This document shows positions 1 through 58,537 of a stretch of DNA of 58,537 bases, one piece after another. Source of the stretch: a virus (taxonomy: Duplodnaviria; Caudoviricetes); the IMG/VR virus record IMGVR_UViG_3300045955_000127, positions 1 through 58,537 of that record. One strand, 5' to 3'. A program made the translations under genes and the position numbers. The notes beneath the pieces are model-generated. The model was not told the origin of the DNA, ran no database searches, and saw only the letters and a program-made list of their open reading frames with translations. Numbering within the stretch: the first letter of the stretch is position 1; the number at the start of each line of letters is the position of its first letter.

Positions 1-1
1 A

Positions 2-145
2 GAGGGTTGGCAACCGGCGTGCTTTATCGGAATCACCGATCTTTACGCCACGCTGCCGGAGGAGGCTCCGGAATATCCGGTGATTTGGGCCTGTACGACG
101 AAACAGAAGGCGCATTTTGGGGAAACTCTGGAGGTAAGACTATGA
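2..145 (+). CDS. Partial (5'-truncated) VWA-like/DUF2201 domain protein C-terminus
   Basis: Frame 2 is open from the window edge: EGWQPACFIGITDLYATLPEEAPEYPVIWACTTKQKAHFGETLEVRL*. This matches the 'TDLYxxxPxxxPxYPVxW...FGE' ending typical of DUF2201/VWA-like proteins. The stop overlaps the next ATG (ATGA). Not in the ORF track. Confidence 0.65.
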   Translation, partial: EGWQPACFIGITDLYATLPEEAPEYPVIWACTTKQKAHFGETLEVRL

Positions 146-309
146 CCCTGAGACAGAAATTTGAGAACCTTGCCAATCTTTTCGAGATTGACAAGGAAAA
201 CTTCATGCCGTTGGTCGATAAGGCCATCGCTGATGGGATGACGGAGTACGACTTTGTAAAGTTCGCTGCCGCCTTCGCGGCTAACTGGGCTCTGGAGGTA
301 AAACAATGA
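142..309 (+). CDS. Hypothetical protein (55 aa)
   Basis: GGAGGT SD before ATG142; ATGA coupling at both ends. Confidence 0.7.
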   Translation: MTLRQKFENLANLFEIDKENFMPLVDKAIADGMTEYDFVKFAAAFAANWALEVKQ

Positions 310-578
310 AAGTGAAAGTTTGGGAAGAGCTGCCGGAGGATTCGTTCGCCATGAACTACGACAAAGAAATCAAAGAATTGGAGCAGGCGATCCGCGTCTC
401 GAAGCGCTGCACCGGAAAGCCGCCGCGCGTTCTGATCCGCCGGCTCTCTGTGCTTGAACACATGCGAGAGTGGACCAAGAAAGAGAAGTTAGCGCAGACC
501 AAACTCAAGACGTATCGGCGGAAGTTGCGGGCTTATAAGGCGTGGGATACGATCAAAAGGCGTTCCGCGGGAACTTAG
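306..578 (+). CDS. Hypothetical basic protein
   Basis: GGAGGT SD; ATGA overlap with the previous gene. Confidence 0.7.
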   Translation: MKVKVWEELPEDSFAMNYDKEIKELEQAIRVSKRCTGKPPRVLIRRLSVLEHMREWTKKEKLAQTKLKTYRRKLRAYKAWDTIKRRSAGT

Positions 579-628
579 CACACTGTTCCTCCCGTGGACG
601 GCGAGAGAGTCTCGTCAGCTCTCTCCAG

Positions 629-663
629 GCCGGGCTCCGTTAAGGCCCGGCTTTTCTTTTTTT
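629..663 (+). terminator. Rho-independent terminator between convergent transcription units
   Basis: GCCGGGC-9 nt loop-GCCCGGC followed by TTTTCTTTTTTT; a second hairpin (GAGAGAG..CTCTCTC, 603-625) lies just upstream. Confidence 0.75.
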
Positions 664-957
664 CAAGATACTGGCGAGGATCTCGCTTATGTAGCGATCG
701 AAATCTTTGCCCCTTGTTCGCCTCTCATCGTAGGTCATCAAGGTACTGGAATAAAGGGCTTCCCCCCGGTCTTCCCGGGCTTCCTGGATCCTATATTCCT
801 TCCCGTTTACCTTAACGTTAAACCCCCTGGTGGAATCAAACTGCTGTCGCAATCCAGGCGGGAGATTCTCCAGAATAATGCGTAGGCTCATCTTTGTGGC
901 CTGGAGATCCGACGAGTCGCCAGATTCGCCGGTTGAATTTTCTGGGTCAAAACTCAA
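640..957 (-). CDS. Hypothetical protein
   Basis: ORF coupled to the upstream gene; ends in the terminator hairpin. Confidence 0.5.
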   Translation of the reverse strand: MSFDPENSTGESGDSSDLQATKMSLRIILENLPPGLRQQFDSTRGFNVKVNGKEYRIQEAREDRGEALYSSTLMTYDERRTRGKDFDRYISEILASILKKRKAGP

Positions 958-1367
958 TTTATGAAAAGAGCCTTCGGCGCTTCTAGCGCTCTTGGTAGGT
1001 CGTCAAGGATTTGCTTTCCGATTGTCTTGCCGGACTTGGTGACAAAGTAAGGCAAAAGCAGCTCCCTTATGTCGATCACTCCCGAATCGGCGGCTTCAAA
1101 GATCGCCTTGATGTGGTGATATAGCACCCGCCAGACTCGGCGTTCCTCCTGCTCTTGGGCGGATTGGCTAGATTTCTCCTTGACCGGAACAGCTATCCTG
1201 ATTCCATACGGCCGCCCATCGATCGCCACGCTGGCCTGGAAACCCTCAACCCGCACAGGCTCGCGGGCCGAGCCAAATTGAACATTGGACGCCCCATGCC
1301 CGAGGAGCATTTTTTTGATTTGCCCCTGACTTTTTTCCGGAGCAACGATTGTTTGATTATAAGCCAT
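954..1367 (-). CDS. Phage hypothetical protein
   Basis: Likely start MAYNQ at 1367; protein-like composition (QEERRVWRVLYHHIKA...LLPYFV). Confidence 0.65.
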   Translation of the reverse strand: MAYNQTIVAPEKSQGQIKKMLLGHGASNVQFGSAREPVRVEGFQASVAIDGRPYGIRIAVPVKEKSSQSAQEQEERRVWRVLYHHIKAIFEAADSGVIDIRELLLPYFVTKSGKTIGKQILDDLPRALEAPKALFIN

Positions 1368-1531
1368 CCTGCTCGTGTCCCCCCCTGGAAATAATGTGTT
1401 TCTTGGGCTCCCTACCACAACCTGCACGACGTTATGGGCATAATGGATACTATGGGTAGATTGCCGGAGGCCTGGCATGACTGCAAGTCATAGGACTGAC
1501 GGCTTCAGTTCGATTCATGGGCTTGTAATTC
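1368..1531. other. Candidate attP region
   Basis: Non-coding gap directly downstream of the integrase. Three 9-bp-period direct repeats (TATGGGCA/AATGGATA/TATGGGTA, 1433-1458) and an inverted repeat ATGACT-GCA-AGTCAT (1477-1491). Confidence 0.35.
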
Positions 1532-2776
1532 TTAGCTTTTTTCGCCTTCGGTTTTACTTTTTCGTAAAACCTGCTGCGATTCTGCTAGTGCTTTACCAGC
1601 AGAGAAGACCGCATCCGCCAATCGGCTTGCACTGGCTGATCGCATCTGCGGAATAAAATGGCTATAAACCTGAAGCGTCACGTCCATCCGGGCGTGTCCG
1701 AGCATTGCACTAACATCCGGGATCGGCGTCCCGGCCATCAAATGAATACTGGCACCGGTATGCCGAAGGGCATGAAGTCTTAATCGCCTCACTCCAGAAG
1801 CCTCGCAGGCGTTTTTGTGTGCGTGATAGGCAGCACTTTGGGGGTAGGGCAGACCGTTTGCCCTAGCCAAGACGAGATCGTGCGTCCCTGGCGGATTCTG
1901 TAGCTTCCAGCGGGCCAATAAAGCGACCAGCTGGTCCGGGATGGGCACTATTCGCATTCCGCTTTTGGTTTTGGGCAACCAGAAAACGGGCTTGCCGTCC
2001 CGGTATTTGCCGCCCCAAGACCTCCGGATCGCTATTTCCTTGGTTTCTAGGTCAACATCCGACCACATCAGGCCCAAGATTTCGCCCCTTCGAGCCATCG
2101 TGAGGGCGATAGTGTTGAGGAATACCTCATCGAATCCCGGCTTGGCGCCCTGGAGCAATAGAAACAGCTCCTCGGGTGTGTAGACTTCTTCATGGTGCAC
2201 GGTGAATATGTCATAAGCCCATTCTTCGCCGGGCTCCTTGGGTTGACTGGCCAATCGCGCAGCTGCTTCTACCGGGTTGAACCGCAGCACGCCGAGCGCG
2301 ATCTGCTTGCGGAATATGACCTGCAGCGTGCTCATTACCTTGTTCACGCTCTTACCGGCTAGGCCCATCGTTTTCCAAATATCTCGAGCGTTTTCGACCA
2401 TCCGCGTATCGACGCGATCGGACCGATAATCGCCAAGAACCGGGTTGATGTACTTCTTGACGTGATTTTCCCAGTACAGCAGAGTGGATTCTTTTAGGGG
2501 CCCCCCCATCCTTGATGCGGTGATCTTCTTGGCTTCCAACCATTCAAGGGCAGCTTCTCGAATCAGCGGTGTCTTGCTAGGCAAAAACTGGTTGCGGCCG
2601 ATCTCCTCCAGGCGCTGGCGCAACCGTTGGCGCGCGCCGGCTTCCGTGTCGCATTTGGTCGATTCCACCCGTTCCCTAGATCTATACGGGTAGGCTATGC
2701 TAAAAAATCTTGATTCAGCGATAGACCCGTCTGGCCTACGCCAGCGCCGACGAAAAATTCTGCCTATTCCGCTCAT
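1532..2776 (-). CDS. int: Tyrosine integrase
   Basis: Catalytic motifs MARRGEILGL (R), PKTK (K), HALRH, LGH and LQVYSH (Y); N-terminal arm-binding region; GAGGGAG SD before MSGIG. Confidence 0.95.
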   Translation of the reverse strand: MSGIGRIFRRRWRRPDGSIAESRFFSIAYPYRSRERVESTKCDTEAGARQRLRQRLEEIGRNQFLPSKTPLIREAALEWLEAKKITASRMGGPLKESTLLYWENHVKKYINPVLGDYRSDRVDTRMVENARDIWKTMGLAGKSVNKVMSTLQVIFRKQIALGVLRFNPVEAAARLASQPKEPGEEWAYDIFTVHHEEVYTPEELFLLLQGAKPGFDEVFLNTIALTMARRGEILGLMWSDVDLETKEIAIRRSWGGKYRDGKPVFWLPKTKSGMRIVPIPDQLVALLARWKLQNPPGTHDLVLARANGLPYPQSAAYHAHKNACEASGVRRLRLHALRHTGASIHLMAGTPIPDVSAMLGHARMDVTLQVYSHFIPQMRSASASRLADAVFSAGKALAESQQVLRKSKTEGEKS

Positions 2777-2929
2777 CGGCAATCTCCCTCCTGCCGGATT
2801 ACCGGCCACCCTTTGGTGACCATCCAAAAGCCTATGAAACCATAACGATACTGGCAGAAGAGAAGAGTTGGCGGGTACGGGACGCCTAGTCCCGTTCTGA
2901 AATCCGGAGTTGAGAACGTGTCACTCACT

Positions 2930-2959
2930 GTATTACGTTTTCCGTTTTTCACTTGTCAA
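2930..2959 (-). promoter_or_regulatory. Sigma70-like promoter for int with an operator motif in the spacer
   Basis: Minus strand TTGACA-agtgAAAAACGGAAAACG-TAATAC. Confidence 0.55.
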
Positions 2960-3035
2960 GAAAAAAATAAATGACCCGAGAAAATAAGGGAAATAATCAT
3001 GCCAATGTTACATAGGTAACAAGCGCAATTCCCCC

Positions 3036-3224
3036 TTATTTAGTCTGCTTTATCCATGCCAGCCATCGGTTGCAGTTTCTACAGTATTTCCCTTCGTGTG
3101 GACCTTTCATCTTTGTATAAGTAGCGAACGATCCACATTTGGGGCAAGCGTCTGCCGGATCGTGGTAAATAAATTGTTCCGGCAAAGGCCGTTGACAATA
3201 TGGGCATAGTTCTTTTGCTTTCAC
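3036..3224 (-). CDS. Small zinc-finger protein
   Basis: Three CxxC pairs (CPYC, CPKC, CRNC); GPHEGKYCRNCNRW. Confidence 0.7.
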   Translation of the reverse strand: MKAKELCPYCQRPLPEQFIYHDPADACPKCGSFATYTKMKGPHEGKYCRNCNRWLAWIKQTK

Positions 3225-3475
3225 GACCCCTGCATCTTCAATTTTCTCTCAAGATACTTCTGGATTCCGTTGTACGAGAACCGAATGCACCCGCTTAGCT
3301 CAACGCGGAACGGTAAGTCTTTCCGCATGTACAACAGATTAGGACTAACTTGCAAGAGCTTCGCCGCCTCTTTCGCCTTGAGCAGCCGATCGTCCATCCG
3401 CCCCTCCTTGAGCGCCGCCAGCTCCTCGCGGATCACGGTCCTGATGGTTTCTTTGAGGAAGGATTCGAGGGTCAT
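3221..3475 (-). CDS. Excisionase-like HTH_17/MerR-type DNA-binding protein
   Basis: DRLLKAKEAAKLLQVSPNLLY...LPF...IRF motif. Confidence 0.8.
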   Translation of the reverse strand: MTLESFLKETIRTVIREELAALKEGRMDDRLLKAKEAAKLLQVSPNLLYMRKDLPFRVELSGCIRFSYNGIQKYLERKLKMQGS

Positions 3476-3924
3476 TTCTTCTGTCCGATCATTATCTCCG
3501 CTCTTGGCCGGCCGCCCTTCTCGTGGAAGTTCTTCACGAGGCGCAGCTCACACACCTGTTTATCATCGCAAAAAATAACACCGCTTAAACTGTCCATTAA
3601 ACTTTTGGCGAGATTTTCTATATCGGGCTTCGATGTGCATGGGATATCGCCTTCGGGATCTTTCTTCCGGCAAAGCGATTGTGGACGCGGGAGATAAAAA
3701 GCGACGATCATCCAGACCGGGCCATCCCATTGAACCGAATCCCCGGGGTAGCGTTCATACCATGCCTTTATTGCGGCAGTCTTCACGTCACTCTTCCACT
3801 GAGTTACCGGGTGTTTCTTGGGGGTGTAATTATGGACCCACGCGCGACCGTCAGCGGCGTTCATAAGGCTATGTCTCTGACGAGGCTGCGCGACCGGACT
3901 TCCGAATACCGTAAATTGAATCAT
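3472..3924 (-). CDS. rusA: RusA family Holliday junction resolvase
   Basis: FYLPRP, KPDIENLAKSLMDSLSG and DDKQV motifs. Confidence 0.92.
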   Translation of the reverse strand: MIQFTVFGSPVAQPRQRHSLMNAADGRAWVHNYTPKKHPVTQWKSDVKTAAIKAWYERYPGDSVQWDGPVWMIVAFYLPRPQSLCRKKDPEGDIPCTSKPDIENLAKSLMDSLSGVIFCDDKQVCELRLVKNFHEKGGRPRAEIMIGQKK

Positions 3925-4013
3925 AGGCTTATTAACCAGCTCATCGTAAATCCAGTCAGGATCGCCCCAAGCCAGATGCCAAGACAGAGATAGGCCACGT
4001 AGTACCAGATCAT
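3921..4013 (-). CDS. Small single-TM peptide (30 aa)
   Basis: MIWYYVAYLCLGIWLGAILTGFTMSWLISL*; ATGA overlaps at both ends exactly fill the gap. Confidence 0.55.
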   Translation of the reverse strand: MIWYYVAYLCLGIWLGAILTGFTMSWLISL

Positions 4014-4354
4014 TCGAACAAATCTCCGATCGCTATTTTAGCGCGGCGCTTTTCGAGTGCATGTTTCTTATGCAGAGGAACATCGACTCGAAGGTGACAA
4101 CGGTTACACATGGCTTTTAGGTGGTTGAGATCGCCGCATAGCGGATCGCAATTACAAAGATGGGCGGTCGTCAAAATGATCTTCCCCTTTGCCCATTTCG
4201 GAGCGCGCCACTGCTTTTCCTCGCAACGACGCGGGCCTGGATTCGTTCGATGAAGCCCACATTCTCCAGTACATTCACATTGTCCTTCAGCTCGAATGAA
4301 CCTTACGAAGTAGCTGATGTATTTCCAGTTGGATGGGTATCGTGTATCGGGCAT
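4010..4354 (-). CDS. HNH-like Zn-binding phage protein
   Basis: YPSNWKYIS...CEC...LTTAHL...HLKAMCNRCHL pattern. Confidence 0.7.
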   Translation of the reverse strand: MPDTRYPSNWKYISYFVRFIRAEGQCECTGECGLHRTNPGPRRCEEKQWRAPKWAKGKIILTTAHLCNCDPLCGDLNHLKAMCNRCHLRVDVPLHKKHALEKRRAKIAIGDLFE

Positions 4355-4363
4355 CGTCGCCGC

Positions 4364-4642
4364 TTAATCGTCGGCTTCTGAATCGTCCTTATCGTTGGCT
4401 GCAATCGACACTTTCTCCTTGCCTCTAGTGATCTTGAGTCTCACCGCGGGCTCTTCGGAATCGTCGACGTAGACATCCAGCCCGTGAAGATGCAAGAGCG
4501 CGAGACATTTCTTCTCGGCATCCTGCTCCTTTTTTTGCTCCGACATGCGGGCTTCGCGATGTTCGCGGAGTTCCCTGCCGGCTTTGGTGAGTTCTTCGTT
4601 GTACTCGATTACGCCGTTTAAGGGTTCTTGTCTTTGAGTCAT
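4364..4642 (-). CDS. Hypothetical protein
   Basis: GGAGG SD; ATGA coupling. Confidence 0.65.
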   Translation of the reverse strand: MTQRQEPLNGVIEYNEELTKAGRELREHREARMSEQKKEQDAEKKCLALLHLHGLDVYVDDSEEPAVRLKITRGKEKVSIAANDKDDSEADD

Positions 4643-5319
4643 TCGAATAGTCCTCCCTGTTTGTGTCTGTGGACTCCGGTTGTGTACATTTTCGGGTCAA
4701 CTTCGCAGGTGTCGTATTTGAGATTCAATTCCCTGCAAGCTACGCCGGTTGTGTCTGAGCCGGCGAAAGGGTCGATCACATATTCGCCTTCGTCGAAACA
4801 GTCGCGTAGAATCTCGACGACATTGCGATAAGGCCGGGCACATGGATGAACAGTATCCGGTTCTCCGCGTGACGATGATTGATAAATTGCTCTGATTCTC
4901 CGCTTGCCCTTTCGAGCCATTGGCCATCCGGCACCTGCGGGGGCGTAGTAAACGATTGGATCAAGTAGCATCTCAAAACCGGCCATGTAGCGCGGGGGCC
5001 ACCAAGCCACAAAGAATAGTGACCGATATTCGAGGGCATCTATAGCCTTCAGCGCTGGGCCGAGCGATGTCATCCCCAACCAGATAAAGCACCGACCGGA
5101 AGTCGGATGGAGCACCCTGGCCGCTTCATCGGCCATGCTCTTCAAAAGCGTCAACCAGTTCGTACCGCCGACCAATTGTACCCCCCTCGCCCGGTCAAAG
5201 CCCTTTTTGGCGTGATAAGCTCCCCGCATTCGCCATGGAGGATCGGTGAAAATGCCGTCGACGCTTCCATCTGGCAGCGACTTCATGAATTCAATCCCGT
5301 CAGCCAGGCGGTAGCTCAT
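4639..5319 (-). CDS. DNA N6-adenine/N4-cytosine methyltransferase (beta class)
   Basis: Catalytic DPPW precedes the SAM motif DPFAGSDTT; HPCARP motif. Confidence 0.88.
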   Translation of the reverse strand: MSYRLADGIEFMKSLPDGSVDGIFTDPPWRMRGAYHAKKGFDRARGVQLVGGTNWLTLLKSMADEAARVLHPTSGRCFIWLGMTSLGPALKAIDALEYRSLFFVAWWPPRYMAGFEMLLDPIVYYAPAGAGWPMARKGKRRIRAIYQSSSRGEPDTVHPCARPYRNVVEILRDCFDEGEYVIDPFAGSDTTGVACRELNLKYDTCEVDPKMYTTGVHRHKQGGLFE

Positions 5320-5573
5320 GCCGCCCTAATCCCCTGCTGAAACTCCACGCCCGTCGCGCTCATCCTTCGCCCGCGCTTTTCTTTCCCCACCGTCCTGCCT
5401 CCCCTTCCCTGGCGTCTGGGCTTGGGCACGACATCGGGATGCTTCAGGGCATGGTGAAGAGGGAAATGCTCCGCCGGCATCTTGGCGTTTCCGGGACACG
5501 TCGGACAGATCACGCACTCAATTTCTTGGCCGTCGACCACTATGGTCGCAACATCAAATAGGACTTTGCTCAT
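5316..5573 (-). CDS. Hypothetical protein, possible C2H2 zinc finger
   Basis: CPTC...HHALKH; basic tail. Confidence 0.55.
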   Translation of the reverse strand: MSKVLFDVATIVVDGQEIECVICPTCPGNAKMPAEHFPLHHALKHPDVVPKPRRQGRGGRTVGKEKRGRRMSATGVEFQQGIRAA

Positions 5574-5736
5574 TTCCCCTCCTTGAATAATCTAAAAGAG
5601 CCTGGCGATTAAACCGCCAGCTCTTGCTGATCTTAACCGCTGGAATTTCGCCTGCCTTGGCCAGCTTGTAAATCGTTTTTAGGTTGAACTTGAGTAGCTT
5701 GGCCGCTTCGGCTGGGGTTAGAATTTCGTCTTCCAT
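5554..5736 (-). CDS. Excisionase-like HTH_17 protein
   Basis: ILTPAEAAKLLKFNLKTIYKLAKAGEIPAVKISKSWRF is a canonical motif. Confidence 0.9.
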   Translation of the reverse strand: MEDEILTPAEAAKLLKFNLKTIYKLAKAGEIPAVKISKSWRFNRQALLDYSRRGNEQSPI

Positions 5737-5739
5737 GGT

Positions 5740-6417
5740 TTATCCTTTCTGTACCGGAGTTCGAGTAGACCAGATTTTCACTCCGGGGTATAACCATTTC
5801 ACACCCTTTTTGTCGGGCTCCACCGAATCAAAGAGCGCGTGCGTCTGTTTGTTGATGAATCCTTTGTTGAAATCGATTGCTCCGATCGGCGCCTTCCCTT
5901 CGGCCACGGCCTTCACCAAAGCTTTCAGATCCTCGACTGCGTAGTGCTTGGTTTCAGTGTAGTGTAGCCCCTCGATCTTAGGAGTTGTCTTCGCGACGAC
6001 CGTAGGCTCGGGCGGTGCCTGCTCAATCTTCTTGGCCGCCTCTTCCGCTCCCAGTTCCCGGGCGACCGCTGCTGCTGCGGCTTTCTCCTCTTCCGCTTTA
6101 CGATCCGCTTCCCGCTGTTCCTGCTGGCGTCGGGCCTCCATCTGGCTGTCGTAGTACGCCATCAACTTGCCGATGCGGTCGTAGACCGTTTGCAAAGGCT
6201 CGGTAAATTTCTTTAAGTCTGCAAGCAGGCTTCGGTGATGACGGTAAGCTTCGTCTACGCGGGGCCGATAGAGCCCTTCGAAATACTCAATGGCAGACTT
6301 TACGAGAACGCGCTTCCCTGCCGCAGCCTCGTAGCTTTGCGCATCGGTCACGTTAAGCTTGCTACATTGCGCGACAAGCGCCATGGTTTCAGTTTCGTTC
6401 AATGCGGTGTCTTCCAT
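5740..6417 (-). CDS. Coiled-coil protein of the recombination module
   Basis: Helical, EA/KA-rich, C-terminal PGVKIW; adjacent to the nuclease and RecT. Confidence 0.7.
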   Translation of the reverse strand: MEDTALNETETMALVAQCSKLNVTDAQSYEAAAGKRVLVKSAIEYFEGLYRPRVDEAYRHHRSLLADLKKFTEPLQTVYDRIGKLMAYYDSQMEARRQQEQREADRKAEEEKAAAAAVARELGAEEAAKKIEQAPPEPTVVAKTTPKIEGLHYTETKHYAVEDLKALVKAVAEGKAPIGAIDFNKGFINKQTHALFDSVEPDKKGVKWLYPGVKIWSTRTPVQKG

Positions 6418-7013
6418 CAGTTCTCCATCCAGGTTTTTAGATTTTGTCGATACCTGTCTAATTCCAGATTGGCGTCATAGAGCCTCTTTGCGGAGAGAAA
6501 CGCATTCCAGTCCGCGCTATCATCTTCGGGCCTGTGCTCGTCGAGCTTGGCGATCGAGCCGTCTTTCTGCAAATAAAGCGACCCGCGGCGCTGGACCCAG
6601 ACCCTGTCGTCCTGCTCGTTGGCCGCGACTTTATACGAGATCGTTTGCAACCTGTGCCACTTGTATTTCCCGCCAGTTTTGCTGTCGAGCAACCACACAT
6701 TGCCGTCGAGAACATCGGGATGGCAGATATAACCGTGGCGTTTGCTCGTGTATTCCGGCTGGATTGCTTCCGCCTTGAATCCCGTGGCATGAAGCCACAG
6801 CTCCAGGCTGATCAAGTACGGCATCACTCTTCCGTCTACGCTTTCCAGGTCCGCGAGTTTGTGGCCTTGGAAGAGAAACCGACACCCGATATCCACCGCA
6901 GTCCCGATCGCGAGGTAGTCGCCCTCTTTGTACCGGGGAGTAATATTTGCAGCAGCTATAATATCGGTGACTCTAGGCAATCTATCCCTAAGTTTCTCGG
7001 CGTCTAAGATCAT
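6417..7013 (-). CDS. PD-(D/E)XK (Cas4-like/RecE-type) exonuclease
   Basis: PRVTDII, GTAVD, GYICHPD, LLDSKTG and QTISY motifs; next to RecT. Confidence 0.8.
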   Translation of the reverse strand: MILDAEKLRDRLPRVTDIIAAANITPRYKEGDYLAIGTAVDIGCRFLFQGHKLADLESVDGRVMPYLISLELWLHATGFKAEAIQPEYTSKRHGYICHPDVLDGNVWLLDSKTGGKYKWHRLQTISYKVAANEQDDRVWVQRRGSLYLQKDGSIAKLDEHRPEDDSADWNAFLSAKRLYDANLELDRYRQNLKTWMEN

Positions 7014-8028
7014 ACTTTTTACACAGCTCCGCTTGGTCATTGACATCTAATTTCGACAACGAGAATGATAAAAAGTTTGGACGAGAGTTCAGCTCGTCTT
7101 TATCGGCGTTCTCGATCCATAACTCGACTCGTTTGTTTAGCGGTAGATCTTTGTTCTCCCACGGCTTTGCAAGAGTTGGCGTCTTTGGCGCTTCAGGTCC
7201 AGTTCCTTCCGCTGGAAGTGAATTATTATCTCCTGCATCCTGCGGATTTCCGCCCCCAGATCCGCCGCCAACTGCCGGTTGCTGCGCGGGACCGACATCG
7301 TGCGACCCGCTATCTGTTTCTTGCTGAGCATCGGCTTCCCCCTTTGGTTTGTTCTTTGAGCCGACGGGTCGGCCTTTGCGTTTCTCTTCGGCTTGTTCTT
7401 GCGGTTTGAGTTGCGGGATGGCGATCGGTTTTTCCTCTTCGCGGCGAACATCGGCAGGATCGATATCGACATCCCGTGCGATCGCGGCAGGGATAAGCCC
7501 CTTCGTTGCTTCTGGTAAAGCTGCGCTACCGGCGAGATGCCGAGCGCGCCACATGAGCATGATCGCCGGATAGTTTTGCCATACGCCCGCCTTGCCCCAC
7601 AGGCCCGCCTTTTCTGCCATTTCGCGCGTGTATTTTCGGGTGATCGGCCGCGGATTTCCCCGGCGCTTGATAGTGACTTGGGCATAGCCTTTCTGCAAAA
7701 TCTCGCTGGGGTCTACGTCATCGTTCGCCCACTCGCAAAGCGGATGCGCGAGGATAATCGCCCAATACCCATCACCGAAAACACTTGGCCGCCCATTGAT
7801 CACGCAGATGGATTGCAGCGAAGCCATCGGGGGGAGCCCCACTTCATGGCCGTACTGAATCGCGGCCAGGACTGCGCCGCCATTACCAGCAAAATCTTTA
7901 GGGACAAAACTGGTCTTGGCGAGCATATTCGAAAAGTTTACGAGCTGTTCCCATGTAGTAGGGCGAAATGCTACGGCATTAGGATCAACTCCTATACCAG
8001 CCTCGCGCGTACTTTGTTCTTCAGCCAT
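6988..8028 (-). CDS. recT: RecT/Redbeta-like ssDNA annealing protein
   Basis: [31 protein letters not shown] and [13 protein letters not shown] motifs; AAGGAGG SD before MAEEQ. Confidence 0.85.
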
Positions 8029-8461
8029 TGATAGCCTCCTTCTTTCGTTGATCACATTTCCTTCTTGCGTCGCGTCGACAAACTCTACAACCCCGCTGTC
8101 CATTGGAAGGCCGGATATAAAGATTATGACCTTCGTAAGGGTGACCTTGGGGGCAATGTGTGCGGCTTGCATTTCTGGCATTCCACGTATTTCCGCGCAA
8201 CAGGTTGACTCGATACGGGACAGGTTCTAAGTGCCAAGGGTTTACGCACCACCGACTGCGGCACAAATGATCCAAGATCAGGCGTCCCGGAATACTGCCG
8301 CGGTACAATTCGTATCCCGCTCTATGTGCTTGTCGAGTTTCTCTGTGAGTCCAGGCGAAACAACCGTATCCAGTGCTTGGCCAGATATAACCGAGCCAGA
8401 TCCAACAACCGCTCATCGGTTCAGGCATGCAAAGATTATCGAAGCGTTCCAGTCGAGTCAT
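8021..8461 (-). CDS. HNH endonuclease with C-terminal Zn ribbon
   Basis: [24 protein letters not shown] and THCPQGH...CRVC motifs. Confidence 0.9.
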
Positions 8462-8625
8462 TTCCAAAGATTTCGAATTATTGGCGTTGCTTTCATCAGG
8501 GCGTTGAGCGCAGCGCTTCGGATCTTCCGAAATGCCCTATCGTCGCCGTACATCTCCTTGGCTGTCTCTGCTCTACGGTGTGCGCGGCGGAAGCGCTCTT
8601 GAGCCAGGTCAACGATCTTGTTCAC
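8458..8625 (-). CDS. Small hypothetical protein (55 aa)
   Basis: GTG start after GAGGA; stop overlaps the HNH ATG; below the ORF-track cutoff. Confidence 0.5.
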
Positions 8626-8773
8626 TTTCAATCCTCTTCAATTCCGCGAGGCGCTTTCTAAGAAAAGTTTCCTTCGGCCACTCTCTGCGTATTTGCGGCT
8701 CGGGCGGCTCGACATACGGAGCGCCGTTGATCTTTGAAAGAATAAAAACCCGCTCCCAATCTTTACGCTTCAC
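8609..8773 (-). CDS. Small hypothetical protein (54 aa)
   Basis: GGAGG SD; GTGA overlap with the cro-like stop. Confidence 0.5.
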   Translation of the reverse strand: MKRKDWERVFILSKINGAPYVEPPEPQIRREWPKETFLRKRLAELKRIESEQDR

Positions 8774-8967
8774 ATCGCCCTCCATATTTCGACTGTTTTA
8801 GAAATCATCGCGTAATGCACTTGCCACTCTCCCGACATCTTCATTCTGCTAATCATGTTTTGCGTGGCACCGAGTTCTGCCGCTAATTGTTCCTGCGTCC
8901 AGCCCTTCGCGGCTAAGATATCGTCAACCAGCTCCCGAAGTGCGGCAGGTTGCTTTTTGTTTGCCAT
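8770..8967 (-). CDS. Cro-like XRE HTH regulator
   Basis: GWTQEQLAAELGATQNMISR helix-turn-helix; divergent from the CI-like gene. Confidence 0.8.
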   Translation of the reverse strand: MANKKQPAALRELVDDILAAKGWTQEQLAAELGATQNMISRMKMSGEWQVHYAMISKTVEIWRAM

Positions 8968-9020
8968 TGTGCGAATCTCCTTTGGCGCTTACCGCTACCG
9001 TGATAACAGTATGCGATACA

Positions 9021-9050
9021 CGTATAACAGGAAACGTAAAACGGAGTCAA
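9021..9050 (-). promoter_or_regulatory. Leftward early promoter with operator motif
   Basis: Minus strand TTGACT-CCGTTTTACGTTTCCTG-TTATACG upstream of the cro-like gene. Confidence 0.6.
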
Positions 9051-9080
9051 GACCAAAATGTGACAAAGGGAGAAAATTAT

Positions 9081-9524
9081 ATGCAACAGATTAACATCGA
9101 TGATTTTCGTCGCGAGTTTTCTCTGAGATTTCGCGAGCTTGTGCAGACCGAGCCGGGCACAAAAAAACTTGAATCTTTTTCTTTCACAACGGGCGTCTCG
9201 CTTCGCCAGGCGTCCGAATGGGGCAACCAGCGGCATCTTACTTGGCCGAGCGCGGCGAATTTAATTCAAGTTGCGATCACAAAGAACGTTTCGCTTAATT
9301 GGCTGATGCTGGGAGAAGGGCCGAAGAAAAGAATAATTGACAAACGGGTCGTGCGTGAGTTAGTTGAAATTATTTCGAACCTACCGGAGAAGGAGGAGGC
9401 GGCGCTATTATCCATACTGGACAAGGTGCTGATGCGATATCGCTATGGAGAGAGAGCAAAGGCTGGAAAAAATACTGATGGAGATGTTGGGCGACCTAGA
9501 GCCGGAGGTACTAAAAAAAATTAA
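9081..9524 (+). CDS. CI-like XRE repressor
   Basis: GVSLRQASEW...PSAANLIQVA...VSLNWLMLGEG XRE signature; GGGAG SD; no S24 peptidase domain seen. Confidence 0.75.
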   Translation: MQQINIDDFRREFSLRFRELVQTEPGTKKLESFSFTTGVSLRQASEWGNQRHLTWPSAANLIQVAITKNVSLNWLMLGEGPKKRIIDKRVVRELVEIISNLPEKEEAALLSILDKVLMRYRYGERAKAGKNTDGDVGRPRAGGTKKN

Positions 9525-9568
9525 AAGCGATTTTTTGATAGAGATCCGACGGCGACAGCTATGCTGCG

Positions 9569-9862
9569 TCAAGGCACGACCTGCCCCACGGGCTGCCCAG
9601 GCTTGGCCTGGGCATCTATGGAAAACTCGGGTCCGTCTACTGCGCCGGCTCCATTAAACGCCTCGATCACAACAAAATAAGTATTCGCAGCTGTTACCAA
9701 GTCTTTCAGGGGTAAAGATCGGACATTCTTGGGGATAGTAGTCACAATGTCGTAAGGACCGCCCGTGAGCGTGCCCGCCTTTACGCGAAAGCCGTCAACT
9801 CTGCCCTGAGTCCGTTCATCATAAGTAAATTGAATTGTTGCCGTTGCTATGTCTGAAGCCAT
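9569..9862 (-). CDS. Small FN3/Ig-like protein
   Basis: DGFRVKAGT..GGPY...TYFVVIEAFNGAG...S pattern of FN3 domains. Confidence 0.65.
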   Translation of the reverse strand: MASDIATATIQFTYDERTQGRVDGFRVKAGTLTGGPYDIVTTIPKNVRSLPLKDLVTAANTYFVVIEAFNGAGAVDGPEFSIDAQAKPGQPVGQVVP

Positions 9863-9864
9863 TT

Positions 9865-12800
9865 TTAATCGCCTCCGAAACTAGGATTTGCCACGGTTAG
9901 GCAGGGTGTCACATCGTGAGTGAAATTTACCCCGCCAACTATGCGCGGCTGGAAACAGAATTGATCTCCTACCACTACATCTGGATCTATCTTAATCAGC
10001 GCGATAAAGTTCGTCGTTGAATCCTCTGTTAAATCTACCGTAGGGTTAGTGGCCTCTTTGCCTATAACCGCGCCCGCAACAAAACTGCCATGTGGGTCGG
10101 TTGTTAAAGCTGACGTGATTGGCTCGGCGTCAAAGAGTGTTGTACCCGAAGCTACCCCGAACGCCACGCCTACAGCATTGGTGCAGGTAGAATTAAAGCT
10201 GCCCGTGGTAGAGTTAAATTCGTTGCCGGTACAGGTGACTTGTCCCGCTGTGGAGTTGTCTACAATATTTGTTCCATTGAGTCGGTTCTGGGTAAAGCCC
10301 AGAGAGGCGGGTATATGAGAGCCTGTACCGTTGGTTATGCGTCCGCCATTGATCGTGTTGTTACTGATAACCGTATTATCAAGTGAGTTTCGGATCGCGT
10401 CTTTTCCCGTGTCGGGTAGGCTAAATGAATTGGCATCTACGGTGACTTGAAAATTCTGGTACTCCTCCGCTACGCCATCATTGCCGAGGTTGATGCACCT
10501 GTTGAAATCACAATCTACAAAAACATTACTCTGTACCAGCCTGATCGAACCGGCTCCGGTGCCAGTTTGAATGAGCATGATACCCGTAGTGATATTTGTC
10601 CCATCGAAATAATTCCCGATGTAATTGACCGTGGCCCCAGCCGCGCTGCCTTTGTCGTCTATGCAATTCTCAGACAGGCACTGAGGAAACCAGTTGTAAG
10701 AAACCTCGTTGACTCCATCTATATCGCCAGGATCTGCTGCTGCTGCGTTGCCGATTTGCAGGTTATCCTCTGCATCGGTAGCAGTCTGGCTGATCTTGTT
10801 TCGGGTGATAAGAAGGTTCTTGGCCTTGCGCCCGCCCGAGCCCACATTGTTGCGGATGTAAACCGCCATCTGCCCCAATCCGCCAGTGACATTGTGGACA
10901 ATCGCGTTACCTCGGAGAATCGCTCCGTCCACATCGCCCGCGAATTTAACCGTAGAACGACTGCCAGTGCCTGATGCCGTGACGGTGTTATTCTCGTACT
11001 TACTGCCGGTTGCCCAGACTGTGCCGTTGAGAACCGTGGGTCGAAACAGCGCACACGCAGCGCCACTTGAGCAATTATGCTCGAAGCCCCTGACTTCGAC
11101 ATTGGCACCGATCTCAATCTCACCGACGATTTCTATCGCCTCGCAGTTGTAGGGTTTTAGAATCGTCGGATTGCCGCTTGTGCCCTCGCCTATTATCCAC
11201 GGGTTTCCAGCCACGGTAAAAGTCGCCCCACTGGTATTTCGCAGCAGGAATGTCCCGCCCGTAGAGTTTTCGAGCGCTGCTTCCCATCCGTCTGCGGTTG
11301 TCAAAACTGTGCCTGTGGTGGTGCAGGACTCGTTAGCCTCGCCATAAGTAAGGGTAAGCGGGTTGGGGTTTTGGGGGGGCAGCGTTGGAGGCCCCGATGC
11401 CGTAGTATCCGTCATTCTGGCATAGCTGCCGCCGTTGTGATTCGCCCAGATTTCAAACCCGGCTGGATCGCAATTACCGCCCGTACAGTCAACACCGAAA
11501 GTCAGCGCGGTGTAGCCGCCCCTCATAACAGATGCCGCCGTCGCCTTATCTTCGGGACCACGCCACTTGGGAGATGCCAGCGTGCCATCAAGATGAAACC
11601 AGCGAAAGTTGATCGTGGTCAGAACCGCCGCGCCACCACCGGCCACGTTGTTTTGAAAGGTTTGGAGCGCAAAGGATAGAATATCACTATCCAGACAGCC
11701 AAAAACCTCACCACCGATACACTCATTTCCGGTCAGCTGCGTGCCCGCTGCCCCCGGCCTGGTGTAAGATCCCTTGATTGTGTTGCCGGCTGCAACCGTA
11801 CCGGCGATTCCAATACTCACTCTGGCCGTTTGCGAGAGGGCACAGTTACTTTCAGTCTGTCCGACATCACCGCCGCCCGTGTCGATTGTGACGTTGAAAT
11901 GCTGCGTGGTGCAGCTCTTTAATCCAACACCACCCCTAATTGCCTGCGTAGGCACGCTAAAATTATACCTAAAGGTACCCGCGTCACCGTTTTCAACTGT
12001 GCCCGTGGAGAATCTAATTGTCTGGAAAGCACCAATGTCACAGGTATTCCCTGGGGCTATACACTGATAGCCGTTAGGGAGTCCGGTGCGTGTACCCTGA
12101 GCCAAAAGTGAAGATCCTTCACTTGGGGTAAACCTATTCTGAGAAACATCTACGAAGACGGTGGCATCGGTTCCAAAGTGATTATTAGAAACCGTGTGAC
12201 TGCCTCCAGATTCGTCAATGCTGTTATTTTCATTGTTTACACAAGCGTTGTTTCTAATAACGTGCCCGCTACCGAAATCAGAGTGTACCCCGATGCAAAA
12301 GTTTTGGTTATTGTAAATCGTGTTGTTATACACCTTGATGTTTAGGTTTCTGCCGGAATTAGTCGTGCCGGATACCGTGATTCCATCGCCGGTCGAGCCC
12401 GGCGTGATAGTGCCGTCCTTCAGAATATTGCCGTAAACTTCGGAGCTGTCGTTGTCCTGAAGTAAAATTCCCGTTTTGCCGTGTTGTAGAATGAAGTTGA
12501 AGCGAATCTTCAGCCGCACCATAGAGTTCGCGCCGGACTCGTTAGCGTTCGTCGCTTGAATGCCAAGCCCGATAGTGTCATGCACGTAATTTCGTTCAAT
12601 GATGCAATCGACACACTTGCCAAAATAAATTCCATGCCCCGGATTGCTGCTGGCGATGTTGCCGCAGTTAAACATTTGGTTGTTCACAACCTCTGTCAAG
12701 CTATTTGATGACGATAGGCCCGCCTGGGTGATAAAGCAGCTCGACCCGCTCGATGCAGTAGTTGTGGAGTCGTGAAATATAGAGTTGTACCATTTTAGAC

Positions 12801-13254
12801 CGACCGTGGAGCCTTGCGTCCCGCCGCAAAACACTAGAGACACGGAACAATCAAAATCAATATTGTCGAACGTGATCCAGCTGCGGCCATTTTGGACCAT
12901 TGCGGGGCCAGAGGTAGGACGTATAATTGCTGCTTGGTTAGAGTCCCAGCCGCGGACTATAGTTGGGTTGCTCTGTGTGCCCGAGGGAAAATTCTTGCTG
13001 TTGTTCGACCAGAATCCTTCGTTATAAGTTCCGGCTTTAATGTTTACAGTATCGCCGCTGGACATGCACAACCGCGCCTCTTCGATGGTATCGAAATGGT
13101 CGGCGTTGGCAGAGCCTGGATCGGTTGAACTTTCTGCGGCTCCGCAACTCGCAGCAGTTCCCCCCGGCTTAACCCAGTATGTTGCAGCGTTCGAAATCCC
13201 AACCGTCAGTATGTACAGAAAGAGCGTGAGTATGATTTCTCTTGTTATCTTCAT
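9865..13254 (-). CDS. Signal-peptide-bearing right-handed beta-helix (pectate-lyase-like) protein; putative receptor-binding/depolymerase
   Basis: MKITREIILTLFLYILTVGISNA|ATYWV; GDTVNIKAGTY; Asn-ladder repeats; DIGAFQ cap; a second beta-helix block; 30 Cys. Confidence 0.8.
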   Translation of the reverse strand: MKITREIILTLFLYILTVGISNAATYWVKPGGTAASCGAAESSTDPGSANADHFDTIEEARLCMSSGDTVNIKAGTYNEGFWSNNSKNFPSGTQSNPTIVRGWDSNQAAIIRPTSGPAMVQNGRSWITFDNIDFDCSVSLVFCGGTQGSTVGLKWYNSIFHDSTTTASSGSSCFITQAGLSSSNSLTEVVNNQMFNCGNIASSNPGHGIYFGKCVDCIIERNYVHDTIGLGIQATNANESGANSMVRLKIRFNFILQHGKTGILLQDNDSSEVYGNILKDGTITPGSTGDGITVSGTTNSGRNLNIKVYNNTIYNNQNFCIGVHSDFGSGHVIRNNACVNNENNSIDESGGSHTVSNNHFGTDATVFVDVSQNRFTPSEGSSLLAQGTRTGLPNGYQCIAPGNTCDIGAFQTIRFSTGTVENGDAGTFRYNFSVPTQAIRGGVGLKSCTTQHFNVTIDTGGGDVGQTESNCALSQTARVSIGIAGTVAAGNTIKGSYTRPGAAGTQLTGNECIGGEVFGCLDSDILSFALQTFQNNVAGGGAAVLTTINFRWFHLDGTLASPKWRGPEDKATAASVMRGGYTALTFGVDCTGGNCDPAGFEIWANHNGGSYARMTDTTASGPPTLPPQNPNPLTLTYGEANESCTTTGTVLTTADGWEAALENSTGGTFLLRNTSGATFTVAGNPWIIGEGTSGNPTILKPYNCEAIEIVGEIEIGANVEVRGFEHNCSSGAACALFRPTVLNGTVWATGSKYENNTVTASGTGSRSTVKFAGDVDGAILRGNAIVHNVTGGLGQMAVYIRNNVGSGGRKAKNLLITRNKISQTATDAEDNLQIGNAAAADPGDIDGVNEVSYNWFPQCLSENCIDDKGSAAGATVNYIGNYFDGTNITTGIMLIQTGTGAGSIRLVQSNVFVDCDFNRCINLGNDGVAEEYQNFQVTVDANSFSLPDTGKDAIRNSLDNTVISNNTINGGRITNGTGSHIPASLGFTQNRLNGTNIVDNSTAGQVTCTGNEFNSTTGSFNSTCTNAVGVAFGVASGTTLFDAEPITSALTTDPHGSFVAGAVIGKEATNPTVDLTEDSTTNFIALIKIDPDVVVGDQFCFQPRIVGGVNFTHDVTPCLTVANPSFGGD

Positions 13255-14321
13255 TGGAAAAATATCGGCGCTATGCGACGACGGCTCGACCCTGCCGCTG
13301 CCGGAATTGCTCTAATGGCATACCAGTAATAATCAACACCTGATTCGTTGACCCTGAGGTTTGTTCCCACTTCAAAACCATTGACTAAAAAATCCTGAAT
13401 CTGATCCGTTCCACACGTAGCCGTAGTTGCCACACATGACTCATCGCCGGAATTGTCCTTGAATCTAAAAGTCATCACGTTATTTGCTGTCGCACTATTG
13501 GCTTTCATCAAAAGAAATTCCGGTTGAAACCCAAGGGTTGTTATTTGCCTATCGTCGCTTGCATCGCCGGCGTAGGTGCCATCTATCGAGCTACCGCCGG
13601 CGTTTTTCATGGCCCAATAATGCACTGTATCAGTAGCGCCGTTGACAAAGCCGCTAGTGCCAACCTCAAAGCCGTTGGAATTTAATGCTTGAATCCTGTT
13701 TGATGTTGCGCACGATGCCCCGCTAGCTTGCGAGCAGGTCTGATCTCCGGTCAGTGCCGCAAATTTGAAAACAAAAACATCGCTGCTTGTTTCTGTCTGT
13801 ACGGCTACAAAATCGGGCTGAAAATCGTTGGCGTCGCTGGTGTCGGAAATATCAATGTCGCGCGCATCGAGACCATCTCCAGCATAAGTGCCCACGGCAA
13901 AATCATCGTTAACACCATCCTTGGCGAGCGCGAGATAAAAACACGTCACGCCGCTTGCGTTGACTTGATTGTCAGACCCTATCTGAAATCCGTTGGCGCT
14001 AAATGCCTGAATTCTGTTCGTCACGGGTCCAGCGTTTGTATTAAGAACAAGGGAAGCATCAGCTCCCATTGTTGCCGTGCTCCAAACTGCTTGTTCAGTG
14101 GTATTGCATTTGACAATTACCAATTCGGGCTGGAAATCCGTCACGCTTGGCGTCGTAGTGTCGGAAATATCTATGGTGCGGTTGTCTGTGGCGTTGCCGG
14201 TATAGGAGCCGCTGGCCATCAAGTAACCGAAGCTTGTTTCGGGAACGAAAACCGGGCACAATAAAAGAGCGGCTAGGAAGACGTTCCGAAGCCCCTGTTT
14301 CCTGGCAGGGATGCCGCGCAA
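13251..14321 (-). CDS. Repeat-containing putative virion protein with signal peptide (start uncertain; 5' end disrupted by an HNH insertion)
   Basis: Three repeats of G(S/T)YxG(N/D)xxDxRxI...FQP(E/D)...IQ...NGF(Q/E)(I/V)G. Candidate TTG14321 gives ...RNVFLAALLLCPVFVPETSFG|YLMASG. The upstream part of the listed ORF is antisense to the HNH. Confidence 0.7.
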   Translation of the reverse strand: MRGIPARKQGLRNVFLAALLLCPVFVPETSFGYLMASGSYTGNATDNRTIDISDTTTPSVTDFQPELVIVKCNTTEQAVWSTATMGADASLVLNTNAGPVTNRIQAFSANGFQIGSDNQVNASGVTCFYLALAKDGVNDDFAVGTYAGDGLDARDIDISDTSDANDFQPDFVAVQTETSSDVFVFKFAALTGDQTCSQASGASCATSNRIQALNSNGFEVGTSGFVNGATDTVHYWAMKNAGGSSIDGTYAGDASDDRQITTLGFQPEFLLMKANSATANNVMTFRFKDNSGDESCVATTATCGTDQIQDFLVNGFEVGTNLRVNESGVDYYWYAIRAIPAAAGSSRRRIAPIFFQ

Positions 14322-15016
14322 CTTACCCCAGGAATGCACGACAGGAGGTGCAATATGGCAGCTCATAACTTCAAAGACATTACGGGTCAGCAGTTCAGCC
14401 GCTTGAACGTATTGCGGCGCGCGCCCAATAACGCGCTTAACCAAGCCACGTGGCTCTGTGTATGTTCCTGCGGACGGCAAATTACTGTCCTCGGGAACAA
14501 GTTGCGCAGTGGTCATACTCGTAGCTGCGGCTGCATTAACGTCGAGCGATGGTTGCGCGAACGGACCACGCACGGATATTCCAAATCTCCTGAGTGGCGA
14601 ATTTTTCAGCACATGAGAGACCGTTGTAATAACCCGCGCTGTAAAAACTTTCGCGATTATGGCGGACGCGGAATTAAAATGCTCTTCTCTTCTTTTGAAG
14701 AATTTCTCGCTGAAGTGGGGCTGCGACCAACGCCGAAGCACTGGATTGAGAGAATATGCAACGATGGCCATTACGAATCGGGAAACGTGAAGTGGGCTAC
14801 CAAGATTGAGCAAGCCAATAATACCCGCGCGAATCATTTCATTACCTTCAAGGGAGAAACTAAGACGGTGGCGCAATGGGCTACGCAGTTGGGAATTAAC
14901 GTCGGCACGATCCATGCACGTATACATGCTGGCCGGTGGTCGCCTGACAGAGCTTTGTCCACCCCAACACTTATATATTGGTCAAGGCAAAAGCGTTCCT
15001 GGAACGCGAACAGGTA
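14226..15016. mobile_element. Homing-endonuclease insertion (about 791 bp) in a structural gene
   Basis: Removing it fuses signal peptide MRLIKALILAGLLWVTPAHA to YLMASGSY in frame; the junctions read TACCTG and TACTTG on the minus strand. Confidence 0.6.
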
Positions 15017-15017
15017 G
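14355..15017 (+). CDS. HNH homing endonuclease, antisense to the late operon
   Basis: DITGQQFSRLNV, WLCVCSCG, SCGC, YGGRGI, IERICNDGHYESGNVKWATKIEQANN; AGGAGG SD. Confidence 0.92.
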   Translation: MAAHNFKDITGQQFSRLNVLRRAPNNALNQATWLCVCSCGRQITVLGNKLRSGHTRSCGCINVERWLRERTTHGYSKSPEWRIFQHMRDRCNNPRCKNFRDYGGRGIKMLFSSFEEFLAEVGLRPTPKHWIERICNDGHYESGNVKWATKIEQANNTRANHFITFKGETKTVAQWATQLGINVGTIHARIHAGRWSPDRALSTPTLIYWSRQKRSWNANR

Positions 15018-15076
15018 GCATGAGCAGGAGTTACCCAGAGCAGCCCCGCCAGGATGAGGGCTTTAATAAGTCGCAT
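15011..15076 (-). pseudogene. Orphaned signal peptide (original 5' end of the 13251 gene)
   Basis: MRLIKALILAGLLWVTPAHA|YL, overlapping the end of the upstream gene, then running into antisense HNH sequence. Confidence 0.6.
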
Positions 15077-17696
15077 TGATACTAATCCCAATCAGGTGTA
15101 ATCCGGTAAACGCATCCTCATAGTCCGTCGCTGTCGCATCCACATCGCCGGTAAACGTCACCCAATCACCCGCTGCTGGAGTGTTAGCGATGGTGATCGG
15201 CGCCGTAGTACAGCTCATATAATCTTCAGTCTGGTTGTTGAACGTACACGTCGCCTGCACATTCGCCGCCGTCGGGTCTGTAACCGCCGCGAACTGGTTC
15301 CCCGGCGCGTAAGAATCCCCGCCCCAATCCACAGCGAAGTCATTGAGCGAAGCCGTAGCCGAGAACATGTGCATCGTCAGCGTAACCGTTCCAGCGTTCC
15401 ACGTTGCCGGCATTGGGAGCGAGAACTTAATGCGACAAGCGTTGTCGTCCGCAGGGTTTATAGTAAGAATGTCGTCGTTGGGTAGGGCTTTCTCAGTTGG
15501 TGTTTGGTCGGTGCAGCTCGCAGACCCCTTCATGTAGGCTGCTGGGATGAAAATAGACTTGACTGCTGCGGCAGTCGCAACATTGGCCCAGCTGCCATTT
15601 ACCCTAACCCTCAATGCGTCGGTGTCGGTGCGGTAGAACAAATCCCCATCGGTGACTTGCGCTGTTGGATCGGCTGCGCCGCTGCCCGGATTGACCCCCT
15701 GCGCACCGCCGACAAACTTATGGTTCCCCTGCATTGCCAGCGTGCCAGTGCCGGTCGCAGTAGCATCGGGGTTGGCTATAATGACCGCCGAGTCATCGTC
15801 CTCGTCCCAAAGTGCCCACGTAAACCCAACCGGAACTAAGGTTCTCCTGTCAGCATCTGTGCAGGGTTTCCACAACGGCCCATGCGTGGCATCGGTAAAT
15901 CCGCACATCGGCGTGACACCATCGCCAATCCGTACGGAGTTTCCTAGATTGTTAGCCCCAGTGAATGTATTGACGCCAGTGAAGGTATTATTTCCAGCGA
16001 GGGTAACATCGCCGGCGCCGCCTGCCGCCTGGTCCCAAACTGCCGCCGCCACCGTACTGTCGATCAAATCCCAGCATCTTTGATTCTCGGTTCCTGCGGA
16101 ATTACACCATCGCGTTACGCCGGCTATATAGCCATCGCCGGAGTCGTCATTTTCATCTGGATCGCGGGTTTCTAAAACTCGGGAGATTTTACAAGTGAGA
16201 TTGCCTTGAGCATCTATCGCGTGAGCGAAGACTCCAACATTGGTGCTCGTTATTGTGCAGTCCGTTGGATTACTGGCAAGACTCCCGGCGCTGCCGGTTG
16301 TGTTTGAATTTAGATAGGCAAGACTTTGGCTTGCTGTGCCGTCGTGAATCTTGGGTATTCCCGTGGTGGAATCTAGGCCAAATTCCCCCGGGGCCGCTGG
16401 AGTAAACCCCGCCGAGTTGGGCACTTCGATTGTTACCGCGCCGAAGTCCTGCTTGCCTGATGTATAGGTAGTAGCCGCCCCGCGGCTTACGTAGTCAGTG
16501 CCCGCCGCCGCCGCCGCTATATTCCCCCCGCCATCGGCTTTAACGATGCCCGTTATAGCGCCGACGATTGGGTCGCTCTCAGTGATCGTTACCGTGGTAT
16601 CTGGATCGTCATCGGTGACATTTACGGCAGTGCCGACAAAATTGAGATTGTTGCGCTGCGTGAGCGGCGTTCCCTCATTTTCGATCGTATGACCACCGCC
16701 AACCGACGTAGGGCAATTGGTGCCGTCTTCCTGGCAAACGCTGGTGCCTCCAATGGTAACATCGACGGTCGCCGCAACCGAACCAGAGCTGAGAGTGTCC
16801 GTACCTTTATCGTAAGTAAGGCTGCTATCCGTGCCACAAGCTCCGGCATCATTGAAGGTTACTTCGGTATCCGATCCGCAAGCGCCGCCACCTGAGCCCG
16901 GCGGGCGCGCAAAGCCGATCACCGAAGGCGTGCCGGTTATCTTCAAAGTTCCTGGCGTGCCCGAAGCGAGAACCGCCTTAACGGAAGTGGCGCCAGACAC
17001 GTTGCAGCGAAAGACGCCCTCCGCGGCCAGCCATGTCGTGCTGGTATAGGTCGTCCCGCCATCGAGTGAGTAACAATCGGTTGCCTCGAACTGCTGTCCA
17101 TCTGTACTGGTCTGGATAGAGAATGTAGAGCTATTAAAATCTCCGGTAGCGGTGATCAGCAGCACTTGACGGCCACCGATCGGATGAATGGGATTTTGCA
17201 CTGGCGTGGTCGAACTGTTGTAAAGCCCCATCGAAGGAATCACGTCTACCGGGTAGAGGCTGCCTACGGATCCGGCCGGCGTCACGTTCCCCACCATCGA
17301 TGCGTTCGCGCTAATCTTCACTGCTGTGGGCGAGCCGCTATTCAAAACGGCCTTCACCACTGCGGCGCCAGACACGTTGCAGCGCCATGTTCCGGGGGCA
17401 GTGATCCAGCCGTTAGCCGTAAATGTTGTAAGCCCGTCCATCGAGTAACAGTCTGTGTTAGCGTAGGTGATCCCATCGCCGCTGATTTGCACATGGAAGG
17501 TTGCGCTATTAAAAGTCCCCCCGGCGGTCACTTGGAGGACTTGCCACCGCCCGTTTAGGTTAAATGGGTTTACTGAGCCCGAGATCGTGTTGTTATAGAG
17601 CAGGAATTCGGTGAAGATCGGCCCCACTGTGGTTTGGCTGAAAACGGAAGTCGTTAAGCAGAAAACATAAAATAGAAGAGCAAAAAAAATCTTCAT
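15063..17696 (-). CDS. Tail-fibre-like protein with N-terminal signal peptide
   Basis: MKIFFALLFYVFCLTTSVFS|Q; duplicated N-terminal beta domain; fibre motifs GSDTEVTFNDAG, TIENEGTPLTQRNNLNFVG, ITGIVKADG..AGTDY, LAGNNTFTGVNTFTG, DGDLFYRTDT. Confidence 0.8.
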   Translation of the reverse strand: MKIFFALLFYVFCLTTSVFSQTTVGPIFTEFLLYNNTISGSVNPFNLNGRWQVLQVTAGGTFNSATFHVQISGDGITYANTDCYSMDGLTTFTANGWITAPGTWRCNVSGAAVVKAVLNSGSPTAVKISANASMVGNVTPAGSVGSLYPVDVIPSMGLYNSSTTPVQNPIHPIGGRQVLLITATGDFNSSTFSIQTSTDGQQFEATDCYSLDGGTTYTSTTWLAAEGVFRCNVSGATSVKAVLASGTPGTLKITGTPSVIGFARPPGSGGGACGSDTEVTFNDAGACGTDSSLTYDKGTDTLSSGSVAATVDVTIGGTSVCQEDGTNCPTSVGGGHTIENEGTPLTQRNNLNFVGTAVNVTDDDPDTTVTITESDPIVGAITGIVKADGGGNIAAAAAGTDYVSRGAATTYTSGKQDFGAVTIEVPNSAGFTPAAPGEFGLDSTTGIPKIHDGTASQSLAYLNSNTTGSAGSLASNPTDCTITSTNVGVFAHAIDAQGNLTCKISRVLETRDPDENDDSGDGYIAGVTRWCNSAGTENQRCWDLIDSTVAAAVWDQAAGGAGDVTLAGNNTFTGVNTFTGANNLGNSVRIGDGVTPMCGFTDATHGPLWKPCTDADRRTLVPVGFTWALWDEDDDSAVIIANPDATATGTGTLAMQGNHKFVGGAQGVNPGSGAADPTAQVTDGDLFYRTDTDALRVRVNGSWANVATAAAVKSIFIPAAYMKGSASCTDQTPTEKALPNDDILTINPADDNACRIKFSLPMPATWNAGTVTLTMHMFSATASLNDFAVDWGGDSYAPGNQFAAVTDPTAANVQATCTFNNQTEDYMSCTTAPITIANTPAAGDWVTFTGDVDATATDYEDAFTGLHLIGISINATY
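16989..17384. repeat. Direct repeat marking an internal domain duplication
   Basis: Identical 21-mer GGCGCCAGACACGTTGCAGCG at 16989-17009 and 17364-17384 (RCNVSGA in both domains). Confidence 0.9.
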
Positions 17697-17703
17697 AACA
17701 GAT

Positions 17704-18618
17704 TTACCTTCTGTCGATATCTAGCCCAAGACCGAAAATGCTGTTGGATGGCGATGCGCCACTCCATTGCGCCGTGATATCCAAATCTTGAACGATCGAA
17801 GAATCGGCCCCGCTGGCAGCGATTCTGCTCAGGGTAAATAGATTGGCTATCCCTCCGATGTTTAACGATGACGACTCGAGAAATCCCAATGAGGAAGTCG
17901 ATTGTGAATTGGCGGAATTTCGAGCGTGCAGACGCGACCGTAACGCTACCCCGACATTAGCAACTAGGCCGCCCGTGGGGTTCGCTATCGGCAACGTGAA
18001 TAATTCAACACCAGCGTAACGCAGCCGGATGGTCACCGTAGCTGCCGCCACAATCCCGATGATCTCAAAGTCGCAGTTGATATGAAGAAAACGATTTGTG
18101 CTAAGAAGCCCAGCCGCGATCTGTTTTGAATAAAGATCAGTTTCGCTGGCGGTGTTCGTTACATCGGGCTCGCTAACGTCTTTGATTAAAGCCGCGCTGT
18201 CAATCCGGACATTGCCTCCCGAGGGATTGACGGCTTCGCTGCCATTGCCATTGATAAAATTTATCAGGAGCTGCGATTGCAGGTTGACGCCGTTTGCCTG
18301 GATTGTGGCTCCAGACAAAGAGCCCTCAAAGACAGTGCCAGCCAGCAACGCCGCGATGCTCCCCGTTGCCGACCCCGGCACGATTCCCGTAACCGGCATC
18401 CCTGTACCGATGGTTACCGAAACGATCGCAGTCTGAGGCAATGCAATCGGGCTCAATGCCCCGCTTGAATTCGAGATCGTCGAGGCGATGCTTACAGCGA
18501 TCACGGACCCGCCGATGATTTGCTGCGGAACGCTGATGACGACAAGCGTATTCGGGAGAGCGACCCCGTTCGCGTTATAGAGCGTGCCCGAGACTATGCA
18601 AGTTCCTGGAGCTGGCAT
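17704..18618 (-). CDS. Putative fibre/anchor protein (no signal peptide)
   Basis: CIVSGTLYNANG Ig-like N-terminus; VTNTASETDL...LDITAQW C-terminal domain typical of phage fibres. Confidence 0.65.
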   Translation of the reverse strand: MPAPGTCIVSGTLYNANGVALPNTLVVISVPQQIIGGSVIAVSIASTISNSSGALSPIALPQTAIVSVTIGTGMPVTGIVPGSATGSIAALLAGTVFEGSLSGATIQANGVNLQSQLLINFINGNGSEAVNPSGGNVRIDSAALIKDVSEPDVTNTASETDLYSKQIAAGLLSTNRFLHINCDFEIIGIVAAATVTIRLRYAGVELFTLPIANPTGGLVANVGVALRSRLHARNSANSQSTSSLGFLESSSLNIGGIANLFTLSRIAASGADSSIVQDLDITAQWSGASPSNSIFGLGLDIDRR

Positions 18619-18623
18619 AAGAG

Positions 18624-19001
18624 TTAACCCCCCGGAAAATACTTCTCTGCTACCGGATTCCAAAAGAAAGTTTTTGCCGTGCCGGCGGCCAGTGCGACCG
18701 CCGCGGCGATATTGCCGCTGGTCCCCGTACTGAAACCATCGATCGCCAATAGGACGACCGGGCCAAAATCCTCGCGCGCTTCTATCGTTTGTATCGTCGT
18801 GGATCCGGTAACAGGTTGGAGGCGGCGTGTCGGCGCTATTGTCGTGGCCGAAGCGATTGAGGCGAACGGTTCTCGGTCTATCGGATTCAAAAAGTCGCGC
18901 GTGTATTTTAAGAATTTTTCCCAGTATTCGAAAAAATCCTTCACCCGCTCATTCAAAGCAGGATTGCCGACGCGAAAGGATGGCGGATCGTAGCGCGGCA
19001 T
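18624..19001 (-). CDS. Putative tail protein
   Basis: SIASATTIAPT..VTGSTTIQTI..TGTSGNIA motif; TAATG coupling. Confidence 0.65.
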   Translation of the reverse strand: MPRYDPPSFRVGNPALNERVKDFFEYWEKFLKYTRDFLNPIDREPFASIASATTIAPTRRLQPVTGSTTIQTIEAREDFGPVVLLAIDGFSTGTSGNIAAAVALAAGTAKTFFWNPVAEKYFPGG

Positions 19002-19315
19002 TATCCAATTTCTCCCGTGAGCGACCAAAGAATTTCGAATACCCGCGCCTCGGCAACACCGCTATCGGCTTCGAGGCGCAACTTCTCCGCATGGAAGATC
19101 ATCACCATCTGAGCACCGTCTGCCGTCAACTCAATCTCCGTCGTTCCGCTCTTGAGCAATGCGTTATTGGTCTTTCCCCATACGCGGATATTGACTGCCT
19201 CCGCTAATGTCGTTGGCGAAAGGATCAGAACCGCCATGGGCGACCGGCTGCCCAACGAGATCTCATTGGAGTTTTGCTCGCCGTTTGGAATCGTCAGTAA
19301 ATCGGAGCGTGCCAT
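19001..19315 (-). CDS. Small beta-rich virion protein
   Basis: TIPNGEQNSNEI...LRLE jelly-roll-like pattern. Confidence 0.6.
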   Translation of the reverse strand: MARSDLLTIPNGEQNSNEISLGSRSPMAVLILSPTTLAEAVNIRVWGKTNNALLKSGTTEIELTADGAQMVMIFHAEKLRLEADSGVAEARVFEILWSLTGEIG

Positions 19316-19317
19316 TT

Positions 19318-19566
19318 TCAGGTGATCCTTGTAATGTCCGTGATATCTGCGATCAAAAGCAGCCTACCCTCTACTACGCCGCCGCCCCCCCACAAACTCT
19401 CTGGCATTCCCCAGAGTAATTGTTGCTGGTCGTCCTGCCCTAATGCGCCCGGCGAAACCGGCAACCCCGGTTCCCAGACCTGGCACCACTCCATAAAGGC
19501 CAACTTTAGATTGTTGACAGCTTCCGGCCCAGCTCCGCCGCCTTGAAATAGGAGTAAAAGGCTCAT
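19318..19566 (-). CDS. Small virion-associated protein (MSLLLLFQGGG type)
   Basis: GGAG SD; ATGA coupling; DDQQQLLWG motif. Confidence 0.6.
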   Translation of the reverse strand: MSLLLLFQGGGAGPEAVNNLKLAFMEWCQVWEPGLPVSPGALGQDDQQQLLWGMPESLWGGGGVVEGRLLLIADITDITRIT

Positions 19567-20318
19567 CTCCCTACTCCCATCAGCGACATAGTGGAGCCGC
19601 CTGCCGCTGCCCCCGCTACCTCCGCTATGGCAAAATGGATAAACGCCCTGTCATCTGTAGCGCCAGAGGAATAGCCTACCGATCTGCTTCCGCTCCCCGG
19701 CGTGGTTTCGCGGCCCATCATCATCACACGCGATCCTACGTCCATGTCATGGAGATGGGTGCTATTAGTTCCAGCCGAGGGTAAGTCCGCCAGCCCAGAG
19801 CGACCACAGACTAATCGAAGGGCCGTCACCGCGCCCGAATCAATTGCCTGTTCGGCGAGTGTGCCGTCCTCTTCCAAAAGTACACGGGTTCCTACCTCTT
19901 CCGTATCGCCCCCTGCGGTAAAGGTCACGGCGACCGCATAAGCCTCATTGGCGCTATTGTCTCTTGTGACAACCACAGAGGCGGGATCATCTGTCGGTAC
20001 GGATCCACCTAAAAACCAGACGGTCGCCGTAGCAAATTCCCCTATTGTATCTTGCGCCACGGTTCCAAGCCTCGCCAGCGGCACCCCAACATAAGTGACT
20101 GCGCTCACAAGAGTTGGGGTATCGTCGTCATTCCCCATAACACACACGGCAACTCCTCTAGGAGTACCCACGGGGTCATGATCCCATGTAAAACTCGCCT
20201 CGCTAGTCGAGGGCGTTGTCGCGGTATGCGATTCACTAGCAGCGTCAAAGGCAACAACCGCCCACGCGGGACGAGCAATCAATAGGGCGACAAACAAGAC
20301 TGCAAGTCGTTTCATCAT
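19563..20318 (-). CDS. Signal-peptide-bearing beta-sandwich protein
   Basis: MMKRLAVLFVALLIARPAWA|VVAFD; C-terminal tail GGSTMSLMGVGR. Confidence 0.75.
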   Translation of the reverse strand: MMKRLAVLFVALLIARPAWAVVAFDAASESHTATTPSTSEASFTWDHDPVGTPRGVAVCVMGNDDDTPTLVSAVTYVGVPLARLGTVAQDTIGEFATATVWFLGGSVPTDDPASVVVTRDNSANEAYAVAVTFTAGGDTEEVGTRVLLEEDGTLAEQAIDSGAVTALRLVCGRSGLADLPSAGTNSTHLHDMDVGSRVMMMGRETTPGSGSRSVGYSSGATDDRAFIHFAIAEVAGAAAGGSTMSLMGVGR

Positions 20319-21892
20319 GGCGGCGATACCTCATTGAAGCTTGCATTCTCGTCGCCTATCTTTATCGAGTCCATGTAATGAATAAGCGTATCGTCTGGGT
20401 TAGGATTTTGCAGGTTCCACCACGATTTATAAATCCCGAACCTGACAATGCTACTCTTGTTGCACGCAGGGAAGGTGCCGTCACACACCATATTAGGCCC
20501 ATTTTGAGTAACTACCTTTGAACCGTTTTTCCAAATTTCCAGCAATCCCGTAGGCACGCCGCCTGACCCAGTTGACCAAATCACATGCACAACAAATTTC
20601 GTCCATTGCCCTTTGGCAATTGCGCCCAAGTTGTATGATGTCTCCGTTACAGTGCTATTGGTATTGCACCCCGTCGTGCCGTCAGCAAAATTCACCGCTA
20701 AAAGGTTGTCATTCGGCAGTACACGGAAGGCCAGATGCTGCCCGGTAAATGTGTCGCAGGCATCATTTGTGCGGTGCCACTGATAAACAATGGTTCCATT
20801 TGGGTCATTCGTGTTATCGTCCCATGTCGAATCAAAATAAATAGCGAATCCGTACCATCTTTCAGTCCCATTTGTCTGCGTGGCGTTCCAGCCTAGCATG
20901 GTCTTACCGGGGGTATTGCCGGATACGGGATCGCCATCGCTTGATTCAAACCGCACTGATTGTGTACCGTCATTGGCTTGTGCACTAGAAAGCGCGTGAG
21001 AATGTGCACAACAACCATTAGCATCTATCAAGTCGGGGTCCGCGCCGCTTAAAACAGTCCCGGTCTCAAAATTTGCGGTGTGGGTGATATTATCGCTCGT
21101 TGGCGGGGGGTCGGTATCATCGGGCGGACGGATATCAACGACTTGATGCACGTATGCCCGGGCATCAGGCTTATCCCAGGTCATCGTCACGCTCGCGGCT
21201 CCGGCTTTTGTTGACGCGCCGCTCTGACGATTGGTGAGTGATGCGTTTACGCCCGCCGACTTTTGCCAGAGTGAGCCTTGCCCGGCTCCCGGTGCAATAG
21301 TTTCATTATTCGGCACAGTGGTGCAAAGATGGTCAAAGACTATTCGCTGTGTCGCGCTTGAAATCATCGTTGATGGGGTTGTGCCGGTGCCAAAGGACGC
21401 CGAAATGGTCCCGAGCGGGGTTGTGCCATCCACGTCCTGAAAGTGAAAAATACCAAACGCCATGTTTTGCGCTGCGGTGGCAGACACAGTAAATGTCTGT
21501 GCTCCGGCTGTAGGGGCAATTAAACGATAGATCGCGGCCCGGACGGTTGGCGCAGTGCCCGTTACCTCATTTGCATCTGCGCTGTAACGCGTAAACGCTC
21601 CGTCCTCGCTCGAAGATACGGAGATATCGTGAGTGGAACTGCGGTGACAGACGCCAGCAATCGTTAAATCCGTATTGGCGGGTACGACTTCATCGACTTC
21701 CAGCTGCGTGCAATTTTCGCAGCCGTAGGGATCGGGCGGGTCAGGTGGATCAGGTGGATTTAGCTCTATGTCGCTCCGAAATGGACGTGGCCCGGACAGC
21801 GCCCTATCAGCCAGGTCCCTAATGACCTGCGCGGTAACAATCTGCGCCGCTAGGCCGATCAGGAGAATTATGCCGATAATGAAATATCGCAT
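20315..21892 (-). CDS. Signal-peptide-bearing protein with C-terminal polysaccharide-lyase (heparin lyase I-like) domain
   Basis: MRYFIIGIILLIGLAAQIVTA|Q; ERWYGFAIY, IVYQWH, KGQWTKFVVHVIWS, LEIWKNG, FGIYK and YMDSIKIG motifs. Confidence 0.75.
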   Translation of the reverse strand: MRYFIIGIILLIGLAAQIVTAQVIRDLADRALSGPRPFRSDIELNPPDPPDPPDPYGCENCTQLEVDEVVPANTDLTIAGVCHRSSTHDISVSSSEDGAFTRYSADANEVTGTAPTVRAAIYRLIAPTAGAQTFTVSATAAQNMAFGIFHFQDVDGTTPLGTISASFGTGTTPSTMISSATQRIVFDHLCTTVPNNETIAPGAGQGSLWQKSAGVNASLTNRQSGASTKAGAASVTMTWDKPDARAYVHQVVDIRPPDDTDPPPTSDNITHTANFETGTVLSGADPDLIDANGCCAHSHALSSAQANDGTQSVRFESSDGDPVSGNTPGKTMLGWNATQTNGTERWYGFAIYFDSTWDDNTNDPNGTIVYQWHRTNDACDTFTGQHLAFRVLPNDNLLAVNFADGTTGCNTNSTVTETSYNLGAIAKGQWTKFVVHVIWSTGSGGVPTGLLEIWKNGSKVVTQNGPNMVCDGTFPACNKSSIVRFGIYKSWWNLQNPNPDDTLIHYMDSIKIGDENASFNEVSPP

Positions 21893-22816
21893 TTAGAATT
21901 GAGCGTAACTGATATCGACCCCGATATTCGCAGCTCCCGATTGAGTCACACATAGAGCATCGCCGCCTGCATCGGATTTGAGCACCATCCCAACACCCGA
22001 CCCGCGTGAAATACCTACGGTTGCGCCTGCGGTAAGAATCATGCCGGATGATCTATCCGCCTGACTTGTAGCGCAATCAGTTCCCGTGCCGGATACGAAC
22101 TTAACCGAGGTTTGAGCATCGCCTTCGCTGACAATGGAAAAACTACAAACATAAATAACAGTTGATCCCGACAGGGCAACGATTTCGGTCGTTGTCGCTG
22201 TGGTCATGTTAAGAAAAGCATTATTAGTGCATTTGATATCCGCATTGCCGTTGGCCCCTTGGGTCTGTACGGCCACAGTTCCGTCGGAAGTAGTTTTAAC
22301 ACGCCGCGCCGTGGAGCCGCCGTCGTCCGATCCAGAGATTTGAATGTCGTCGATGGTATCGCTGAGGGCAGTAATTAGATTAACTAACGTCAGTCGCAGG
22401 TTAGACGGCACCCCCACTGCTCGCCCCGTCACGGTCACGGTCCCGGCTGAGTAACCGGATATTCGCGCTCTGACGGCTTGCAGGCCCGCGACAGGGATTT
22501 CCCATATCGTGACGCCCGAAGTGGTTACTGTCGTATCAAGCACCTGAGTTCCCAGTTGCACGGCATTGAGAGCGGAATAGTTTGTGGCGTCCCCCGTTCC
22601 CTCGAAATTGACAGTTGTGCCACCGGAGCATGAGGCGCAGTTGACGGTAACAATGACGGTGGACATGCCGCTAACTGTTAAAGCCGTGCCGTTGCCGTCG
22701 GCTGTTGCGGCGTTTTGTAGAGTACCCGAGATAATCGAACCTTCAATCGTAACAGGCTGTTGCGACCAAACATGAACCGGCCACAAAAGAGCAATGATTA
22801 AAATTAGTTTTTTCAT
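21893..22816 (-). CDS. Signal-peptide-bearing two-domain beta protein
   Basis: MKKLILIIALLWPVHVWS|Q; VAGLQAVRARIS jelly-roll; C-terminal SGTGTDC domain. Confidence 0.75.
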   Translation of the reverse strand: MKKLILIIALLWPVHVWSQQPVTIEGSIISGTLQNAATADGNGTALTVSGMSTVIVTVNCASCSGGTTVNFEGTGDATNYSALNAVQLGTQVLDTTVTTSGVTIWEIPVAGLQAVRARISGYSAGTVTVTGRAVGVPSNLRLTLVNLITALSDTIDDIQISGSDDGGSTARRVKTTSDGTVAVQTQGANGNADIKCTNNAFLNMTTATTTEIVALSGSTVIYVCSFSIVSEGDAQTSVKFVSGTGTDCATSQADRSSGMILTAGATVGISRGSGVGMVLKSDAGGDALCVTQSGAANIGVDISYAQF

Positions 22817-23808
22817 TCGTACTCCACGTCCAAAACGCAATCACTTGCCGTTACGCCCGTAGTATCATTATCAGCAATACCAGTAACAATCGTGATCGCT
22901 ATGCCTGTGCTAAAAGCTATCCCGCCCGGTGGCGCATAGATAGAATGCACGCCCGCTTGTGCCGCGAATGTACGCACCACGCCCGATCCTGGCGTTGGTG
23001 CTCCCGCTGTGTTGTGAAATTTAACAAAGATGGGAACCGCTGAATTATTAAACAGAGTGATGCCACGCACCACGCCCGCGCTCGCTTTGATATTAGCTGC
23101 ATCGCCGCTGCCAGCCGCTACGCGATGGAAAGTAGAAGCAGCCGGTGCGCCACCAAGCGCGGCCAAAATCTCGTCCAATACGCCGCCGGATTCGAGAGCT
23201 AGGGCTGAAGTATTTAGATTCGTGCCAGCATTGGCAGTAACAGAACCCGTGACGGTTACGTCATTGTTTGCCCCGAGATCAACAGTGAGGGTGCCTTCAA
23301 CGGCAGCTTCGATGGCAGCCAGTGATACCACCCCGGGGTCATCTGCGGCCAGAGTAACCCTTGGCGTATTCGCTGCTACATTTCCCGCCCCCGCTGTTAC
23401 CCCTGCCTGTCCAGCAACAATGTTGACTTTTGCGCGGTCGGACTCATCCCAATCATCAATCGCAGCAAGTGAAGTAGCGGCGGCAGCAAGATTGCCGCCG
23501 GATTCCAACGCGAGGGCAGAGGTGTTGAGATTAGTACCGGCATTGGCGGTTATGGTTCCGCTGACTGGCTGTGTAACACCTGAGCCGTCTACGGTTAAAG
23601 TCCCTGTAAGCGCCGCTACAGCCGGATCATCGCTGGCAAGCGTTACGCGCTGCACGCCAGCCGCTACCGCGCCGGCTCCGCCAAGAGCGTCAGTTGCAGC
23701 ACCATCGGCGCCAAGCGAGATTTTCACCCGCTGATACCATACGCTAGTAATATCGTCTGCGGCTATCGCGGTCCCACTGCCAGCGGTAATTTCAACATTG
23801 TCTGCCAT
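22813..23808 (-). CDS. Fibre-like protein with internal repeats
   Basis: YQRVKI N-terminus; TANAGTNLNTSALALESGG twice; RVTLA(S/A)DDP twice; IKASAG..GIAFSTGI C-terminal domain. Confidence 0.75.
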   Translation of the reverse strand: MADNVEITAGSGTAIAADDITSVWYQRVKISLGADGAATDALGGAGAVAAGVQRVTLASDDPAVAALTGTLTVDGSGVTQPVSGTITANAGTNLNTSALALESGGNLAAAATSLAAIDDWDESDRAKVNIVAGQAGVTAGAGNVAANTPRVTLAADDPGVVSLAAIEAAVEGTLTVDLGANNDVTVTGSVTANAGTNLNTSALALESGGVLDEILAALGGAPAASTFHRVAAGSGDAANIKASAGVVRGITLFNNSAVPIFVKFHNTAGAPTPGSGVVRTFAAQAGVHSIYAPPGGIAFSTGIAITIVTGIADNDTTGVTASDCVLDVEYE

Positions 23809-24453
23809 CTATGGCCCCGTTACCCACTCGCCCTTTGTAACCGTACCGCCCGCAGAGCTTGTGGATTGTTTTTGATCTACTGTACTTTCATCGTCGGCGT
23901 ATAGTTGCGTGGTCGTGCCATCATTGTCCTTTTTGTTCCGCCAAGACTTGTAGATGTAATTTATTTTCGCGGCGAGGGTGGTTGTCGCTGCCGGCGCTCC
24001 CTGCCCCGGCTCCGCATAGGTATCGGTCGCTAGGGCATCCACAACCTCGGCGTTAACTTGGGCGGCACTTAGATCGTTTAGCGCCGCTACGAGATTAAAC
24101 TGTTTAGGCACGGGCGATGCCGCGCTAGTTGTTACCATCACATAAACAACCGCGTACCACGCGCCCGTGGCGAATACGGCATCAGCAATATCAAGCCTGT
24201 AAAGTCCCGGCGCTAGGGTATTGGAAACCTCTTTCAACCCCCAATCTGTATGAGCGTCCGTAAGCGCAGATAAGTCGCTCAGGCTTGATGTTACATCGGT
24301 AACGACAACATCATTATCTGTTTCTACCCTGGTATAAGATACAGTTAAATCGGAGGAATCCAATCCAGTCGCACCACTGCCATCGGTTTGTGCCGAGTCG
24401 GGAATAAAAACCAGAATCGTTCTGTCGGTTGTGCCTATGAGAATATCTTCCAT
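23809..24453 (-). CDS. Putative virion protein
   Basis: APGLYRLDIADAVFA and VNAEVVDALATDTYAE motifs; coupled to neighbours. Confidence 0.7.
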   Translation of the reverse strand: MEDILIGTTDRTILVFIPDSAQTDGSGATGLDSSDLTVSYTRVETDNDVVVTDVTSSLSDLSALTDAHTDWGLKEVSNTLAPGLYRLDIADAVFATGAWYAVVYVMVTTSAASPVPKQFNLVAALNDLSAAQVNAEVVDALATDTYAEPGQGAPAATTTLAAKINYIYKSWRNKKDNDGTTTQLYADDESTVDQKQSTSSAGGTVTKGEWVTGP

Positions 24454-25568
24454 TAGACCAACCCGCCCGACATACTACGTGGATAATTTAGTCCGCCGCC
24501 ACTCGATACGTGTTGCACGGCACCTTTATCTAAATTCCCACCGGGATACGCGCCGCCCCAGACGTTATCAACGTCCAGCGGAGCAAAGTACACAAAGCGG
24601 TTAGCGAAGGTGTTGCTGCCGGACTTGGCAAAGGGGGTAGAGCCGAGACTTTCGTTGTCGTCGGTGAAGACGGTGTCGGAATCCAAATCATAGGCAGTTG
24701 CACAATTAAAAACTGCGTTATTTGCAACCGCCCAGTTGTCCATTGTCGTAGTCCAGTCGTTTAGAGAAATGCCTATTCCCCCAGTACCACTGAAACCTTC
24801 TATTAAATTGTTGAACACGACCACGGAGCCGTTAGTATCGAAGTAAATCCCTTTCCCTGTCCCGCTCGAAGATAAAATAGAGTTATGGGCGATAATTATA
24901 TTGGCGTTTCCTCCAAAACACTGAATCCCATCATTAGCACTGCTAGCCTTTAGGGTAATTATGTTTCCCCAGATCGTTCGGTTAGATTCAGCCGCTCTGA
25001 TCGCCATACCGTTGCTAAACGTGTTGGTCGGCCCCTCGAAAAACCAACTACCAAATACATTCGCGTGCAACGCCACGCCCCCGCAATTAGAAAAGCTACA
25101 CCCGAAAACCCCACCATGATTTGCCCCGCCGTTATTATCTAAGGCCGAACCGTTGCTATTGTCGAAAAAAACACAATCTTGAAAATAATTTCTCCCATCA
25201 CCATCAACAATCACTATCTTTTCTGTGCCAGTATTGTGAAGATTCAGCCCTATAGCCGACACATGGTTTTTGTTCCAAAGAGCAAAATTGCCGTTGTTTC
25301 CGTCTAAACCCCCGGCACCGTCTGGCCCGCCGACCCAATTTCTCAAAACTGTTTTAGCTGTAAGCGTGGGACTCCCCCATGTAGTAAAGTCCAGGGACGC
25401 CGATAAAACGTCCTCGCCGCTCACAAAAATTTTATCACCGTTAGTCGTATCCCTGGTTACGTTATCCAAGACGTGCTGTACGGTTTGAAACGGGTTGCCG
25501 CTTGAACCGTCGCCAGTCGCGTCGTCACCTGACGTAGTGGCGACGTATGTTTCTGTAAGCGCACCCAT
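24453..25568 (-). CDS. Beta-helix protein (no signal peptide)
   Basis: YVATTSGDDATGDGSSGNPFQTVQ start; Asn ladder; DKGAVQ cap; tail GGGLNYPRSMSGGLV. Confidence 0.75.
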   Translation of the reverse strand: MGALTETYVATTSGDDATGDGSSGNPFQTVQHVLDNVTRDTTNGDKIFVSGEDVLSASLDFTTWGSPTLTAKTVLRNWVGGPDGAGGLDGNNGNFALWNKNHVSAIGLNLHNTGTEKIVIVDGDGRNYFQDCVFFDNSNGSALDNNGGANHGGVFGCSFSNCGGVALHANVFGSWFFEGPTNTFSNGMAIRAAESNRTIWGNIITLKASSANDGIQCFGGNANIIIAHNSILSSSGTGKGIYFDTNGSVVVFNNLIEGFSGTGGIGISLNDWTTTMDNWAVANNAVFNCATAYDLDSDTVFTDDNESLGSTPFAKSGSNTFANRFVYFAPLDVDNVWGGAYPGGNLDKGAVQHVSSGGGLNYPRSMSGGLV

Positions 25569-25931
25569 TTACCCTAGCATCGCATTGATGCCACTGGCCT
25601 TAGTTGCCTGTGCCCTGAAGGGCGGGTTGGGTACGCCAACACTTGCGCCGCCATTACCCAAATCAACCACCTGACGGACGGACTCCATGAGGTTAAACAA
25701 TGTCGCTAATTCTGTCGCCGTCATATCATCGGCTCCCGCTAAACCGGACTTATTCGGCACAACTGCGCCAGCATCAAGCGTGGCGAAGATTGCTAGCCCG
25801 TTGGCATCATCGGCTATGGCTTTTAGGTGATTAAACACCCGCGCCACTTCGCCAGAGCCGGCGCGTACAAAGTTTACGAGATTGTCAACAATCCCTTGAT
25901 CCTGGGGGGATAATTCTGTGTATAGTGCCAT
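25569..25931 (-). CDS. Hypothetical protein
   Basis: AAGGAG SD before MALYT. Confidence 0.65.
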   Translation of the reverse strand: MALYTELSPQDQGIVDNLVNFVRAGSGEVARVFNHLKAIADDANGLAIFATLDAGAVVPNKSGLAGADDMTATELATLFNLMESVRQVVDLGNGGASVGVPNPPFRAQATKASGINAMLG

Positions 25932-25950
25932 TGTAAAAACTCCTTTAATC

Positions 25951-26484
25951 TCAAAGCCCGTGATCCCTTTTCCACTTGCTAAAGGCGTCTTGAGTTTTCT
26001 TAAATTCTTCATCGAGCGCTTTGTTACGAGCGATTTTTTCTTTTTCCGCTTTAGCGTGCGTCTCTATTTTTGCGCGATAATCGGCGTCGGCTTTACGGTT
26101 CATATCCTTCGCCTGCTTTTCCATGGTCAAGATCGAACCTTCCAGTTCCGCAATCTTATCATTGAGGAGTTCGATTTCGCCGCCAAGTCGCGCTCCGAGG
26201 CCTTCAAACTCCCGCTCCTTCGCTGCTTTTTTCATCGCGAATTCCCGAGCGAGTTCTGCTTCGCGCTCTGCGTTGGCTTGCGTCAGGGAGTTAAGAGCCG
26301 CACGTTTGGCCGCAATCTGCTTCTCGATATCTGCCAACTCGCGCTCTCCGGACTCCTTTTTTTGCTTGATGCGGACATACTCACGGAGGCCGACGCCTGC
26401 CAGCGCCCGCAGTTTCACGTCCTGCTCGAGCTGGCGCGCTGCGTCCAATATTTGGCTGTCTGTCAACTCTGTTGGTTGAGCCAT
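25951..26484 (-). CDS. Coiled-coil protein
   Basis: Heptad E/K/A-rich sequence. Confidence 0.7.
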   Translation of the reverse strand: MAQPTELTDSQILDAARQLEQDVKLRALAGVGLREYVRIKQKKESGERELADIEKQIAAKRAALNSLTQANAEREAELAREFAMKKAAKEREFEGLGARLGGEIELLNDKIAELEGSILTMEKQAKDMNRKADADYRAKIETHAKAEKEKIARNKALDEEFKKTQDAFSKWKRDHGL

Positions 26485-26487
26485 TGC

Positions 26488-26844
26488 TTACCCCTTTCTG
26501 ATCGCGATCGCCATCCCGATCGTTACTTTAGTGTCCGCGCTCCCGTCTACAATGCGCGGCATTATATGCGCCAATAGATCCATGGACCGTTTGATGGATG
26601 GTTGATCGAATACGAGATTGTTTCGTTCACCATCATTGATGTAATTAAATCGTCCCGGAATAATGCCTCCAAGAATTTCCACGCGGGCGCCTGCTAGGTC
26701 GCCTACCACATGAAAAGTTCTCTGCGTCGGTAGCCCGTAGAGTTGAAGATGCCCGTGCGGTTGTCCTTCGTCGCCGTTTCTAAGATCCTCCCAAATTACC
26801 ACCGAGCCGTCTTGGGTCAGAGTTTCCTTGAATAAAACCTGCAT
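26488..26844 (-). CDS. Small beta-rich virion protein
   Basis: GGAGG SD; RTFHVVGDLAGARVEILG..IMPRI jelly-roll-like pattern. Confidence 0.65.
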   Translation of the reverse strand: MQVLFKETLTQDGSVVIWEDLRNGDEGQPHGHLQLYGLPTQRTFHVVGDLAGARVEILGGIIPGRFNYINDGERNNLVFDQPSIKRSMDLLAHIMPRIVDGSADTKVTIGMAIAIRKG

Positions 26845-26852
26845 CGTGCCTC

Positions 26853-27320
26853 CTACTGAGTGTACCCGCCAATGAACACATCGATCGTGTTAGTAGCCAC
26901 GCCGATCAAACAGATCGCGTGTCCGGTCGTTACCTTGATCGGCGTCGGCAAGGGGATGGCGTTTAGGCCGTTGGCCGCGATCGGTGCGTTGAACCTTTCC
27001 GATCCGTCGCCGATATTAGGGAATACGTTGGTAGTCTCCGTGGCGCAATTTGTGCCCGTACCGGATCTAAGCGCATAAGTGCCCGAAGTGCCCGTGCTTG
27101 TCTGGACGGCGATTAGGGTGATGTAATGACTTTGCGTGGACACGCCCGGCACGGCTTGGCATTGCGTCAGAGTCGCATCGATAGCCTGAAGAGAGCATCC
27201 GAACGCCGTCGGCGGCGTGGTCGGAATTACTCCCACCGCACCAAGATAATTCGGCGTACTCTGGCCGCTCGCCACCAATGGGAGCGCCAGAAGAAAAAGC
27301 GCCAAGAACAATTTTTTCAT
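26853..27320 (-). CDS. Signal-peptide-bearing small beta protein
   Basis: MKKLFLALFLLALPLVASG|Q; SGTGTNC..GHAIC; 4 Cys. Confidence 0.75.
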   Translation of the reverse strand: MKKLFLALFLLALPLVASGQSTPNYLGAVGVIPTTPPTAFGCSLQAIDATLTQCQAVPGVSTQSHYITLIAVQTSTGTSGTYALRSGTGTNCATETTNVFPNIGDGSERFNAPIAANGLNAIPLPTPIKVTTGHAICLIGVATNTIDVFIGGYTQ

Positions 27321-28729
27321 CAGTAAGTACCCCCCGGTCTAAATTCCGGCGTAAAGCCAATAACCTCACAATCCCCCTGTGTCGATAAAACCCACTTGTG
27401 ATAGCGGTCATACTGCCCGCATGTATGCCAGCCGCTCTCTATGTCCTCGACCGCGGCCTCGGTGTGTTCATCCGGCTTGCCTAATTCTCTGACGTGCCAC
27501 GGGACGACGGTGGCGGCGCTCGGCTTGGTATTGTATTCAGGCTTGACTCCGAACATTTGAGAGAGTCGTGCCGGGTCGCCGTGATAGCCAGTCGTCAAAA
27601 ACATCGGCCCCGGATCCCCGCTCCTTTGCTGCGGAACGAAACTCCCGTCGATAAAGATGCTTGAGTTAGTGGAGATCGGCAGCGGTAGTTGATTGCTCGT
27701 TATGCCAAAATAGGGGACGCTCGAAACGTCGCCGTGGCCGACGGCCCAGCGGCGCGCGCGAAGGTTGTAGGAGACGAACATATCGCAGGTCGGCGCATCG
27801 GGCGCGTTAATTGAAACGAAGTGCCAGTAAAGCGTCGACTGTGAAGCATCGAACCACCCGATAGTTTCTTCGATATGATTGCCGTCCAGCATTCTGAAAA
27901 ACCACCTGGCAAGATTATTCGGGATACGCTGCGGCGTGTAGCCCGTCGTAATCCAGAAATCGTCAAGCCCGATATACGCCACGAAATCCGGCCCCTGGAT
28001 CACACAACCCCTGCCCCATGTCCCGCTTCCGCCCGAAATGATTTCCCACAGCCAGCCGAAAGGAGCGCCCTGTTGGCCGATGTAGATGGAGTTTTTCTTA
28101 AAGGCGAGCGCGTTTCGGTTAATAAAAGCGCCTGCCACGATCGGCCCCGGAGTATCTAAGATCCGCCCATTTCTGGCCAATGTGGCTGCGCTGTCGGTGA
28201 AATCCGTGTTATCTCCGATCGCGGAGGAGAACCATTGATCGCCGACAAACGCCAGCGCCTGGAGAGATGCCGTAGTCGTGATCAGGGTGTTCGCCGGAGA
28301 TCCGGAGATCGCAGCAAACGACCCCGCCTTGGGACACCGAAAAAGCCCGCCGTTGAGAGCCGCGGCGCAATGAACATCGTCGCCATATTGGGCAAAATCG
28401 GCGAGGGCGCCGGCAGTATGAGCGAAGCCGGCGCCAACAGCCGACCATGTGCCGCCCGATAGTCGGTAAAAATCCACCTGAGTAGACCCATTCTCGACCG
28501 CAGCGAATAAAGCCGTACTTTGATCGATGTAATAAGCCCGAAACGCGCCGATGGGCCTAGCTGGCAGGGCGGCGCCGAGAGAGGCCGTATCATTCAGCGG
28601 CCTAAATCCTGCCGGCGTTGGCTGCACGTTTCTGGCGTCCAAAATAATACCCGGAGTGGTTGCCGGCAGATCCGGCGCGAATTCCGTTAGCGGGATCAAT
28701 CGGCCGCTTCCTGATCGAAAGAGTCCCAT
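27320..28729 (-). CDS. Podovirus tail nozzle / DNA stabilization protein
   Basis: EFAPDLP..ARNVQP..GFRP N-terminus; beta-propeller-like; follows the adaptor. Confidence 0.75.
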   Translation of the reverse strand: MGLFRSGSGRLIPLTEFAPDLPATTPGIILDARNVQPTPAGFRPLNDTASLGAALPARPIGAFRAYYIDQSTALFAAVENGSTQVDFYRLSGGTWSAVGAGFAHTAGALADFAQYGDDVHCAAALNGGLFRCPKAGSFAAISGSPANTLITTTASLQALAFVGDQWFSSAIGDNTDFTDSAATLARNGRILDTPGPIVAGAFINRNALAFKKNSIYIGQQGAPFGWLWEIISGGSGTWGRGCVIQGPDFVAYIGLDDFWITTGYTPQRIPNNLARWFFRMLDGNHIEETIGWFDASQSTLYWHFVSINAPDAPTCDMFVSYNLRARRWAVGHGDVSSVPYFGITSNQLPLPISTNSSIFIDGSFVPQQRSGDPGPMFLTTGYHGDPARLSQMFGVKPEYNTKPSAATVVPWHVRELGKPDEHTEAAVEDIESGWHTCGQYDRYHKWVLSTQGDCEVIGFTPEFRPGGTY

Positions 28730-28736
28730 TTTGTTC

Positions 28737-29666
28737 TTACCACGCCTCCGGACTTGGGCCTTCCTGGCTTTGCTGTTCTCGTTCCTGATCTTGCAGGGAG
28801 ATCTTTTCGCTCTCTGCATTCTCCAGCTCCATCGCCGCAGCCTCTGGGTCATACATGCGCTCACGGTGAATGATGTGCTTTGTGTAACAACGGATTAGCC
28901 TCTCGGCCGTCGTCGTCCAGAAATTACTGTCTGTCACGGCTCGGGGCGGGAAAGGGGCTGAATAATAAGACAGCGTGATCGGAAAGAATTGGATCGGATA
29001 TGGCCAACAGTAAATGCGTTTCTGATAAAAGGCGTAATCTGTTGGATAGACCGTGACCGGTGCTGGCCGGATCACATCGACCTTGCGCAAGTTTCGGTAG
29101 CTCGTTTTCCCTAGCTCGTAGCGAAGATTGGCCGCTGTGATCTCAACTGTCGTTGGCGCAACGTAGTCAATCGGGGGAATGATCTGGTTGATGGTGGGGA
29201 CCGTTGAGAGCTGTGTCCATTTGTTGCTCGCCGGTCCTCGACTATCCGGCCAAGCCTCCACTGTAGCCCAGGTCACTTCGTTGTCTACGGTAGTCCCGAA
29301 GTCTCCGACGTTGAAAATCGGCCCGGGCTGAGCAGCTAACGTAAAAAGCCGATGGTCGAAGGTTGGTATAACGGTGCCGTTATTGCCGGAAGTGAGAGCG
29401 ACAAAAATATATTCGTTCCCATCGTCGGCAGTCTCCCGGATTGTGTATCCGTAGGGCACGAAGAGGCTCCCTGCCCACCCGCCGATGTCGGTATTATCTA
29501 TCTCTGTGAAAAAAAAAGGCTGGCGCGACCAATGCCGGATGGCATCGCGTGCGAAGTCTTGCACTTGTCCGAGAAGATCGGGGCGGTGAAGCTCGCGAAT
29601 AATTCGCTGTAGCATCTCACCGAAAGTCCTCTGATCGGAATTGAGAGGATCATAGGCCTGTGGCAC
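28737..29666 (-). CDS. Head-tail adaptor protein with an inserted module
   Basis: TFGEMLQRIIREL.R..L, PTDYA...IYCWPYP and DSNFWTT.AE.LI motifs. Confidence 0.75.
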   Translation of the reverse strand: MPQAYDPLNSDQRTFGEMLQRIIRELHRPDLLGQVQDFARDAIRHWSRQPFFFTEIDNTDIGGWAGSLFVPYGYTIRETADDGNEYIFVALTSGNNGTVIPTFDHRLFTLAAQPGPIFNVGDFGTTVDNEVTWATVEAWPDSRGPASNKWTQLSTVPTINQIIPPIDYVAPTTVEITAANLRYELGKTSYRNLRKVDVIRPAPVTVYPTDYAFYQKRIYCWPYPIQFFPITLSYYSAPFPPRAVTDSNFWTTTAERLIRCYTKHIIHRERMYDPEAAAMELENAESEKISLQDQEREQQSQEGPSPEAW

Positions 29667-29707
29667 TTGTGCGGCTCCATCGCCCCATCGTTACAGGTAA
29701 GGATGAT

Positions 29708-29926
29708 TTATCGCCCCTTCATTGGACCAGCTTTCTTGCTGGCATGAAGCTCGCCCGGGGCTCCGTGCCCCATTATTTCACCAGACTTGGAATTGACAGT
29801 CTCTTCCATGGAGTCGGTCTGACCGTGAGCGGCGAAAACCTCGTCATAGGAAAAAAACGGAGAGCTGTCCGGAGTATCGGCCCGGCCTTCCGATTCGTTA
29901 TACGCGCTCTTGCTACGCTTGGGCAT
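29708..29926 (-). CDS. Hypothetical protein
   Basis: AAGGAGG SD before MPKRS. Confidence 0.6.
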   Translation of the reverse strand: MPKRSKSAYNESEGRADTPDSSPFFSYDEVFAAHGQTDSMEETVNSKSGEIMGHGAPGELHASKKAGPMKGR

Positions 29927-29927
29927 T

Positions 29928-30104
29928 TTAGTCCTCCTTCTGTTCTGGGTCATCGAGAAAACGACTCGAATGACCGCATGAACGCAAATGTTGACGGATA
30001 CGCTTGACCTGTTCCGGCAGTGGTAGATCCTCAAAGTGCTTCGGCTTTGCCTTTTTCCGCCGATCTTCGATGTTCTCGCTCAGCTTTTCCCTGGAAAGAT
30101 CCAT
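29928..30104 (-). CDS. Small hypothetical protein (58 aa)
   Basis: MDLSREKLSENIEDRR...; TGATG coupling; below the ORF-track cutoff. Confidence 0.5.
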   Translation of the reverse strand: MDLSREKLSENIEDRRKKAKPKHFEDLPLPEQVKRIRQHLRSCGHSSRFLDDPEQKED

Positions 30105-30262
30105 CACTGCGCTTTCGTTTTCTCGCCTTCGGTAGTCCCGAGGAGCGAACGGACTATCTGGTCGGTCGCCCCTCTGGGGCCCTTGCGAGGGTAATCGGGA
30201 TACGGCTCGGGCGGTTTTTCATCGCAATCGTAGCCGCCCTTAAATGGGACAGGCTTTTCCAT
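30104..30262 (-). CDS. Small hypothetical protein (52 aa)
   Basis: MEKPVPFKGG...; TAATG coupling. Confidence 0.45.
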   Translation of the reverse strand: MEKPVPFKGGYDCDEKPPEPYPDYPRKGPRGATDQIVRSLLGTTEGEKTKAQ

Positions 30263-30717
30263 TATTCGTGTTTCACCAAGGCTACGCCATTCACTACGAC
30301 TTCCGCTGCTGCCTGTGCTCCTGCCCCGGTACTCGGCCTGAGTCTCAGATATGCTGACGCGGCGCTGGTATAGAGAATCTGGCCAACTCTGTTGGCGATA
30401 GCCGTGGCATCTGTCAATCTGCCGCCTGCTTGGCCGGTGGTGATGCCCGATTGGTAGACGTTGCCCTGTCCGTCTTCCAGCACGAAAACCAAGGCAGCGC
30501 TTCCATCGAGATCGCCTATATCGATCGAATAACCTCCAAGGCGTCCCGGCGTCGGAACGTAGAACAGCCCGATCAGGTCCGACGTGCCCAAGTCTTGGCT
30601 GGCTGGAATATTGGCTCCGGGTGCGTTCGCCGTGCTAAACGGGATTATCTGTGGATAAACCCCGGTCGGAGCCCCGGCCGCGCCTAACGCGTATTTATCA
30701 GTTGAGAAAACAGCCAT
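30262..30717 (-). CDS. Capsid decoration/cement protein
   Basis: Immediately after the MCP; AGGAGG SD; D.I.LFYVP..DLD motif. Confidence 0.7.
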   Translation of the reverse strand: MAVFSTDKYALGAAGAPTGVYPQIIPFSTANAPGANIPASQDLGTSDLIGLFYVPTPGRLGGYSIDIGDLDGSAALVFVLEDGQGNVYQSGITTGQAGGRLTDATAIANRVGQILYTSAASAYLRLRPSTGAGAQAAAEVVVNGVALVKHE

Positions 30718-30749
30718 AAGAACCCTCCTTAATCCCTGCCAATGCCCAC

Positions 30750-31967
30750 TTATTGAGTCAAAGTGGCTTGAGCGCTTGGACTATCCCGGTCAATTCCGTA
30801 TGTATCGATCGCGATAGACCCGAAATCGACCGAATTGAAAATCACCTTCTTGACTCCCCAGATACTCGAGACGCCGATACCCATCTGGCGCCCGAAGTCC
30901 CTGAGTTCCTCCAGCCAGCGGAACCGGTTCTGTTCGCCGGGGTATCTTCCGAAGGCCAGCGTGGCGGCTTGAGCGCCCATGAAGATTGAGCGCTTAGTGT
31001 TGGCCTTGACTGCGCCGGCGTTCGTAACTGCGTTCGGCACGCGGGCGTTCTCGTGCAAAAGGACATTGTGATACATGCCAACCGCCTCCCACCAGATCGG
31101 GTTATCTCCGACATCGCCGCCCGACATCGCCGCCTTCTCGATATCGAGCCATTGGCCGGTCGTAGTCGACGTTCTGAGATCGGTTACCTGGCTAGGGTGC
31201 ATACACTGGATATGAACCTTGCGCCCAGATACCACCATCGGACGGACGCCAGCAGTGATCGATTTGGCCCATGCAACGGCGATATCGATAAGCCGAATGT
31301 CCATCGGATGGGAACTTGTCAAAGAGTCCGCGTCGGTATTGGTGCCGCCCGGGTAGGGCGCCACGATATGGCGCGAAGGAACGGCCGCAGCCGCGTTCGG
31401 CGAAGGAGCGGTGGCCGCCTGCAATCCGGTGTGTCGGGTATCGGTAAGCTGGACCTGAGAACCGGTCTGGTTGGCCACGGCATGGTCGGCGCGGGCCGCA
31501 TACCAGTCGCCCAGCCTATTGCGAGCGATTTTCCGCATGTCGAACAAAACCCGTTGGATCGAGATGGGCCCCACGAGCAAAACCGCATGCGCGAGTTCGT
31601 GAACCACAAGGGAGTCGCCGTAAGTGGTCGGCTGCTCCTCGTTCCCGGTCAAGGTGTTAAGATCGAGCGTGCCAAGTCCGGAAAGCAGGTTGGTTACCCC
31701 GTAAGTGATCTGGTCGCCGGAGTTCTTGGAAAGGTTGTCCAAGAGGTACACGCACGCGCTCTCCTCGCGAGAGGCGCAGCGCATAAACCACATCTCTTGG
31801 AGAAATGCCGCAAACATCTCCTTGGCCCATCTTTTCGGCGTCAGCGGATCGTTAGTCTGATAACTCCATTCCGCGCAAGCCGCGACCGGGCCGTGGTAGT
31901 CGTAGGATTCCCGTGCGACTACTTCGTCGGTGTTTAGGTCTATGACGATTTTGGTATTTACTCGCAT
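30750..31967 (-). CDS. Major capsid protein, N4-gp56/DUF4043 family
   Basis: NDPL..KRW, GDQITY, LTGNEE, DMRKIARNRLGDW, MHPSQVTDLR, GAQAATLAFG and WLEELRDFG..G..KK..FN..DFG motifs. Confidence 0.92.
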   Translation of the reverse strand: MRVNTKIVIDLNTDEVVARESYDYHGPVAACAEWSYQTNDPLTPKRWAKEMFAAFLQEMWFMRCASREESACVYLLDNLSKNSGDQITYGVTNLLSGLGTLDLNTLTGNEEQPTTYGDSLVVHELAHAVLLVGPISIQRVLFDMRKIARNRLGDWYAARADHAVANQTGSQVQLTDTRHTGLQAATAPSPNAAAAVPSRHIVAPYPGGTNTDADSLTSSHPMDIRLIDIAVAWAKSITAGVRPMVVSGRKVHIQCMHPSQVTDLRTSTTTGQWLDIEKAAMSGGDVGDNPIWWEAVGMYHNVLLHENARVPNAVTNAGAVKANTKRSIFMGAQAATLAFGRYPGEQNRFRWLEELRDFGRQMGIGVSSIWGVKKVIFNSVDFGSIAIDTYGIDRDSPSAQATLTQ

Positions 31968-31968
31968 A

Positions 31969-32037
31969 GGGACGTTCTCCTTATTTTGTCCGGAGTAACG
32001 TCCCGGCTGTCGATGGCTGCACGCTAACGCGGTGCAG
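31969..32037 (-). promoter_or_regulatory. Structured 5' leader of the MCP gene
   Basis: Hairpin GGGACGTTACTCC..GGAGAACGTCCC buries the SD; second hairpin CTGCAC..GTGCAG. Confidence 0.6.
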
Positions 32038-32071
32038 AATTGGCGAGGGTTATATTAACTGTTCAAGGGTG

Positions 32072-32100
32072 TGAATATCGTAAAACGGAAAACGTGTCAA
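32072..32100 (-). promoter_or_regulatory. Promoter/operator upstream of the MCP gene
   Basis: TTGACA-CGTTTTCCGTTTTACGA-TATTCA (weak -10). Confidence 0.5.
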
Positions 32101-33062
32101 GGGGCATTAAAAATAATTTGACTTCCGCTGGATTCGAATTTGAACGGGACGTGAACCAGACGACTTAATTTTTCCCGAACCATGTCCTGCTTTTCCGGGG
32201 GAACAAAGAAGACCATGAATCCGCCGCCGCCGGCGCCAAGGAGCTTCCCGCCGATTGCGCCCGCGCGTCTTCCCTCTGCATAAATTTCGTCTATCTCCGG
32301 GGTCGTGACACCCGGAAGCTGGCGCTTTAACAGCCAAGACTCGTGAAGAATCTTTCCAAACCAGATCCAGTCCTCGTTTAGTAGGGCCGCCAGCCCGGCA
32401 TTGGCATATTCCTGCGTGCGCTCCAGATCGAGCCCCTCATGATCTATCAACTTGACGTATGTTTGGGCAATGTCCGAGGCTGTCCGCTGCCTGCGCGTAT
32501 AGACAAGCATGAGATGATTTTCAAACTCCTCACTGATCGTGAGTTCTTTTATCCGATAGCTGCTATCCGACAAAAATTGGATAAAATTTAACCCCCCGTA
32601 GGCCGTGATCATCTGATCCTGATGGCCAACGCATTCCTGCATTTTTTCGCGCTCGATCCAAATGGCCTGGCTCGCGATCGCATGCGCATCGTGCGGGGCC
32701 CCCGCGAGCGCATGTAGCGCACTTAACAGGCCGACCGTGAACGCCGAACTTGAGCCGATCCCGCTTCTCGCCGGAAGGTCCGCGTCGTGGTGAATTTCGA
32801 GTCCGCGGTGAATTCCGAGATACTTGAGCGTTTCCCGGATACCGGGATGCTTGATTTCGTCTACGGTGCCGCAGTTTTCTATCTCGCGGTAAATCAGGCG
32901 ATACCTGTGATCGAAAAAGGGCGGGAGATAACGGCAGGTAATATAGCAATATTTGTCGATGGTAGTGGCCAGGACTGCGCCGCCGTGCTTGGTGAACCAC
33001 TCGGGATAATCGGTTCCGCCGCCGAAAAAAGAGATGCGGAACGGAGTCCTGCTGATAATCAT
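32097..33062 (-). CDS. hddA: GHMP sugar kinase, D-glycero-D-manno-heptose-7-phosphate kinase-like
   Basis: RTPFRISFFGGGTD, PARSGIGSSSAF, GHQDQ and GGKLLGAGGGGF motifs. Confidence 0.85.
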   Translation of the reverse strand: MIISRTPFRISFFGGGTDYPEWFTKHGGAVLATTIDKYCYITCRYLPPFFDHRYRLIYREIENCGTVDEIKHPGIRETLKYLGIHRGLEIHHDADLPARSGIGSSSAFTVGLLSALHALAGAPHDAHAIASQAIWIEREKMQECVGHQDQMITAYGGLNFIQFLSDSSYRIKELTISEEFENHLMLVYTRRQRTASDIAQTYVKLIDHEGLDLERTQEYANAGLAALLNEDWIWFGKILHESWLLKRQLPGVTTPEIDEIYAEGRRAGAIGGKLLGAGGGGFMVFFVPPEKQDMVREKLSRLVHVPFKFESSGSQIIFNAP

Positions 33063-33262
33063 GGATCATCTCCCGGTAGCTTGTGGATTCCCTTGGGCGG
33101 GTAAAGCTGATGGATTCGGCAAAAATTCTTGTAGCGATAGCGGTGACGCGCTCTATTGGGACAGCGCTGCCCGTTGCGCGTCTTTGCATCGCATTGAGGC
33201 ATCGCGCGGCCGACACGGAGTTCCGTCAGGGTAAAGTTTGATTTGCAGTGGGGGCAGAGCAT
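33059..33262 (-). CDS. Small Zn-finger protein
   Basis: CPHC; CDAKTRNGQRC..FCRIH. Confidence 0.6.
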   Translation of the reverse strand: MLCPHCKSNFTLTELRVGRAMPQCDAKTRNGQRCPNRARHRYRYKNFCRIHQLYPPKGIHKLPGDDP

Positions 33263-33930
33263 TCCGGCATTTGATAATCAGCCAGCGACAACGGCCAGGG
33301 TTGAATGTGAAAACTCTCGATCTGCGGCACGGCATAGACGGGAATCCCGAGGCGCTTTAGCCGAAGAAAAAAGCTAAAATCCTCTCCGAGCCCGAACGGG
33401 TGAGCGCTGGACGGCGGGAACATAGTAAAAGGCAATTCTCCCGAGGCATAGATCGCGTCGAATACTTTCCGGCGAATAAATAGCGTTCCGGCGCCGGCGC
33501 AGTTGACGTTGAGAACGCCCTGCGCTTCCCGGTCCCAGGCAGCCACGAAGCTCAACTTTTCGGTTTTCTCATCGAAATTGAACAGCGTCGGCCTAAACGG
33601 TGCGGATTTCTGCACGTAAACAGCGGATACGACATCGGCTTTGAGTTGGTCTGCGGCGTGCTTTAATCGCACGAGAACGTCGGGCTCGAAGAGATGGTCG
33701 GTATCGAGCATCAATACCCAATCGCCTTTGAAATTCTCTGCGATCCAGTTTCGGGCCATGGCGTGAAGAGAAGACTTAGGGCGGTCATAGTGGATTTGCT
33801 GACCAGGCGGGAGCCCGTATTCGCAGTTGAACAGCGTCATCTGATGGAAAGCCCAACAGAAGTCTTCGAACACGGACGGTACGCCGCCCATGTAGTAGGC
33901 TGAACCTATGATCTTATTTCGGTAGAGCAT
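33226..33930 (-). CDS. GT-A fold (GT2-like) glycosyltransferase
   Basis: ARNWI, VLMLDTD (DxD), GAGTLFIRRKVF and GEDFSF motifs. Confidence 0.82.
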   Translation of the reverse strand: MLYRNKIIGSAYYMGGVPSVFEDFCWAFHQMTLFNCEYGLPPGQQIHYDRPKSSLHAMARNWIAENFKGDWVLMLDTDHLFEPDVLVRLKHAADQLKADVVSAVYVQKSAPFRPTLFNFDEKTEKLSFVAAWDREAQGVLNVNCAGAGTLFIRRKVFDAIYASGELPFTMFPPSSAHPFGLGEDFSFFLRLKRLGIPVYAVPQIESFHIQPWPLSLADYQMPECSAPTANQTLP

Positions 33931-35599
33931 TCGTCCAACTCTCGTTTATGTGAATCACGTCGTCGTCAATCGCGCTACAGACAAGCCCGTGCCCCTCGTA
34001 GTTGTTGTAATCGATAGGTTGATACACGTCGACGAAAAGCCCCGCGGCATGAACCATGCGGTAGATATCGGCCTGCTTGATCGCTCGATCGTGAAACGCG
34101 CTTGCGCCATCGTGGAACATCGCTTGCGGATCTACGCTCTTGTGCTGGTTTTCGTGCGGCCTGCCGCTGTCGTTTGGTACGGTAATGACAAGCCTTCCGC
34201 CGGGCTTCAACACCTTTCGGCAATTCTTGAGAATCTCAATGCCGTCTCCTTCGGAGAGATGCTCAAGGACTTCGCCGAGAATTACAGAATCGAATTCTTT
34301 TTCGAATGGTAGGGCTTCCCTTGCATCGGCCACCACGTCGACCGGGCACTTTCGCGGGAGAAAGCCTTCCGGCCATTCGTCCGTCACGTCGAGATTGACC
34401 ACGCCTTCTGCCTTGAGATCGAGCGGGTCATTGCCGCAGCCTAAGTTTAGCGTTTTCCCGGCCATGTAGCGGCGCTGGAACTGAAACTGAGCAAACCACT
34501 TGAGCCCGTTGCCCTCTATGAAGTTCGACCATTGATCGACTGCACGTTCCCAATTGAACCAATGGCGCGCGTCGGGCATCATTTCTTTTCTAATGGCTTC
34601 TTGAGCTTCGGCGTCGGAGGCGAGGTTGATCAGCTCCCACGCGAAACGGCATTGCGTGAGGCGGTCGACTTTCGGGTCACCGTCGAGCAGGATGCCGTGG
34701 CGCGTATTATCGGCAAGCCCGCCGTAGGCTCGCGTGATAGGAATTGCCCCGCAGGCCTGAGCTTCGCAGACAGAAATGCAATAGGTTTCGAACATCTGAC
34801 ACGGGTAAACCCATAAGCCGGCAGACATGAGTTCACGGTAGAGTTTTTTCTGGCCGATTCTCCCGTGCCAGAAAACTCCCGGGCGATTCATCAGGCGCTG
34901 GGCCTCTTCTTTGAAGGTCTTGAATTGCGAGAAGTGGGGATGGAAATCGATTAGCTTGTCGATATTGTCAAAGCCGTAAAATATGTGCAGCTCGAGATCG
35001 GGAACGCGCTCGCGCGCGCGGGAAAAGATCCACAAGAGCGGCATCAGCCCGCGGTCTGGGCTTGACGTATAGATCAACTTTTTCGGGTTTCTTTCCGGCA
35101 TTCCCTCGGCCTCAATTTCCCGGATAAGGTCTGTTTTAGAGCCGTAGTTTCCCGTGATCCAAAGTTTATCTTTGAGAAACGGGTGCATCTTGAGCATCAA
35201 CTTATAGTGCTCCGCGGTGAGCACGCAATATTTGTCCAGTTTTGCTATGCGTTTCGGGGTAAGTTGATCTCCGTAATGCTCATCCTGTGCCATGAAGACT
35301 ACCGTTTGGCCCGGTCGGTTTTCGGGCTCGCCAAACTTATCCAGAAATTCAGGATTCCTGTAGATAACCCACAGTCCCGGCTCTGAGTAATCAGCGTCTT
35401 TGAAATGCTTCCAGGTTGTGCCGCGCCACTTCGGATCGCAGTCTTTCGGGATTGGGGCGTAGCTGATAACTTCGTAGCCGCGGCGGGCAAGGCGCCAGGC
35501 GAGTTCGATCTGATGTATTTCGCTTCCACCAATACCGGTTTCCCCATTAGCATATGACCAGCTCTCAAAGAACACGCTAGCGTGTAAGTGAATTTTCAT
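33914..35599 (-). CDS. GT4 glycosyltransferase fused to a class I SAM methyltransferase
   Basis: GIGGSE, YTSSPDRGL, FETYCISVCEAQACG; C-terminal LNLGCG, FDSVILGEVLEH and LKPGGRLVITVP. Confidence 0.88.
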   Translation of the reverse strand: MKIHLHASVFFESWSYANGETGIGGSEIHQIELAWRLARRGYEVISYAPIPKDCDPKWRGTTWKHFKDADYSEPGLWVIYRNPEFLDKFGEPENRPGQTVVFMAQDEHYGDQLTPKRIAKLDKYCVLTAEHYKLMLKMHPFLKDKLWITGNYGSKTDLIREIEAEGMPERNPKKLIYTSSPDRGLMPLLWIFSRARERVPDLELHIFYGFDNIDKLIDFHPHFSQFKTFKEEAQRLMNRPGVFWHGRIGQKKLYRELMSAGLWVYPCQMFETYCISVCEAQACGAIPITRAYGGLADNTRHGILLDGDPKVDRLTQCRFAWELINLASDAEAQEAIRKEMMPDARHWFNWERAVDQWSNFIEGNGLKWFAQFQFQRRYMAGKTLNLGCGNDPLDLKAEGVVNLDVTDEWPEGFLPRKCPVDVVADAREALPFEKEFDSVILGEVLEHLSEGDGIEILKNCRKVLKPGGRLVITVPNDSGRPHENQHKSVDPQAMFHDGASAFHDRAIKQADIYRMVHAAGLFVDVYQPIDYNNYEGHGLVCSAIDDDVIHINESWTNALPK

Positions 35600-35674
35600 A
35601 AGTTGTCTCTACGATTCCATGGGAGTTGATCCGATAGAATTCTTCATATCCAGGTATCGGACGAAATTCTGAAT

Positions 35675-36700
35675 TCATCCGAGTTCTTCTAAGCGTTTAT
35701 TGAGAATGCGACCGGCGGTTTTGTCTTGCTTGAGAGCTACATATTCATCGTCGGAAAGCGCCGCCAAGTCTTCATCCGTAAGCCCTGCCACATTTTCCAT
35801 CGGGTCGCGCTGCGAGTTCTTCGTCCCGCCCAAGCCCTGCAAGGCTTGGCCCTTCTTGATGCGCGCTATTTTCTCCTTGGCCTTGTTGAGATCGACCCCC
35901 TTGGAGTCATCCGGTGGCAGCGGCTCGGCTGCCGCCTTTGGTTTCCATCCGAAATGATCCTTGGCGAGTTCGACCACGGCCTCTGCCGGGCTACCCCCGC
36001 GCTGTTCCGCTGTGAACGCGAGCCCCATGAACATCGCCGCCGCGTGTTGGTCGGCTTCTTGGCGCGTCAACCCGCGTTTCTGCCAAAAATCGATGTGCTT
36101 TTGGTAAACAAAATTCGCCACTTCCTCGTATGGTACGTCGGGATGGCTCTGTTTGAATGTGGCCACGTCATTATCCAGAAATATTTTGATCCGACGCTCC
36201 GATTGCTGACGCTCGTTAAACTGTTCTTGCCACTGTCTTTGCTGTTCCTCTTGCTGTTTGAAACGGTCGATGACTTCTTTCTGTTCCTTTATGGACTGCT
36301 TCATGTCCCACATTTCGGCGCCGTATGGATCTTCGTTGGCGTCGGGACGTTTCGATTGAAGATCTGCTTCTTTTAGCCGGTCGGCCTCTTCTCTCTGAAA
36401 GTCTCTGCGTGCTTGGAGCTTTGCGTTCTCTTCGCGAAGGCGCTGAAGTTCTTGCATCTGCTGCTGCTCTTGCGCGCGCAAGCGATCGCGCTGCTCACGA
36501 AGCCGCTTGTTCTCGGCGACGTAATTCTGCTCAGGCCGATCCGGCTCCTTCTCGGGTTCTTTCTCCGGCTCTTTTGCCGGCTGCTTGTCTTCAACCTCGA
36601 TCCCCTCGGCCTCAAGGGCCTTGCGCTCCTCTTCGGTGAGTTGATCGGGATCGTCCTCGGGAAGAAGATTCCCCTTTGAGTCAGTGATTTCAATTGCCAT
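35675..36700 (-). CDS. Capsid scaffolding protein
   Basis: Acidic N-terminus, long coiled coil, DEDLAALSDDEY C-terminus; between portal and MCP. Confidence 0.8.
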   Translation of the reverse strand: MAIEITDSKGNLLPEDDPDQLTEEERKALEAEGIEVEDKQPAKEPEKEPEKEPDRPEQNYVAENKRLREQRDRLRAQEQQQMQELQRLREENAKLQARRDFQREEADRLKEADLQSKRPDANEDPYGAEMWDMKQSIKEQKEVIDRFKQQEEQQRQWQEQFNERQQSERRIKIFLDNDVATFKQSHPDVPYEEVANFVYQKHIDFWQKRGLTRQEADQHAAAMFMGLAFTAEQRGGSPAEAVVELAKDHFGWKPKAAAEPLPPDDSKGVDLNKAKEKIARIKKGQALQGLGGTKNSQRDPMENVAGLTDEDLAALSDDEYVALKQDKTAGRILNKRLEELG

Positions 36701-36872
36701 CGGATTCCTCCTCTAGCTCCTTTAGCGCCCAACGGGGCAGCGGATAATTCCAAGAAAAGATGTGTCCGTTATAACGGCAGACCGGACGGGCCTGGATAGT
36801 TGCCGCGATTCCAAATCCAGACCGCTCCCCCGCCGCGAGAAAGTTGGCCAGGTCGTCGTCGAGTTCGTTCAT
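36690..36872 (-). CDS. Hypothetical protein
   Basis: TGATG coupling. Confidence 0.5.
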   Translation of the reverse strand: MNELDDDLANFLAAGERSGFGIAATIQARPVCRYNGHIFSWNYPLPRWALKELEEESDGN

Positions 36873-37039
36873 CAGAGCTGGCTATCGTTCGGGAATTTTA
36901 TGACGGTGTTGTTTATATACACGCAAAAGTTGTAATCACCGCCGCCGAGATCCTCGATTATTACTCGCCCGTTGCTGGCCGGGCCTGCCTCTGGAAGATC
37001 GGCGGTTGGGATCAATTTTTCCTCAAGATCGATAATCAT
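36872..37039 (-). CDS. Small hypothetical protein (55 aa)
   Basis: MIIDLEEKLIP...; GGAGGAG SD; coupled at both ends. Confidence 0.55.
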   Translation of the reverse strand: MIIDLEEKLIPTADLPEAGPASNGRVIIEDLGGGDYNFCVYINNTVIKFPNDSQL

Positions 37040-37737
37040 TATTCTCCTCCCGAATTCCCCGGATTGACGTAGATCACTTCACCGAAAGCCTGGTTACGCA
37101 TTTTGTTGCTCAATAGTTCGTCCTGATCATCGGCCTGGCCTTGCGCCTTGTGCCTGATGCAGTGCGGGACCCCGCGGCGGGAAACATACACGCTGGGTTG
37201 CCCGCAGAACTGACAGGCCTTCTCGGGCGCTTGCGCGACTTGGGCTTGCGCCTTCAGCGCGATCGCGTCGGCCTCCGCTGGCGTGAGTTGGCGTATTGCA
37301 GGCGCGGTCGGTGCAGGATGGAGAGTCCCGGAAGGTGGAACATGCTGAAGCGGTTGCGGCCCCCCCTGGACCCAGCTCAGAACATCTTGAAGTTCACGAA
37401 GCTGTTTCTGGACATACTGAAGCGTGGCCACTTTGAAGAGTTCGATTCCCTCGGGTCCAAAGTCTTTCGTGGCAACCTGCAATCGCCGCATGGCTTTGAT
37501 CAGCTCACGCTCTGTACCGGATGGCTTGACGGGCGTGACGTGATTAACCGGCGTGAGCGGGCGAGGAAAGATCTGCGCAAGGGCCGATTCTTCCTTCCGC
37601 GGCCTTTCCCGTCCGCGCTTGATTGGCGAGCCTGCTACCCCCGCCTGTCCCGTTCCATCTCTATTACGTTCTGTACCCAATTGTCCCTCGCGCGCGGATC
37701 GAGCCCTACGCTCTTTGCCTTGGCCGTCGTAAACCAA
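37039..37737 (-). CDS. Hypothetical protein (start uncertain)
   Basis: C-terminal CQFC..HCIRH; 5' part overlaps the upstream gene. Confidence 0.5.
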   Translation of the reverse strand: MVYDGQGKERRARSAREGQLGTERNRDGTGQAGVAGSPIKRGRERPRKEESALAQIFPRPLTPVNHVTPVKPSGTERELIKAMRRLQVATKDFGPEGIELFKVATLQYVQKQLRELQDVLSWVQGGPQPLQHVPPSGTLHPAPTAPAIRQLTPAEADAIALKAQAQVAQAPEKACQFCGQPSVYVSRRGVPHCIRHKAQGQADDQDELLSNKMRNQAFGEVIYVNPGNSGGE

Positions 37738-38138
37738 TGCAGGCTCATCCGATCAAGCACGTCTTGCACAACCTGTTTCTCCTCGTAGATCACTGGCCCC
37801 AACAGATACCCGAGAATCTCCCTGGCGATTTTCTTCTGTTCTTCTGCCCACTGGAATGTCGCCAGGATCGCCTGCTCTGGCATTCCAAATTCATTTCCGC
37901 TCCCGATTTCGTGAAGGATGCAAACCGAACCATGCCATCTTGGAGGCGGAACCGCCTTCTTGGACATGGCGAAGAATTCAATAGTCACGGACACGCTGTA
38001 GTCTTCACCGAGCCGGCGATAGAACCGCGGGTCGAAACAATCTTCTGCGATTATGCAAGGGTCGGCGATAGCATGGGCGCGCATTTGCTGACCGAGGATC
38101 TCCAGTTCGTTTTGGGGAGGCAGCCCGGTGAGAATCAT
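37635..38138 (-). CDS. Hypothetical protein
   Basis: Globular-looking ORF on the operon strand. Confidence 0.6.
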   Translation of the reverse strand: MILTGLPPQNELEILGQQMRAHAIADPCIIAEDCFDPRFYRRLGEDYSVSVTIEFFAMSKKAVPPPRWHGSVCILHEIGSGNEFGMPEQAILATFQWAEEQKKIAREILGYLLGPVIYEEKQVVQDVLDRMSLHWFTTAKAKSVGLDPRARDNWVQNVIEMERDRRG

Positions 38139-38154
38139 TTCAATGTTTTTAGCG

Positions 38155-38784
38155 TTAACCCTCTCTCGCGAACGGATTTTTCACCTGTCTTGTTGCCTTG
38201 GATTCCGAAAACGGGCTGCTGGCCGCTTTGCGGTCGTCCTGCATAGGCCCAAAGGGATTGGCCACGTTCTTTCTGTCGGCTCGTACCCCGGTAGGAATCT
38301 GCGCTTCGTTCTCTCTCTGGAAAGCGTTGTGAGGCTTCTGACCGTCCCTGTACTTCTTGCTCTGGTACGTCTGCATTTTGTCGCGAAGTTCAAATCCGCA
38401 GTTTTCGCAGATGTCTTCACGCTCAGTCCAACTCCATGTGGGGAGCCGACACTCGGAACAACGGATTTGGAACATGGGCTCCTCGGGAAGATGGCGAGCC
38501 CATGCTTCGGCTTTGCGATCGTGAGGGTTTAGGTCTTTGAGAAACTTGACTTCGCGGATATTGTGGATCGTGCCGACAGCATCTTGGTCGGGCGGCACGG
38601 GGCCGGCACCGGGCTCGAAGACGTATTTATCGGCCAGATCTTCTTGATATTCCCGGTACTGCTCTTCGGCGCGCTCTACGAGGTCAATGCTGGGTTGCGG
38701 CTGCGCCGTTTGCTCCGGCTGGGGCAGAGAGTTCTTGCGAGGCCGGCCGCTCGGTCTTTTGATCGGATTTTCGGGTGTATCCAA
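38155..38784 (-). CDS. Hypothetical Zn-ribbon protein
   Basis: CSEC..CENC; AT-hook-like GRPRK; GGGGAG SD. Confidence 0.65.
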
Positions 38785-39290
38785 AAATCTCCCCCAATTC
38801 AGGTGGAATGACTTTCCATTTTAGGAGTGTTAGAAAATATGGCTCGTCGTCACTTAATTGAATTCCGTGTTTTTCCGCTACCGTTTCCAGAATGTTACAT
38901 GCGGAATGCGTAAATTGCAAATTCAAAAATCCTTCGTTTGCGCAAAATAATAAAATCACCTGGACGGAGTTGAGATTTAATTTCTCGGCGAGAGCTTTCA
39001 AATCGTCCAAAATTCTCGTTTTGGATTTTTCCTTAATTTGTTCTTTCTTTTTTAATCGTGCCATCCAATGCCTCGCATTTCTTTGATTTCTGGCCTGCTC
39101 TAATTTAGTTGCCCAACGGCAATTGCTCGGTTCGTAATTCCCGTCGTTGTCAATACGATCCAGGGAATGCTTCGGGGTCGGCTTCGGCCCCATGTCGGCA
39201 AGAAAGTTTTCGAAAAACTCCCATTGTTAGGCGACCGAAGACGGTGCCAGTGAGATCAATAAAATTATGTGATATGCCTGTAGTAGCCAT
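38684..39290 (-). pseudogene. Internally deleted, frameshifted HNH endonuclease
   Basis: ATG39290 (GGAGGT SD) gives [22 protein letters not shown], then the +1 frame gives [39 protein letters not shown]; the middle region is missing. Confidence 0.7.
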
Positions 39291-39334
39291 TTGCGTACCT
39301 CCATTGCGCAGCGGTTAGAGCCGTCGGCGGGCTG

Positions 39335-41521
39335 CTACTCGTCGGCGGCTTGTTTGTTTTTCCGCTCCCCATTTTCCGTTTTCCCGTTTCCATTTGCCGG
39401 ATTTTCTAATCCTTTAGCACCTGGAATTAAACTGCTCAAGGTATTTAAAACATTTATTTCATTTTGCTCTCTTTTTTCTTTTGCGTCGGCATTTACTTTT
39501 AATGCTTCCAAAATCAGCCACGGCAATTCTAATTTCGCTTCTGTCTCGATCGCCTTGGCGGAAGCGAGGCTTTTTTGTGCGTCGGCTTTTAATTTTTCCG
39601 TCTTGGCAGCCTGGAGAGCTGGCGGGTCTTTCGGGCCTTGGCCCTTGCCGGCCGCTGCTGCCTGTGCCTGCTGCGCCTGGGCGGACGCCTTGATCACGGT
39701 CTTTTGCAATTGATCGATCAGCTGCGCCGGCAGATACGTGAATTTCAGGCAGTACATCAGAAATTCCATGCCCCCGGACGCCTTCATCAGCGAAGGGATG
39801 ATCGGCTGGAGGTCTTGCCAGACTCGAGCTTTCAAATTCGGGTTGTGCTTGACGCTCTCGTCGACGGCCAGCCGGTATTTTTCCGGCAAATTCGATTTTA
39901 AGAGCGGGATGGACTTGCCATTAAACGGCCCGCCGATCTCCATCAGCTGCCCATCGGTCATAAATTCCTGGACAAAATTATAAGTAACCCGGGCTTCTTC
40001 TTTTCGGAAACGATTGATTTCGTCAAAAAACCAGCCGAAAATAGAGAGCGCTGCGGTGAGTCTCCCCTGCTGGGTCTGTTGGCCAAGCTCTCCCTCGGCC
40101 ATGCCGAAGAATTCGGGCCCCAGGCCAATGACATCGGTGATCGCCTGCGTGGAGGCTTCGTAAAAAACCTGGAGCCCTTGTGGTAACTGCGGGAATTCAC
40201 GAGGCTTTACCTTGTCGATTTTCCCTTCTTGGACGGCCACCCAGGCGTTATGTTTCGTCCACTCGTCTCTCGCGCGCGTTTCATTTACGAAGGTGTTTTT
40301 CTCGAAAATCGTGCCGCCCTTGGCGTTGTGGATATAATAATCCAGGCCCGAAGAGAGCGCTTTATTCTTGGTACGCTGCGGATCCACCATGTCCGGAATG
40401 ACCCCGACAAACATTTTCTTGTCCTGGTCCCATTCTCCAGTCAGACACAGAAGCGTCCAGTAATTGCCAGGCAAATCGACCGGATCTTCGAGTTCGATCC
40501 CATTGGCGACGTATATCTGGCGGTATTTGGTCTTGGTCTGCTTAACGGCCGTCGGAAGAGGGATTTGCCGGCCGTTGAGCAATTCCTCGTCCTGGAAATC
40601 TTTCTTTAGGTCTTTCCAGAGGTCTTCCGAAATCTCCATCAGGCGGTTAGGATTGTCCGGATCTGCCAGACGGTAAACTGTCGCTTCGTAGCGTTCCTGG
40701 AACTGAAAGACTGTGATCGTGTGCTTATTGCCGCGCCCGGGGTCGACTTCCTGGTTAGCCTTTTGGTTGGCCAATGAATAGTTCGGCGTGACCAGCTCAT
40801 ATTTGTTGATCGTCCATTCTGGAGGCTCCGGCGCCGCGGCCTCGGTCATGTTGAGCTTTTCCTTGCCCCATCGCCGTTCGAATTCCTCTCTTGGGACTTC
40901 CCGCTTTCTGCAACGCCAGTCCGAATCTCTGAGCCCGATCGCCTTAGCCGATTGGTCCCAGTACATTTCGTCCCATGGAATCCGCTGCTTTAAGACTTGT
41001 CCGTCTAGGTCTTCGCTAAAATCGACGTAAACCTCAAACCAGCCCATGCCCGTGTTGCCAAGATCTTTGACCGCCAGGCTGCGCTCATAGGCTGCTTCGG
41101 ATAGTTCGTCGACAGCGGCCACGGCCTCCGATGCCAAATCCCCCATAGTGTCGTGTTCGATCGGCGAATCGAGTGCGCGGGTGATAAAGCGCACATCGGT
41201 GCGATTTAACCGCTCCAAGCCAGTGAGGCTCCGCATAACCTTCCGGATTTCGTTGAACACGAGCACGGGCCGCTTGGCCTGCTGCATGATGACTTTATCG
41301 TAATCGTCCCACTGGTGGCCGTCGTACATGCGCTGCATCTCTCTGGCTTGTGCATGCCAAGCACGCACGGTCCCATAGGAATTCTTGACCTTGCGCATGA
41401 CGCGAAGGGCGCGAGCCATGGAGTCGCGGTCAGTCCTGAGCGCGTCCATGGTGATCTGCGCCGATGGAGACTGCTGTGAGTGCTCTAACTGAGTGAAGGG
41501 TATATCGATTGAGTCAGCCAC
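39335..41521 (-). CDS. Portal protein (P22-like)
   Basis: YDGHQW, RPVLVFNEI, GLERLNRTD, DPQRTKNK and FFDEINRFRK motifs; 728 aa. Confidence 0.9.
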   Translation of the reverse strand: MADSIDIPFTQLEHSQQSPSAQITMDALRTDRDSMARALRVMRKVKNSYGTVRAWHAQAREMQRMYDGHQWDDYDKVIMQQAKRPVLVFNEIRKVMRSLTGLERLNRTDVRFITRALDSPIEHDTMGDLASEAVAAVDELSEAAYERSLAVKDLGNTGMGWFEVYVDFSEDLDGQVLKQRIPWDEMYWDQSAKAIGLRDSDWRCRKREVPREEFERRWGKEKLNMTEAAAPEPPEWTINKYELVTPNYSLANQKANQEVDPGRGNKHTITVFQFQERYEATVYRLADPDNPNRLMEISEDLWKDLKKDFQDEELLNGRQIPLPTAVKQTKTKYRQIYVANGIELEDPVDLPGNYWTLLCLTGEWDQDKKMFVGVIPDMVDPQRTKNKALSSGLDYYIHNAKGGTIFEKNTFVNETRARDEWTKHNAWVAVQEGKIDKVKPREFPQLPQGLQVFYEASTQAITDVIGLGPEFFGMAEGELGQQTQQGRLTAALSIFGWFFDEINRFRKEEARVTYNFVQEFMTDGQLMEIGGPFNGKSIPLLKSNLPEKYRLAVDESVKHNPNLKARVWQDLQPIIPSLMKASGGMEFLMYCLKFTYLPAQLIDQLQKTVIKASAQAQQAQAAAAGKGQGPKDPPALQAAKTEKLKADAQKSLASAKAIETEAKLELPWLILEALKVNADAKEKREQNEINVLNTLSSLIPGAKGLENPANGNGKTENGERKNKQAADE

Positions 41522-41658
41522 TATCCGCCTCTAGGTTTCTGTCCCCTCTTTTGGGCCGTGGCATAGAAAACTTGCTTGCCCTTCTTTTCGCCGTAGCGCT
41601 TCTTCATAGACTTCATTACTTTCGATCCCCGGCCTTTGAAATACTTGCTTATTGGCAT
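41521..41658 (-). CDS. Small basic protein (45 aa)
   Basis: MPISKYFKGRGSKVMKSMKKRYGEKKGKQVFYATAQKRG; GGAGGT SD; coupled at both ends. Confidence 0.7.
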   Translation of the reverse strand: MPISKYFKGRGSKVMKSMKKRYGEKKGKQVFYATAQKRGQKPRGG

Positions 41659-44600
41659 TATGGCACTACCTCCGCGTGGGAAAATTGGTTCTTCTGTCTC
41701 TGGGCCTTCATCGCCTGCGATGCTATCCGGGCCATCTCGAACGTCACCGCATCGAGTTTCTTTCGCTTCTCCTCGGGGGAGTAATGTCTGTTCTCGATTA
41801 TGGACTCTTGCTGCTTTCGGAGCAACGACATAGATTTCGCCACCGGGCGCATCAAGAGTTCGCGGCGCAAGTCTTCGGCATGCTTTACGTGATACTGCTG
41901 AAGCTCCGTGAAGTTTCGCTGGCGCCTCAGAAGATCGAACGTGCTCTTTGCTTCGCTGACGCGCGCGTATTCGTCATAGAACCGTTCGATCGATTCGGGC
42001 TGGCCGGGGAAGTTGGCGATAAGACCCCGCACTCCAGGAACATCAGAGATGCCACCAGCAGACGGTTTTTCTTTCATCTGGCCACGAAACGCGAGCCGAT
42101 CGATTTGTTCCATCGTTAATTTGCCGGCGCCGCCAAAATACCCCTGCGCCAGATTCTCGATCTTGTTGGGCGGATAATTCAGTTTGTCGCCAAGCCACTT
42201 TGCTGTCTCTGTCGTATAGGAGCCCGATTGATATTTCGCCTCGGCCATCTCTTTGCCGCGTGGGACGAGCGGCCGTTCCCGAAACATGGAGTAATTGGCG
42301 AAGTTCTCAATCAACGGGACGAACGCCGTCGGTAGCGGATTGGGCAGAGAATTCATCACGTTATTCCCCAAATCCTTGAGCCCTTGCGGATCCTTGCTGT
42401 CGACGTATTCCATGATCCGCTCAACGCTCGATCCAAAAAGTAATCCAAGCTCAAAGGGCTTGGGAATTCTCCAGATTGGATGATTCGAGGAAAATTCCGC
42501 CTTCTCTTCTGCGGTCATGGTATTCCAGCGTTTCGTATCCATCTCGCCAGTTGGGATAATCCAGAACAAATATTTCTGCCAGCCAGGCTGCTCTTGATAG
42601 CGCGGATCGTCACGATTGGCCATGTAGAGAAGCACCGACGGCAGCGTGATCCCCACGCCCGTGCGCGTCAGCGTACCAACGGGACTCTCCTTGAAAGCCC
42701 TAGCGGTCTTATCTAGGCCTTGCAGGTTCGCGTTCAAGAACGCCGTGATTTGATTGAGCGCTCCCATCTTGGCACCGCGACGAGAGAAATCCAGTGTCAC
42801 TTCCCTGGAAGCGAATGCGGCGCGCATCATTCCTTCCGTGGTCATGCCCTCTTTGGCAATCCCGCGCGAAAACTCTCCGAGGCGCGTCCCGGCTTCGCCT
42901 AATTCAGAAAGAATGCGCAGGCTGTCAATGGGGTGGCGCCAGACGTGTTTGACGGTTCCGCCGGTCAAGATATCTTTCAGTTGCCGTTGCAGGTGAGCGC
43001 GATCAAGAGATAGCAGCATAGAGTGCTCGCCGCCGGCCGCTTTCCACGCATCGAACATTTCATCCTGCTTCAGCATGTGAAAGACGCCCTTGACGAAATC
43101 GATTCCCGGACGATAGCCGTACTTGGAGAAAATCGTCGCGGTCCATTGGTCGCGGAGCGGATTTCTGATCGAAAACTCCGGAGACAAAACTGTTGCGCCC
43201 AGGCGCAGCGATCGAGCAGGAAAGCTCAGCAATCGAGTAAGTAGATTTGAGCTTTCGCCATCGAGGGCCATCATGGATTTATAAAGCGCCGGGTGAATCT
43301 GATACCAGTCGGTCTTGCCATTTTGCCAGACCGAGATGATATTTTTCCCGCCCGGAACATTCTGCGCTGGCCGAAAGATCGTAGCGAGCTGATCTAACAG
43401 TTGCGGGTCGTTGGTTGGCAGTTGGATGCCGGATTGATTAAGCGTGTCCCTGATTTTTTTCTGGACTTCTTTCAGGTTGAACTGGATCCCCTGAGAGGGC
43501 TTGGTGATCTTCTCGACGAATTTTCCGCTGCCTTCGCTGACATCGGCTAGATTCGTGAGCGCGCGCGCGACCCTGTTCCGCTCGGCCAAGTTAATAAACG
43601 AGTAGGTATTTTTGATGATCGATTCGAGCGGGTCGAGGATTTCTTTACCGGAGCCTTTGATTTTGTGGGTGGGCTTATAAAGATTCGCGAAAGTCTTGCC
43701 TGTTCCACCGAGCCCCTCTTCGATGTCTTCCATTAGGCGATAAAACGGCACGTAGGAATCGTTTAGCCGCTTGATTGCAGCATAGCCAGCGTTATCCAAA
43801 AAACCGCCGTCTTTCAAGTAATTCAAAACGCGGTCTTGGTAGGAATAGAGCCTTTGCGCCGTTGGCCCGAATTGCTGATGCAAAGTCTGGACGGTAGCCG
43901 CCGCATCGTTGGGATCGATCCCGGATTGAATGCCGCGCTGGTTTAATTCCATGGACCGCCGAGCAACCAGATAGCTCCGCAGTCCGTCCAGATCGTTCTC
44001 GACGGGCTTCAAGATATCCGAGAGGCCTTCGCCCGTTTGTTGAAGCGTCCTGAAATCCCTGGTCCCTTTGGTCAAAAATAAATCCGCCTTGCCGATCCAC
44101 CCGCGGAAAAGACGCGCCAACTTATACGGATCTTTGGAAACATCAAGTGGTTGCCCCCGAGCCATCCTGTCGGTGATGATTTTGATCGGGTTCAAATCAT
44201 CTAGGGTAGCCGTATAGGCATCGCTGAAGCTCAGCGCGCTCTTCGCCTTCTCTCCAACGGAGATCTGCGAAGCCACCTTGGCGATCGCGGGCTGCGCCTG
44301 ATATCTGGCGTATTTCGTTTGTGCCTGTCGGAGAGTTTCGAGCGCGCGAGGGAAGCCGTTCTGAAGCGATTGCTCGAAGAACTGGAAGAATTGCGGCGCG
44401 GCCTGCTGTGCTGTCTGGGGATTCGTCACGTAGAGTCTCACGAAATCCGCCAAGCCTTCTTCCGCGTATCCGCCGGCCGGCACGCGCGCGCCGTAAAGCT
44501 GCTGGCCGAGCTGTACGAGTTCGGGATGCGCAGCCGCCCTGCGCGAAACGCCGGGCAGGAATTTCTTGGAAAAGAAATGGCCGACCTCGTGCGTGGCCAC

Positions 44601-45989
44601 GTCGACATCGTTGGCGAGCTTTAATCTGACCACTTCCTCTGGCCGCTTAAATGCCCCGCGTGCCCTGCGTTGGACGAAGGGAAAGAATCCTGTGCGAATC
44701 GGCAGATCCAATTCTTTCTGAAGATCCCGGATGATATCGCCGCGTCTGACTAATTTTTGCGGTCCCGTCGGTGTCTGGTAATTTTTTTGCAGCGGGTCAA
44801 AGGACTGCGGAATATTTTCGTAGCTTCGGCGAAGCTCGGGGAAGCCGAGTTCTTTGGGCGGTTCCGGAATATCCGTGATCCCGTTTCTGATCAAGACTTC
44901 CTTGGCGGCTTCCCGGGTTACTACGCCGCTATTGGGGTCGCGGAGGATCATTTTCGCATCTTCGATCTCTTCTTGTATCGCCTGCTTGGAAATCTCGGGA
45001 TGGACTTTAGCCGTTCTGGTTTTCTGTTCTGCCTGGATTGCGCCCTGCTGGAGACTGCCGGGCTTATATTGCTTGTGCATTTCGCGGAGCTGATCGTCGG
45101 TCTTGCCGGCAAGAGACTGAGCAAATTCTTCGGCAGGGCCGATCTTGGCCGGCGCCTGTTGCCCTTGCCTGGCAAGAACACGCTGGCGCAACGCTTCGGC
45201 ATGTGGGCCCGGCGCTGGGCCAGTGGGGACTTTCACCTGCGCTGGCGGTGGCTGGGGCGCTGCGCCTTTTGGTTGAGGCGGCGGTTGCTTCCCGGTTAAT
45301 TTCGTCGGTCCCGCTTGCGCTGCTTTTTCCGCGGCGATCGTTTTCTGTAACGCCGCATTCCGTTGCTCAAGTCCTGCGATTTCTGTGGCAATATCCTGTT
45401 CGCCCTTGGGCCGCATGGTGAACCCTTCGCCAGCGACCGATCCGGGCGTCCATCCTGGCGGCGGCTCCAGCATCTTCGGCGCTGGTCCCTTTGGCACGGG
45501 CATGGGCGGCTTTGCTCCGCGAACCAGCTTCAATCCGAGCGCGCCGCCTGGGCCGGCTGTGAGAAAATCCGCTGCTACGGAACCCGCCGCCGCCGCTTTG
45601 GGAGATGCGCCCATTTGGCTCAAGCCTTCGAGCGCAGCACCGGAGGCGAATTCGCCGGCGATCGCTGGGGGCGTAGCGGCCAATGGTGCTAACACTGGAG
45701 CTGCTGCCGCGCCTAACGCGGACTGATGGCTGGTCGGATCAAGTGATTGATATGCCCCGAGGGCCATTTCGCCGACTTGCTGTAGCCCAGATGACACAAC
45801 ATCTTTGGCCCGTGTCAGCAAGGGCTTCTTGCGCAGGTAATCGATCACTTCCGTGGCGCTATATCCGGACTGGCGTGCTTGTTTGATTTTCCCATGGACG
45901 AACCCCTTGATCTCGTCGTCGGAATATCCGGCCTCTCGCGCCGTGGTGATTTTGTCGCTCAGCGCTGGCCAAAGTTGGTCGATTTGCAC
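41658..45989 (-). CDS. Large polyvalent ejection protein (zincin-like HExxH plus LPD38 domain)
   Basis: HEVGH..EEGLADF; YVPFYR; DFSRRG; RIPKPFELGLLFG (LPD38 signature). Confidence 0.85.
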   Translation of the reverse strand: MQIDQLWPALSDKITTAREAGYSDDEIKGFVHGKIKQARQSGYSATEVIDYLRKKPLLTRAKDVVSSGLQQVGEMALGAYQSLDPTSHQSALGAAAAPVLAPLAATPPAIAGEFASGAALEGLSQMGASPKAAAAGSVAADFLTAGPGGALGLKLVRGAKPPMPVPKGPAPKMLEPPPGWTPGSVAGEGFTMRPKGEQDIATEIAGLEQRNAALQKTIAAEKAAQAGPTKLTGKQPPPQPKGAAPQPPPAQVKVPTGPAPGPHAEALRQRVLARQGQQAPAKIGPAEEFAQSLAGKTDDQLREMHKQYKPGSLQQGAIQAEQKTRTAKVHPEISKQAIQEEIEDAKMILRDPNSGVVTREAAKEVLIRNGITDIPEPPKELGFPELRRSYENIPQSFDPLQKNYQTPTGPQKLVRRGDIIRDLQKELDLPIRTGFFPFVQRRARGAFKRPEEVVRLKLANDVDVATHEVGHFFSKKFLPGVSRRAAAHPELVQLGQQLYGARVPAGGYAEEGLADFVRLYVTNPQTAQQAAPQFFQFFEQSLQNGFPRALETLRQAQTKYARYQAQPAIAKVASQISVGEKAKSALSFSDAYTATLDDLNPIKIITDRMARGQPLDVSKDPYKLARLFRGWIGKADLFLTKGTRDFRTLQQTGEGLSDILKPVENDLDGLRSYLVARRSMELNQRGIQSGIDPNDAAATVQTLHQQFGPTAQRLYSYQDRVLNYLKDGGFLDNAGYAAIKRLNDSYVPFYRLMEDIEEGLGGTGKTFANLYKPTHKIKGSGKEILDPLESIIKNTYSFINLAERNRVARALTNLADVSEGSGKFVEKITKPSQGIQFNLKEVQKKIRDTLNQSGIQLPTNDPQLLDQLATIFRPAQNVPGGKNIISVWQNGKTDWYQIHPALYKSMMALDGESSNLLTRLLSFPARSLRLGATVLSPEFSIRNPLRDQWTATIFSKYGYRPGIDFVKGVFHMLKQDEMFDAWKAAGGEHSMLLSLDRAHLQRQLKDILTGGTVKHVWRHPIDSLRILSELGEAGTRLGEFSRGIAKEGMTTEGMMRAAFASREVTLDFSRRGAKMGALNQITAFLNANLQGLDKTARAFKESPVGTLTRTGVGITLPSVLLYMANRDDPRYQEQPGWQKYLFWIIPTGEMDTKRWNTMTAEEKAEFSSNHPIWRIPKPFELGLLFGSSVERIMEYVDSKDPQGLKDLGNNVMNSLPNPLPTAFVPLIENFANYSMFRERPLVPRGKEMAEAKYQSGSYTTETAKWLGDKLNYPPNKIENLAQGYFGGAGKLTMEQIDRLAFRGQMKEKPSAGGISDVPGVRGLIANFPGQPESIERFYDEYARVSEAKSTFDLLRRQRNFTELQQYHVKHAEDLRRELLMRPVAKSMSLLRKQQESIIENRHYSPEEKRKKLDAVTFEMARIASQAMKAQRQKNQFSHAEVVP

Positions 45990-45992
45990 GGA

Positions 45993-47252
45993 TTATCCCC
46001 CGGGCATGCCCTTAAAGATATCGTCAAGGGATGGGCGTTGAGAACTTTTCGCTGGCGGGTTCTTGGGCGCTCCCGCTGGCGCTGGCGTACCGGCGGGCGC
46101 CGGGGCTTCTTTGGGCGTCGGCGCCGGAGTTGTCGCCGTCGGGTTAGGAAGGCCGAAAGCACGGTAGACTTGATCGGCAAATTGATTTTCGAGCGCCGCC
46201 CGCTGCTTGGGATCCGCTTCCGTCAAGAACGGGGTCAAGCTGGTTCGATAATCGGTGATCAGTTTTTGTGCCTCAATGACGCTTCGCGCAACGCGGTTGG
46301 CTTTGTCGCGTTCGTTCTGAGCCGTAATTCCCGCCAGGGTCGCGTCCACGCGCGCCATCGCTGCATTGACCTGTGCTAATCTGGCTTGACTGGTCAAATC
46401 TTGACCGCGCTGCATGAGAAACATACGCTCCGACTCGAGCTGTTGCTTCATCGCCATCATTTGCTGATGGTATTGTTCTCGCTCCGCGAGCTTCTGTTCG
46501 TCTAGCTCGGATTTTTTCAGAGCGATATACATTTCGTTTACGAGCTTTGGCCGAGTCGGACTATCCGCCGGAATCAAATTCAACGCTTGCTGATACAGCG
46601 GGTCTTGCGTGCTGCCTACCTGTGCTTGCCAACTGGCGATCGATTCTGGCGATTGGACTCCCTTAACGGCTAACTCGCCCGTGGTTTTAGCCGCATCGAT
46701 CATCGCCTTTTTCTTTTCTAGTTCGTGCGTCAAATTGAATTGTTGCTCGAGTGTTTGCTGATGTGCCGTTTGAGCGTTCAGGTAATCCCTTCGGGCTTGT
46801 CCCTGGATTGCTTCGTTGAAACCATGGAGCCCACCGGCAAAGGCCGCGCCTACCCTTGCGCCAGGGCCGCCGCGCCGTTGACTAAATCCGCCAGCCAATG
46901 ATCCCGCCAGGCTCTGAGTGATCGGATGGGCCATGATTGAAGTTACTTGATCCACAAAGCTCGGCTGCTGCTGGCTGCCTTGCGGTTGCTGGGTGTAATT
47001 GGAGACTGAAGGAGCTGGCGCCTTTGGCTCTTCGTCTTTTTTCTGTTCCGGCTCGCCCCACATCGGACGCTGAAATGAAGTGTCTTGCGGCGAGGTAAGG
47101 AAATCCTCACGTATCGGGCTCGCCTGCGCCATACCCATTGGCGGTTGCGCCCCGACGGCCATTGGCATCTGTTGCTGTGCCGATAGAGCCTTCCCGTACA
47201 TGAGCCTCACGAGTTCTTCTAACATCAGCTTTACACTTTCCGTTTGCCGCAC
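45993..47252 (-). CDS. Putative ejection/internal virion protein
   Basis: Q/A-rich coiled coil with a Gly-rich amphipathic segment; RPSLDDIF end. Confidence 0.7.
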   Translation of the reverse strand: MRQTESVKLMLEELVRLMYGKALSAQQQMPMAVGAQPPMGMAQASPIREDFLTSPQDTSFQRPMWGEPEQKKDEEPKAPAPSVSNYTQQPQGSQQQPSFVDQVTSIMAHPITQSLAGSLAGGFSQRRGGPGARVGAAFAGGLHGFNEAIQGQARRDYLNAQTAHQQTLEQQFNLTHELEKKKAMIDAAKTTGELAVKGVQSPESIASWQAQVGSTQDPLYQQALNLIPADSPTRPKLVNEMYIALKKSELDEQKLAEREQYHQQMMAMKQQLESERMFLMQRGQDLTSQARLAQVNAAMARVDATLAGITAQNERDKANRVARSVIEAQKLITDYRTSLTPFLTEADPKQRAALENQFADQVYRAFGLPNPTATTPAPTPKEAPAPAGTPAPAGAPKNPPAKSSQRPSLDDIFKGMPGG

Positions 47253-47258
47253 ATGGTA

Positions 47259-47771
47259 TCACCGCGCCCCCGGCACAAGGGCTCTAAGATAGGCTAAAGC
47301 GCGTGGGTCAACCCCCGCCTTCTTGCCTACCGCCGACGGCCCCGCTGTTGGCGGCGTGCTTTTCGATGTCATCGGCTGCGAGGGAGGAATCTGCGGCGGT
47401 GGAGGCATGGGCGCTGGAGCAATCGGGCCCGCTTGGTCTTTTTCCATGGCCTTCGTGGCGCCGCCTAATCCTGCTCCGGCGAGCCCTCCGATCGCAGCTC
47501 CCCATGGGCCGAACATCGAGCCCATAGAAGCACCGGACATGCCGCCCTGTAATGCGCCCTGAGCAATCCCGCCACCCCTACCGAAGTTTCCCATGTTAGG
47601 CATTCCGCCCGGCATCATCGGCATCTGAAACGGCTGCGATTGGGCAGGCCCGCCCATCGGTGGCGCGGGAAATCCTTGACCTGCTCCCGGCATAGAAAAC
47701 ACGGGGCTCCCGCCTGTGGCATTCGAGATCGCCCCACCACCCATCATTCCGCTTTGATTTAGTAGTTCCAT
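47259..47771 (-). CDS. Gly-rich putative ejection protein
   Basis: GASMGSMFGPWGAAIGGLAGAGLGG glycine-zipper motif. Confidence 0.7.
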   Translation of the reverse strand: MELLNQSGMMGGGAISNATGGSPVFSMPGAGQGFPAPPMGGPAQSQPFQMPMMPGGMPNMGNFGRGGGIAQGALQGGMSGASMGSMFGPWGAAIGGLAGAGLGGATKAMEKDQAGPIAPAPMPPPPQIPPSQPMTSKSTPPTAGPSAVGKKAGVDPRALAYLRALVPGAR

Positions 47772-47774
47772 TTT

Positions 47775-48389
47775 TTACCCGCGCGTAGTCCACTGGTAGT
47801 AAAGCGGATCCCAGGGATCGTTCTTTCTTTGCTCCCATGGTTGCTGCTGATAAAGATTTTCAAGGTAATACGCGACCTGGCTTTCCACTTCTGGAGGCAC
47901 GCTGCCCGTCGCTAACATCTGCTGCATCTGCCAAGGCTGAATGTACGAGCCATATTCGGGAATAAAAATGCCGTTGGTCGGCGCTGCCGGTTGCTGCGGC
48001 TGCTGTGGTTGCTGCGGCGGCGCTGCCTGTGGCGGATTAAACGGCTCCACGACACTCGGACTGAACCCGCCGGGAGAAGCCGGAGCGCCTGGCGTGGGCT
48101 GCATAGTCGGGCCGCCGGGAGTTTGATTAAGCGGGTTGACTGCCATCTGAGAAGGAAAGAAACTGCTCATTTGCTGAAAGGCCGCGGGGGAAAATGCCGC
48201 CATGATACTGTTGGGATTTTGCTGGAATTGCTGCATAAGCTGCTGCGATGCCGAGATCATTGGGAGCATGAAGTTATTTGCGTTGTACGCGGGCGGGTTC
48301 GTTCCGCTCGTCATGTAGCCGGAGCCGGGCGCTGAATACGTGTATGGGTTGAAGCTCCCGCCACCGCCTATCTGAGATTGGCCGCCCAT
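47775..48389 (-). CDS. Low-complexity putative ejection protein
   Basis: MGG start; P/Q/M-rich. Confidence 0.6.
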   Translation of the reverse strand: MGGQSQIGGGGSFNPYTYSAPGSGYMTSGTNPPAYNANNFMLPMISASQQLMQQFQQNPNSIMAAFSPAAFQQMSSFFPSQMAVNPLNQTPGGPTMQPTPGAPASPGGFSPSVVEPFNPPQAAPPQQPQQPQQPAAPTNGIFIPEYGSYIQPWQMQQMLATGSVPPEVESQVAYYLENLYQQQPWEQRKNDPWDPLYYQWTTRG

Positions 48390-49091
48390 TTATTTCACCT
48401 TAACCGTTGCGGTCGATCCGAGCCCCTGGCCGATTCCAAGTACCTGCGCGAGCATTTGCAGTACATCGAACGGCCAACCTTGCTGACCATAGAGATTTTG
48501 GTAAGCGGTGTTCAAGACGTTTTGCGCTTGGGCCTGCTGCTGGCCGCCCGCCTCCAGGAGCATCTGGGACGGGAAATATGAACTTTGCATGAGCCCCGGA
48601 GCCATACCCGCAGCGTTTTGACGTAGCCGTTCCTGCTCCTGCCACGCCGGAAAGTAGATCGAGGTCGCCAGATCGTTCATCGTTTTGCCGGCAGTCTCCG
48701 TTGCACCTGAACCGCCGTACGCGCCCGCTCGAACGGCCGCCGAGTTCATCTGGCCCATCACATCGCCGGCTGCGCGATTGAAGTAATCCGAGAGCAGCGG
48801 ATTGTTGGCCGCGTCTTGATTCATCACGTTGGACTGAAACTGCATTGCTTGATCGACCAACGGTGAGCGTCCGCCCATGGCCGAAATGGCATCGAAGCCG
48901 CCCATCTGCATACCGGAGAACGGGGCCACTTCTTGATTGGGGTAGGGATAAGGCGCGATTTGCCATTGGCCGTTTGCCCCGGGCGCTAAAGTGTTCTGGC
49001 CGAGGCCGAGATAATTGGCGAGATATGGCCTTACGAGAGAGTTGGGTTCTGTGGAAGTTGTCTGCGTTTGGCCGCCGCCAGAGCCGCCCAT
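48390..49091 (-). CDS. DNA pilot/ejection protein
   Basis: MGGSGGGQTQTTSTEP..PYL, VAPFS..Q, NPLL and GAYGGS motifs typical of podovirus pilot proteins. Confidence 0.8.
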   Translation of the reverse strand: MGGSGGGQTQTTSTEPNSLVRPYLANYLGLGQNTLAPGANGQWQIAPYPYPNQEVAPFSGMQMGGFDAISAMGGRSPLVDQAMQFQSNVMNQDAANNPLLSDYFNRAAGDVMGQMNSAAVRAGAYGGSGATETAGKTMNDLATSIYFPAWQEQERLRQNAAGMAPGLMQSSYFPSQMLLEAGGQQQAQAQNVLNTAYQNLYGQQGWPFDVLQMLAQVLGIGQGLGSTATVKVK

Positions 49092-49197
49092 GGTCGCACT
49101 TCTTCTTTCTCGACCATTAACGCCGTCGGCGCGAAATCCGCTAAGCGTAACGCGGCTTAGATTGCGATGGGTTTCAGCGTAAGGGTAATACGATTTA

Positions 49198-49653
49198 TCA
49201 GATAGCGTCAAGTGGGAGAGCGATTTTCTCCGAATTCTTCCAATCGATTTCGCTTTCCCAATCGGTTGTTATTGGCCCCGTCCCCGGCTGATGCCAGAAC
49301 TGAATTGAGAAGAAAGTCGAGCCGCACGGCGCCACTTCTCCCCCGTGCCAGGCGTCTCGCGGGATGCTCAACGGGATGCGCATTATGCTCTCGGAGATCT
49401 TGAAAACCCGCTTGCCGATCCGCAAGACGCCGCCGCCGCCGCTATAGACTTCATAGGAATCGACGTTAGGGTGTCGGTGCATAGGAATCAACGTATCGCC
49501 CTTGACCGTGGCTTTTTCGATCTGGAACGGATGGGATAAATAAATCAGGTCGAGCTTCCAACGATCACCCGCGGCGGTACGCAAGATCGGAGCGCCGCTC
49601 CAGTCGATTTTAATCGCCCATTTGACAAAGGCTCTCAATGCTTCGTTTTTCAT
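49198..49653 (-). CDS. Cupin-fold protein
   Basis: IPMHRHPNVDSYE..WHGG metal-binding motifs. Confidence 0.7.
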   Translation of the reverse strand: MKNEALRAFVKWAIKIDWSGAPILRTAAGDRWKLDLIYLSHPFQIEKATVKGDTLIPMHRHPNVDSYEVYSGGGGVLRIGKRVFKISESIMRIPLSIPRDAWHGGEVAPCGSTFFSIQFWHQPGTGPITTDWESEIDWKNSEKIALPLDAI

Positions 49654-49727
49654 GGGGCGAAAACCTCAAGGATTTCTATGGCGACTAATCGCCCCGAGCG
49701 ATCACCAATTTGAGTCATCTGAATCAT
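49650..49727 (-). pseudogene. 25-aa remnant of an HNH N-terminus
   Basis: MIQMTQIGDRSGRLVAIE resembles the GxRFGRLxV N-terminal motif of this HNH family; ATGA-coupled to the next gene. Confidence 0.4.
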
Positions 49728-49730
49728 TTT

Positions 49731-50162
49731 TCAAATCTCCAATTGATAGACTGTTTGAATTGGCTTAAATCCCCAGCGTTCGAAGGCTTTATACGGTGAC
49801 AGCATCGTTATTCGACTCAAGCCCAGCCCCTTCGCGTAGGCAGTCAAGAAGTCGATCGCCTGTTTTACGTAGGCGGGTTCAGTGATCATACCCTCGCCGT
49901 CCATCCTCGCCAGTATCCAGATGAAAAACTCGGCCTTGGAGGTTGGAACAATTTGCTGAACAATGCCGGCGCAAAATGCTCTGATTTTTTCGTCGTCCTT
50001 TGCTAGAAACAGTTTGGTCGCGCCGCTATAAACTCCGACGTAGACGTGCATCGGCTTCCAGTCGACTTTGTGATCCCGACAAAAAGCTATCAGGTGGCGC
50101 TCGATGTCGAACCAGTAGCGATCGAGTTCGTCGGGCTGGATCTGGACAATCTCGATGCTCAA
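49731..50162 (-). CDS. GNAT-like acetyltransferase
   Basis: GGAGG SD plus TTG; YAKGLGLSRI..FERWGF; position before the ejection genes. Confidence 0.65.
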   Translation of the reverse strand: MSIEIVQIQPDELDRYWFDIERHLIAFCRDHKVDWKPMHVYVGVYSGATKLFLAKDDEKIRAFCAGIVQQIVPTSKAEFFIWILARMDGEGMITEPAYVKQAIDFLTAYAKGLGLSRITMLSPYKAFERWGFKPIQTVYQLEI

Positions 50163-50431
50163 ACTTCCTCCAGGAAAAAGAACTTGCCGAAATCTTCCTC
50201 GGTTCGGTGAAAACGCGGCATGCAAAACATTTTGCGATCTTTATTCCGGACGATGCGATACACAGTCCGGACTCCTTCTTTGCTCATTTCGACGCCATTC
50301 TCGTCAACCAGGGTGAAATCGTGCCATAGTTGTGCGTCGGTAACTTTCAGCACGCGATGCGCCGGTACGTCAATCCATTCGGGGGGTCTGCCGTCTTCCA
50401 TTTGCTTCTCCTCTACTAGTTCGTCATCCAT
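50159..50431 (-). CDS. Hypothetical protein
   Basis: ORF coupled between TerL and the GNAT. Confidence 0.55.
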   Translation of the reverse strand: MDDELVEEKQMEDGRPPEWIDVPAHRVLKVTDAQLWHDFTLVDENGVEMSKEGVRTVYRIVRNKDRKMFCMPRFHRTEEDFGKFFFLEEV

Positions 50432-52065
50432 GTTCCGCCTCTCGGGTCAGCTTCATCGAAATCAATATGCTTTCTGAGCGTGCTCGGATCTGCATAGCCT
50501 TCCGGAAAATCGGGCGTCCATACGTTCGGCTCGTTCGGCTTTCGATACATGATCCAGGCCTGGCAATCCAGAGCGTCCTTAACTTTTGTGGCCGGAAATT
50601 TATCGTACTCGCTTAAAAAGTCTTGCAGGAAATCCACTTCCTCGCCGTTGATCATCCGCTTGGGCACGTAGCTTGGCAGAATCATCTCAGCGTTCTTGTA
50701 CGCTGGTATCAGCCACTGAATCCGATCGTCTTTCTCCACATGCGCGGATAGGGGTACGATGTCGAAGAGGTAGCCCTCGCGCTGCTGCTCCAGGCGAATG
50801 TGCTCGACATCGGCCTGCAAGCCGTAATGCTCATAGCCGACTTTCTGCACTCGCCCGTTATCGTTGTACTGACGATGAAACCTGAACAGCCATTCCGTGC
50901 GCTGTTCAAGGTTCATCCCCGCCTTGATGCCGTCGAGTAAGTAGCGGCGCTTGTCCGGATGGAGGGCGATCACCTGGATTGAAGTTTTTCCGGATTGCGT
51001 CTTGTTCTCCCTGCCTTTGCCTGGATCGACGACGATGTATAAATTGCAAGAGTTTAAGTCTTCGGCTGAAAGGCCTTTGTGATATCGTAGCCATTCTTTT
51101 TGAAAGCCCTCATTGGCCTCTTTCATGGTGGGATCCATGAGATACTCACAGGCCCAGTTCCCGGGCTTTAGGCTTCTCATGGTCGCGCGGCAGTGCTCAT
51201 CGGTCCAGATCGGGCTCGTGCAGTCCTTGTTGACTGCCGGCCGAATTCTCGCCAGGCCTACTTTTCGCTCGAGGAGTTGCTCGTAGATCGAGCCGCCGCG
51301 GAAAAACACTCCCGTCATCGTCCACTTGGCGGGCTTGCCCGCGCTTAAACCGAGGCTCGTATCAAACGATTGCTCGATTTGCTCGATCATGTACTCGCTA
51401 ACTTGCTCTTTCTGAATGTCATCGTACCAGATCCAGTCGTAGTGCTTGCCCGTGGGCTGGCCGTCGACCATGCCCGAGCATTCAATCGTCGCCTCGCCGC
51501 GCGTGACGTTTTTCCGCTTGACGGTTATCCCGCGGTCGAGACTCCATTTCGGTGCATCGCGTTCCGGGTTCTCCCAGATTACGTCCGGGAAAAGCCAGCG
51601 CAGCTTCTCATGGTTCTCGAACGTGCTCTTGATCTTAAACAAAAAATCCTTGGCGATAGGCTTGGTGTGGGAGAAGATGCAGTGTGTCGAATCGGGATCT
51701 TTGAGAATCTCCTGGAGGAGCTTCCCGTAGGTCTTCATCACGGACTTTCCGGAGCCACGAGTAGCTAGATCGATGATGTTATCGTAATTCCGGTTAATCT
51801 CGCCGATGTAGTCGACATGCCATTGCGTGTTTACGTTGGGGATCTCCAGAATATGCACGATGAGAAAGTAAAGATCGTTTAACGCGAGCCAGCGAAGATG
51901 GTTCCACTGCGCGTCCTTGGTGCATTGCTTGATTAAGTCGGCCCACTGGATAGCCTCAAGCGGCGTCTGACAAGCTCGATCGAAAGGCTGGTGGTGAGCG
52001 CAGGTGTTCGCCGTTCGTCGGGCTATCTGCTGGCGAAGCTCTAAGAAGGGGTCGAAACTACTCAT
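50416..52065 (-). CDS. terL: Terminase large subunit
   Basis: Walker A RGSGKS; GKHYDWIWYDD (Walker B); VVDPG nuclease motif; KDDRI; FP..KDALD. Confidence 0.93.
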   Translation of the reverse strand: MSSFDPFLELRQQIARRTANTCAHHQPFDRACQTPLEAIQWADLIKQCTKDAQWNHLRWLALNDLYFLIVHILEIPNVNTQWHVDYIGEINRNYDNIIDLATRGSGKSVMKTYGKLLQEILKDPDSTHCIFSHTKPIAKDFLFKIKSTFENHEKLRWLFPDVIWENPERDAPKWSLDRGITVKRKNVTRGEATIECSGMVDGQPTGKHYDWIWYDDIQKEQVSEYMIEQIEQSFDTSLGLSAGKPAKWTMTGVFFRGGSIYEQLLERKVGLARIRPAVNKDCTSPIWTDEHCRATMRSLKPGNWACEYLMDPTMKEANEGFQKEWLRYHKGLSAEDLNSCNLYIVVDPGKGRENKTQSGKTSIQVIALHPDKRRYLLDGIKAGMNLEQRTEWLFRFHRQYNDNGRVQKVGYEHYGLQADVEHIRLEQQREGYLFDIVPLSAHVEKDDRIQWLIPAYKNAEMILPSYVPKRMINGEEVDFLQDFLSEYDKFPATKVKDALDCQAWIMYRKPNEPNVWTPDFPEGYADPSTLRKHIDFDEADPRGGTWMTN

Positions 52066-52873
52066 TCGGCGTATCCTGCGGCGTCTGCGCGCTTTCTTGT
52101 CTCGCGGCCTGAGTAGCCGCGGCTGCCTGTTTTGCTAAATGCTCGTCCATTTTTTTCTTTTTCCAATACTCTTTTAAGTGTGCAGCCCCGCGCTTGGCGT
52201 TGTTACTTCGCCATTGGCGCCTTGCCTGGCCGTTCCAGTTGTTGCTGTATTCGACCTCCGGCGGAATCTCATCGCAGCCCGATTCTTTTCCGCCGTAGTC
52301 GATCGCGATTTCTTTTCCGTTCTCAAGCAGGCGCTGCGCCTTGGTGGCCACGACGGTTCCCTTTGGACCTTCGGATTCCATGAACTGAAGAAGAATCTCG
52401 ATTGCTTCGGGATTGTTTTTGAAAGCATCGAGAAGTTTCCCCATCATGTTCGTCCAACGAGGCAGCATGACGTGCGGGTCCATGTACTTTTGCGCGCCGG
52501 TTAAATCCATGATCTGTTTTGCGACCTTCAGAGATAGGTCGATTGATTTCTCGCGCATCCGGACTTGTTTTTCGGTAAGCTGCGGGCGGGAAGCGTGAAG
52601 ATCCCGCGCCATGCTATCGGATAATTCGGCAAGCCAGCGAAGATGCCTTAACATCGCCAGCGGGTCGACGTTGGGCTGTTTGGTCGAGTGCATCGCCTCG
52701 TGGCGGCGGATCTCGCGTTCGAGAAAGCCGAACTCGGCGGCGACATCTCCCATGTAGGCTCCCGCCGCGCAAAGCGATTCGATCAGATCGCGGTCCCGCG
52801 TCTTGCAGATTTTGCACGCGCGATCGAGGCGCCCGTCGTGGCGGTATTCTTCTCCGGTTACTTCGGCCATCAA
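52058..52873 (-). CDS. Putative terminase small subunit
   Basis: Directly upstream of TerL; CKIC plus HTH-like GDVAAEFG..IRRH. Confidence 0.6.
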   Translation of the reverse strand: MMAEVTGEEYRHDGRLDRACKICKTRDRDLIESLCAAGAYMGDVAAEFGFLEREIRRHEAMHSTKQPNVDPLAMLRHLRWLAELSDSMARDLHASRPQLTEKQVRMREKSIDLSLKVAKQIMDLTGAQKYMDPHVMLPRWTNMMGKLLDAFKNNPEAIEILLQFMESEGPKGTVVATKAQRLLENGKEIAIDYGGKESGCDEIPPEVEYSNNWNGQARRQWRSNNAKRGAAHLKEYWKKKKMDEHLAKQAAAATQAARQESAQTPQDTPNE

Positions 52874-53004
52874 TACTCCGGCGTGAACTTTCTCGTTCGC
52901 GGCTTACGCTTCATCCCACTCTTGGTCATGCTTGGAGTCTTGACCTTGAAGCTATGGGATCTCTTGCTGCGGCCGCGCAGTGGGACTCGGGAACGGACTC
53001 TCAT
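52870..53004 (-). CDS. Small very basic protein (44 aa)
   Basis: MRVRSRVPLRGRSKRSHSFKVKTPSMTKSGMKRKPRTRKFTPEY; GGAGGAG SD; coupled at both ends. Confidence 0.55.
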   Translation of the reverse strand: MRVRSRVPLRGRSKRSHSFKVKTPSMTKSGMKRKPRTRKFTPEY

Positions 53005-53453
53005 ATTTGCTCCTCCTTCTCGATCTTCTCCAGCTCGGCCTTTGCGTCGTCGTATTCCAGGCGCTCCGCTTCGTCAATGAGCTGTTCTTTCTTTTGCTTC
53101 TCGAGCCTGAAAGCCTCTTCCGCGCTAAGCTCGACAAGCGGCCTGGGTTTGCTCTCGATTTCCACCTGCTGCTGCGCACGCCTGAAGGCATCGCGCTGGT
53201 CGAGTTCCTTAGCGTGAGCATCGGGCCAAATTCCCTCCAGGCGCTTTACTTGCATCGCGTCTAAATAAATGTCCAACAATACGTCTGTCCCCAACCGCAA
53301 TCGGTAATCAGCTAAACACACCAAACAGGAAAAAACGTGGTCCCCGGAAGATAGCCCGCACACGGAGTTCGGTTCATACCGTGTTTTTTTGCACAGCGGG
53401 CACCTATGTTGATGGGACTGTTCCTTGATCGCTTTGGAGATTATTTCTATCAC
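53001..53453 (-). CDS. Hypothetical Zn-finger/coiled-coil protein
   Basis: CPLC..CLVC; acidic helical tail. Confidence 0.55.
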   Translation of the reverse strand: MIEIISKAIKEQSHQHRCPLCKKTRYEPNSVCGLSSGDHVFSCLVCLADYRLRLGTDVLLDIYLDAMQVKRLEGIWPDAHAKELDQRDAFRRAQQQVEIESKPRPLVELSAEEAFRLEKQKKEQLIDEAERLEYDDAKAELEKIEKEEQI

Positions 53454-53589
53454 GATATCTCCGCTTCGTTTCTCGATCGCAAATTTTACACCGCTTGCCT
53501 GTATCGCAATCTCTCCGTATGGTATTTGCCTCGTTGTATTCGTGTCCCTGTGGACAATGTGTCCGTGGTGGGAAATAGTTCTCAGGCAC
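53404..53589 (-). CDS. Stand-alone HNH-associated Zn ribbon
   Basis: [16 protein letters not shown] parallels [16 protein letters not shown] in the 8021-8461 HNH. Confidence 0.6.
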   Translation of the reverse strand: MPENYFPPRTHCPQGHEYNEANTIRRDCDTGKRCKICDRETKRRYRDRNNLQSDQGTVPST

Positions 53590-53618
53590 CCATCTGCCCC
53601 ATCTGCATCGCCTGCATT

Positions 53619-54008
53619 CTAGCTATTGGGTCCATGTTTTCCTCCTTTGGTTATCAGGCTCCTTACGTAGCCCGGGTTGATATTCAAAACGTGACAGACG
53701 TTTACGAACGAAAACACCCATTCGGTATCCTCGCTTGCAAACCACCTAAGCGTCTCCAATCTTTCCGCTTTTAATTTTGCGATATAGCCGGGGGTGTACT
53801 TTCCCTTAACCAGCGGCGGCTTTCGCGTGATGGTTTCGATTGCATCCTCAAGAATCGCCGCGCAAAGATTCCACTCTGGTGTCCTCTGGCGTGATGCGTT
53901 TCTGTCTTTCCAGTCAAGGGGGTCCGTCGCGGTATCCCACCCGTAGACGACAAGCCCATTTTTCGCGCCATCATCGTCGCGAGCCTTGCTGTAAGCCGTG
54001 TTGATCAT
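53619..54008 (-). CDS. Conserved hypothetical protein (possible regulator)
   Basis: LCAAILEDAI..WF....W.FSFVNVC..LNINP.YVR motif. Confidence 0.7.
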   Translation of the reverse strand: MINTAYSKARDDDGAKNGLVVYGWDTATDPLDWKDRNASRQRTPEWNLCAAILEDAIETITRKPPLVKGKYTPGYIAKLKAERLETLRWFASEDTEWVFSFVNVCHVLNINPGYVRSLITKGGKHGPNS

Positions 54009-54493
54009 ACGAGCAGATTATTCCCGATAAACCTGTGCCAGTTCCGAATGTAATCATCCGGCGTTCCTTTTCCCTGCTCCGTGTTGTAGTAGCGCTTGTA
54101 GTATTCGGCCTGCGCCGGCAAGTTGTCGGGGATCGGTTCGGGAAAGCGCAGGTAGTGGACTCGACACATGAGAGTCGCGGCCGCCAGATTCCAGACTATC
54201 TCCGACATGATGTCGTCGACCAGCCACGGCTGGCGCGAGGAAATCCATTTCTTGCAATGGTTCTTGAAAAAGGGTCGCTTGTCGATAAAAACGAGATTGT
54301 CCATCATCGCGGGCCGCTCGGACTGATAGATTCCTCGGGCGGGCCCTCCCTGTAGCTGGACAAGCCAACGACCACACTCCGATTCTTGGCAGGCAGTCCC
54401 GAGCACAAGCTTTTCGGCATCGGCTGAGTGATTTCTGATATCAGTCAAGACTGGACGGATTACCCAGCGCAGGAGTTGCATCGGATCTATCAT
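54005..54493 (-). CDS. Putative endolysin (lysozyme/transglycosylase-like)
   Basis: VIRPVL, LVLGTACQES, GPARGIYQ.E, CRVHY and YYKRYYNT..GKG motifs. Confidence 0.7.
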   Translation of the reverse strand: MIDPMQLLRWVIRPVLTDIRNHSADAEKLVLGTACQESECGRWLVQLQGGPARGIYQSERPAMMDNLVFIDKRPFFKNHCKKWISSRQPWLVDDIMSEIVWNLAAATLMCRVHYLRFPEPIPDNLPAQAEYYKRYYNTEQGKGTPDDYIRNWHRFIGNNLLV

Positions 54494-54572
54494 TGGTCAA
54501 AAAAAGCACGAGCCCCAACACGCCCCAGATAAAAAACGCCCAGGCCAAAAGCCACAAAGCCAGATCGCTCAT
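54441..54572 (-). CDS. Small single-TM protein next to the endolysin
   Basis: MSDLALWLLAWAFFIWGVLGLVLFL...; ATGA-coupled. Confidence 0.45.
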   Translation of the reverse strand: MSDLALWLLAWAFFIWGVLGLVLFLTNDRSDATPALGNPSSLD

Positions 54573-54742
54573 TCTCTTTCTTTCAAGGCCTCTTTAAGAT
54601 GCTTGCACAAAAATCCCTCTACTCGATTGCCTTCCTTGTCGTAGCCTCGATAACGAAAGGAATCGCAGTCGCAAGTTTTTTGATGGAGATCGACGCTGTA
54701 AAACTTCTCCGGGTCGCGTGAGGATTTCATTTCGCGGATCAT
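54569..54742 (-). CDS. SWIM zinc-finger protein
   Basis: YSVDL...TCDC.SF.YR...CKHL. Confidence 0.7.
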   Translation of the reverse strand: MIREMKSSRDPEKFYSVDLHQKTCDCDSFRYRGYDKEGNRVEGFLCKHLKEALKERE

Positions 54743-54975
54743 GGCGCAAAGTTCAAAACGGGCGGTACAGCCGGGCAATTGCCGTCCTTGTCTCGCGGAG
54801 TAATCCTTGCTTTGGCGCGACCGGCCGGCGGCGGCACGCCGAAATCGATATCCGACCAAACACAGTTGGTTTTGCTGGCTTCATCCAAGTCTTTTAGGTT
54901 TGGCGTATTGAGCCCGCTCAGGATGCAGCCAGAAAAGAGAAAGCCGGATAAAAATAAAAATAGAGTTTTCATCAT
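54739..54975 (-). CDS. Lipoprotein, possible o-spanin
   Basis: Lipobox LFSG|C; Pro-rich; within the lysis cluster. Confidence 0.65.
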   Translation of the reverse strand: MMKTLFLFLSGFLFSGCILSGLNTPNLKDLDEASKTNCVWSDIDFGVPPPAGRAKARITPRDKDGNCPAVPPVLNFAP

Positions 54976-55313
54976 TTTTTTTCGTGTCCGTTTTTCTTTA
55001 GCTCGTTCGCCAAAACTTTCTTGCCGCGCTTTATCACGGCAAGAAGCCTCCCGAAGCTGTCGCGCTTGCAGGCGTAGACGGAGTAGGGGCCTTTGTCGAT
55101 CCAGTTCTGCGTAAACTCGCCGGCCTTATCGCCTCGGTCATCGCCTGCCCTGAGTTCCCAAGTATCGACATCGAGCACCCTGATCGTTTCCTCGATCCAG
55201 AGCTTCGGCCAAATCTGAAGAGGAGTCTTAAACGTGTCGCCATCGATGGCCGATCCGCCGCCCTCGGCCAAGACGGTCCAACAAAGGAGCGCCGCGAGAA
55301 GATGTTTAGTCAT
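54972..55313 (-). CDS. Thermonuclease (SNase) family protein with hydrophobic N-terminus
   Basis: IDGDTF, IRVLDVDT.E, RDSFGRLLA and LANEL.KNG motifs. Confidence 0.8.
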   Translation of the reverse strand: MTKHLLAALLCWTVLAEGGGSAIDGDTFKTPLQIWPKLWIEETIRVLDVDTWELRAGDDRGDKAGEFTQNWIDKGPYSVYACKRDSFGRLLAVIKRGKKVLANELKKNGHEKK

Positions 55314-55473
55314 TGACAAAGTAGCTCACGCCAAACGTAAGAATCGTTGTAATGGCTGAACCTACCTCACCGGGTATATCAACCCCGGAACTGGCACGGA
55401 CTACATAAACAAGCACAACACTTAGGGCGCCCGCGAGGGCGCCGGCTGTAACTTTTCTTGAAGGCGTGTTCAT
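55306..55473 (-). CDS. Putative holin (2 TM, 55 aa)
   Basis: MNTPSRKVTAGALAGALSVVLVYVV..DIPGEVGSAITTILTFGVSYFV; GGGGG SD; below the ORF-track cutoff. Confidence 0.65.
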   Translation of the reverse strand: MNTPSRKVTAGALAGALSVVLVYVVRASSGVDIPGEVGSAITTILTFGVSYFVND

Positions 55474-55865
55474 CGTCCCCCCTTGGCTTTTTCTTCTCTC
55501 ATAGCCCGACGCGCATCTGCGGCAACGGCACGGTTTTCTAAAGCTCTAATCCCTTTGGCGTTTTCCAAAGCAAGTTTGAACAGCGTTTCGATGTCATTTT
55601 TCATTCCTCCGATCTCGATTGCCATATTGGAACGTTCCCTATCTCCAACTGCCAGGCTTCTATTTTGCGCGTCTTGCTCTCCAGTGATTCGGCTAACGTA
55701 AGAGCTAAGAACAAACATAAAGATAATTCCAAAAGCAGTAAGAATGACAGAAGCCCAACCTCTAGGGCCGCAAACTCTCTCATGGCTTTTTGTTTGGCGC
55801 TCAAGTGCCGCGAGTCGATCCGATATTCTCTCAAGCACGTTTTCAATTTCGCCGTCAAGCGCCAC
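55470..55865 (-). CDS. Membrane-anchored coiled-coil protein (lysis-associated)
   Basis: Single TM segment WASVILTAFGIIFMFVLSSYV; GGAGG SD. Confidence 0.65.
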   Translation of the reverse strand: MALDGEIENVLERISDRLAALERQTKSHERVCGPRGWASVILTAFGIIFMFVLSSYVSRITGEQDAQNRSLAVGDRERSNMAIEIGGMKNDIETLFKLALENAKGIRALENRAVAADARRAMREEKAKGGR

Positions 55866-55879
55866 ACAGAGCCTCCATG

Positions 55880-55965
55880 GGGGCCTTATAACACATATTT
55901 TTCAAAAACTAAAAGCGGAAAACGGAAAGCGTGTTGACAACAGCCGCCGACTTGTGCGATAAGTG
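55880..55965. promoter_or_regulatory. Divergent late/replication promoter region with operator motif
   Basis: Plus strand CGGAAAACGGAAAGCG then TTGACA(55934)..TGcGATAAG; minus strand TGtTATAAG before the late operon. Confidence 0.55.
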
Positions 55966-56048
55966 TCGCCTCGCCGTTTCGTAAGAAATGCCCCATCCGC
56001 GGCGCTCGGGCCTGTCACCTGGGCGCCAGGGGCAACCTTGACAGGGGG

Positions 56049-56582
56049 TTGATTTTGGAAAAACCTAGCATCGTTGATGTCGTCGGCAATTATTTGCCGC
56101 TCAGGCGTTGCGGAAAAGAATATCGAGGGCCGTGCCCCTTCCATGCCGATAAGACCCCAAGTTTCTACGTGAGTGAGGAGCTTGGGGTTTTTTATTGCTT
56201 TGGATGCGGCGAGAAGGGCGACGTGATCGACTTTCTGATGAAGTGGTCGGGGAAAACCTTCGTCGAGGTTTGCGACCATCTCGATATCGATCGCGACCGC
56301 CGCGGCTACGTCAGAATGGTTCCGGACTCTGCCGAGATCGCCGCCAGGCGGATCTACGAATGGACGCTTGATTTCTCTGAGCGCTTGGCAATCTGCCTGT
56401 GTGAGATCGGCCAGCGGGCACAGATGGCCAAAGATACCGGACTTCGGGAAGAGTTCGAGATATCGGTTAGGGAGTGGACCGTGTTGGCGGATCTACATGA
56501 CGACCTGGCCAATCCGGATTTAGTCGTCGATTTGTTCCAGCAGCGCGACGATCTGGAAAGGCTGATAGGCTATGCAAGCTAA
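56049..56582 (+). CDS. CHC2 zinc-finger (DnaG N-terminal-like) primase component
   Basis: CPFHADKTPSF..FYCFGCG..GDVIDF. Confidence 0.9.
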   Translation: MILEKPSIVDVVGNYLPLRRCGKEYRGPCPFHADKTPSFYVSEELGVFYCFGCGEKGDVIDFLMKWSGKTFVEVCDHLDIDRDRRGYVRMVPDSAEIAARRIYEWTLDFSERLAICLCEIGQRAQMAKDTGLREEFEISVREWTVLADLHDDLANPDLVVDLFQQRDDLERLIGYAS

Positions 56583-57639
56583 GCCTCCGCTCCAGCGCCA
56601 GATTCAGCAGAGAATTGAGCAACAGCCGGTCAACGGTCAGCAGGCGTTATGGCCGGAACTCCTCACGGCTAAAGACTTTTTAAGTAAACCGCCAGATCCG
56701 ACACGCTGGCTCTGGGAGGATTGCCTACCGTTGGGAGCATGCTCGGTTTTAGTCGCGGCGCCCAAAACTGGCAAAACTCACCTAGCCGTAGCAATTTGCA
56801 TGGCGATTGCCCGTGGTTACCCACTGCTAGGTCGCGGCGTGCAGAAAGCAAAGGCGGCGTATATCTTTCTCGACGGCCACGAAGATGAACTGAAAGAAGT
56901 CTTTATAAAATTCGGGTTAAACCAAGAAGATCAGGTCATGTTTCATGGCGGATCGGTATCGACCCCGGCCCCTGTTCAATGGGCGATCCATTGCATTGAG
57001 AAGCATCAGGTTAAATTCTTGGTGCTCGATACCTTCCAGAAAATCTTCCGCCCGAGAAATATCAACGACTATGCCGAGGTCACAAACCTGATGGAACCGC
57101 TGCAAAAAGCCGCGCAGGACCATGGCTGTCATATCCAGTACTTACACCATGCCGGCAAACCAAATGAACAGAGGGGGGATCTTGACTCCGGAATCGGGAC
57201 TTCGGCGATTAGAGCCAACTGTTATAGCCTTTTGCATCTGAAGCGCCTCAACCCCGATGATGCAAGGAGCCCGCGGATTCTACGATCCGATCAGCGTGGC
57301 GGCCGCATTTTCGAGGAAATCGAAATATCCAGCGGCGAGGACGGTTTTATTAAAAAACTCGGGACAAAAGAAGACGCGCAAGCACGCAGCACCGCTAACG
57401 AAATGGAAGATTTCATACGTAATAATAATGGCTGCACAAACGCGGAACTTCGGGCGGGCATCCGGGGCGACTGGCGAATCCTTTGGAAAGCCAAGAAATT
57501 ATTAGAAAAAGGGCAACGCATCGAAATCGTAGGCACTGGTAAAAAGAATGATGCCCAACGTCATTACATAGCTGGGTCGCTCATCCCGGAACAGCAAGCA
57601 GAGGAAAGATCCGCAGATTTATTTAGGAGAGTGAAATGA
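56572..57639 (+). CDS. AAA_25/RepA-like replicative helicase
   Basis: Walker A AAPKTGKT; LVLDT (Walker B); LHHAGK..GTSAI. Confidence 0.88.
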   Translation: MQAKPPLQRQIQQRIEQQPVNGQQALWPELLTAKDFLSKPPDPTRWLWEDCLPLGACSVLVAAPKTGKTHLAVAICMAIARGYPLLGRGVQKAKAAYIFLDGHEDELKEVFIKFGLNQEDQVMFHGGSVSTPAPVQWAIHCIEKHQVKFLVLDTFQKIFRPRNINDYAEVTNLMEPLQKAAQDHGCHIQYLHHAGKPNEQRGDLDSGIGTSAIRANCYSLLHLKRLNPDDARSPRILRSDQRGGRIFEEIEISSGEDGFIKKLGTKEDAQARSTANEMEDFIRNNNGCTNAELRAGIRGDWRILWKAKKLLEKGQRIEIVGTGKKNDAQRHYIAGSLIPEQQAEERSADLFRRVK

Positions 57640-57911
57640 GAGAAGAACTTATCCGCATGGGTCAGTGGGACCGGGAGGACGAGCGAGATCCGACTAAATC
57701 CGTCGCCGCCGCATTTGAAATGCTAGAATGCGTCAATTTGAGTTATTGCATACAAATAAACGATTACTACAACCGGAAAGCAAAAAACGGAGAAACTGTT
57801 CTCGGCTGGCGCGTCCAGATCGGAGGCGAGAACGGCTGGATTGGAATTCACGAGGAAATTCAGGTAGCTATCTGTCTTGCAGTAGTCAAGATCGAAGAAC
57901 CAGAAGCGTAA
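57636..57911 (+). CDS. Hypothetical protein (phage ABA-sandwich-like)
   Basis: PTKSVAAAFE..AICLA motif; AGGAG SD. Confidence 0.6.
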   Translation: MREELIRMGQWDREDERDPTKSVAAAFEMLECVNLSYCIQINDYYNRKAKNGETVLGWRVQIGGENGWIGIHEEIQVAICLAVVKIEEPEA

Positions 57912-58180
57912 ATGCATGTTTCGACGATTTGAAACATGAATCATTCTTGAAGAGCGTAAGCCATTGATTCTATTGATAATAATTCGTGTTTCATGTTGCG
58001 TTTTTGGCAAAAACTCAACAATGTAAATCCCTGTAATTGTTGAGTTCCTAAAGATGAGAAAAGTTGGCATGAGCTTGCTTCGCGCGCGCGCGCGAATAAG
58101 AGTAAGAAGAAACAAGAAAGATCGGCTTTTTGAAAAAAGCCTCGCAAAAACTTTTACACTTCGGAAAGTGGAGGTTCCAC

Positions 58181-58315
58181 ATGAAACAAATCCGCCAGGA
58201 AATAATCTCGGGCCTTTGTCTGGCTCTTCGAATCTTTGTCTACCTGATACTTTTCCCGATAACCATCACCGGGCAGTATAAAACCAACCACATCTGGCAG
58301 GCAAAGAAGAAATGA
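58181..58315 (+). CDS. Small membrane peptide
   Basis: GGAGGT SD; hydrophobic core. Confidence 0.5.
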   Translation: MKQIRQEIISGLCLALRIFVYLILFPITITGQYKTNHIWQAKKK

Positions 58316-58537
58316 GACGGATCCAGCTCCACCGCTTCTGGATCCGAAAGTGCTGGAAATGCCGGTTTAGAACCGTCATCATCAAAACCAAATGGAACGC
58401 CAATCCCCCGAAACGCCTCCTCTGGACACCCAGGGGCTTTAAACCCCGCCTCTGCGAATTCTGCAAAGTACCCGGCCGATTCCGTAAACCCTACCACCCA
58501 AAGAAAAACCCAGAAAAAAGCCCAGCGCCTATCCGCT
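58312..58537 (+). CDS. Basic CxxC..CxxC protein, open at the window edge
   Basis: ATGA coupling; CWKC..CEFC; no stop before the window end. Confidence 0.45.
   Translation, partial: MRRIQLHRFWIRKCWKCRFRTVIIKTKWNANPPKRLLWTPRGFKPRLCEFCKVPGRFRKPYHPKKNPEKSPAPIR

Follow-up and report, generated by a model that had tools for sequence, protein, structure and literature searches.

Tailed-phage morphogenesis is, in the textbook view, a cytoplasmic process, which raises the question of why a row of genes in the tail and fibre block of a soil phage should begin with what look like classic signal peptides. The window analysed here (IMGVR_UViG_3300045955_000127; 58,537 nt, the whole stretch of DNA) is the complete record of a temperate podovirus that encodes an integrase. 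The first-pass annotation had reported leaders and even cysteine numbers in the proteins of this block, and both parts of this core observation were confirmed by a leader score and a recount of the cysteines. We found no description of leader-bearing fibres of Caudoviricetes in the literature.

Leader-bearing genes of the tail module

The block belongs to the tail module and lies 3' of the adaptor and nozzle genes, with which it is co-oriented and coupled. The leader-bearing late genes are all on the minus strand, 3' of the nozzle gene, with starts at 27320, 22816, 21892, 20318, 17696 and 13254; a seventh leader, at 15076, is parted from its likely body, gene B, by a gene for an HNH endonuclease. 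The features considered here are as follows.

28737-29666, minus strand: SU10-type tail adaptor (PF24175, 28.4 bits against a cut-off of 27)
27320-28726, minus strand: nozzle-like tail protein (phrog_3287, 2.1e-09)
26853-27320, minus strand: gene Q, 155 aa, Sec-type leader score 5.89, 4 mature Cys
24453-25568, minus strand: gene M, leaderless tail protein of 371 aa with 5 Cys (phrog_4577 'tail protein', 4e-06)
21893-22816, minus strand: gene J, 307 aa, leader score 5.08, 6 mature Cys
20315-21892, minus strand: gene I, 525 aa, leader score 6.87, 10 mature Cys, predicted C-terminal polysaccharide lyase domain
19563-20318, minus strand: gene H, 251 aa, leader score 5.58, 2 mature Cys
18624-19001, minus strand: gene E, leaderless, 125 aa
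17704-18621, minus strand: gene D, leaderless, 305 aa, the first ~95 residues being a conserved transthyretin-like fibre N-domain
15063-17696, minus strand: gene C, fibre-like protein of 877 aa, leader score 5.33, 18 mature Cys
15017-15076, minus strand: orphan leader-coding start (ATG 15076, score 4.97), coupled to the stop of C
14334-15017, plus strand: HNH homing-endonuclease gene (phrog_374, 2.8e-54), separating the orphan leader from the body of B
13251-14321, minus strand: gene B, DUF7483 tail-fibre-like body with 6 Cys, start uncertain
9865-13254, minus strand: gene A, right-handed beta-helix protein of 1129 aa, leader score 5.53, 30 mature Cys in close pairs

Leaders were called with a home-made heuristic, distinct from SignalP, that scores the n-, h- and c-regions together with the -3/-1 rule (call threshold >=5) and looks for a positive n-region, an uncharged hydrophobic h-region of ~7-16 residues, small residues at -3 and -1 and no proline near the site. 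A score of at least 5 was reached by 7 of the 67 ORF calls in the window, six of which are block genes named by the first-pass annotation (9865-13254, 15063-17696, 19563-20318, 20315-21892, 21893-22816 and 26853-27320, all on the minus strand). In two control phages, none of the 48 ORFs of Paracoccus phage KLEP18-1 reached this threshold, and MW202512 had two among 73, both of them small non-fibre genes. By eye, the window leaders contain neither a lipobox with Cys at +1 (SPII) nor an RR pair in the n-region (Tat), and the leader-bearing proteins have no further hydrophobic segment save one internal stretch in J. Six genes therefore carry what this heuristic identifies as Sec/signal peptidase I signal peptides, and these predicted signals look genuine. 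The remaining ORF above the threshold is a nuclease-like gene (54972-55319) outside the fibre block.

Of the seven classic signal peptides originally claimed, six are intact and strong, and the seventh (14321/15076) is split or uncertain. The 877-aa gene and the classic leader starting at ATG 15076 share 14 nt at the stop of the former; the codons for the leader's cleavage site lie right next to the HNH stop, and the fibre-like body of B resumes 797 nt downstream. The possible starts of B itself are TTG 14321, which gives a weak leader (score 4.39), and ATG 14219, which gives a leaderless protein. No group I or II intron was detected around the HNH gene in Rfam at E<=1, where the sole hit was a chance-level sRNA match, and no joint skipping the HNH cassette was seen in contigs from four other soil runs, which cover one or both of its ends and cannot show rare variants.

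The leader-bearing proteins combine beta-helix, PF14099 lyase, DUF7483 fibre and fibre-repeat modules. Three of them belong to fibre or spike families: B (PF24299, 5.7e-17; phrog_24898 'tail fiber protein', 1.4e-26; 28% identity over 93% to the tail fibre protein gp37 of Pelagibacter phage HTVC011P, which starts at Met and has no hydrophobic segment or leader), A (PF13229, 30.9 bits against a cut-off of 25.9, the match beginning at residue 187) and C, whose fibre repeats are common to 10 database proteins. Through these homologues the fibre motifs attributed to the 877-aa protein are confirmed; its match to Mtd_N (0.0032) is weak and below the cut-off. The lyase prediction for I rests on PF14099 at residues 295-511 (1.3e-29, 104 bits against a cut-off of 29.9). 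No Pfam or PHROG family was matched by H, J or Q. The C-terminal 100 aa of J are 37% identical to hypothetical proteins from two Synechococcus phages, on which no paper was found, and its nearest neighbours in the ESM Atlas are viral clusters at 0.94, with a weak lead to XepA. Scans of viral contigs with J, H and the body of B yielded no relatives, a word search with A returned only the self-match, and a tblastn search of 50,697 phage records gave no match for C, Q, D or E, so that Q is without a match in isolated phages. BLASTP comparisons of H with I and of J with C were not significant and detected no shared N-terminal domain; a D-like anchor or a shared N-terminal domain is absent from all leader-bearing proteins of the window.

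Cysteine content and spacing

Mature regions of the leader-bearing proteins contain 30 (A), 6 (B), 18 (C), 2 (H), 10 (I), 6 (J) and 4 (Q) cysteines, all seven counts being even and identical to the manual counts made previously. The recount likewise agrees that the interleaved leaderless genes mostly have 0-2 cysteines, with one gene having 5 (0, 0, 0, 5, 0, 1, 1, 0, 0, 2 and 0 in the leaderless genes of the block). Cysteine density is 76/3449 (2.2%) in the leader-bearing proteins vs 17/2822 (0.6%) in the leaderless proteins of the block, a 3.7-fold enrichment, and 7/4134 (0.17%) in the other structural proteins of the phage. The claim that the cysteines mostly form neighbouring pairs holds for the two largest proteins, in which the alternation of short and long linear spacings is significant (p=0.0002 for A and p=0.0011 for C, where the 18 cysteines form nine sequential close pairs), but not for four smaller leader-bearing proteins (p=0.08-0.36 in the same test).

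These statistics, together with those of the wider D-like family described below, fit folding in an oxidising compartment, and both the predicted export and the putative disulfide folding of the leader-bearing proteins appear well supported by sequence features. The original suggestion that the proteins are exported for the sake of oxidative folding is compatible with the leaders and the cysteine statistics but cannot be the whole explanation: in the closest relative, contig L002, five leader-bearing fibre genes encode proteins with 0, 1, 0, 0 and 0 mature cysteines, so disulfide folding is not a general reason for export.

Recurrence in related phages and the D-like family

Leader-bearing genes occur in the same block of three related contigs and one isolated cyanophage. 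In L002, five such genes follow the nozzle gene, one of them with a Peptidase_S74 chaperone domain (PF13884, 4.7e-11); a contig from a metagenome-assembled genome (the MAG contig) has four consecutive leader-bearing genes; and the sole D-like gene of contig L022 has a leader. The nozzle homologues of the relatives are 32-47% identical and adjoin adaptor genes, and in KLEP18-1 the equivalent position carries a nozzle annotation. A nozzle homologue is present in 13 contigs, and in 10 of these the sequence available beyond it, in some cases only 4-5 kb, contains no leader-bearing gene. The window, L003, L022, the MAG contig and L004 all have E-like and D-like genes beyond the adaptor and nozzle genes, in some cases with genes interposed. 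The E-like gene comes straight after the nozzle gene in L002, L022, the MAG contig and L004; it is followed at once by the D-like gene in the window, L003 and L022, and elsewhere lies a short distance upstream of that gene. Every D-like gene seen in L002, L022 and the MAG contig has a leader, and no leaderless D-like paralogue was seen in them; combined with the synteny of E and D, this speaks for export of a conserved tail component.

We examined the D-like N-domain in the best 150 of 215 clusters (50% identity level, E<=0.001): a leader stands directly in front of the domain in 74 clusters, and in 44 the protein opens with the domain at Met1. The predicted mature N-terminus falls within -4 to +7 residues of position 1 of the domain profile in 64 of the 74; the leaders have a median predicted length of 21, with Ala at -1 in 68 of the 74, although the score favours Ala. 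The number of cysteines after the N-domain is even in 60 of 67 leader-bearing members (p=1.3e-11) vs 14 of 25 leaderless ones (p=0.69). Whole mature proteins have an even number in just 21 of 71 cases because the N-domain itself usually contains 1 or 3 cysteines, and therefore at least one would stay unpaired. In a tree of the N-domain, the leader state changed at least 18 times, with at least four changes forced by supported branches, indicating that orthologues work with or without a leader, which also fits a free enzyme that acts independently of location.

The model of the D-like N-domain has a pLDDT above 90, and its best Foldseek matches (E ~4e-3) are phage neck and tail-tip domains; a PDB sequence search with the domain profile found nothing. 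A complex prediction with the E alignment and the D N-domain scored 0.00 and is uninformative either way, and ESM Atlas scores of 0.77-0.78 for the L002 D-like protein are leads only. The D-domain profile detected only the MAG itself among 401 genomes of its phylum, and a scan of genome contigs with the nozzle alignment found no relative. For the PF14099 lyase, a leader is present in all five homologues found, four of them called by score, with 10, 4, 10 and 12 mature cysteines, and the fifth judged by eye behind a mis-called start. Leaders are also present in at least 74 N-domain clusters, L002, L022 and the MAG contig; the C-repeat homologues (five of the five examined) and HTVC011P gp37 are leaderless.

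Possible roles of the exported proteins

In our main reading, the leaders would be functional Sec signals on late proteins that carry predicted modules for binding receptors or cutting polysaccharides and that fold in the periplasm; we put the probability of this proposed sequence of events at about 0.55. What the sequences show directly is the leaders, the coupling within the operon, the domains, the cysteine statistics and the recurrence in relatives; translocation, cleavage, disulfide formation and every step after export are what we infer. Late in infection, the leader-bearing proteins would be translocated out of the cytoplasm and would fold there, in this phage mostly with sequential local disulfides, and the heads and tail cores would assemble in the cytoplasm, such that the exported pool could not meet the cytoplasmic pool before lysis. 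Docking on the tail would then be probable for proteins that have a conserved anchor domain, namely the D-like fibres of relatives and perhaps C and B in the window, and enzymes without an anchor, such as lyase I and beta-helix protein A, may act free on the polysaccharide of the host surface, both from inside the periplasm and once released. The more specific proposal, that a tailed-phage lineage builds its virion in two compartments, with Sec-exported, periplasm-folded and often disulfide-bearing fibres docking through their N-domain at lysis, we advance only tentatively, as possible rather than probable; on this view, infectivity would be gained at the time of release or later.

It is also possible, although we consider it less likely, that the leader-bearing proteins are exported and never become virion parts, being free periplasmic or released depolymerases and binders that strip or mask the polysaccharide or receptor of the infected cell, easing the escape of progeny and blocking superinfection, with the leaderless D, E and M as the true tail appendages. 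The predicted lyase I fits this, given that lyase-only homologues of 289-312 aa also have leaders, as does A, in which, by eye, sequence resembling a beta-helix start follows the leader within a few residues and no known anchor domain precedes the PF13229 match; leaderless candidates for real fibres are also at hand in the window (D, E, M, K and L). Bacterial precedents are VexL (PMC6003464) and the tailspike-like, Tat-exported WceF (PMC7949094), right-handed beta-helix enzymes with export signals that cut capsule or exopolysaccharide in or beyond the periplasm, although these are encoded in host biosynthesis clusters, not by phages, with no link to a tail operon. However, a docking domain would be needless in a free enzyme, whereas the N-domain is kept right behind the leader throughout the leader-bearing D-like clusters; L002, L022 and the MAG contig lack a visible leaderless D-like paralogue that could serve as the fibre; and C and B have typical fibre modules rather than enzymatic ones.

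An explanation in which the hydrophobic N-termini are not export signals in vivo, and the proteins fold in the cytoplasm and join the tail while retaining the segment, which might, for instance, act on membranes or help in bundling, seems improbable to us. Cytoplasmic assembly is the normal route for tailed-phage structural proteins, and the repeated switching between orthologues with and without the segment is in line with such a role; nevertheless, the canonical leader architecture, the even-cysteine bias confined to leader-bearing D-like members, the cysteine enrichment over leaderless neighbours and the scarcity of other hydrophobic segments that would mark membrane proteins all speak against it. 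Least of all do we favour lysogenic-conversion 'morons', with expression from the prophage and products that the lysogen would secrete or carry on its surface; surface display was raised by the first-pass annotation, and the option is judged here to be very improbable. The phage does have an integrase, and leader-bearing morons are known in tail regions, lambda lom and bor among them; but the leader genes are packed tightly against the late genes on either side (gaps of -14 to +16 nt, Q, for instance, overlapping the nozzle stop by 1 nt), and the block shows no excess over shuffled sequences of promoter-like (11 vs 15.7) or terminator-like sites (25 vs 22.3), so the genes have no evident promoter or terminator of their own that would make them separable from the late operon. 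The sizes of up to 1129 aa, the fibre domains and the recurrence as a syntenic fibre gene in relatives also disagree with morons.

The classical podovirus tail fibres and tailspikes, such as P22 gp9 and T7 gp17, are leaderless and fold in the cytoplasm; they and HTVC011P gp37 resemble the proteins described here in their position after the adaptor and nozzle genes, in their beta-helix, fibre-repeat, S74 and DUF7483 modules and in joining a conserved N-terminal domain to variable C-terminal parts, but differ in the leader and the proposed folding route. Filamentous phage pIII is a receptor-binding protein with a Sec leader that acquires its disulfide-bonded fold in the periplasm and then enters the virion; the likeness lies in this exported route, which is only proposed for the present proteins, and the difference in that inoviruses extrude through the envelope, whereas tailed icosahedral phages are put together in the cytoplasm and freed by lysis. 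A gIII signal peptide is reported for filamentous phage (PMC9402515), and the native P22 tailspike is reported to have no disulfides (PMC3357383). Exported lysis proteins, namely the signal-peptide endolysin Lys44 of fOg44 and the SAR endolysins (PMC6116005) and the T4 antiholin RI (PMC8385771), are late proteins of Caudoviricetes that use the host Sec system before lysis, but they carry out or regulate lysis, do not resemble fibres or depolymerases and number one or two per phage, compared to six or seven leader-bearing proteins here. A close architectural parallel is with the mosaic adhesive trimer (MAT) fibres of Bdellovibrio bacteriovorus: all 21 are reported to have a ~130-aa beta-rich domain straight after the signal peptide, followed by variable trimeric modules that resemble phage tail fibres, either with a Peptidase_S74 chaperone or lacking it (PMC10769870). 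The D-like family of the relatives shares this layout (signal peptide, conserved beta-rich N-domain, fibre with or without S74) as an architecture, and the window's own leader-bearing genes do not; moreover, MATs are encoded on the chromosome of a predatory bacterium, which uses them on its own surface or vesicle (PMC10769870), whereas the genes described here lie in podovirus tail operons beside the adaptor and nozzle genes.

If the main reading is correct, part of the host-recognition apparatus of these phages would be made by a different route, and the class would be widespread, the D-like family alone comprising at least 74 leader-bearing clusters at 50% identity, with related cases in soil phages and a cultured cyanophage. 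Leaders, which are currently taken in annotation as an argument against a structural role, would have to be weighed differently, and some phage depolymerases and receptor-binding proteins may need periplasmic, oxidising conditions for expression. There would also be consequences for models of when progeny become infectious and for ideas on where cellular fibre adhesins, the Bdellovibrio MATs among them, came from. Even if the exported proteins were free enzymes, periplasmic phage depolymerases expressed from a tail operon would represent a new form of receptor destruction from within.

The late gene block and its neighborhood

The window, an entire virus record of 58,537 bases with an estimated completeness of 75%, encodes a set of structural, packaging and integration proteins.

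Phage genes identified in the window (coordinates and strand where the text relies on them)
14334-15017, + strand: HNH endonuclease gene (phrog_374, 2.8e-54)
window: P22-type portal (PF16510, 8.5e-67)
window: major capsid protein (PF13252, 5.3e-48; phrog_334, 4.1e-61)
window: large terminase (phrog_38)
window: internal protein of 1443 aa
window: SU10-type adaptor (PF24175, 28.4 bits; cut-off 27)
window: nozzle-like protein (phrog_3287)
window: integrase (PF00589)

Judging from the combination of portal, capsid, terminase, adaptor, nozzle and integrase genes, the virus is a temperate podovirus. Of 50,697 isolated-phage records, 253 have a match to the capsid protein, all at less than 60% identity (39% at best), and by sequence the phage is distant from isolated phages; contigs at least 99% identical to stretches of the window are present in several soil metagenome runs. 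Adjacent to the capsid gene, inside the structural module (32097-35599, minus strand), lie genes for a GHMP-kinase, a family-2 glycosyltransferase and a fused family-1 glycosyltransferase/methyltransferase, possibly for sugar modification of the virion or the host surface; similar genes are found in the related contig L003 (ORF list) and in MW202512 (annotations).

The genes considered here follow one another on the minus strand in the order adaptor, nozzle, Q, P, O, N, M, L, K, J, I, H, G, F, E, D, C, then the HNH gene on the plus strand, B, A and a small fn3-like gene. Apart from the surroundings of the HNH gene, neighbors overlap or are separated by at most 16 nt. Neither promoter-like sites (11 against 15.7 in shuffled sequences) nor terminator-like sites (25 against 22.3) are more frequent in the block than expected from shuffling.

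Leaders and cysteines in the window

Predicted Sec-type signal peptides (leaders) were called with a self-written score combining n-, h- and c-regions with the -3/-1 rule, at a threshold of 5, rather than with SignalP. Seven of the 67 ORF calls in the window reach this threshold: A, C, H, I, J and Q, as proposed in the first-pass annotation, and one nuclease-like gene outside the block. The same score flags none of the 48 ORFs of the control Paracoccus phage KLEP18-1, which is related and shares the adaptor-nozzle layout, and 2 of 73 in a second control, MW202512, both small and neither a fiber gene. No lipobox or twin-arginine motif was seen by eye in any leader of the block. The gene outside the block (54972-55319, minus strand), near the putative lysis region, has a strong leader (score 5.32); its product is a thermonuclease-like protein of 115 aa (phrog_452 endonuclease, 6.1e-12; weak match to SNase in Pfam), a phage-encoded nuclease with predicted export.

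Gene B is a special case. Both starts previously noted for it are present, and ATG 15076, which has a 14-nt overlap with the stop of C, does encode a classic leader (score 4.97), but the body start lies apart from it, with the HNH gene in between. The stop codon of the HNH gene abuts the cleavage-site codons of this orphan leader, and the fiber-like DUF7483 body of B restarts 797 nt downstream, either at TTG 14321, giving a weak leader (score 4.39), or at ATG 14219, giving none. Tyr-Leu follows the predicted cleavage site at both junctions flanking the HNH gene. We infer that the latter is a homing-endonuclease cassette whose insertion separated the leader of a fiber gene from its body. No intron model matches around it, and among the contigs from four other soil runs that span the cassette ends, no joint skipping the cassette was found. 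A second, truncated HNH-like ORF is located at 38684-39193. At the A/B junction, a short element, conserved or repeated, occupies 34 bases (13277-13310): in all four soil runs, short contigs of other sequences match the window there alone, with 3 differences, before diverging.

The even cysteine counts reported earlier for the mature proteins were reproduced exactly (A 30, B 6, C 18, H 2, I 10, J 6, Q 4), as was the low content of the eleven leaderless block genes (0, 0, 0, 5, 0, 1, 1, 0, 0, 2 and 0). The resulting densities are 76 cysteines in 3449 residues for the leader-bearing proteins, compared to 17 in 2822 for the leaderless group (the eleven block genes plus adaptor and nozzle) and 7 in 4134 for nine other structural proteins. 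Relative to random placement, short and long gaps between successive cysteines alternate significantly in A (p=0.0002) and C (p=0.0011), the pattern expected of sequential local pairs, but not in I (p=0.11), J (0.09), B (0.08) or Q (0.36). Sharply unlike the leader-bearing proteins, the five proteins encoded at 41658-49211 (minus strand), among them the internal protein of 1443 aa, have not a single cysteine in 2509 residues.

A conserved N-terminal domain with and without a leader

All-against-all BLAST revealed a conserved set in the order adaptor, nozzle, E-like protein, D-domain protein in the window, L003, L022, L004 and a 56-kb contig binned in a metagenome-assembled genome (MAG) labeled Candidatus Acidiferrales, with interposed genes in some of the five. 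The N-terminal domain of D begins at Met1 in the window and L003 and lies behind a leader in L002 (two paralogs), L022 and the MAG contig. In an AlphaFold2 model built from a 25-row alignment, residues 1-95 of D form an all-beta sandwich with pLDDT above 90, the rest of the model being poor; the best Foldseek matches in the PDB are weak (E of 4e-3 to 1.5e-2) and include the phage XM1 neck, the lambda and Bxb1 tail tips and the cyanophage A-1(L) neck fiber, followed by transthyretin-like domains of dioxygenases.

A profile of this domain recovered 215 clusters at E<=0.001 among 1.84 billion representatives. Among the best 150, a leader was called before the domain in 74, while 44 start with the domain (an upper bound, given that at least one looks like a truncated leader), 17 carry an uncalled N-terminal extension and 15 have the domain internally; several of the 17 resemble leaders whose start was mis-assigned. 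Relative to profile position 1, the predicted mature N-terminus is placed between residues -4 and +7 in 64 of the 74 leader-bearing members and Met1 between -2 and +3 in 38 of the 44 leaderless ones, so the exported mature form is predicted to begin where the leaderless form begins. A tree of the N-domain was built from 74 leader-bearing and 40 leaderless members, four leaderless rows having been removed because of short coverage or a non-Met start. It requires at least 18 changes of the leader state, compared to a mean of 33 with shuffled labels, and supported branches force at least 4 changes.

For members in which 150 or more residues follow the N-domain, the cysteine count of this variable part is even in 60 of 67 leader-bearing proteins (binomial p=1.3e-11) versus 14 of 25 leaderless ones (p=0.69), and the cysteine density is 1.57% versus 1.13% (Mann-Whitney p=1.4e-5). 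No other result speaks as strongly for actual delivery of the proteins by their leaders to an oxidizing compartment. Whole mature proteins have an even count in only 21 of 71 cases; the N-domain usually contains 3 cysteines in leader-bearing and 1 in leaderless members, an odd number that would leave one unpaired. In the D-like family (proteins P0012-P0161), 49 of 67 members with a leader and 22 of 25 without one have a cysteine within a few residues of the domain start, and the unpaired residue might serve in an intermolecular link or in metal binding.

Export and the possible roles of the exported proteins

Taken as a whole, the sequence statistics support well the view that the leader-bearing proteins are exported and fold outside the cytoplasm, to which we assign a probability of about 0.8. 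Nozzle homologs were found on 13 contigs (eleven loci, the MAG contig and L022); leader-scoring genes follow the nozzle gene in 3 of the 13, with none in the stretch covered in the other 10, three of these stretches being only 4-5 kb long. L022 has one such gene (9 cysteines), the MAG contig four consecutive ones (2, 11, 2 and 18) and L002 five, one of them ending in a Peptidase_S74 chaperone (4.7e-11), with only 0, 1, 0, 0 and 0 mature cysteines. The proposal of export for oxidative folding fits the even-cysteine statistics, but the nearly cysteine-free L002 fibers imply that disulfide formation is not the sole reason for export. In relatives, cysteine-rich leader-bearing genes also occur outside the post-nozzle block (L013 2322-2960, L022 2385-2843 and L009 2244-3338, with 6, 8 and 10 mature cysteines, respectively), adjoining portal or capsid genes or following fiber-like genes.

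Of the window's leader-bearing proteins, A contains a right-handed beta-helix (PF13229), and I ends in a polysaccharide lyase (PF14099, 1.3e-29) whose homologs have a leader in 5 of 5 cases, one by eye behind a mis-called start, with 10, 4, 10 and 12 mature cysteines behind the four score-called leaders. B matches DUF7483 and a tail-fiber PHROG; its body has a homolog in Pelagibacter phage HTVC011P, a leaderless protein annotated as tail fiber. The tail-fiber motifs ascribed to C (877 aa) are confirmed as glycine-rich fiber repeats and a knob-like stretch common to 10 database proteins, of which the five read have no leader. H, J and Q match no family; the C-terminal third of J resembles hypothetical proteins of two Synechococcus phages, and in the ESM Atlas J falls among viral clusters at 0.94, a lead to XepA being sub-threshold. 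Among 72 of the 74 leader-bearing D-like members (two short ones were left out), a Pfam scan detected pectate-lyase-like domains in 5, Big_1 in 2, and Laminin_G_3, Peptidase_S74, Beta_helix, Gly_rich_2 and CarboxypepD_reg in one each; most had no match.

Several points favor attachment of the exported fibers to virions after lysis, namely that a docking-type domain is kept right behind the leader, that it occupies a syntenic fiber position and that no leaderless paralog was seen in three relatives. The same features weigh against the alternative that the leader-bearing proteins are free periplasmic or released enzymes, an explanation that has points in its favor as well: the window's own leader-bearing proteins share no anchor, one of them is plainly enzymatic, and relatives have gained and lost the leader freely. 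Bacterial exported beta-helix enzymes with capsule or EPS as targets are exemplified by VexL (PMC6003464) and WceF (PMC7949094). Virion attachment and free-enzyme roles may both apply, to different members.

Our literature search found no description of leader-bearing fibers or spikes in tailed phages; the exported phage proteins already known are lysis proteins (PMC6116005), and the nearest architectural parallel is cellular, the MAT fibers of Bdellovibrio (PMC10769870). As for the host, the MAG contig is the only relative in the genome collection and is phage-like end to end, so that its binning is weak evidence, and the D-domain was found in none of 400 other genomes of the MAG's phylum. 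In L002, a lipoprotein-like gene following a cell-wall hydrolase, judged by eye, would suggest a diderm host.

In the isolated, temperate Synechococcus phage Yong-M4-211 (OM868079.1; L024 5872-8659), on which our search found no paper, two consecutive leader-bearing genes, encoding proteins of 138 aa and 786 aa (the latter with 10 cysteines), are located in the equivalent position, between the fiber block and the lysis genes (L-alanyl-D-glutamate peptidase). This phage, with Synechococcus sp. PCC 7002 as host, offers a culturable system in which the idea of leader-bearing fibers can be tested.

Follow-up and report, generated by a model that had tools for sequence, protein, structure and literature searches.

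A DUF7483 gene of a temperate soil phage is interrupted just past its leader by an antisense PHROG-374 'HNH' endonuclease gene and resumes behind a second, non-random leader

The window, by which we mean the whole 58,537-nt stretch of DNA analysed here, belongs to a temperate tailed soil phage, and its DUF7483 gene is interrupted just past the leader by a PHROG-374 'HNH' endonuclease gene that lies antisense to it (Table 1). The start and leader of the interrupted gene are found in an orphan ORF on one side of the endonuclease gene, and on the other side the mature part of the protein resumes behind a second leader whose sequence is far from random. We think it rather probable that this arrangement was made by a homing endonuclease travelling with a substitute 5' end for its host gene, a proposal in which we infer, from sequence, a donor origin for that end, its translation, export of the product and activity of the endonuclease.

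Table 1. Features of the interrupted locus and its neighbours, in window coordinates
Feature	Coordinates	Strand	Basis
Fibre-like gene, 877 aa	15063..17696	-	ORF list; signal-peptide-like N-terminus by leader heuristic
Orphan DUF7483 5' end, 80-codon ORF	14834..15076	-	Homologue alignment; passes leader heuristic
PHROG-374 'HNH' endonuclease gene, 220 aa, free-standing	14355..15017	+	phrog_374, E 2.8e-54
Second leader, 32 codons from TTG14321	14226..14321	-	Leader heuristic; shuffles
Mature DUF7483 part	13251..14225	-	PF24299; phrog_24898; full-length alignment
Open host-strand frame across the endonuclease antisense	14226..14981	-	ORF 13251..14927; start-codon list
Beta-helix protein, 1129 aa, downstream	9865..13254	-	PF13229, E 2.5e-07; leader heuristic

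The interrupted gene and its two leaders

The orphan ORF opens at ATG15076, its first 14 nt coinciding with the end of the 877-aa gene, and in loci L004 and L017 the ATG of the DUF7483 gene likewise overlaps the upstream stop. The upstream gene itself has a weak Mtd_N match (E 0.0032, under the Pfam cutoff). The first 24 codons of the orphan ORF read MRLIKALILAGLLWVTPAHA|YLFA, with the leader at 15076-15017 and YLFA at 15016-15005, and are followed by residues encoded antisense to the endonuclease gene up to a TGA at 14836-14834. When aligned, the orphan leader matches the N-termini of 19/19 homologues through YLFA and then diverges, and it is typical of the family (compare ...APAHA|YKFA in P0005 and ...VPAHA|YKFA in L017). 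As the initial annotation had stated, the leader and YL are cut off where the antisense gene ends, the TAG of the latter (15015-15017) lying inside the host codons GCC-TAC (A-Y); the last 13 nt of the endonuclease gene, stop included, sit in host-derived AYLFA codons. The insertion had also been placed at the signal-peptide cleavage site, which is right in so far as it lies just after the leader, but the break falls 4 codons past the predicted site.

The gene resumes as ...RNVFLAALLLCPVFVPETSFG|YLMASGSYTGN, behind a leader that ends in PETSFG (GGT at 14228-14226, TAC at 14225-14223, ATG at 14219-14217). The insert, measured from TAC to TAC, is 791 nt, the distance first given for it and a length not divisible by 3, which puts the orphan leader in a different frame from the resumed gene. 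Read from TTG14321, the second leader is M-RGIPARKQGLRNVFLAALLLCPVFVPETSFG, with cleavage predicted before YLMA. Leaders were scored with a heuristic of our own rather than a trained predictor. It asks that a start codon lie 15-40 codons upstream, that the n-region carry a net positive charge, that a hydrophobic window of 10 residues be free of charge, and that the residues at -1 and -3 be small. By this heuristic the second leader, with a charge of +4, a core mean Kyte-Doolittle value of 2.71, S at -3 and G at -1, has the sequence characteristics of a Sec-type signal peptide. Only 73 of the 116,822 six-frame positions of the window pass, as do 16 of 20,000 shuffles of the leader's 123 nt, and the earlier description of a second signal-peptide-like leader before the resumed gene is borne out. 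YLMA and YLFA are identical at 3/4 residues and 8/12 nt. The second leader and the diverged YL(F/M)A repeat thus mark this stretch as a duplicate 5' end of the gene rather than a random spacer, and the 8/12-nt match to two diverged gene copies rather than a fresh target-site duplication.

The second leader is atypical for the family both in its c-region (PETSFG versus PAxA) and in its length (32 aa versus 16-24), leaders of ~40 aa being found in six loci (L007, L018, L019, L020, L022 and L024), and no leader resembling it was seen among the nearest DUF7483 relatives, which are at most 46% identical. The Shine-Dalgarno-like sequence of TTG14321 is weak, a GGGG just 4 nt upstream. The same DNA carries the 5' untranslated region of the endonuclease gene on the plus strand; the endonuclease coding sequence leaves ~129 nt (14226-14354) unoccupied, so that the ~130 nt first described as non-coding are so with respect to that gene. 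The second leader probably keeps the DUF7483 gene working, being a candidate for translation and for export, and export of the DUF7483 protein may be under selection, as was first suggested.

The mature part starts with YLMA (14225-14214), the diverged duplicate of YLFA, within which ATG14219 stands, and continues as three tandem beta-sandwich modules. It matches PF24299 (DUF7483) at 62.3 bits (E 5.5e-17), where the gathering score is 27, and phrog_24898 'tail fiber protein', and aligns full-length to its homologues without stops, C-terminal RRIAPIFFQ included. Its stop overlaps the ATG of the next gene (ATGA, 13254-13251), an overlap that couples it to the gene of the 1129-aa beta-helix protein, which has a signal-peptide-like N-terminus by the leader heuristic. 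An AF2 model of the DUF7483 protein (pLDDT 83.8) gave weak matches only in a fold search (TM 0.23-0.27), to pseudo-threefold beta-sandwich assemblies, and no function is read from them.

In 19/19 aligned homologues (36-46% identical), the leader is contiguous with the mature part and ends in a small residue followed directly by [YFIL]x[FILV]A-xG-(S/T)Y. The resumed piece aligns with these proteins from YLMA on, and their usual F is the M of ATG14219, at the exact start of the conserved module. A further 113 proteins were found at E<=0.001, most of them with PF24299. A scan of metagenomes with the narrower alignment A3, alignment A1 being too loose, gave 22 loci, of which 15 have the leader directly joined and 3 have a leader plus ~25-30 extra residues; the module lies inside a longer ORF in 3 others, and 1 is cut. 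An endonuclease homologue stands between leader and mature part in 0/22 of these loci, and tblastn matches to the endonuclease occur only in L008 and L017, in both cases >2.7 kb upstream. The comparison with endonuclease-free relatives proposed in the initial annotation therefore finds the 19/19 homologues and the related metagenome loci uninterrupted.

Close relatives of the window locus were scarce. No match was obtained by blastn of 13000-15400 against the phage collection, and no relatives by viral-contig scans with the DUF7483 protein, the endonuclease alone and alignment A1; the only relatives from a genome-contig search were two distant ones, 30-32% identical, one from a Thermoleophilaceae MAG and the other from a Saccharibacteria MAG, and the term 'DUF7483' was absent from the paper texts searched. 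The identical interrupted allele is present, letter for letter, on contigs of other assemblies (P0001, P0117, P0119 and P0120). No endonuclease-free allele of the window phage was found among cluster members or in 4 sequencing runs (of 14 listed), and consequently neither the insertion event nor any co-conversion tract can be delimited at this locus. The 4 runs, two of RNA and two of DNA, contributed 9 contig pieces, all 100% identical to the window and showing no joints or loose ends; since at both junctions every piece falls short of a 31-nt bridge, they are silent on splicing and on the absence of an empty allele. The RNA contigs are strandless and cover only 14717-14913 and 15239-15409.

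Two minor features near the junctions were set aside. Direct repeat D1 (14236-14255 and 14995-15014, 75% identical), near both junctions, was rejected because its codon register is not that of the YL duplication and it has the character of a two-copy family arising by chance. Terminator-like hairpins numbered 3 against 1.8 expected, which leaves the one at the right junction (15007-14993, minus strand) not above chance.

The endonuclease gene and its family

The plus-strand ORF at 14334-15017 matches phrog_374 'HNH endonuclease', and the likely start of the gene is ATG14355, 6 nt past an AGGAGG (14343-14348). It is antisense to the phage late genes, and a promoter scan found 0 sigma-70-like sites for it. 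A family search collected 757 proteins at E<=1e-10, the nearest being 43-50% identical, and in a 16-sequence alignment the conserved core is complete through ...ALSTPT. Judged in this way, the endonuclease gene is real and looks intact.

The PHROG families that were matched, phrog_374, phrog_3377 and phrog_2081, are all named 'HNH endonuclease'. The protein does not match curated HNH sequence models: the Pfam search gave nothing at E<=0.1 except two unrelated sub-threshold matches, NCBIfam gave no match, and the family profile gave none at E<=1 against PDB sequences, so that the label 'HNH' is taken from the PHROG names only. With an AF2 model (pLDDT 85.2), Foldseek returned nothing at E<=0.001, a weak row being the Gme HNH nicking endonuclease at E 0.59. 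The best VIA-align match was the PacI-DNA complex, with a Z of 6.4 against a caution line of 8 (rmsd 3.2, 78 aligned, residues 73-162); PacI is an HNH enzyme. The columns seen to be invariant across the 16 sequences, G122, R133, G138, Y140, N144, W147, N156 and W195, include no His, and an Arg presumably occupies the place of the first His of related motifs. A CxC...CxC cluster is present at 37, 39, 58 and 60.

A general link of the endonuclease family with leader-bearing genes was considered and rejected, since among 26 viral loci in which the left neighbour is on the opposite strand, a leader-bearing gene adjoins the endonuclease in 1 (L026).

A presence/absence pair and the origin of the second leader

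By comparison of sequences, the architecture of the window recurs in an independent presence/absence pair of loci. L008 carries an endonuclease gene that L004 lacks; elsewhere the loci share 99.7% identity over 3,294 nt and 99.0% identity over 512 nt. The L008 gene encodes a 249-aa relative (41% identical) and lies antisense after codon 4 (MKKL) of a neighbouring leader-bearing 905-aa fibre gene, a host CTA codon serving as its stop. Past the endonuclease gene, L008 is diverged from L004 over ~220 nt, with many mismatched columns in alignment A4, before near-identity resumes. This stretch, which encodes a homologous replacement leader and N-terminus of ~70 codons, looks like a co-conversion tract. 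The replacement leader is homologous to the resident one (SFFxxxIxVCQxxxYxYAQ) and passes the heuristic only when read from a TTG, which gives 33 aa and parallels the 32-aa TTG leader in the window. Presence/absence polymorphism at one site is therefore seen for a 41%-identical relative of the window endonuclease, the co-conversion tract is clear in L008 and in the window implied only by YLMA/YLFA and the second leader, and a foreign origin of the replacement end is seen in L008 only.

The initial annotation had proposed that the element carries a substitute 5' end. L008, in which a relative of the endonuclease arrives with a replacement leader, favours that much of the proposal, but not the part in which the leader belongs to the element's own cargo, because the duplicated YL(F/M)A and L008 point to the 5' end of a donor allele. 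In the scheme that we favour, repair of a DNA break would have brought in this donor 5' end together with the endonuclease gene, through co-conversion or a partial duplication. The second leader and YLMA would be the donor allele's 5' end, joined in frame to the mature part, and the resident start, leader and YLFA would have been left as the orphan 80-codon ORF, which keeps its translational coupling to the gene upstream. No homology would have been used at the upstream join, which would account for the double presence of codons 21-24 and for the end of the endonuclease ORF, with its stop, lying in host codons. The DUF7483 gene would remain functional, translated from TTG14321 or from further upstream in the same open frame, with the second leader directing Sec export and signal peptidase cutting at SFG|YL.

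Translation from further upstream has one form, compatible with the donor scheme, that we consider unlikely although several observations bear on it. Ribosomes would re-initiate at ATG14837 and traverse the antisense of the endonuclease gene, producing a 528-aa precursor in which 172 antisense-coded residues precede the second leader as an internal signal, and signal peptidase would free the normal mature protein. On the host strand, indeed, the reading frame of the mature part stays open all the way between 14981 and 13251, and ATG14837 overlaps the orphan TGA (ATGA, 14837-14834) with GAAGG 8 nt upstream, but such an overlap has a chance of ~1 in 4 given a TGA stop. No slippery heptamer for a -1 frameshift from the orphan ORF into the long frame was seen by eye in 14930-14834. 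The 220 endonuclease codons include 1 TTA, CTA or TCA where 4.8 are expected from 30 phage genes, a deficit of only about P 0.05. In L008 the net insert of 750 nt preserves the frame set by the orphan ATG and contains no stop (ORF 501..3974), its endonuclease gene has 0/249 of these codons versus 15/904 in the fibre gene, and the positive charges before the hydrophobic core of its leader need a start upstream of two GTGs. At the level of the family, 18 antisense-placed genes have 1.34 stops per 100 codons in the codon-aligned antisense frame versus 3.45 and 5.03 in the other frames, and 39 co-oriented genes have 3.64, 3.76 and 5.50 in the same three frames, with neighbour strands called from longest ORFs only; antisense-placed endonuclease genes of the PHROG-374 family thus tend, by this count, to keep the host-strand frame open. 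Against this, the family effect is moderate relative to flanking-gene codon usage (observed/expected 49/61.9 versus 316/244.8, Mann-Whitney p 0.0066), several antisense loci, such as L038 and L045, are without depletion, and export would have to take place with a 170-250-aa N-terminal extension.

That the gene was simply decapitated, with its leader cut off and the second leader untranslated, is in our judgement distinctly improbable. ATG14219 at the exact start of the conserved module would offer a leaderless start for a cytoplasmic protein, or the gene could be dead but hit too recently for decay, and the undecayed state of both the orphan leader and the endonuclease gene is as expected of a recent event. 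Yet no Shine-Dalgarno-like sequence precedes ATG14219, the mature part is full-length and stop-free, the shuffles place the second leader far from random, the L008 analogue retains a leader, and since leaders are present in 19/19 homologues a leaderless product would probably be misplaced. Somewhat less credible again is a second leader that did not come from a donor, arising either de novo from the endonuclease upstream region after insertion or as a cassette of the element. Its departures from family leaders in c-region and length, the overlap of its n-region with the endonuclease 5' untranslated region and the little sequence information that signal peptides hold would all suit this origin; against it, the adjoining YLMA codons repeat the gene's own YLFA, in L008 the homology between replacement and resident leaders is plain, and the single leader-bearing neighbour among the 26 loci argues against a general cassette. 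Hardly to be entertained is a 791-nt self-splicing intron with an antisense ORF, whose removal would rejoin the first leader to the mature part. With its short diverged repeat at each end, an in-frame junction would be feasible, but only the ~129 nt mentioned above lie outside the ORF, the in-frame, stop-free insert and co-conversion tract of L008 need no splicing, and the second leader would be left unexplained. An Rfam scan of 13900-15400 on both strands at E<=10 gave only the irrelevant int-alpA (E 0.26) and SNORD94 (E 9.1), in agreement with the earlier view that an intron is unlikely.

Comparison with known mobile endonuclease genes

Homing endonuclease genes usually avoid harm by residing between genes, in introns or inteins, or, rarely, by splitting genes into subunits that reassemble. 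The window endonuclease resembles those of introns and inteins in that it lies within a gene, at a conserved position, and would not kill it, but no RNA or protein splicing element is detectable, and the antisense orientation means that it is not an intein. Free-standing splitters, namely mobE in Aeh1 nrdA, mobA in T4 topoisomerase gene 39/60 and seg in phage 25 gene 43, are likewise intron-less and intein-less endonuclease genes inside phage coding regions, and there the host gene is functional. In those cases, however, the two halves are separate polypeptides that reassemble and the endonucleases are co-oriented with their hosts, whereas the N-terminal piece in the window is only a leader, useless by itself, and a duplicate leader would rescue the gene.

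The closer likeness is to the mORFs of fungal mitochondria (Allomyces macrogynus atp6, by way of a citing paper; Glomus sp. atp6, atp9, cox2 and nad3). There, an endonuclease gene inserted close to one end of its host gene imports a diverged version of that end, in phase, which takes the place of the native end and leaves it as an unexpressed or displaced remnant. The characteristics of the mORF type, an endonuclease ORF, an in-phase replacement end and a displaced native remnant, are all found in the window, mirrored at the 5' end, so that the window and the L004/L008 pair together mirror fungal mitochondrial gene-end replacement. In contrast to the window, mORFs replace the 3' (C-terminal) end rather than a 5' end with start codon and export signal, share the orientation and often the phase of the host gene rather than lying antisense, and encode organellar LAGLIDADG or GIY-YIG enzymes rather than a PHROG-374 'HNH'-type enzyme of a tailed phage. 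Native and replacement ends overlap by 4 codons only in the window, unlike those of mORFs. No phage example of endonuclease-borne gene-end replacement was found in the literature searched.

Nuclease genes have been placed at the boundaries of phage genetic exchange (PMC10448857, abstract portion), where diverged tracts flanking endonuclease genes mark recombination endpoints, much as in L008 versus L004; that portion of the source contains nothing on gene 5' ends or leaders. The arrangement described here suggests a testable route by which phages could trade the 5' ends of their receptor-binding-module genes through selfish nucleases.

It is conceivable, though we hold it doubtful, that the cleavable leader region is a third safe harbour beside introns and inteins, in which an antisense endonuclease gene avoids TTA, CTA and TCA codons and ribosomes read through. 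If so, read-through would preserve translational coupling and avoid polarity in the late operon, signal peptidase would discard everything upstream of the cleavage site and leave the mature protein unchanged, and antisense endonuclease genes in phage operons would be selected to stay translatable on the opposite strand. The tendency towards an open antisense frame, if confirmed, would be a new constraint on the evolution of such elements.

The locus also illustrates an annotation trap. The source gene call for the contig is a 554-aa ORF that engulfs the opposite-strand endonuclease gene.

Anatomy of the interrupted DUF7483 gene

The 58.5 kb record (class linear in IMG/VR, ∼75% complete by estimate) is, judging by its PHROG matches, that of a temperate tailed phage, with nearly all long ORFs on the minus strand. 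The structural module has the interrupted gene at its distal end, and sampled words of the interrupted region are present in soil-metagenome sequencing runs. On the minus strand, ATG15076, 14 nt before the stop of the 877-aa gene, opens an 80-codon orphan ORF that starts with MRLIKALILAGLLWVTPAHA (leader 1) and YLFA, continues with FQERF, and ends at TGA 14836-14834. The endonuclease ORF runs antisense to it; its second ATG (14355) stands 6 nt after AGGAGG, the exact 220-aa product from this ATG is on record in another assembly (P0119), and its TAG stop (15015-15017, plus) falls within the host codons GCC-TAC. The DUF7483 frame resumes with LRGIPARKQGLRNVFLAALLLCPVFVPETSFG (leader 2) followed by YLMASGSYTGN (PF24299, 62.3 bits), and is unbroken as far as TGA 13253-13251; this stop overlaps the ATG that opens the 1129-aa beta-helix gene. 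From one TAC (Tyr) codon to the other is 791 nt. The ∼791-bp break, the second leader ending in YL and the HNH stop codon at the cut, all described in the initial annotation, are confirmed at their coordinates on the minus strand.

Features of the window and the evidence for each
Feature	Position	Strand	Basis
Integrase	1532-2827		PHROG match
RecT-like protein			PHROG match
Tail protein			PHROG match
Major head protein	30750-31967		PHROG match
Portal	39335-41521		PHROG match
Large terminase	50416-52065		PHROG match
Endonuclease ORF	14334-15017	plus	phrog_374 'HNH endonuclease', E 2.8e-54; also phrog_3377, phrog_2081
1129-aa ORF		minus	leader heuristic
DUF7483 gene, both leaders (orphan and leader 2)		minus	leader heuristic
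877-aa ORF	ends 15063	minus	ORF reading; leader heuristic
251-aa ORF	19563-20318	minus	leader heuristic
525-aa ORF	20315-21892	minus	leader heuristic
315-aa ORF	21893-22840	minus	leader heuristic
155-aa ORF	26853-27320	minus	leader heuristic

The element is hidden by automatic annotation, since the source gene calls on this contig are a 554-aa ORF (P0115, 13251-14927) that passes antisense through the endonuclease gene and the 80-aa orphan (P0121, 14834-15076), and the endonuclease is recorded only in its 220-aa form from the other assembly and as a 134-aa fragment (P0120). A perfect 6-bp hairpin, GCGTTCCAGGAACGC, then TTTTGCCTTG, lies exactly at the right junction (14993-15007, minus), and leader 2 holds a similar imperfect palindrome at 14236-14247; these could be chance, or part of the endonuclease site.

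Leaders were scored with a simple heuristic of our own. A start codon (ATG, GTG or TTG) must stand 15-40 codons ahead of the site in an uninterrupted frame; the n-region must have net positive charge, and an uncharged 10-residue window with mean Kyte-Doolittle value ≥2.2 and a c-region of 2-9 residues are required; position -1 must hold A, G or S, and position -3 any small or aliphatic residue. Two starts give leader 2 a pass, TTG14321 (32 aa, charge +4, core 2.71) and GTG14339 (38 aa), and the orphan leader and the native leader in L004, a contig of a related phage, pass as well. As background, 73 of the 116,822 six-frame codon positions of the window pass, a count that takes in the real leaders, and so do 16 of 20,000 shuffles of the 123 nt; by these measures, leader 2 is not a chance occurrence. 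The codons after leader 2, TAC TTG ATG GCC (YLMA), share 8 of 12 nt with those after leader 1, TAC CTG TTC GCG (YLFA), and three of the four residues agree, which fits two diverged copies of one gene segment. A fresh target-site duplication, whose copies would be identical, does not fit.

Eight ORF starts pass the heuristic, all in the tail/fibre block (9865-27320, minus), and runs of leader-bearing proteins are likewise found in L004 and in two other relatives, L017 and L026. Such a row of apparently Sec-exported proteins inside a phage structural module is unusual. The AlphaFold model of the DUF7483 protein (pLDDT 83.8) has three beta-sandwich modules in tandem; its fold search gave only weak matches (TM 0.23-0.27), all to pseudo-threefold assemblies, including the APC-beta domain, the PCSK9 C-terminal domain and single-chain C1q heads. 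PHROG labels the relatives 'tail fiber protein', and no paper in the literature searched for the name DUF7483 mentions it.

Uninterrupted homologues and a presence-absence pair

A database search with the DUF7483 protein returned 113 other proteins at E ≤ 0.001, the nearest being 46% identical. Neither an empty allele nor a close relative of this phage turned up in the searches. In all 19 aligned homologues, a short hydrophobic leader with a small last residue is followed directly by [YFIL]x[FILV]A-xG-(S/T)Y. The orphan ORF matches the homologue N-termini up to YLFA and diverges after it, and the long ORF aligns from YLMA through the C-terminal RRIAPIFFQ. By this alignment the orphan leader is typical of the family (compare ISAPAHA before YKFA in the homologue P0005 and VTVPAHA before YKFA in L017). 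Uninterrupted homologues begin like the orphan and not like leader 2, contrary to the alternative raised in the initial annotation that they already start with the second leader. At 22 related metagenome loci, the leader is joined straight to the mature part in 15 and has ∼25-30 extra residues in 3, while the module lies within a longer ORF in 3 and is cut by the contig end in 1; at none of the 22 does a homologue of the endonuclease separate the leader from the mature part. The only tblastn matches to the endonuclease among these loci were in L008 and L017, both >2.7 kb upstream. In L004 and L017 the DUF7483 gene starts with an ATG that overlaps the preceding gene's stop, like the orphan ATG in the window. 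L017, a low-GC relative whose DUF7483 gene is uninterrupted, carries two different endonuclease-like genes (554-1330 and 1914-2675) upstream of leader-bearing genes: one is intergenic and antisense, and its Cys-rich N-terminal modules are duplicated; the other is co-oriented.

L004 and L008 are metagenome contigs of a related phage, and their DUF7483 proteins are identical to each other and 45% identical to that of the window. L008 1455-4748 matches L004 at 99.7% identity, and L008 1-512 matches L004 757-1268 at 99.0%; the intervening stretch measures 942 nt in L008 and 186 nt in L004. In the latter, the 905-aa fibre gene directly upstream of the DUF7483 gene starts with MKKLLSFFVFLIAVCQFTYPTYA followed by QTT. 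L008 keeps the first four codons of this gene, ATG AAA AAA CTA, after which stands an antisense endonuclease gene (249 aa, 510-1259, 41% identical to that of the window) whose stop is the complement of the fibre CTA codon. Beyond it lies a homologous, diverged 5' end, RRKVPAWHVASFFALAIGVCQLPNYAYA followed by QGG and ∼50 codons (∼220 nt in total), and then near-identity resumes; of the five left-flank mismatches, two are within 50 nt of the junction. The replacement leader passes the heuristic solely from TTG 1221 (33 aa), two nearer GTG starts being without any positive charge. Thus, as the comparison of L004 1257-1500 with L008 440-1500 shows, an endonuclease relative is polymorphic between near-identical genomes, with a donor-like tract alongside, and it lies antisense within the leader of a fibre gene whose product is predicted to be secreted, next to a replacement leader.

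The endonuclease and the origin of the second leader

The endonuclease has 757 relatives at E ≤ 1e-10, the nearest 43-50% identical. In a 16-sequence alignment its conserved core is complete to DRALSTPT, followed by a tail of 15 residues versus 0-13 in relatives, and its final four codons and stop are read from host-derived codons. No match was found in Pfam, NCBIfam or a profile search of PDB sequences, and the AlphaFold model (pLDDT 85.2) had no Foldseek match at E ≤ 0.001; the best VIA-align match, a PacI-DNA complex (rmsd 3.2 over 78 residues, model 73-162), scored Z 6.4, below the reliable level. Because the 'HNH' name is given by PHROG only, the fold match is weak and the 16 sequences share no invariant histidine, it is the population evidence of L004 and L008 that supports homing-endonuclease-like behavior, and the protein may or may not be a canonical HNH enzyme. 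A second, co-oriented partial relative lies directly downstream of the portal gene (38684-39193, minus; phrog_3377, E 6.8e-17); it has the catalytic-motif half (56% identity over residues 118-171), lacks the N-terminal Cys-rich half, and has an unrelated C-terminus.

We suggest, as the most likely mechanism, that the endonuclease gene would spread through break repair. The break end on the mature-gene side would invade the allele of a donor, and repair synthesis would run back across the donor's leader and its endonuclease gene. Between these phages the upstream fibre genes can hardly be aligned (the 877-aa protein of the window and the 905-aa protein of L004 have only short motifs in common), and therefore the second join, placed where the endonuclease ORF ends, would be made with little or no homology. 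Such a join would leave the resident start and leader as an orphan, with a few duplicated codons, and would account for an endonuclease ORF whose stop is taken from host sequence, as seen in both the window and L008. The DUF7483 gene would survive through the full start and leader that the copied tract supplies, from which the protein could be translated and exported.

Translation of the mature part may begin at TTG14321, which has GGGG 4 nt upstream; G-runs also precede other genes of this phage (e.g., starts 45989, 27320 and 38784), and nothing like one precedes ATG14219, the second candidate. As a third possibility, ribosomes may enter from upstream and read the host strand through the endonuclease gene into the mature part. 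The mature part's frame has no stop as far back as 14981, since the endonuclease gene holds only one TTA/CTA/TCA codon (TCA 14982-14984) versus 4.8 expected at the 2.18% rate of 30 genes in this phage. In that frame, ATG14837 shares the bases ATGA with the orphan TGA, and GAAGG stands 8 nt before it. The 750-nt net insertion in L008 keeps the frame that begins at the orphan ATG and adds no stop to it (ORF 501..3974), with TTA/CTA/TCA at 0 of 249 codons versus 15 of 904 in the fibre gene.

The closest precedent is the endonuclease mORFs of fungal mitochondria, which, according to PMC3630166, insert near the 3' end of atp6, atp9, cox2 or nad3 and bring a foreign in-phase C-terminal segment, the native C-terminus staying downstream. 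In T4-like phages, according to PMC2988022, nrdA, the topoisomerase gene and gene 43 are each interrupted by a free-standing endonuclease gene, and their two polypeptides reassemble. In contrast to both, the window's case involves the 5' end and an export signal, an antisense endonuclease, and a proposed rescue via a duplicate leader; the literature searched on homing endonucleases gave no phage example of such 5'-end replacement.

Antisense reading frames across the endonuclease family

Family members at 79 viral loci (L025-L103) were classed, crudely, by the strand of the longest flanking ORFs; both neighbors were co-oriented at 39 and both opposite at 16. Copies antisense to both neighbors are depleted in TTA/CTA/TCA, the stops of the codon-aligned opposite frame, and the depletion is absent from the other two antisense frames and from co-oriented copies. 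The aligned frame has 1.34 stops per 100 codons in antisense-placed copies (n = 18, including the window and L008; other frames 3.45 and 5.03) versus 3.64 in co-oriented copies (n = 39; 3.76 and 5.50), with a Fisher odds ratio of 0.40 (p 5e-9). The odds ratio was 0.46 without the two discovery cases (49:273 vs 316:805, p 1.4e-6) and 0.50 for gene GC 0.45-0.65 (16 vs 16, p 0.0016), and the frame is open throughout in 4 of 16 antisense-placed and 0 of 39 co-oriented copies. The effect shrinks when the codon usage of the flanking genes sets the expectation (observed/expected 49/61.9 vs 316/244.8; medians 0.69 vs 1.47, Mann-Whitney p 0.0066), and antisense loci without depletion exist (e.g., L038 and L045). 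All these counts take related sequences as independent, and we regard this tendency as a lead, not a result. The extreme case is L026 (gene GC 0.44), with 9 and 18 stops in the other two antisense frames but 0 in the aligned one, and with a frame of 296 codons that bridges the two host genes. There, two leader-like segments, MRVSIFIFMCISILVG and MKKIASVLMLTMLFASNAFG, lie in one frame 27 codons apart (2183-2264, minus), before the gene adjoining the antisense endonuclease gene, and are possibly another duplicated 5' end.
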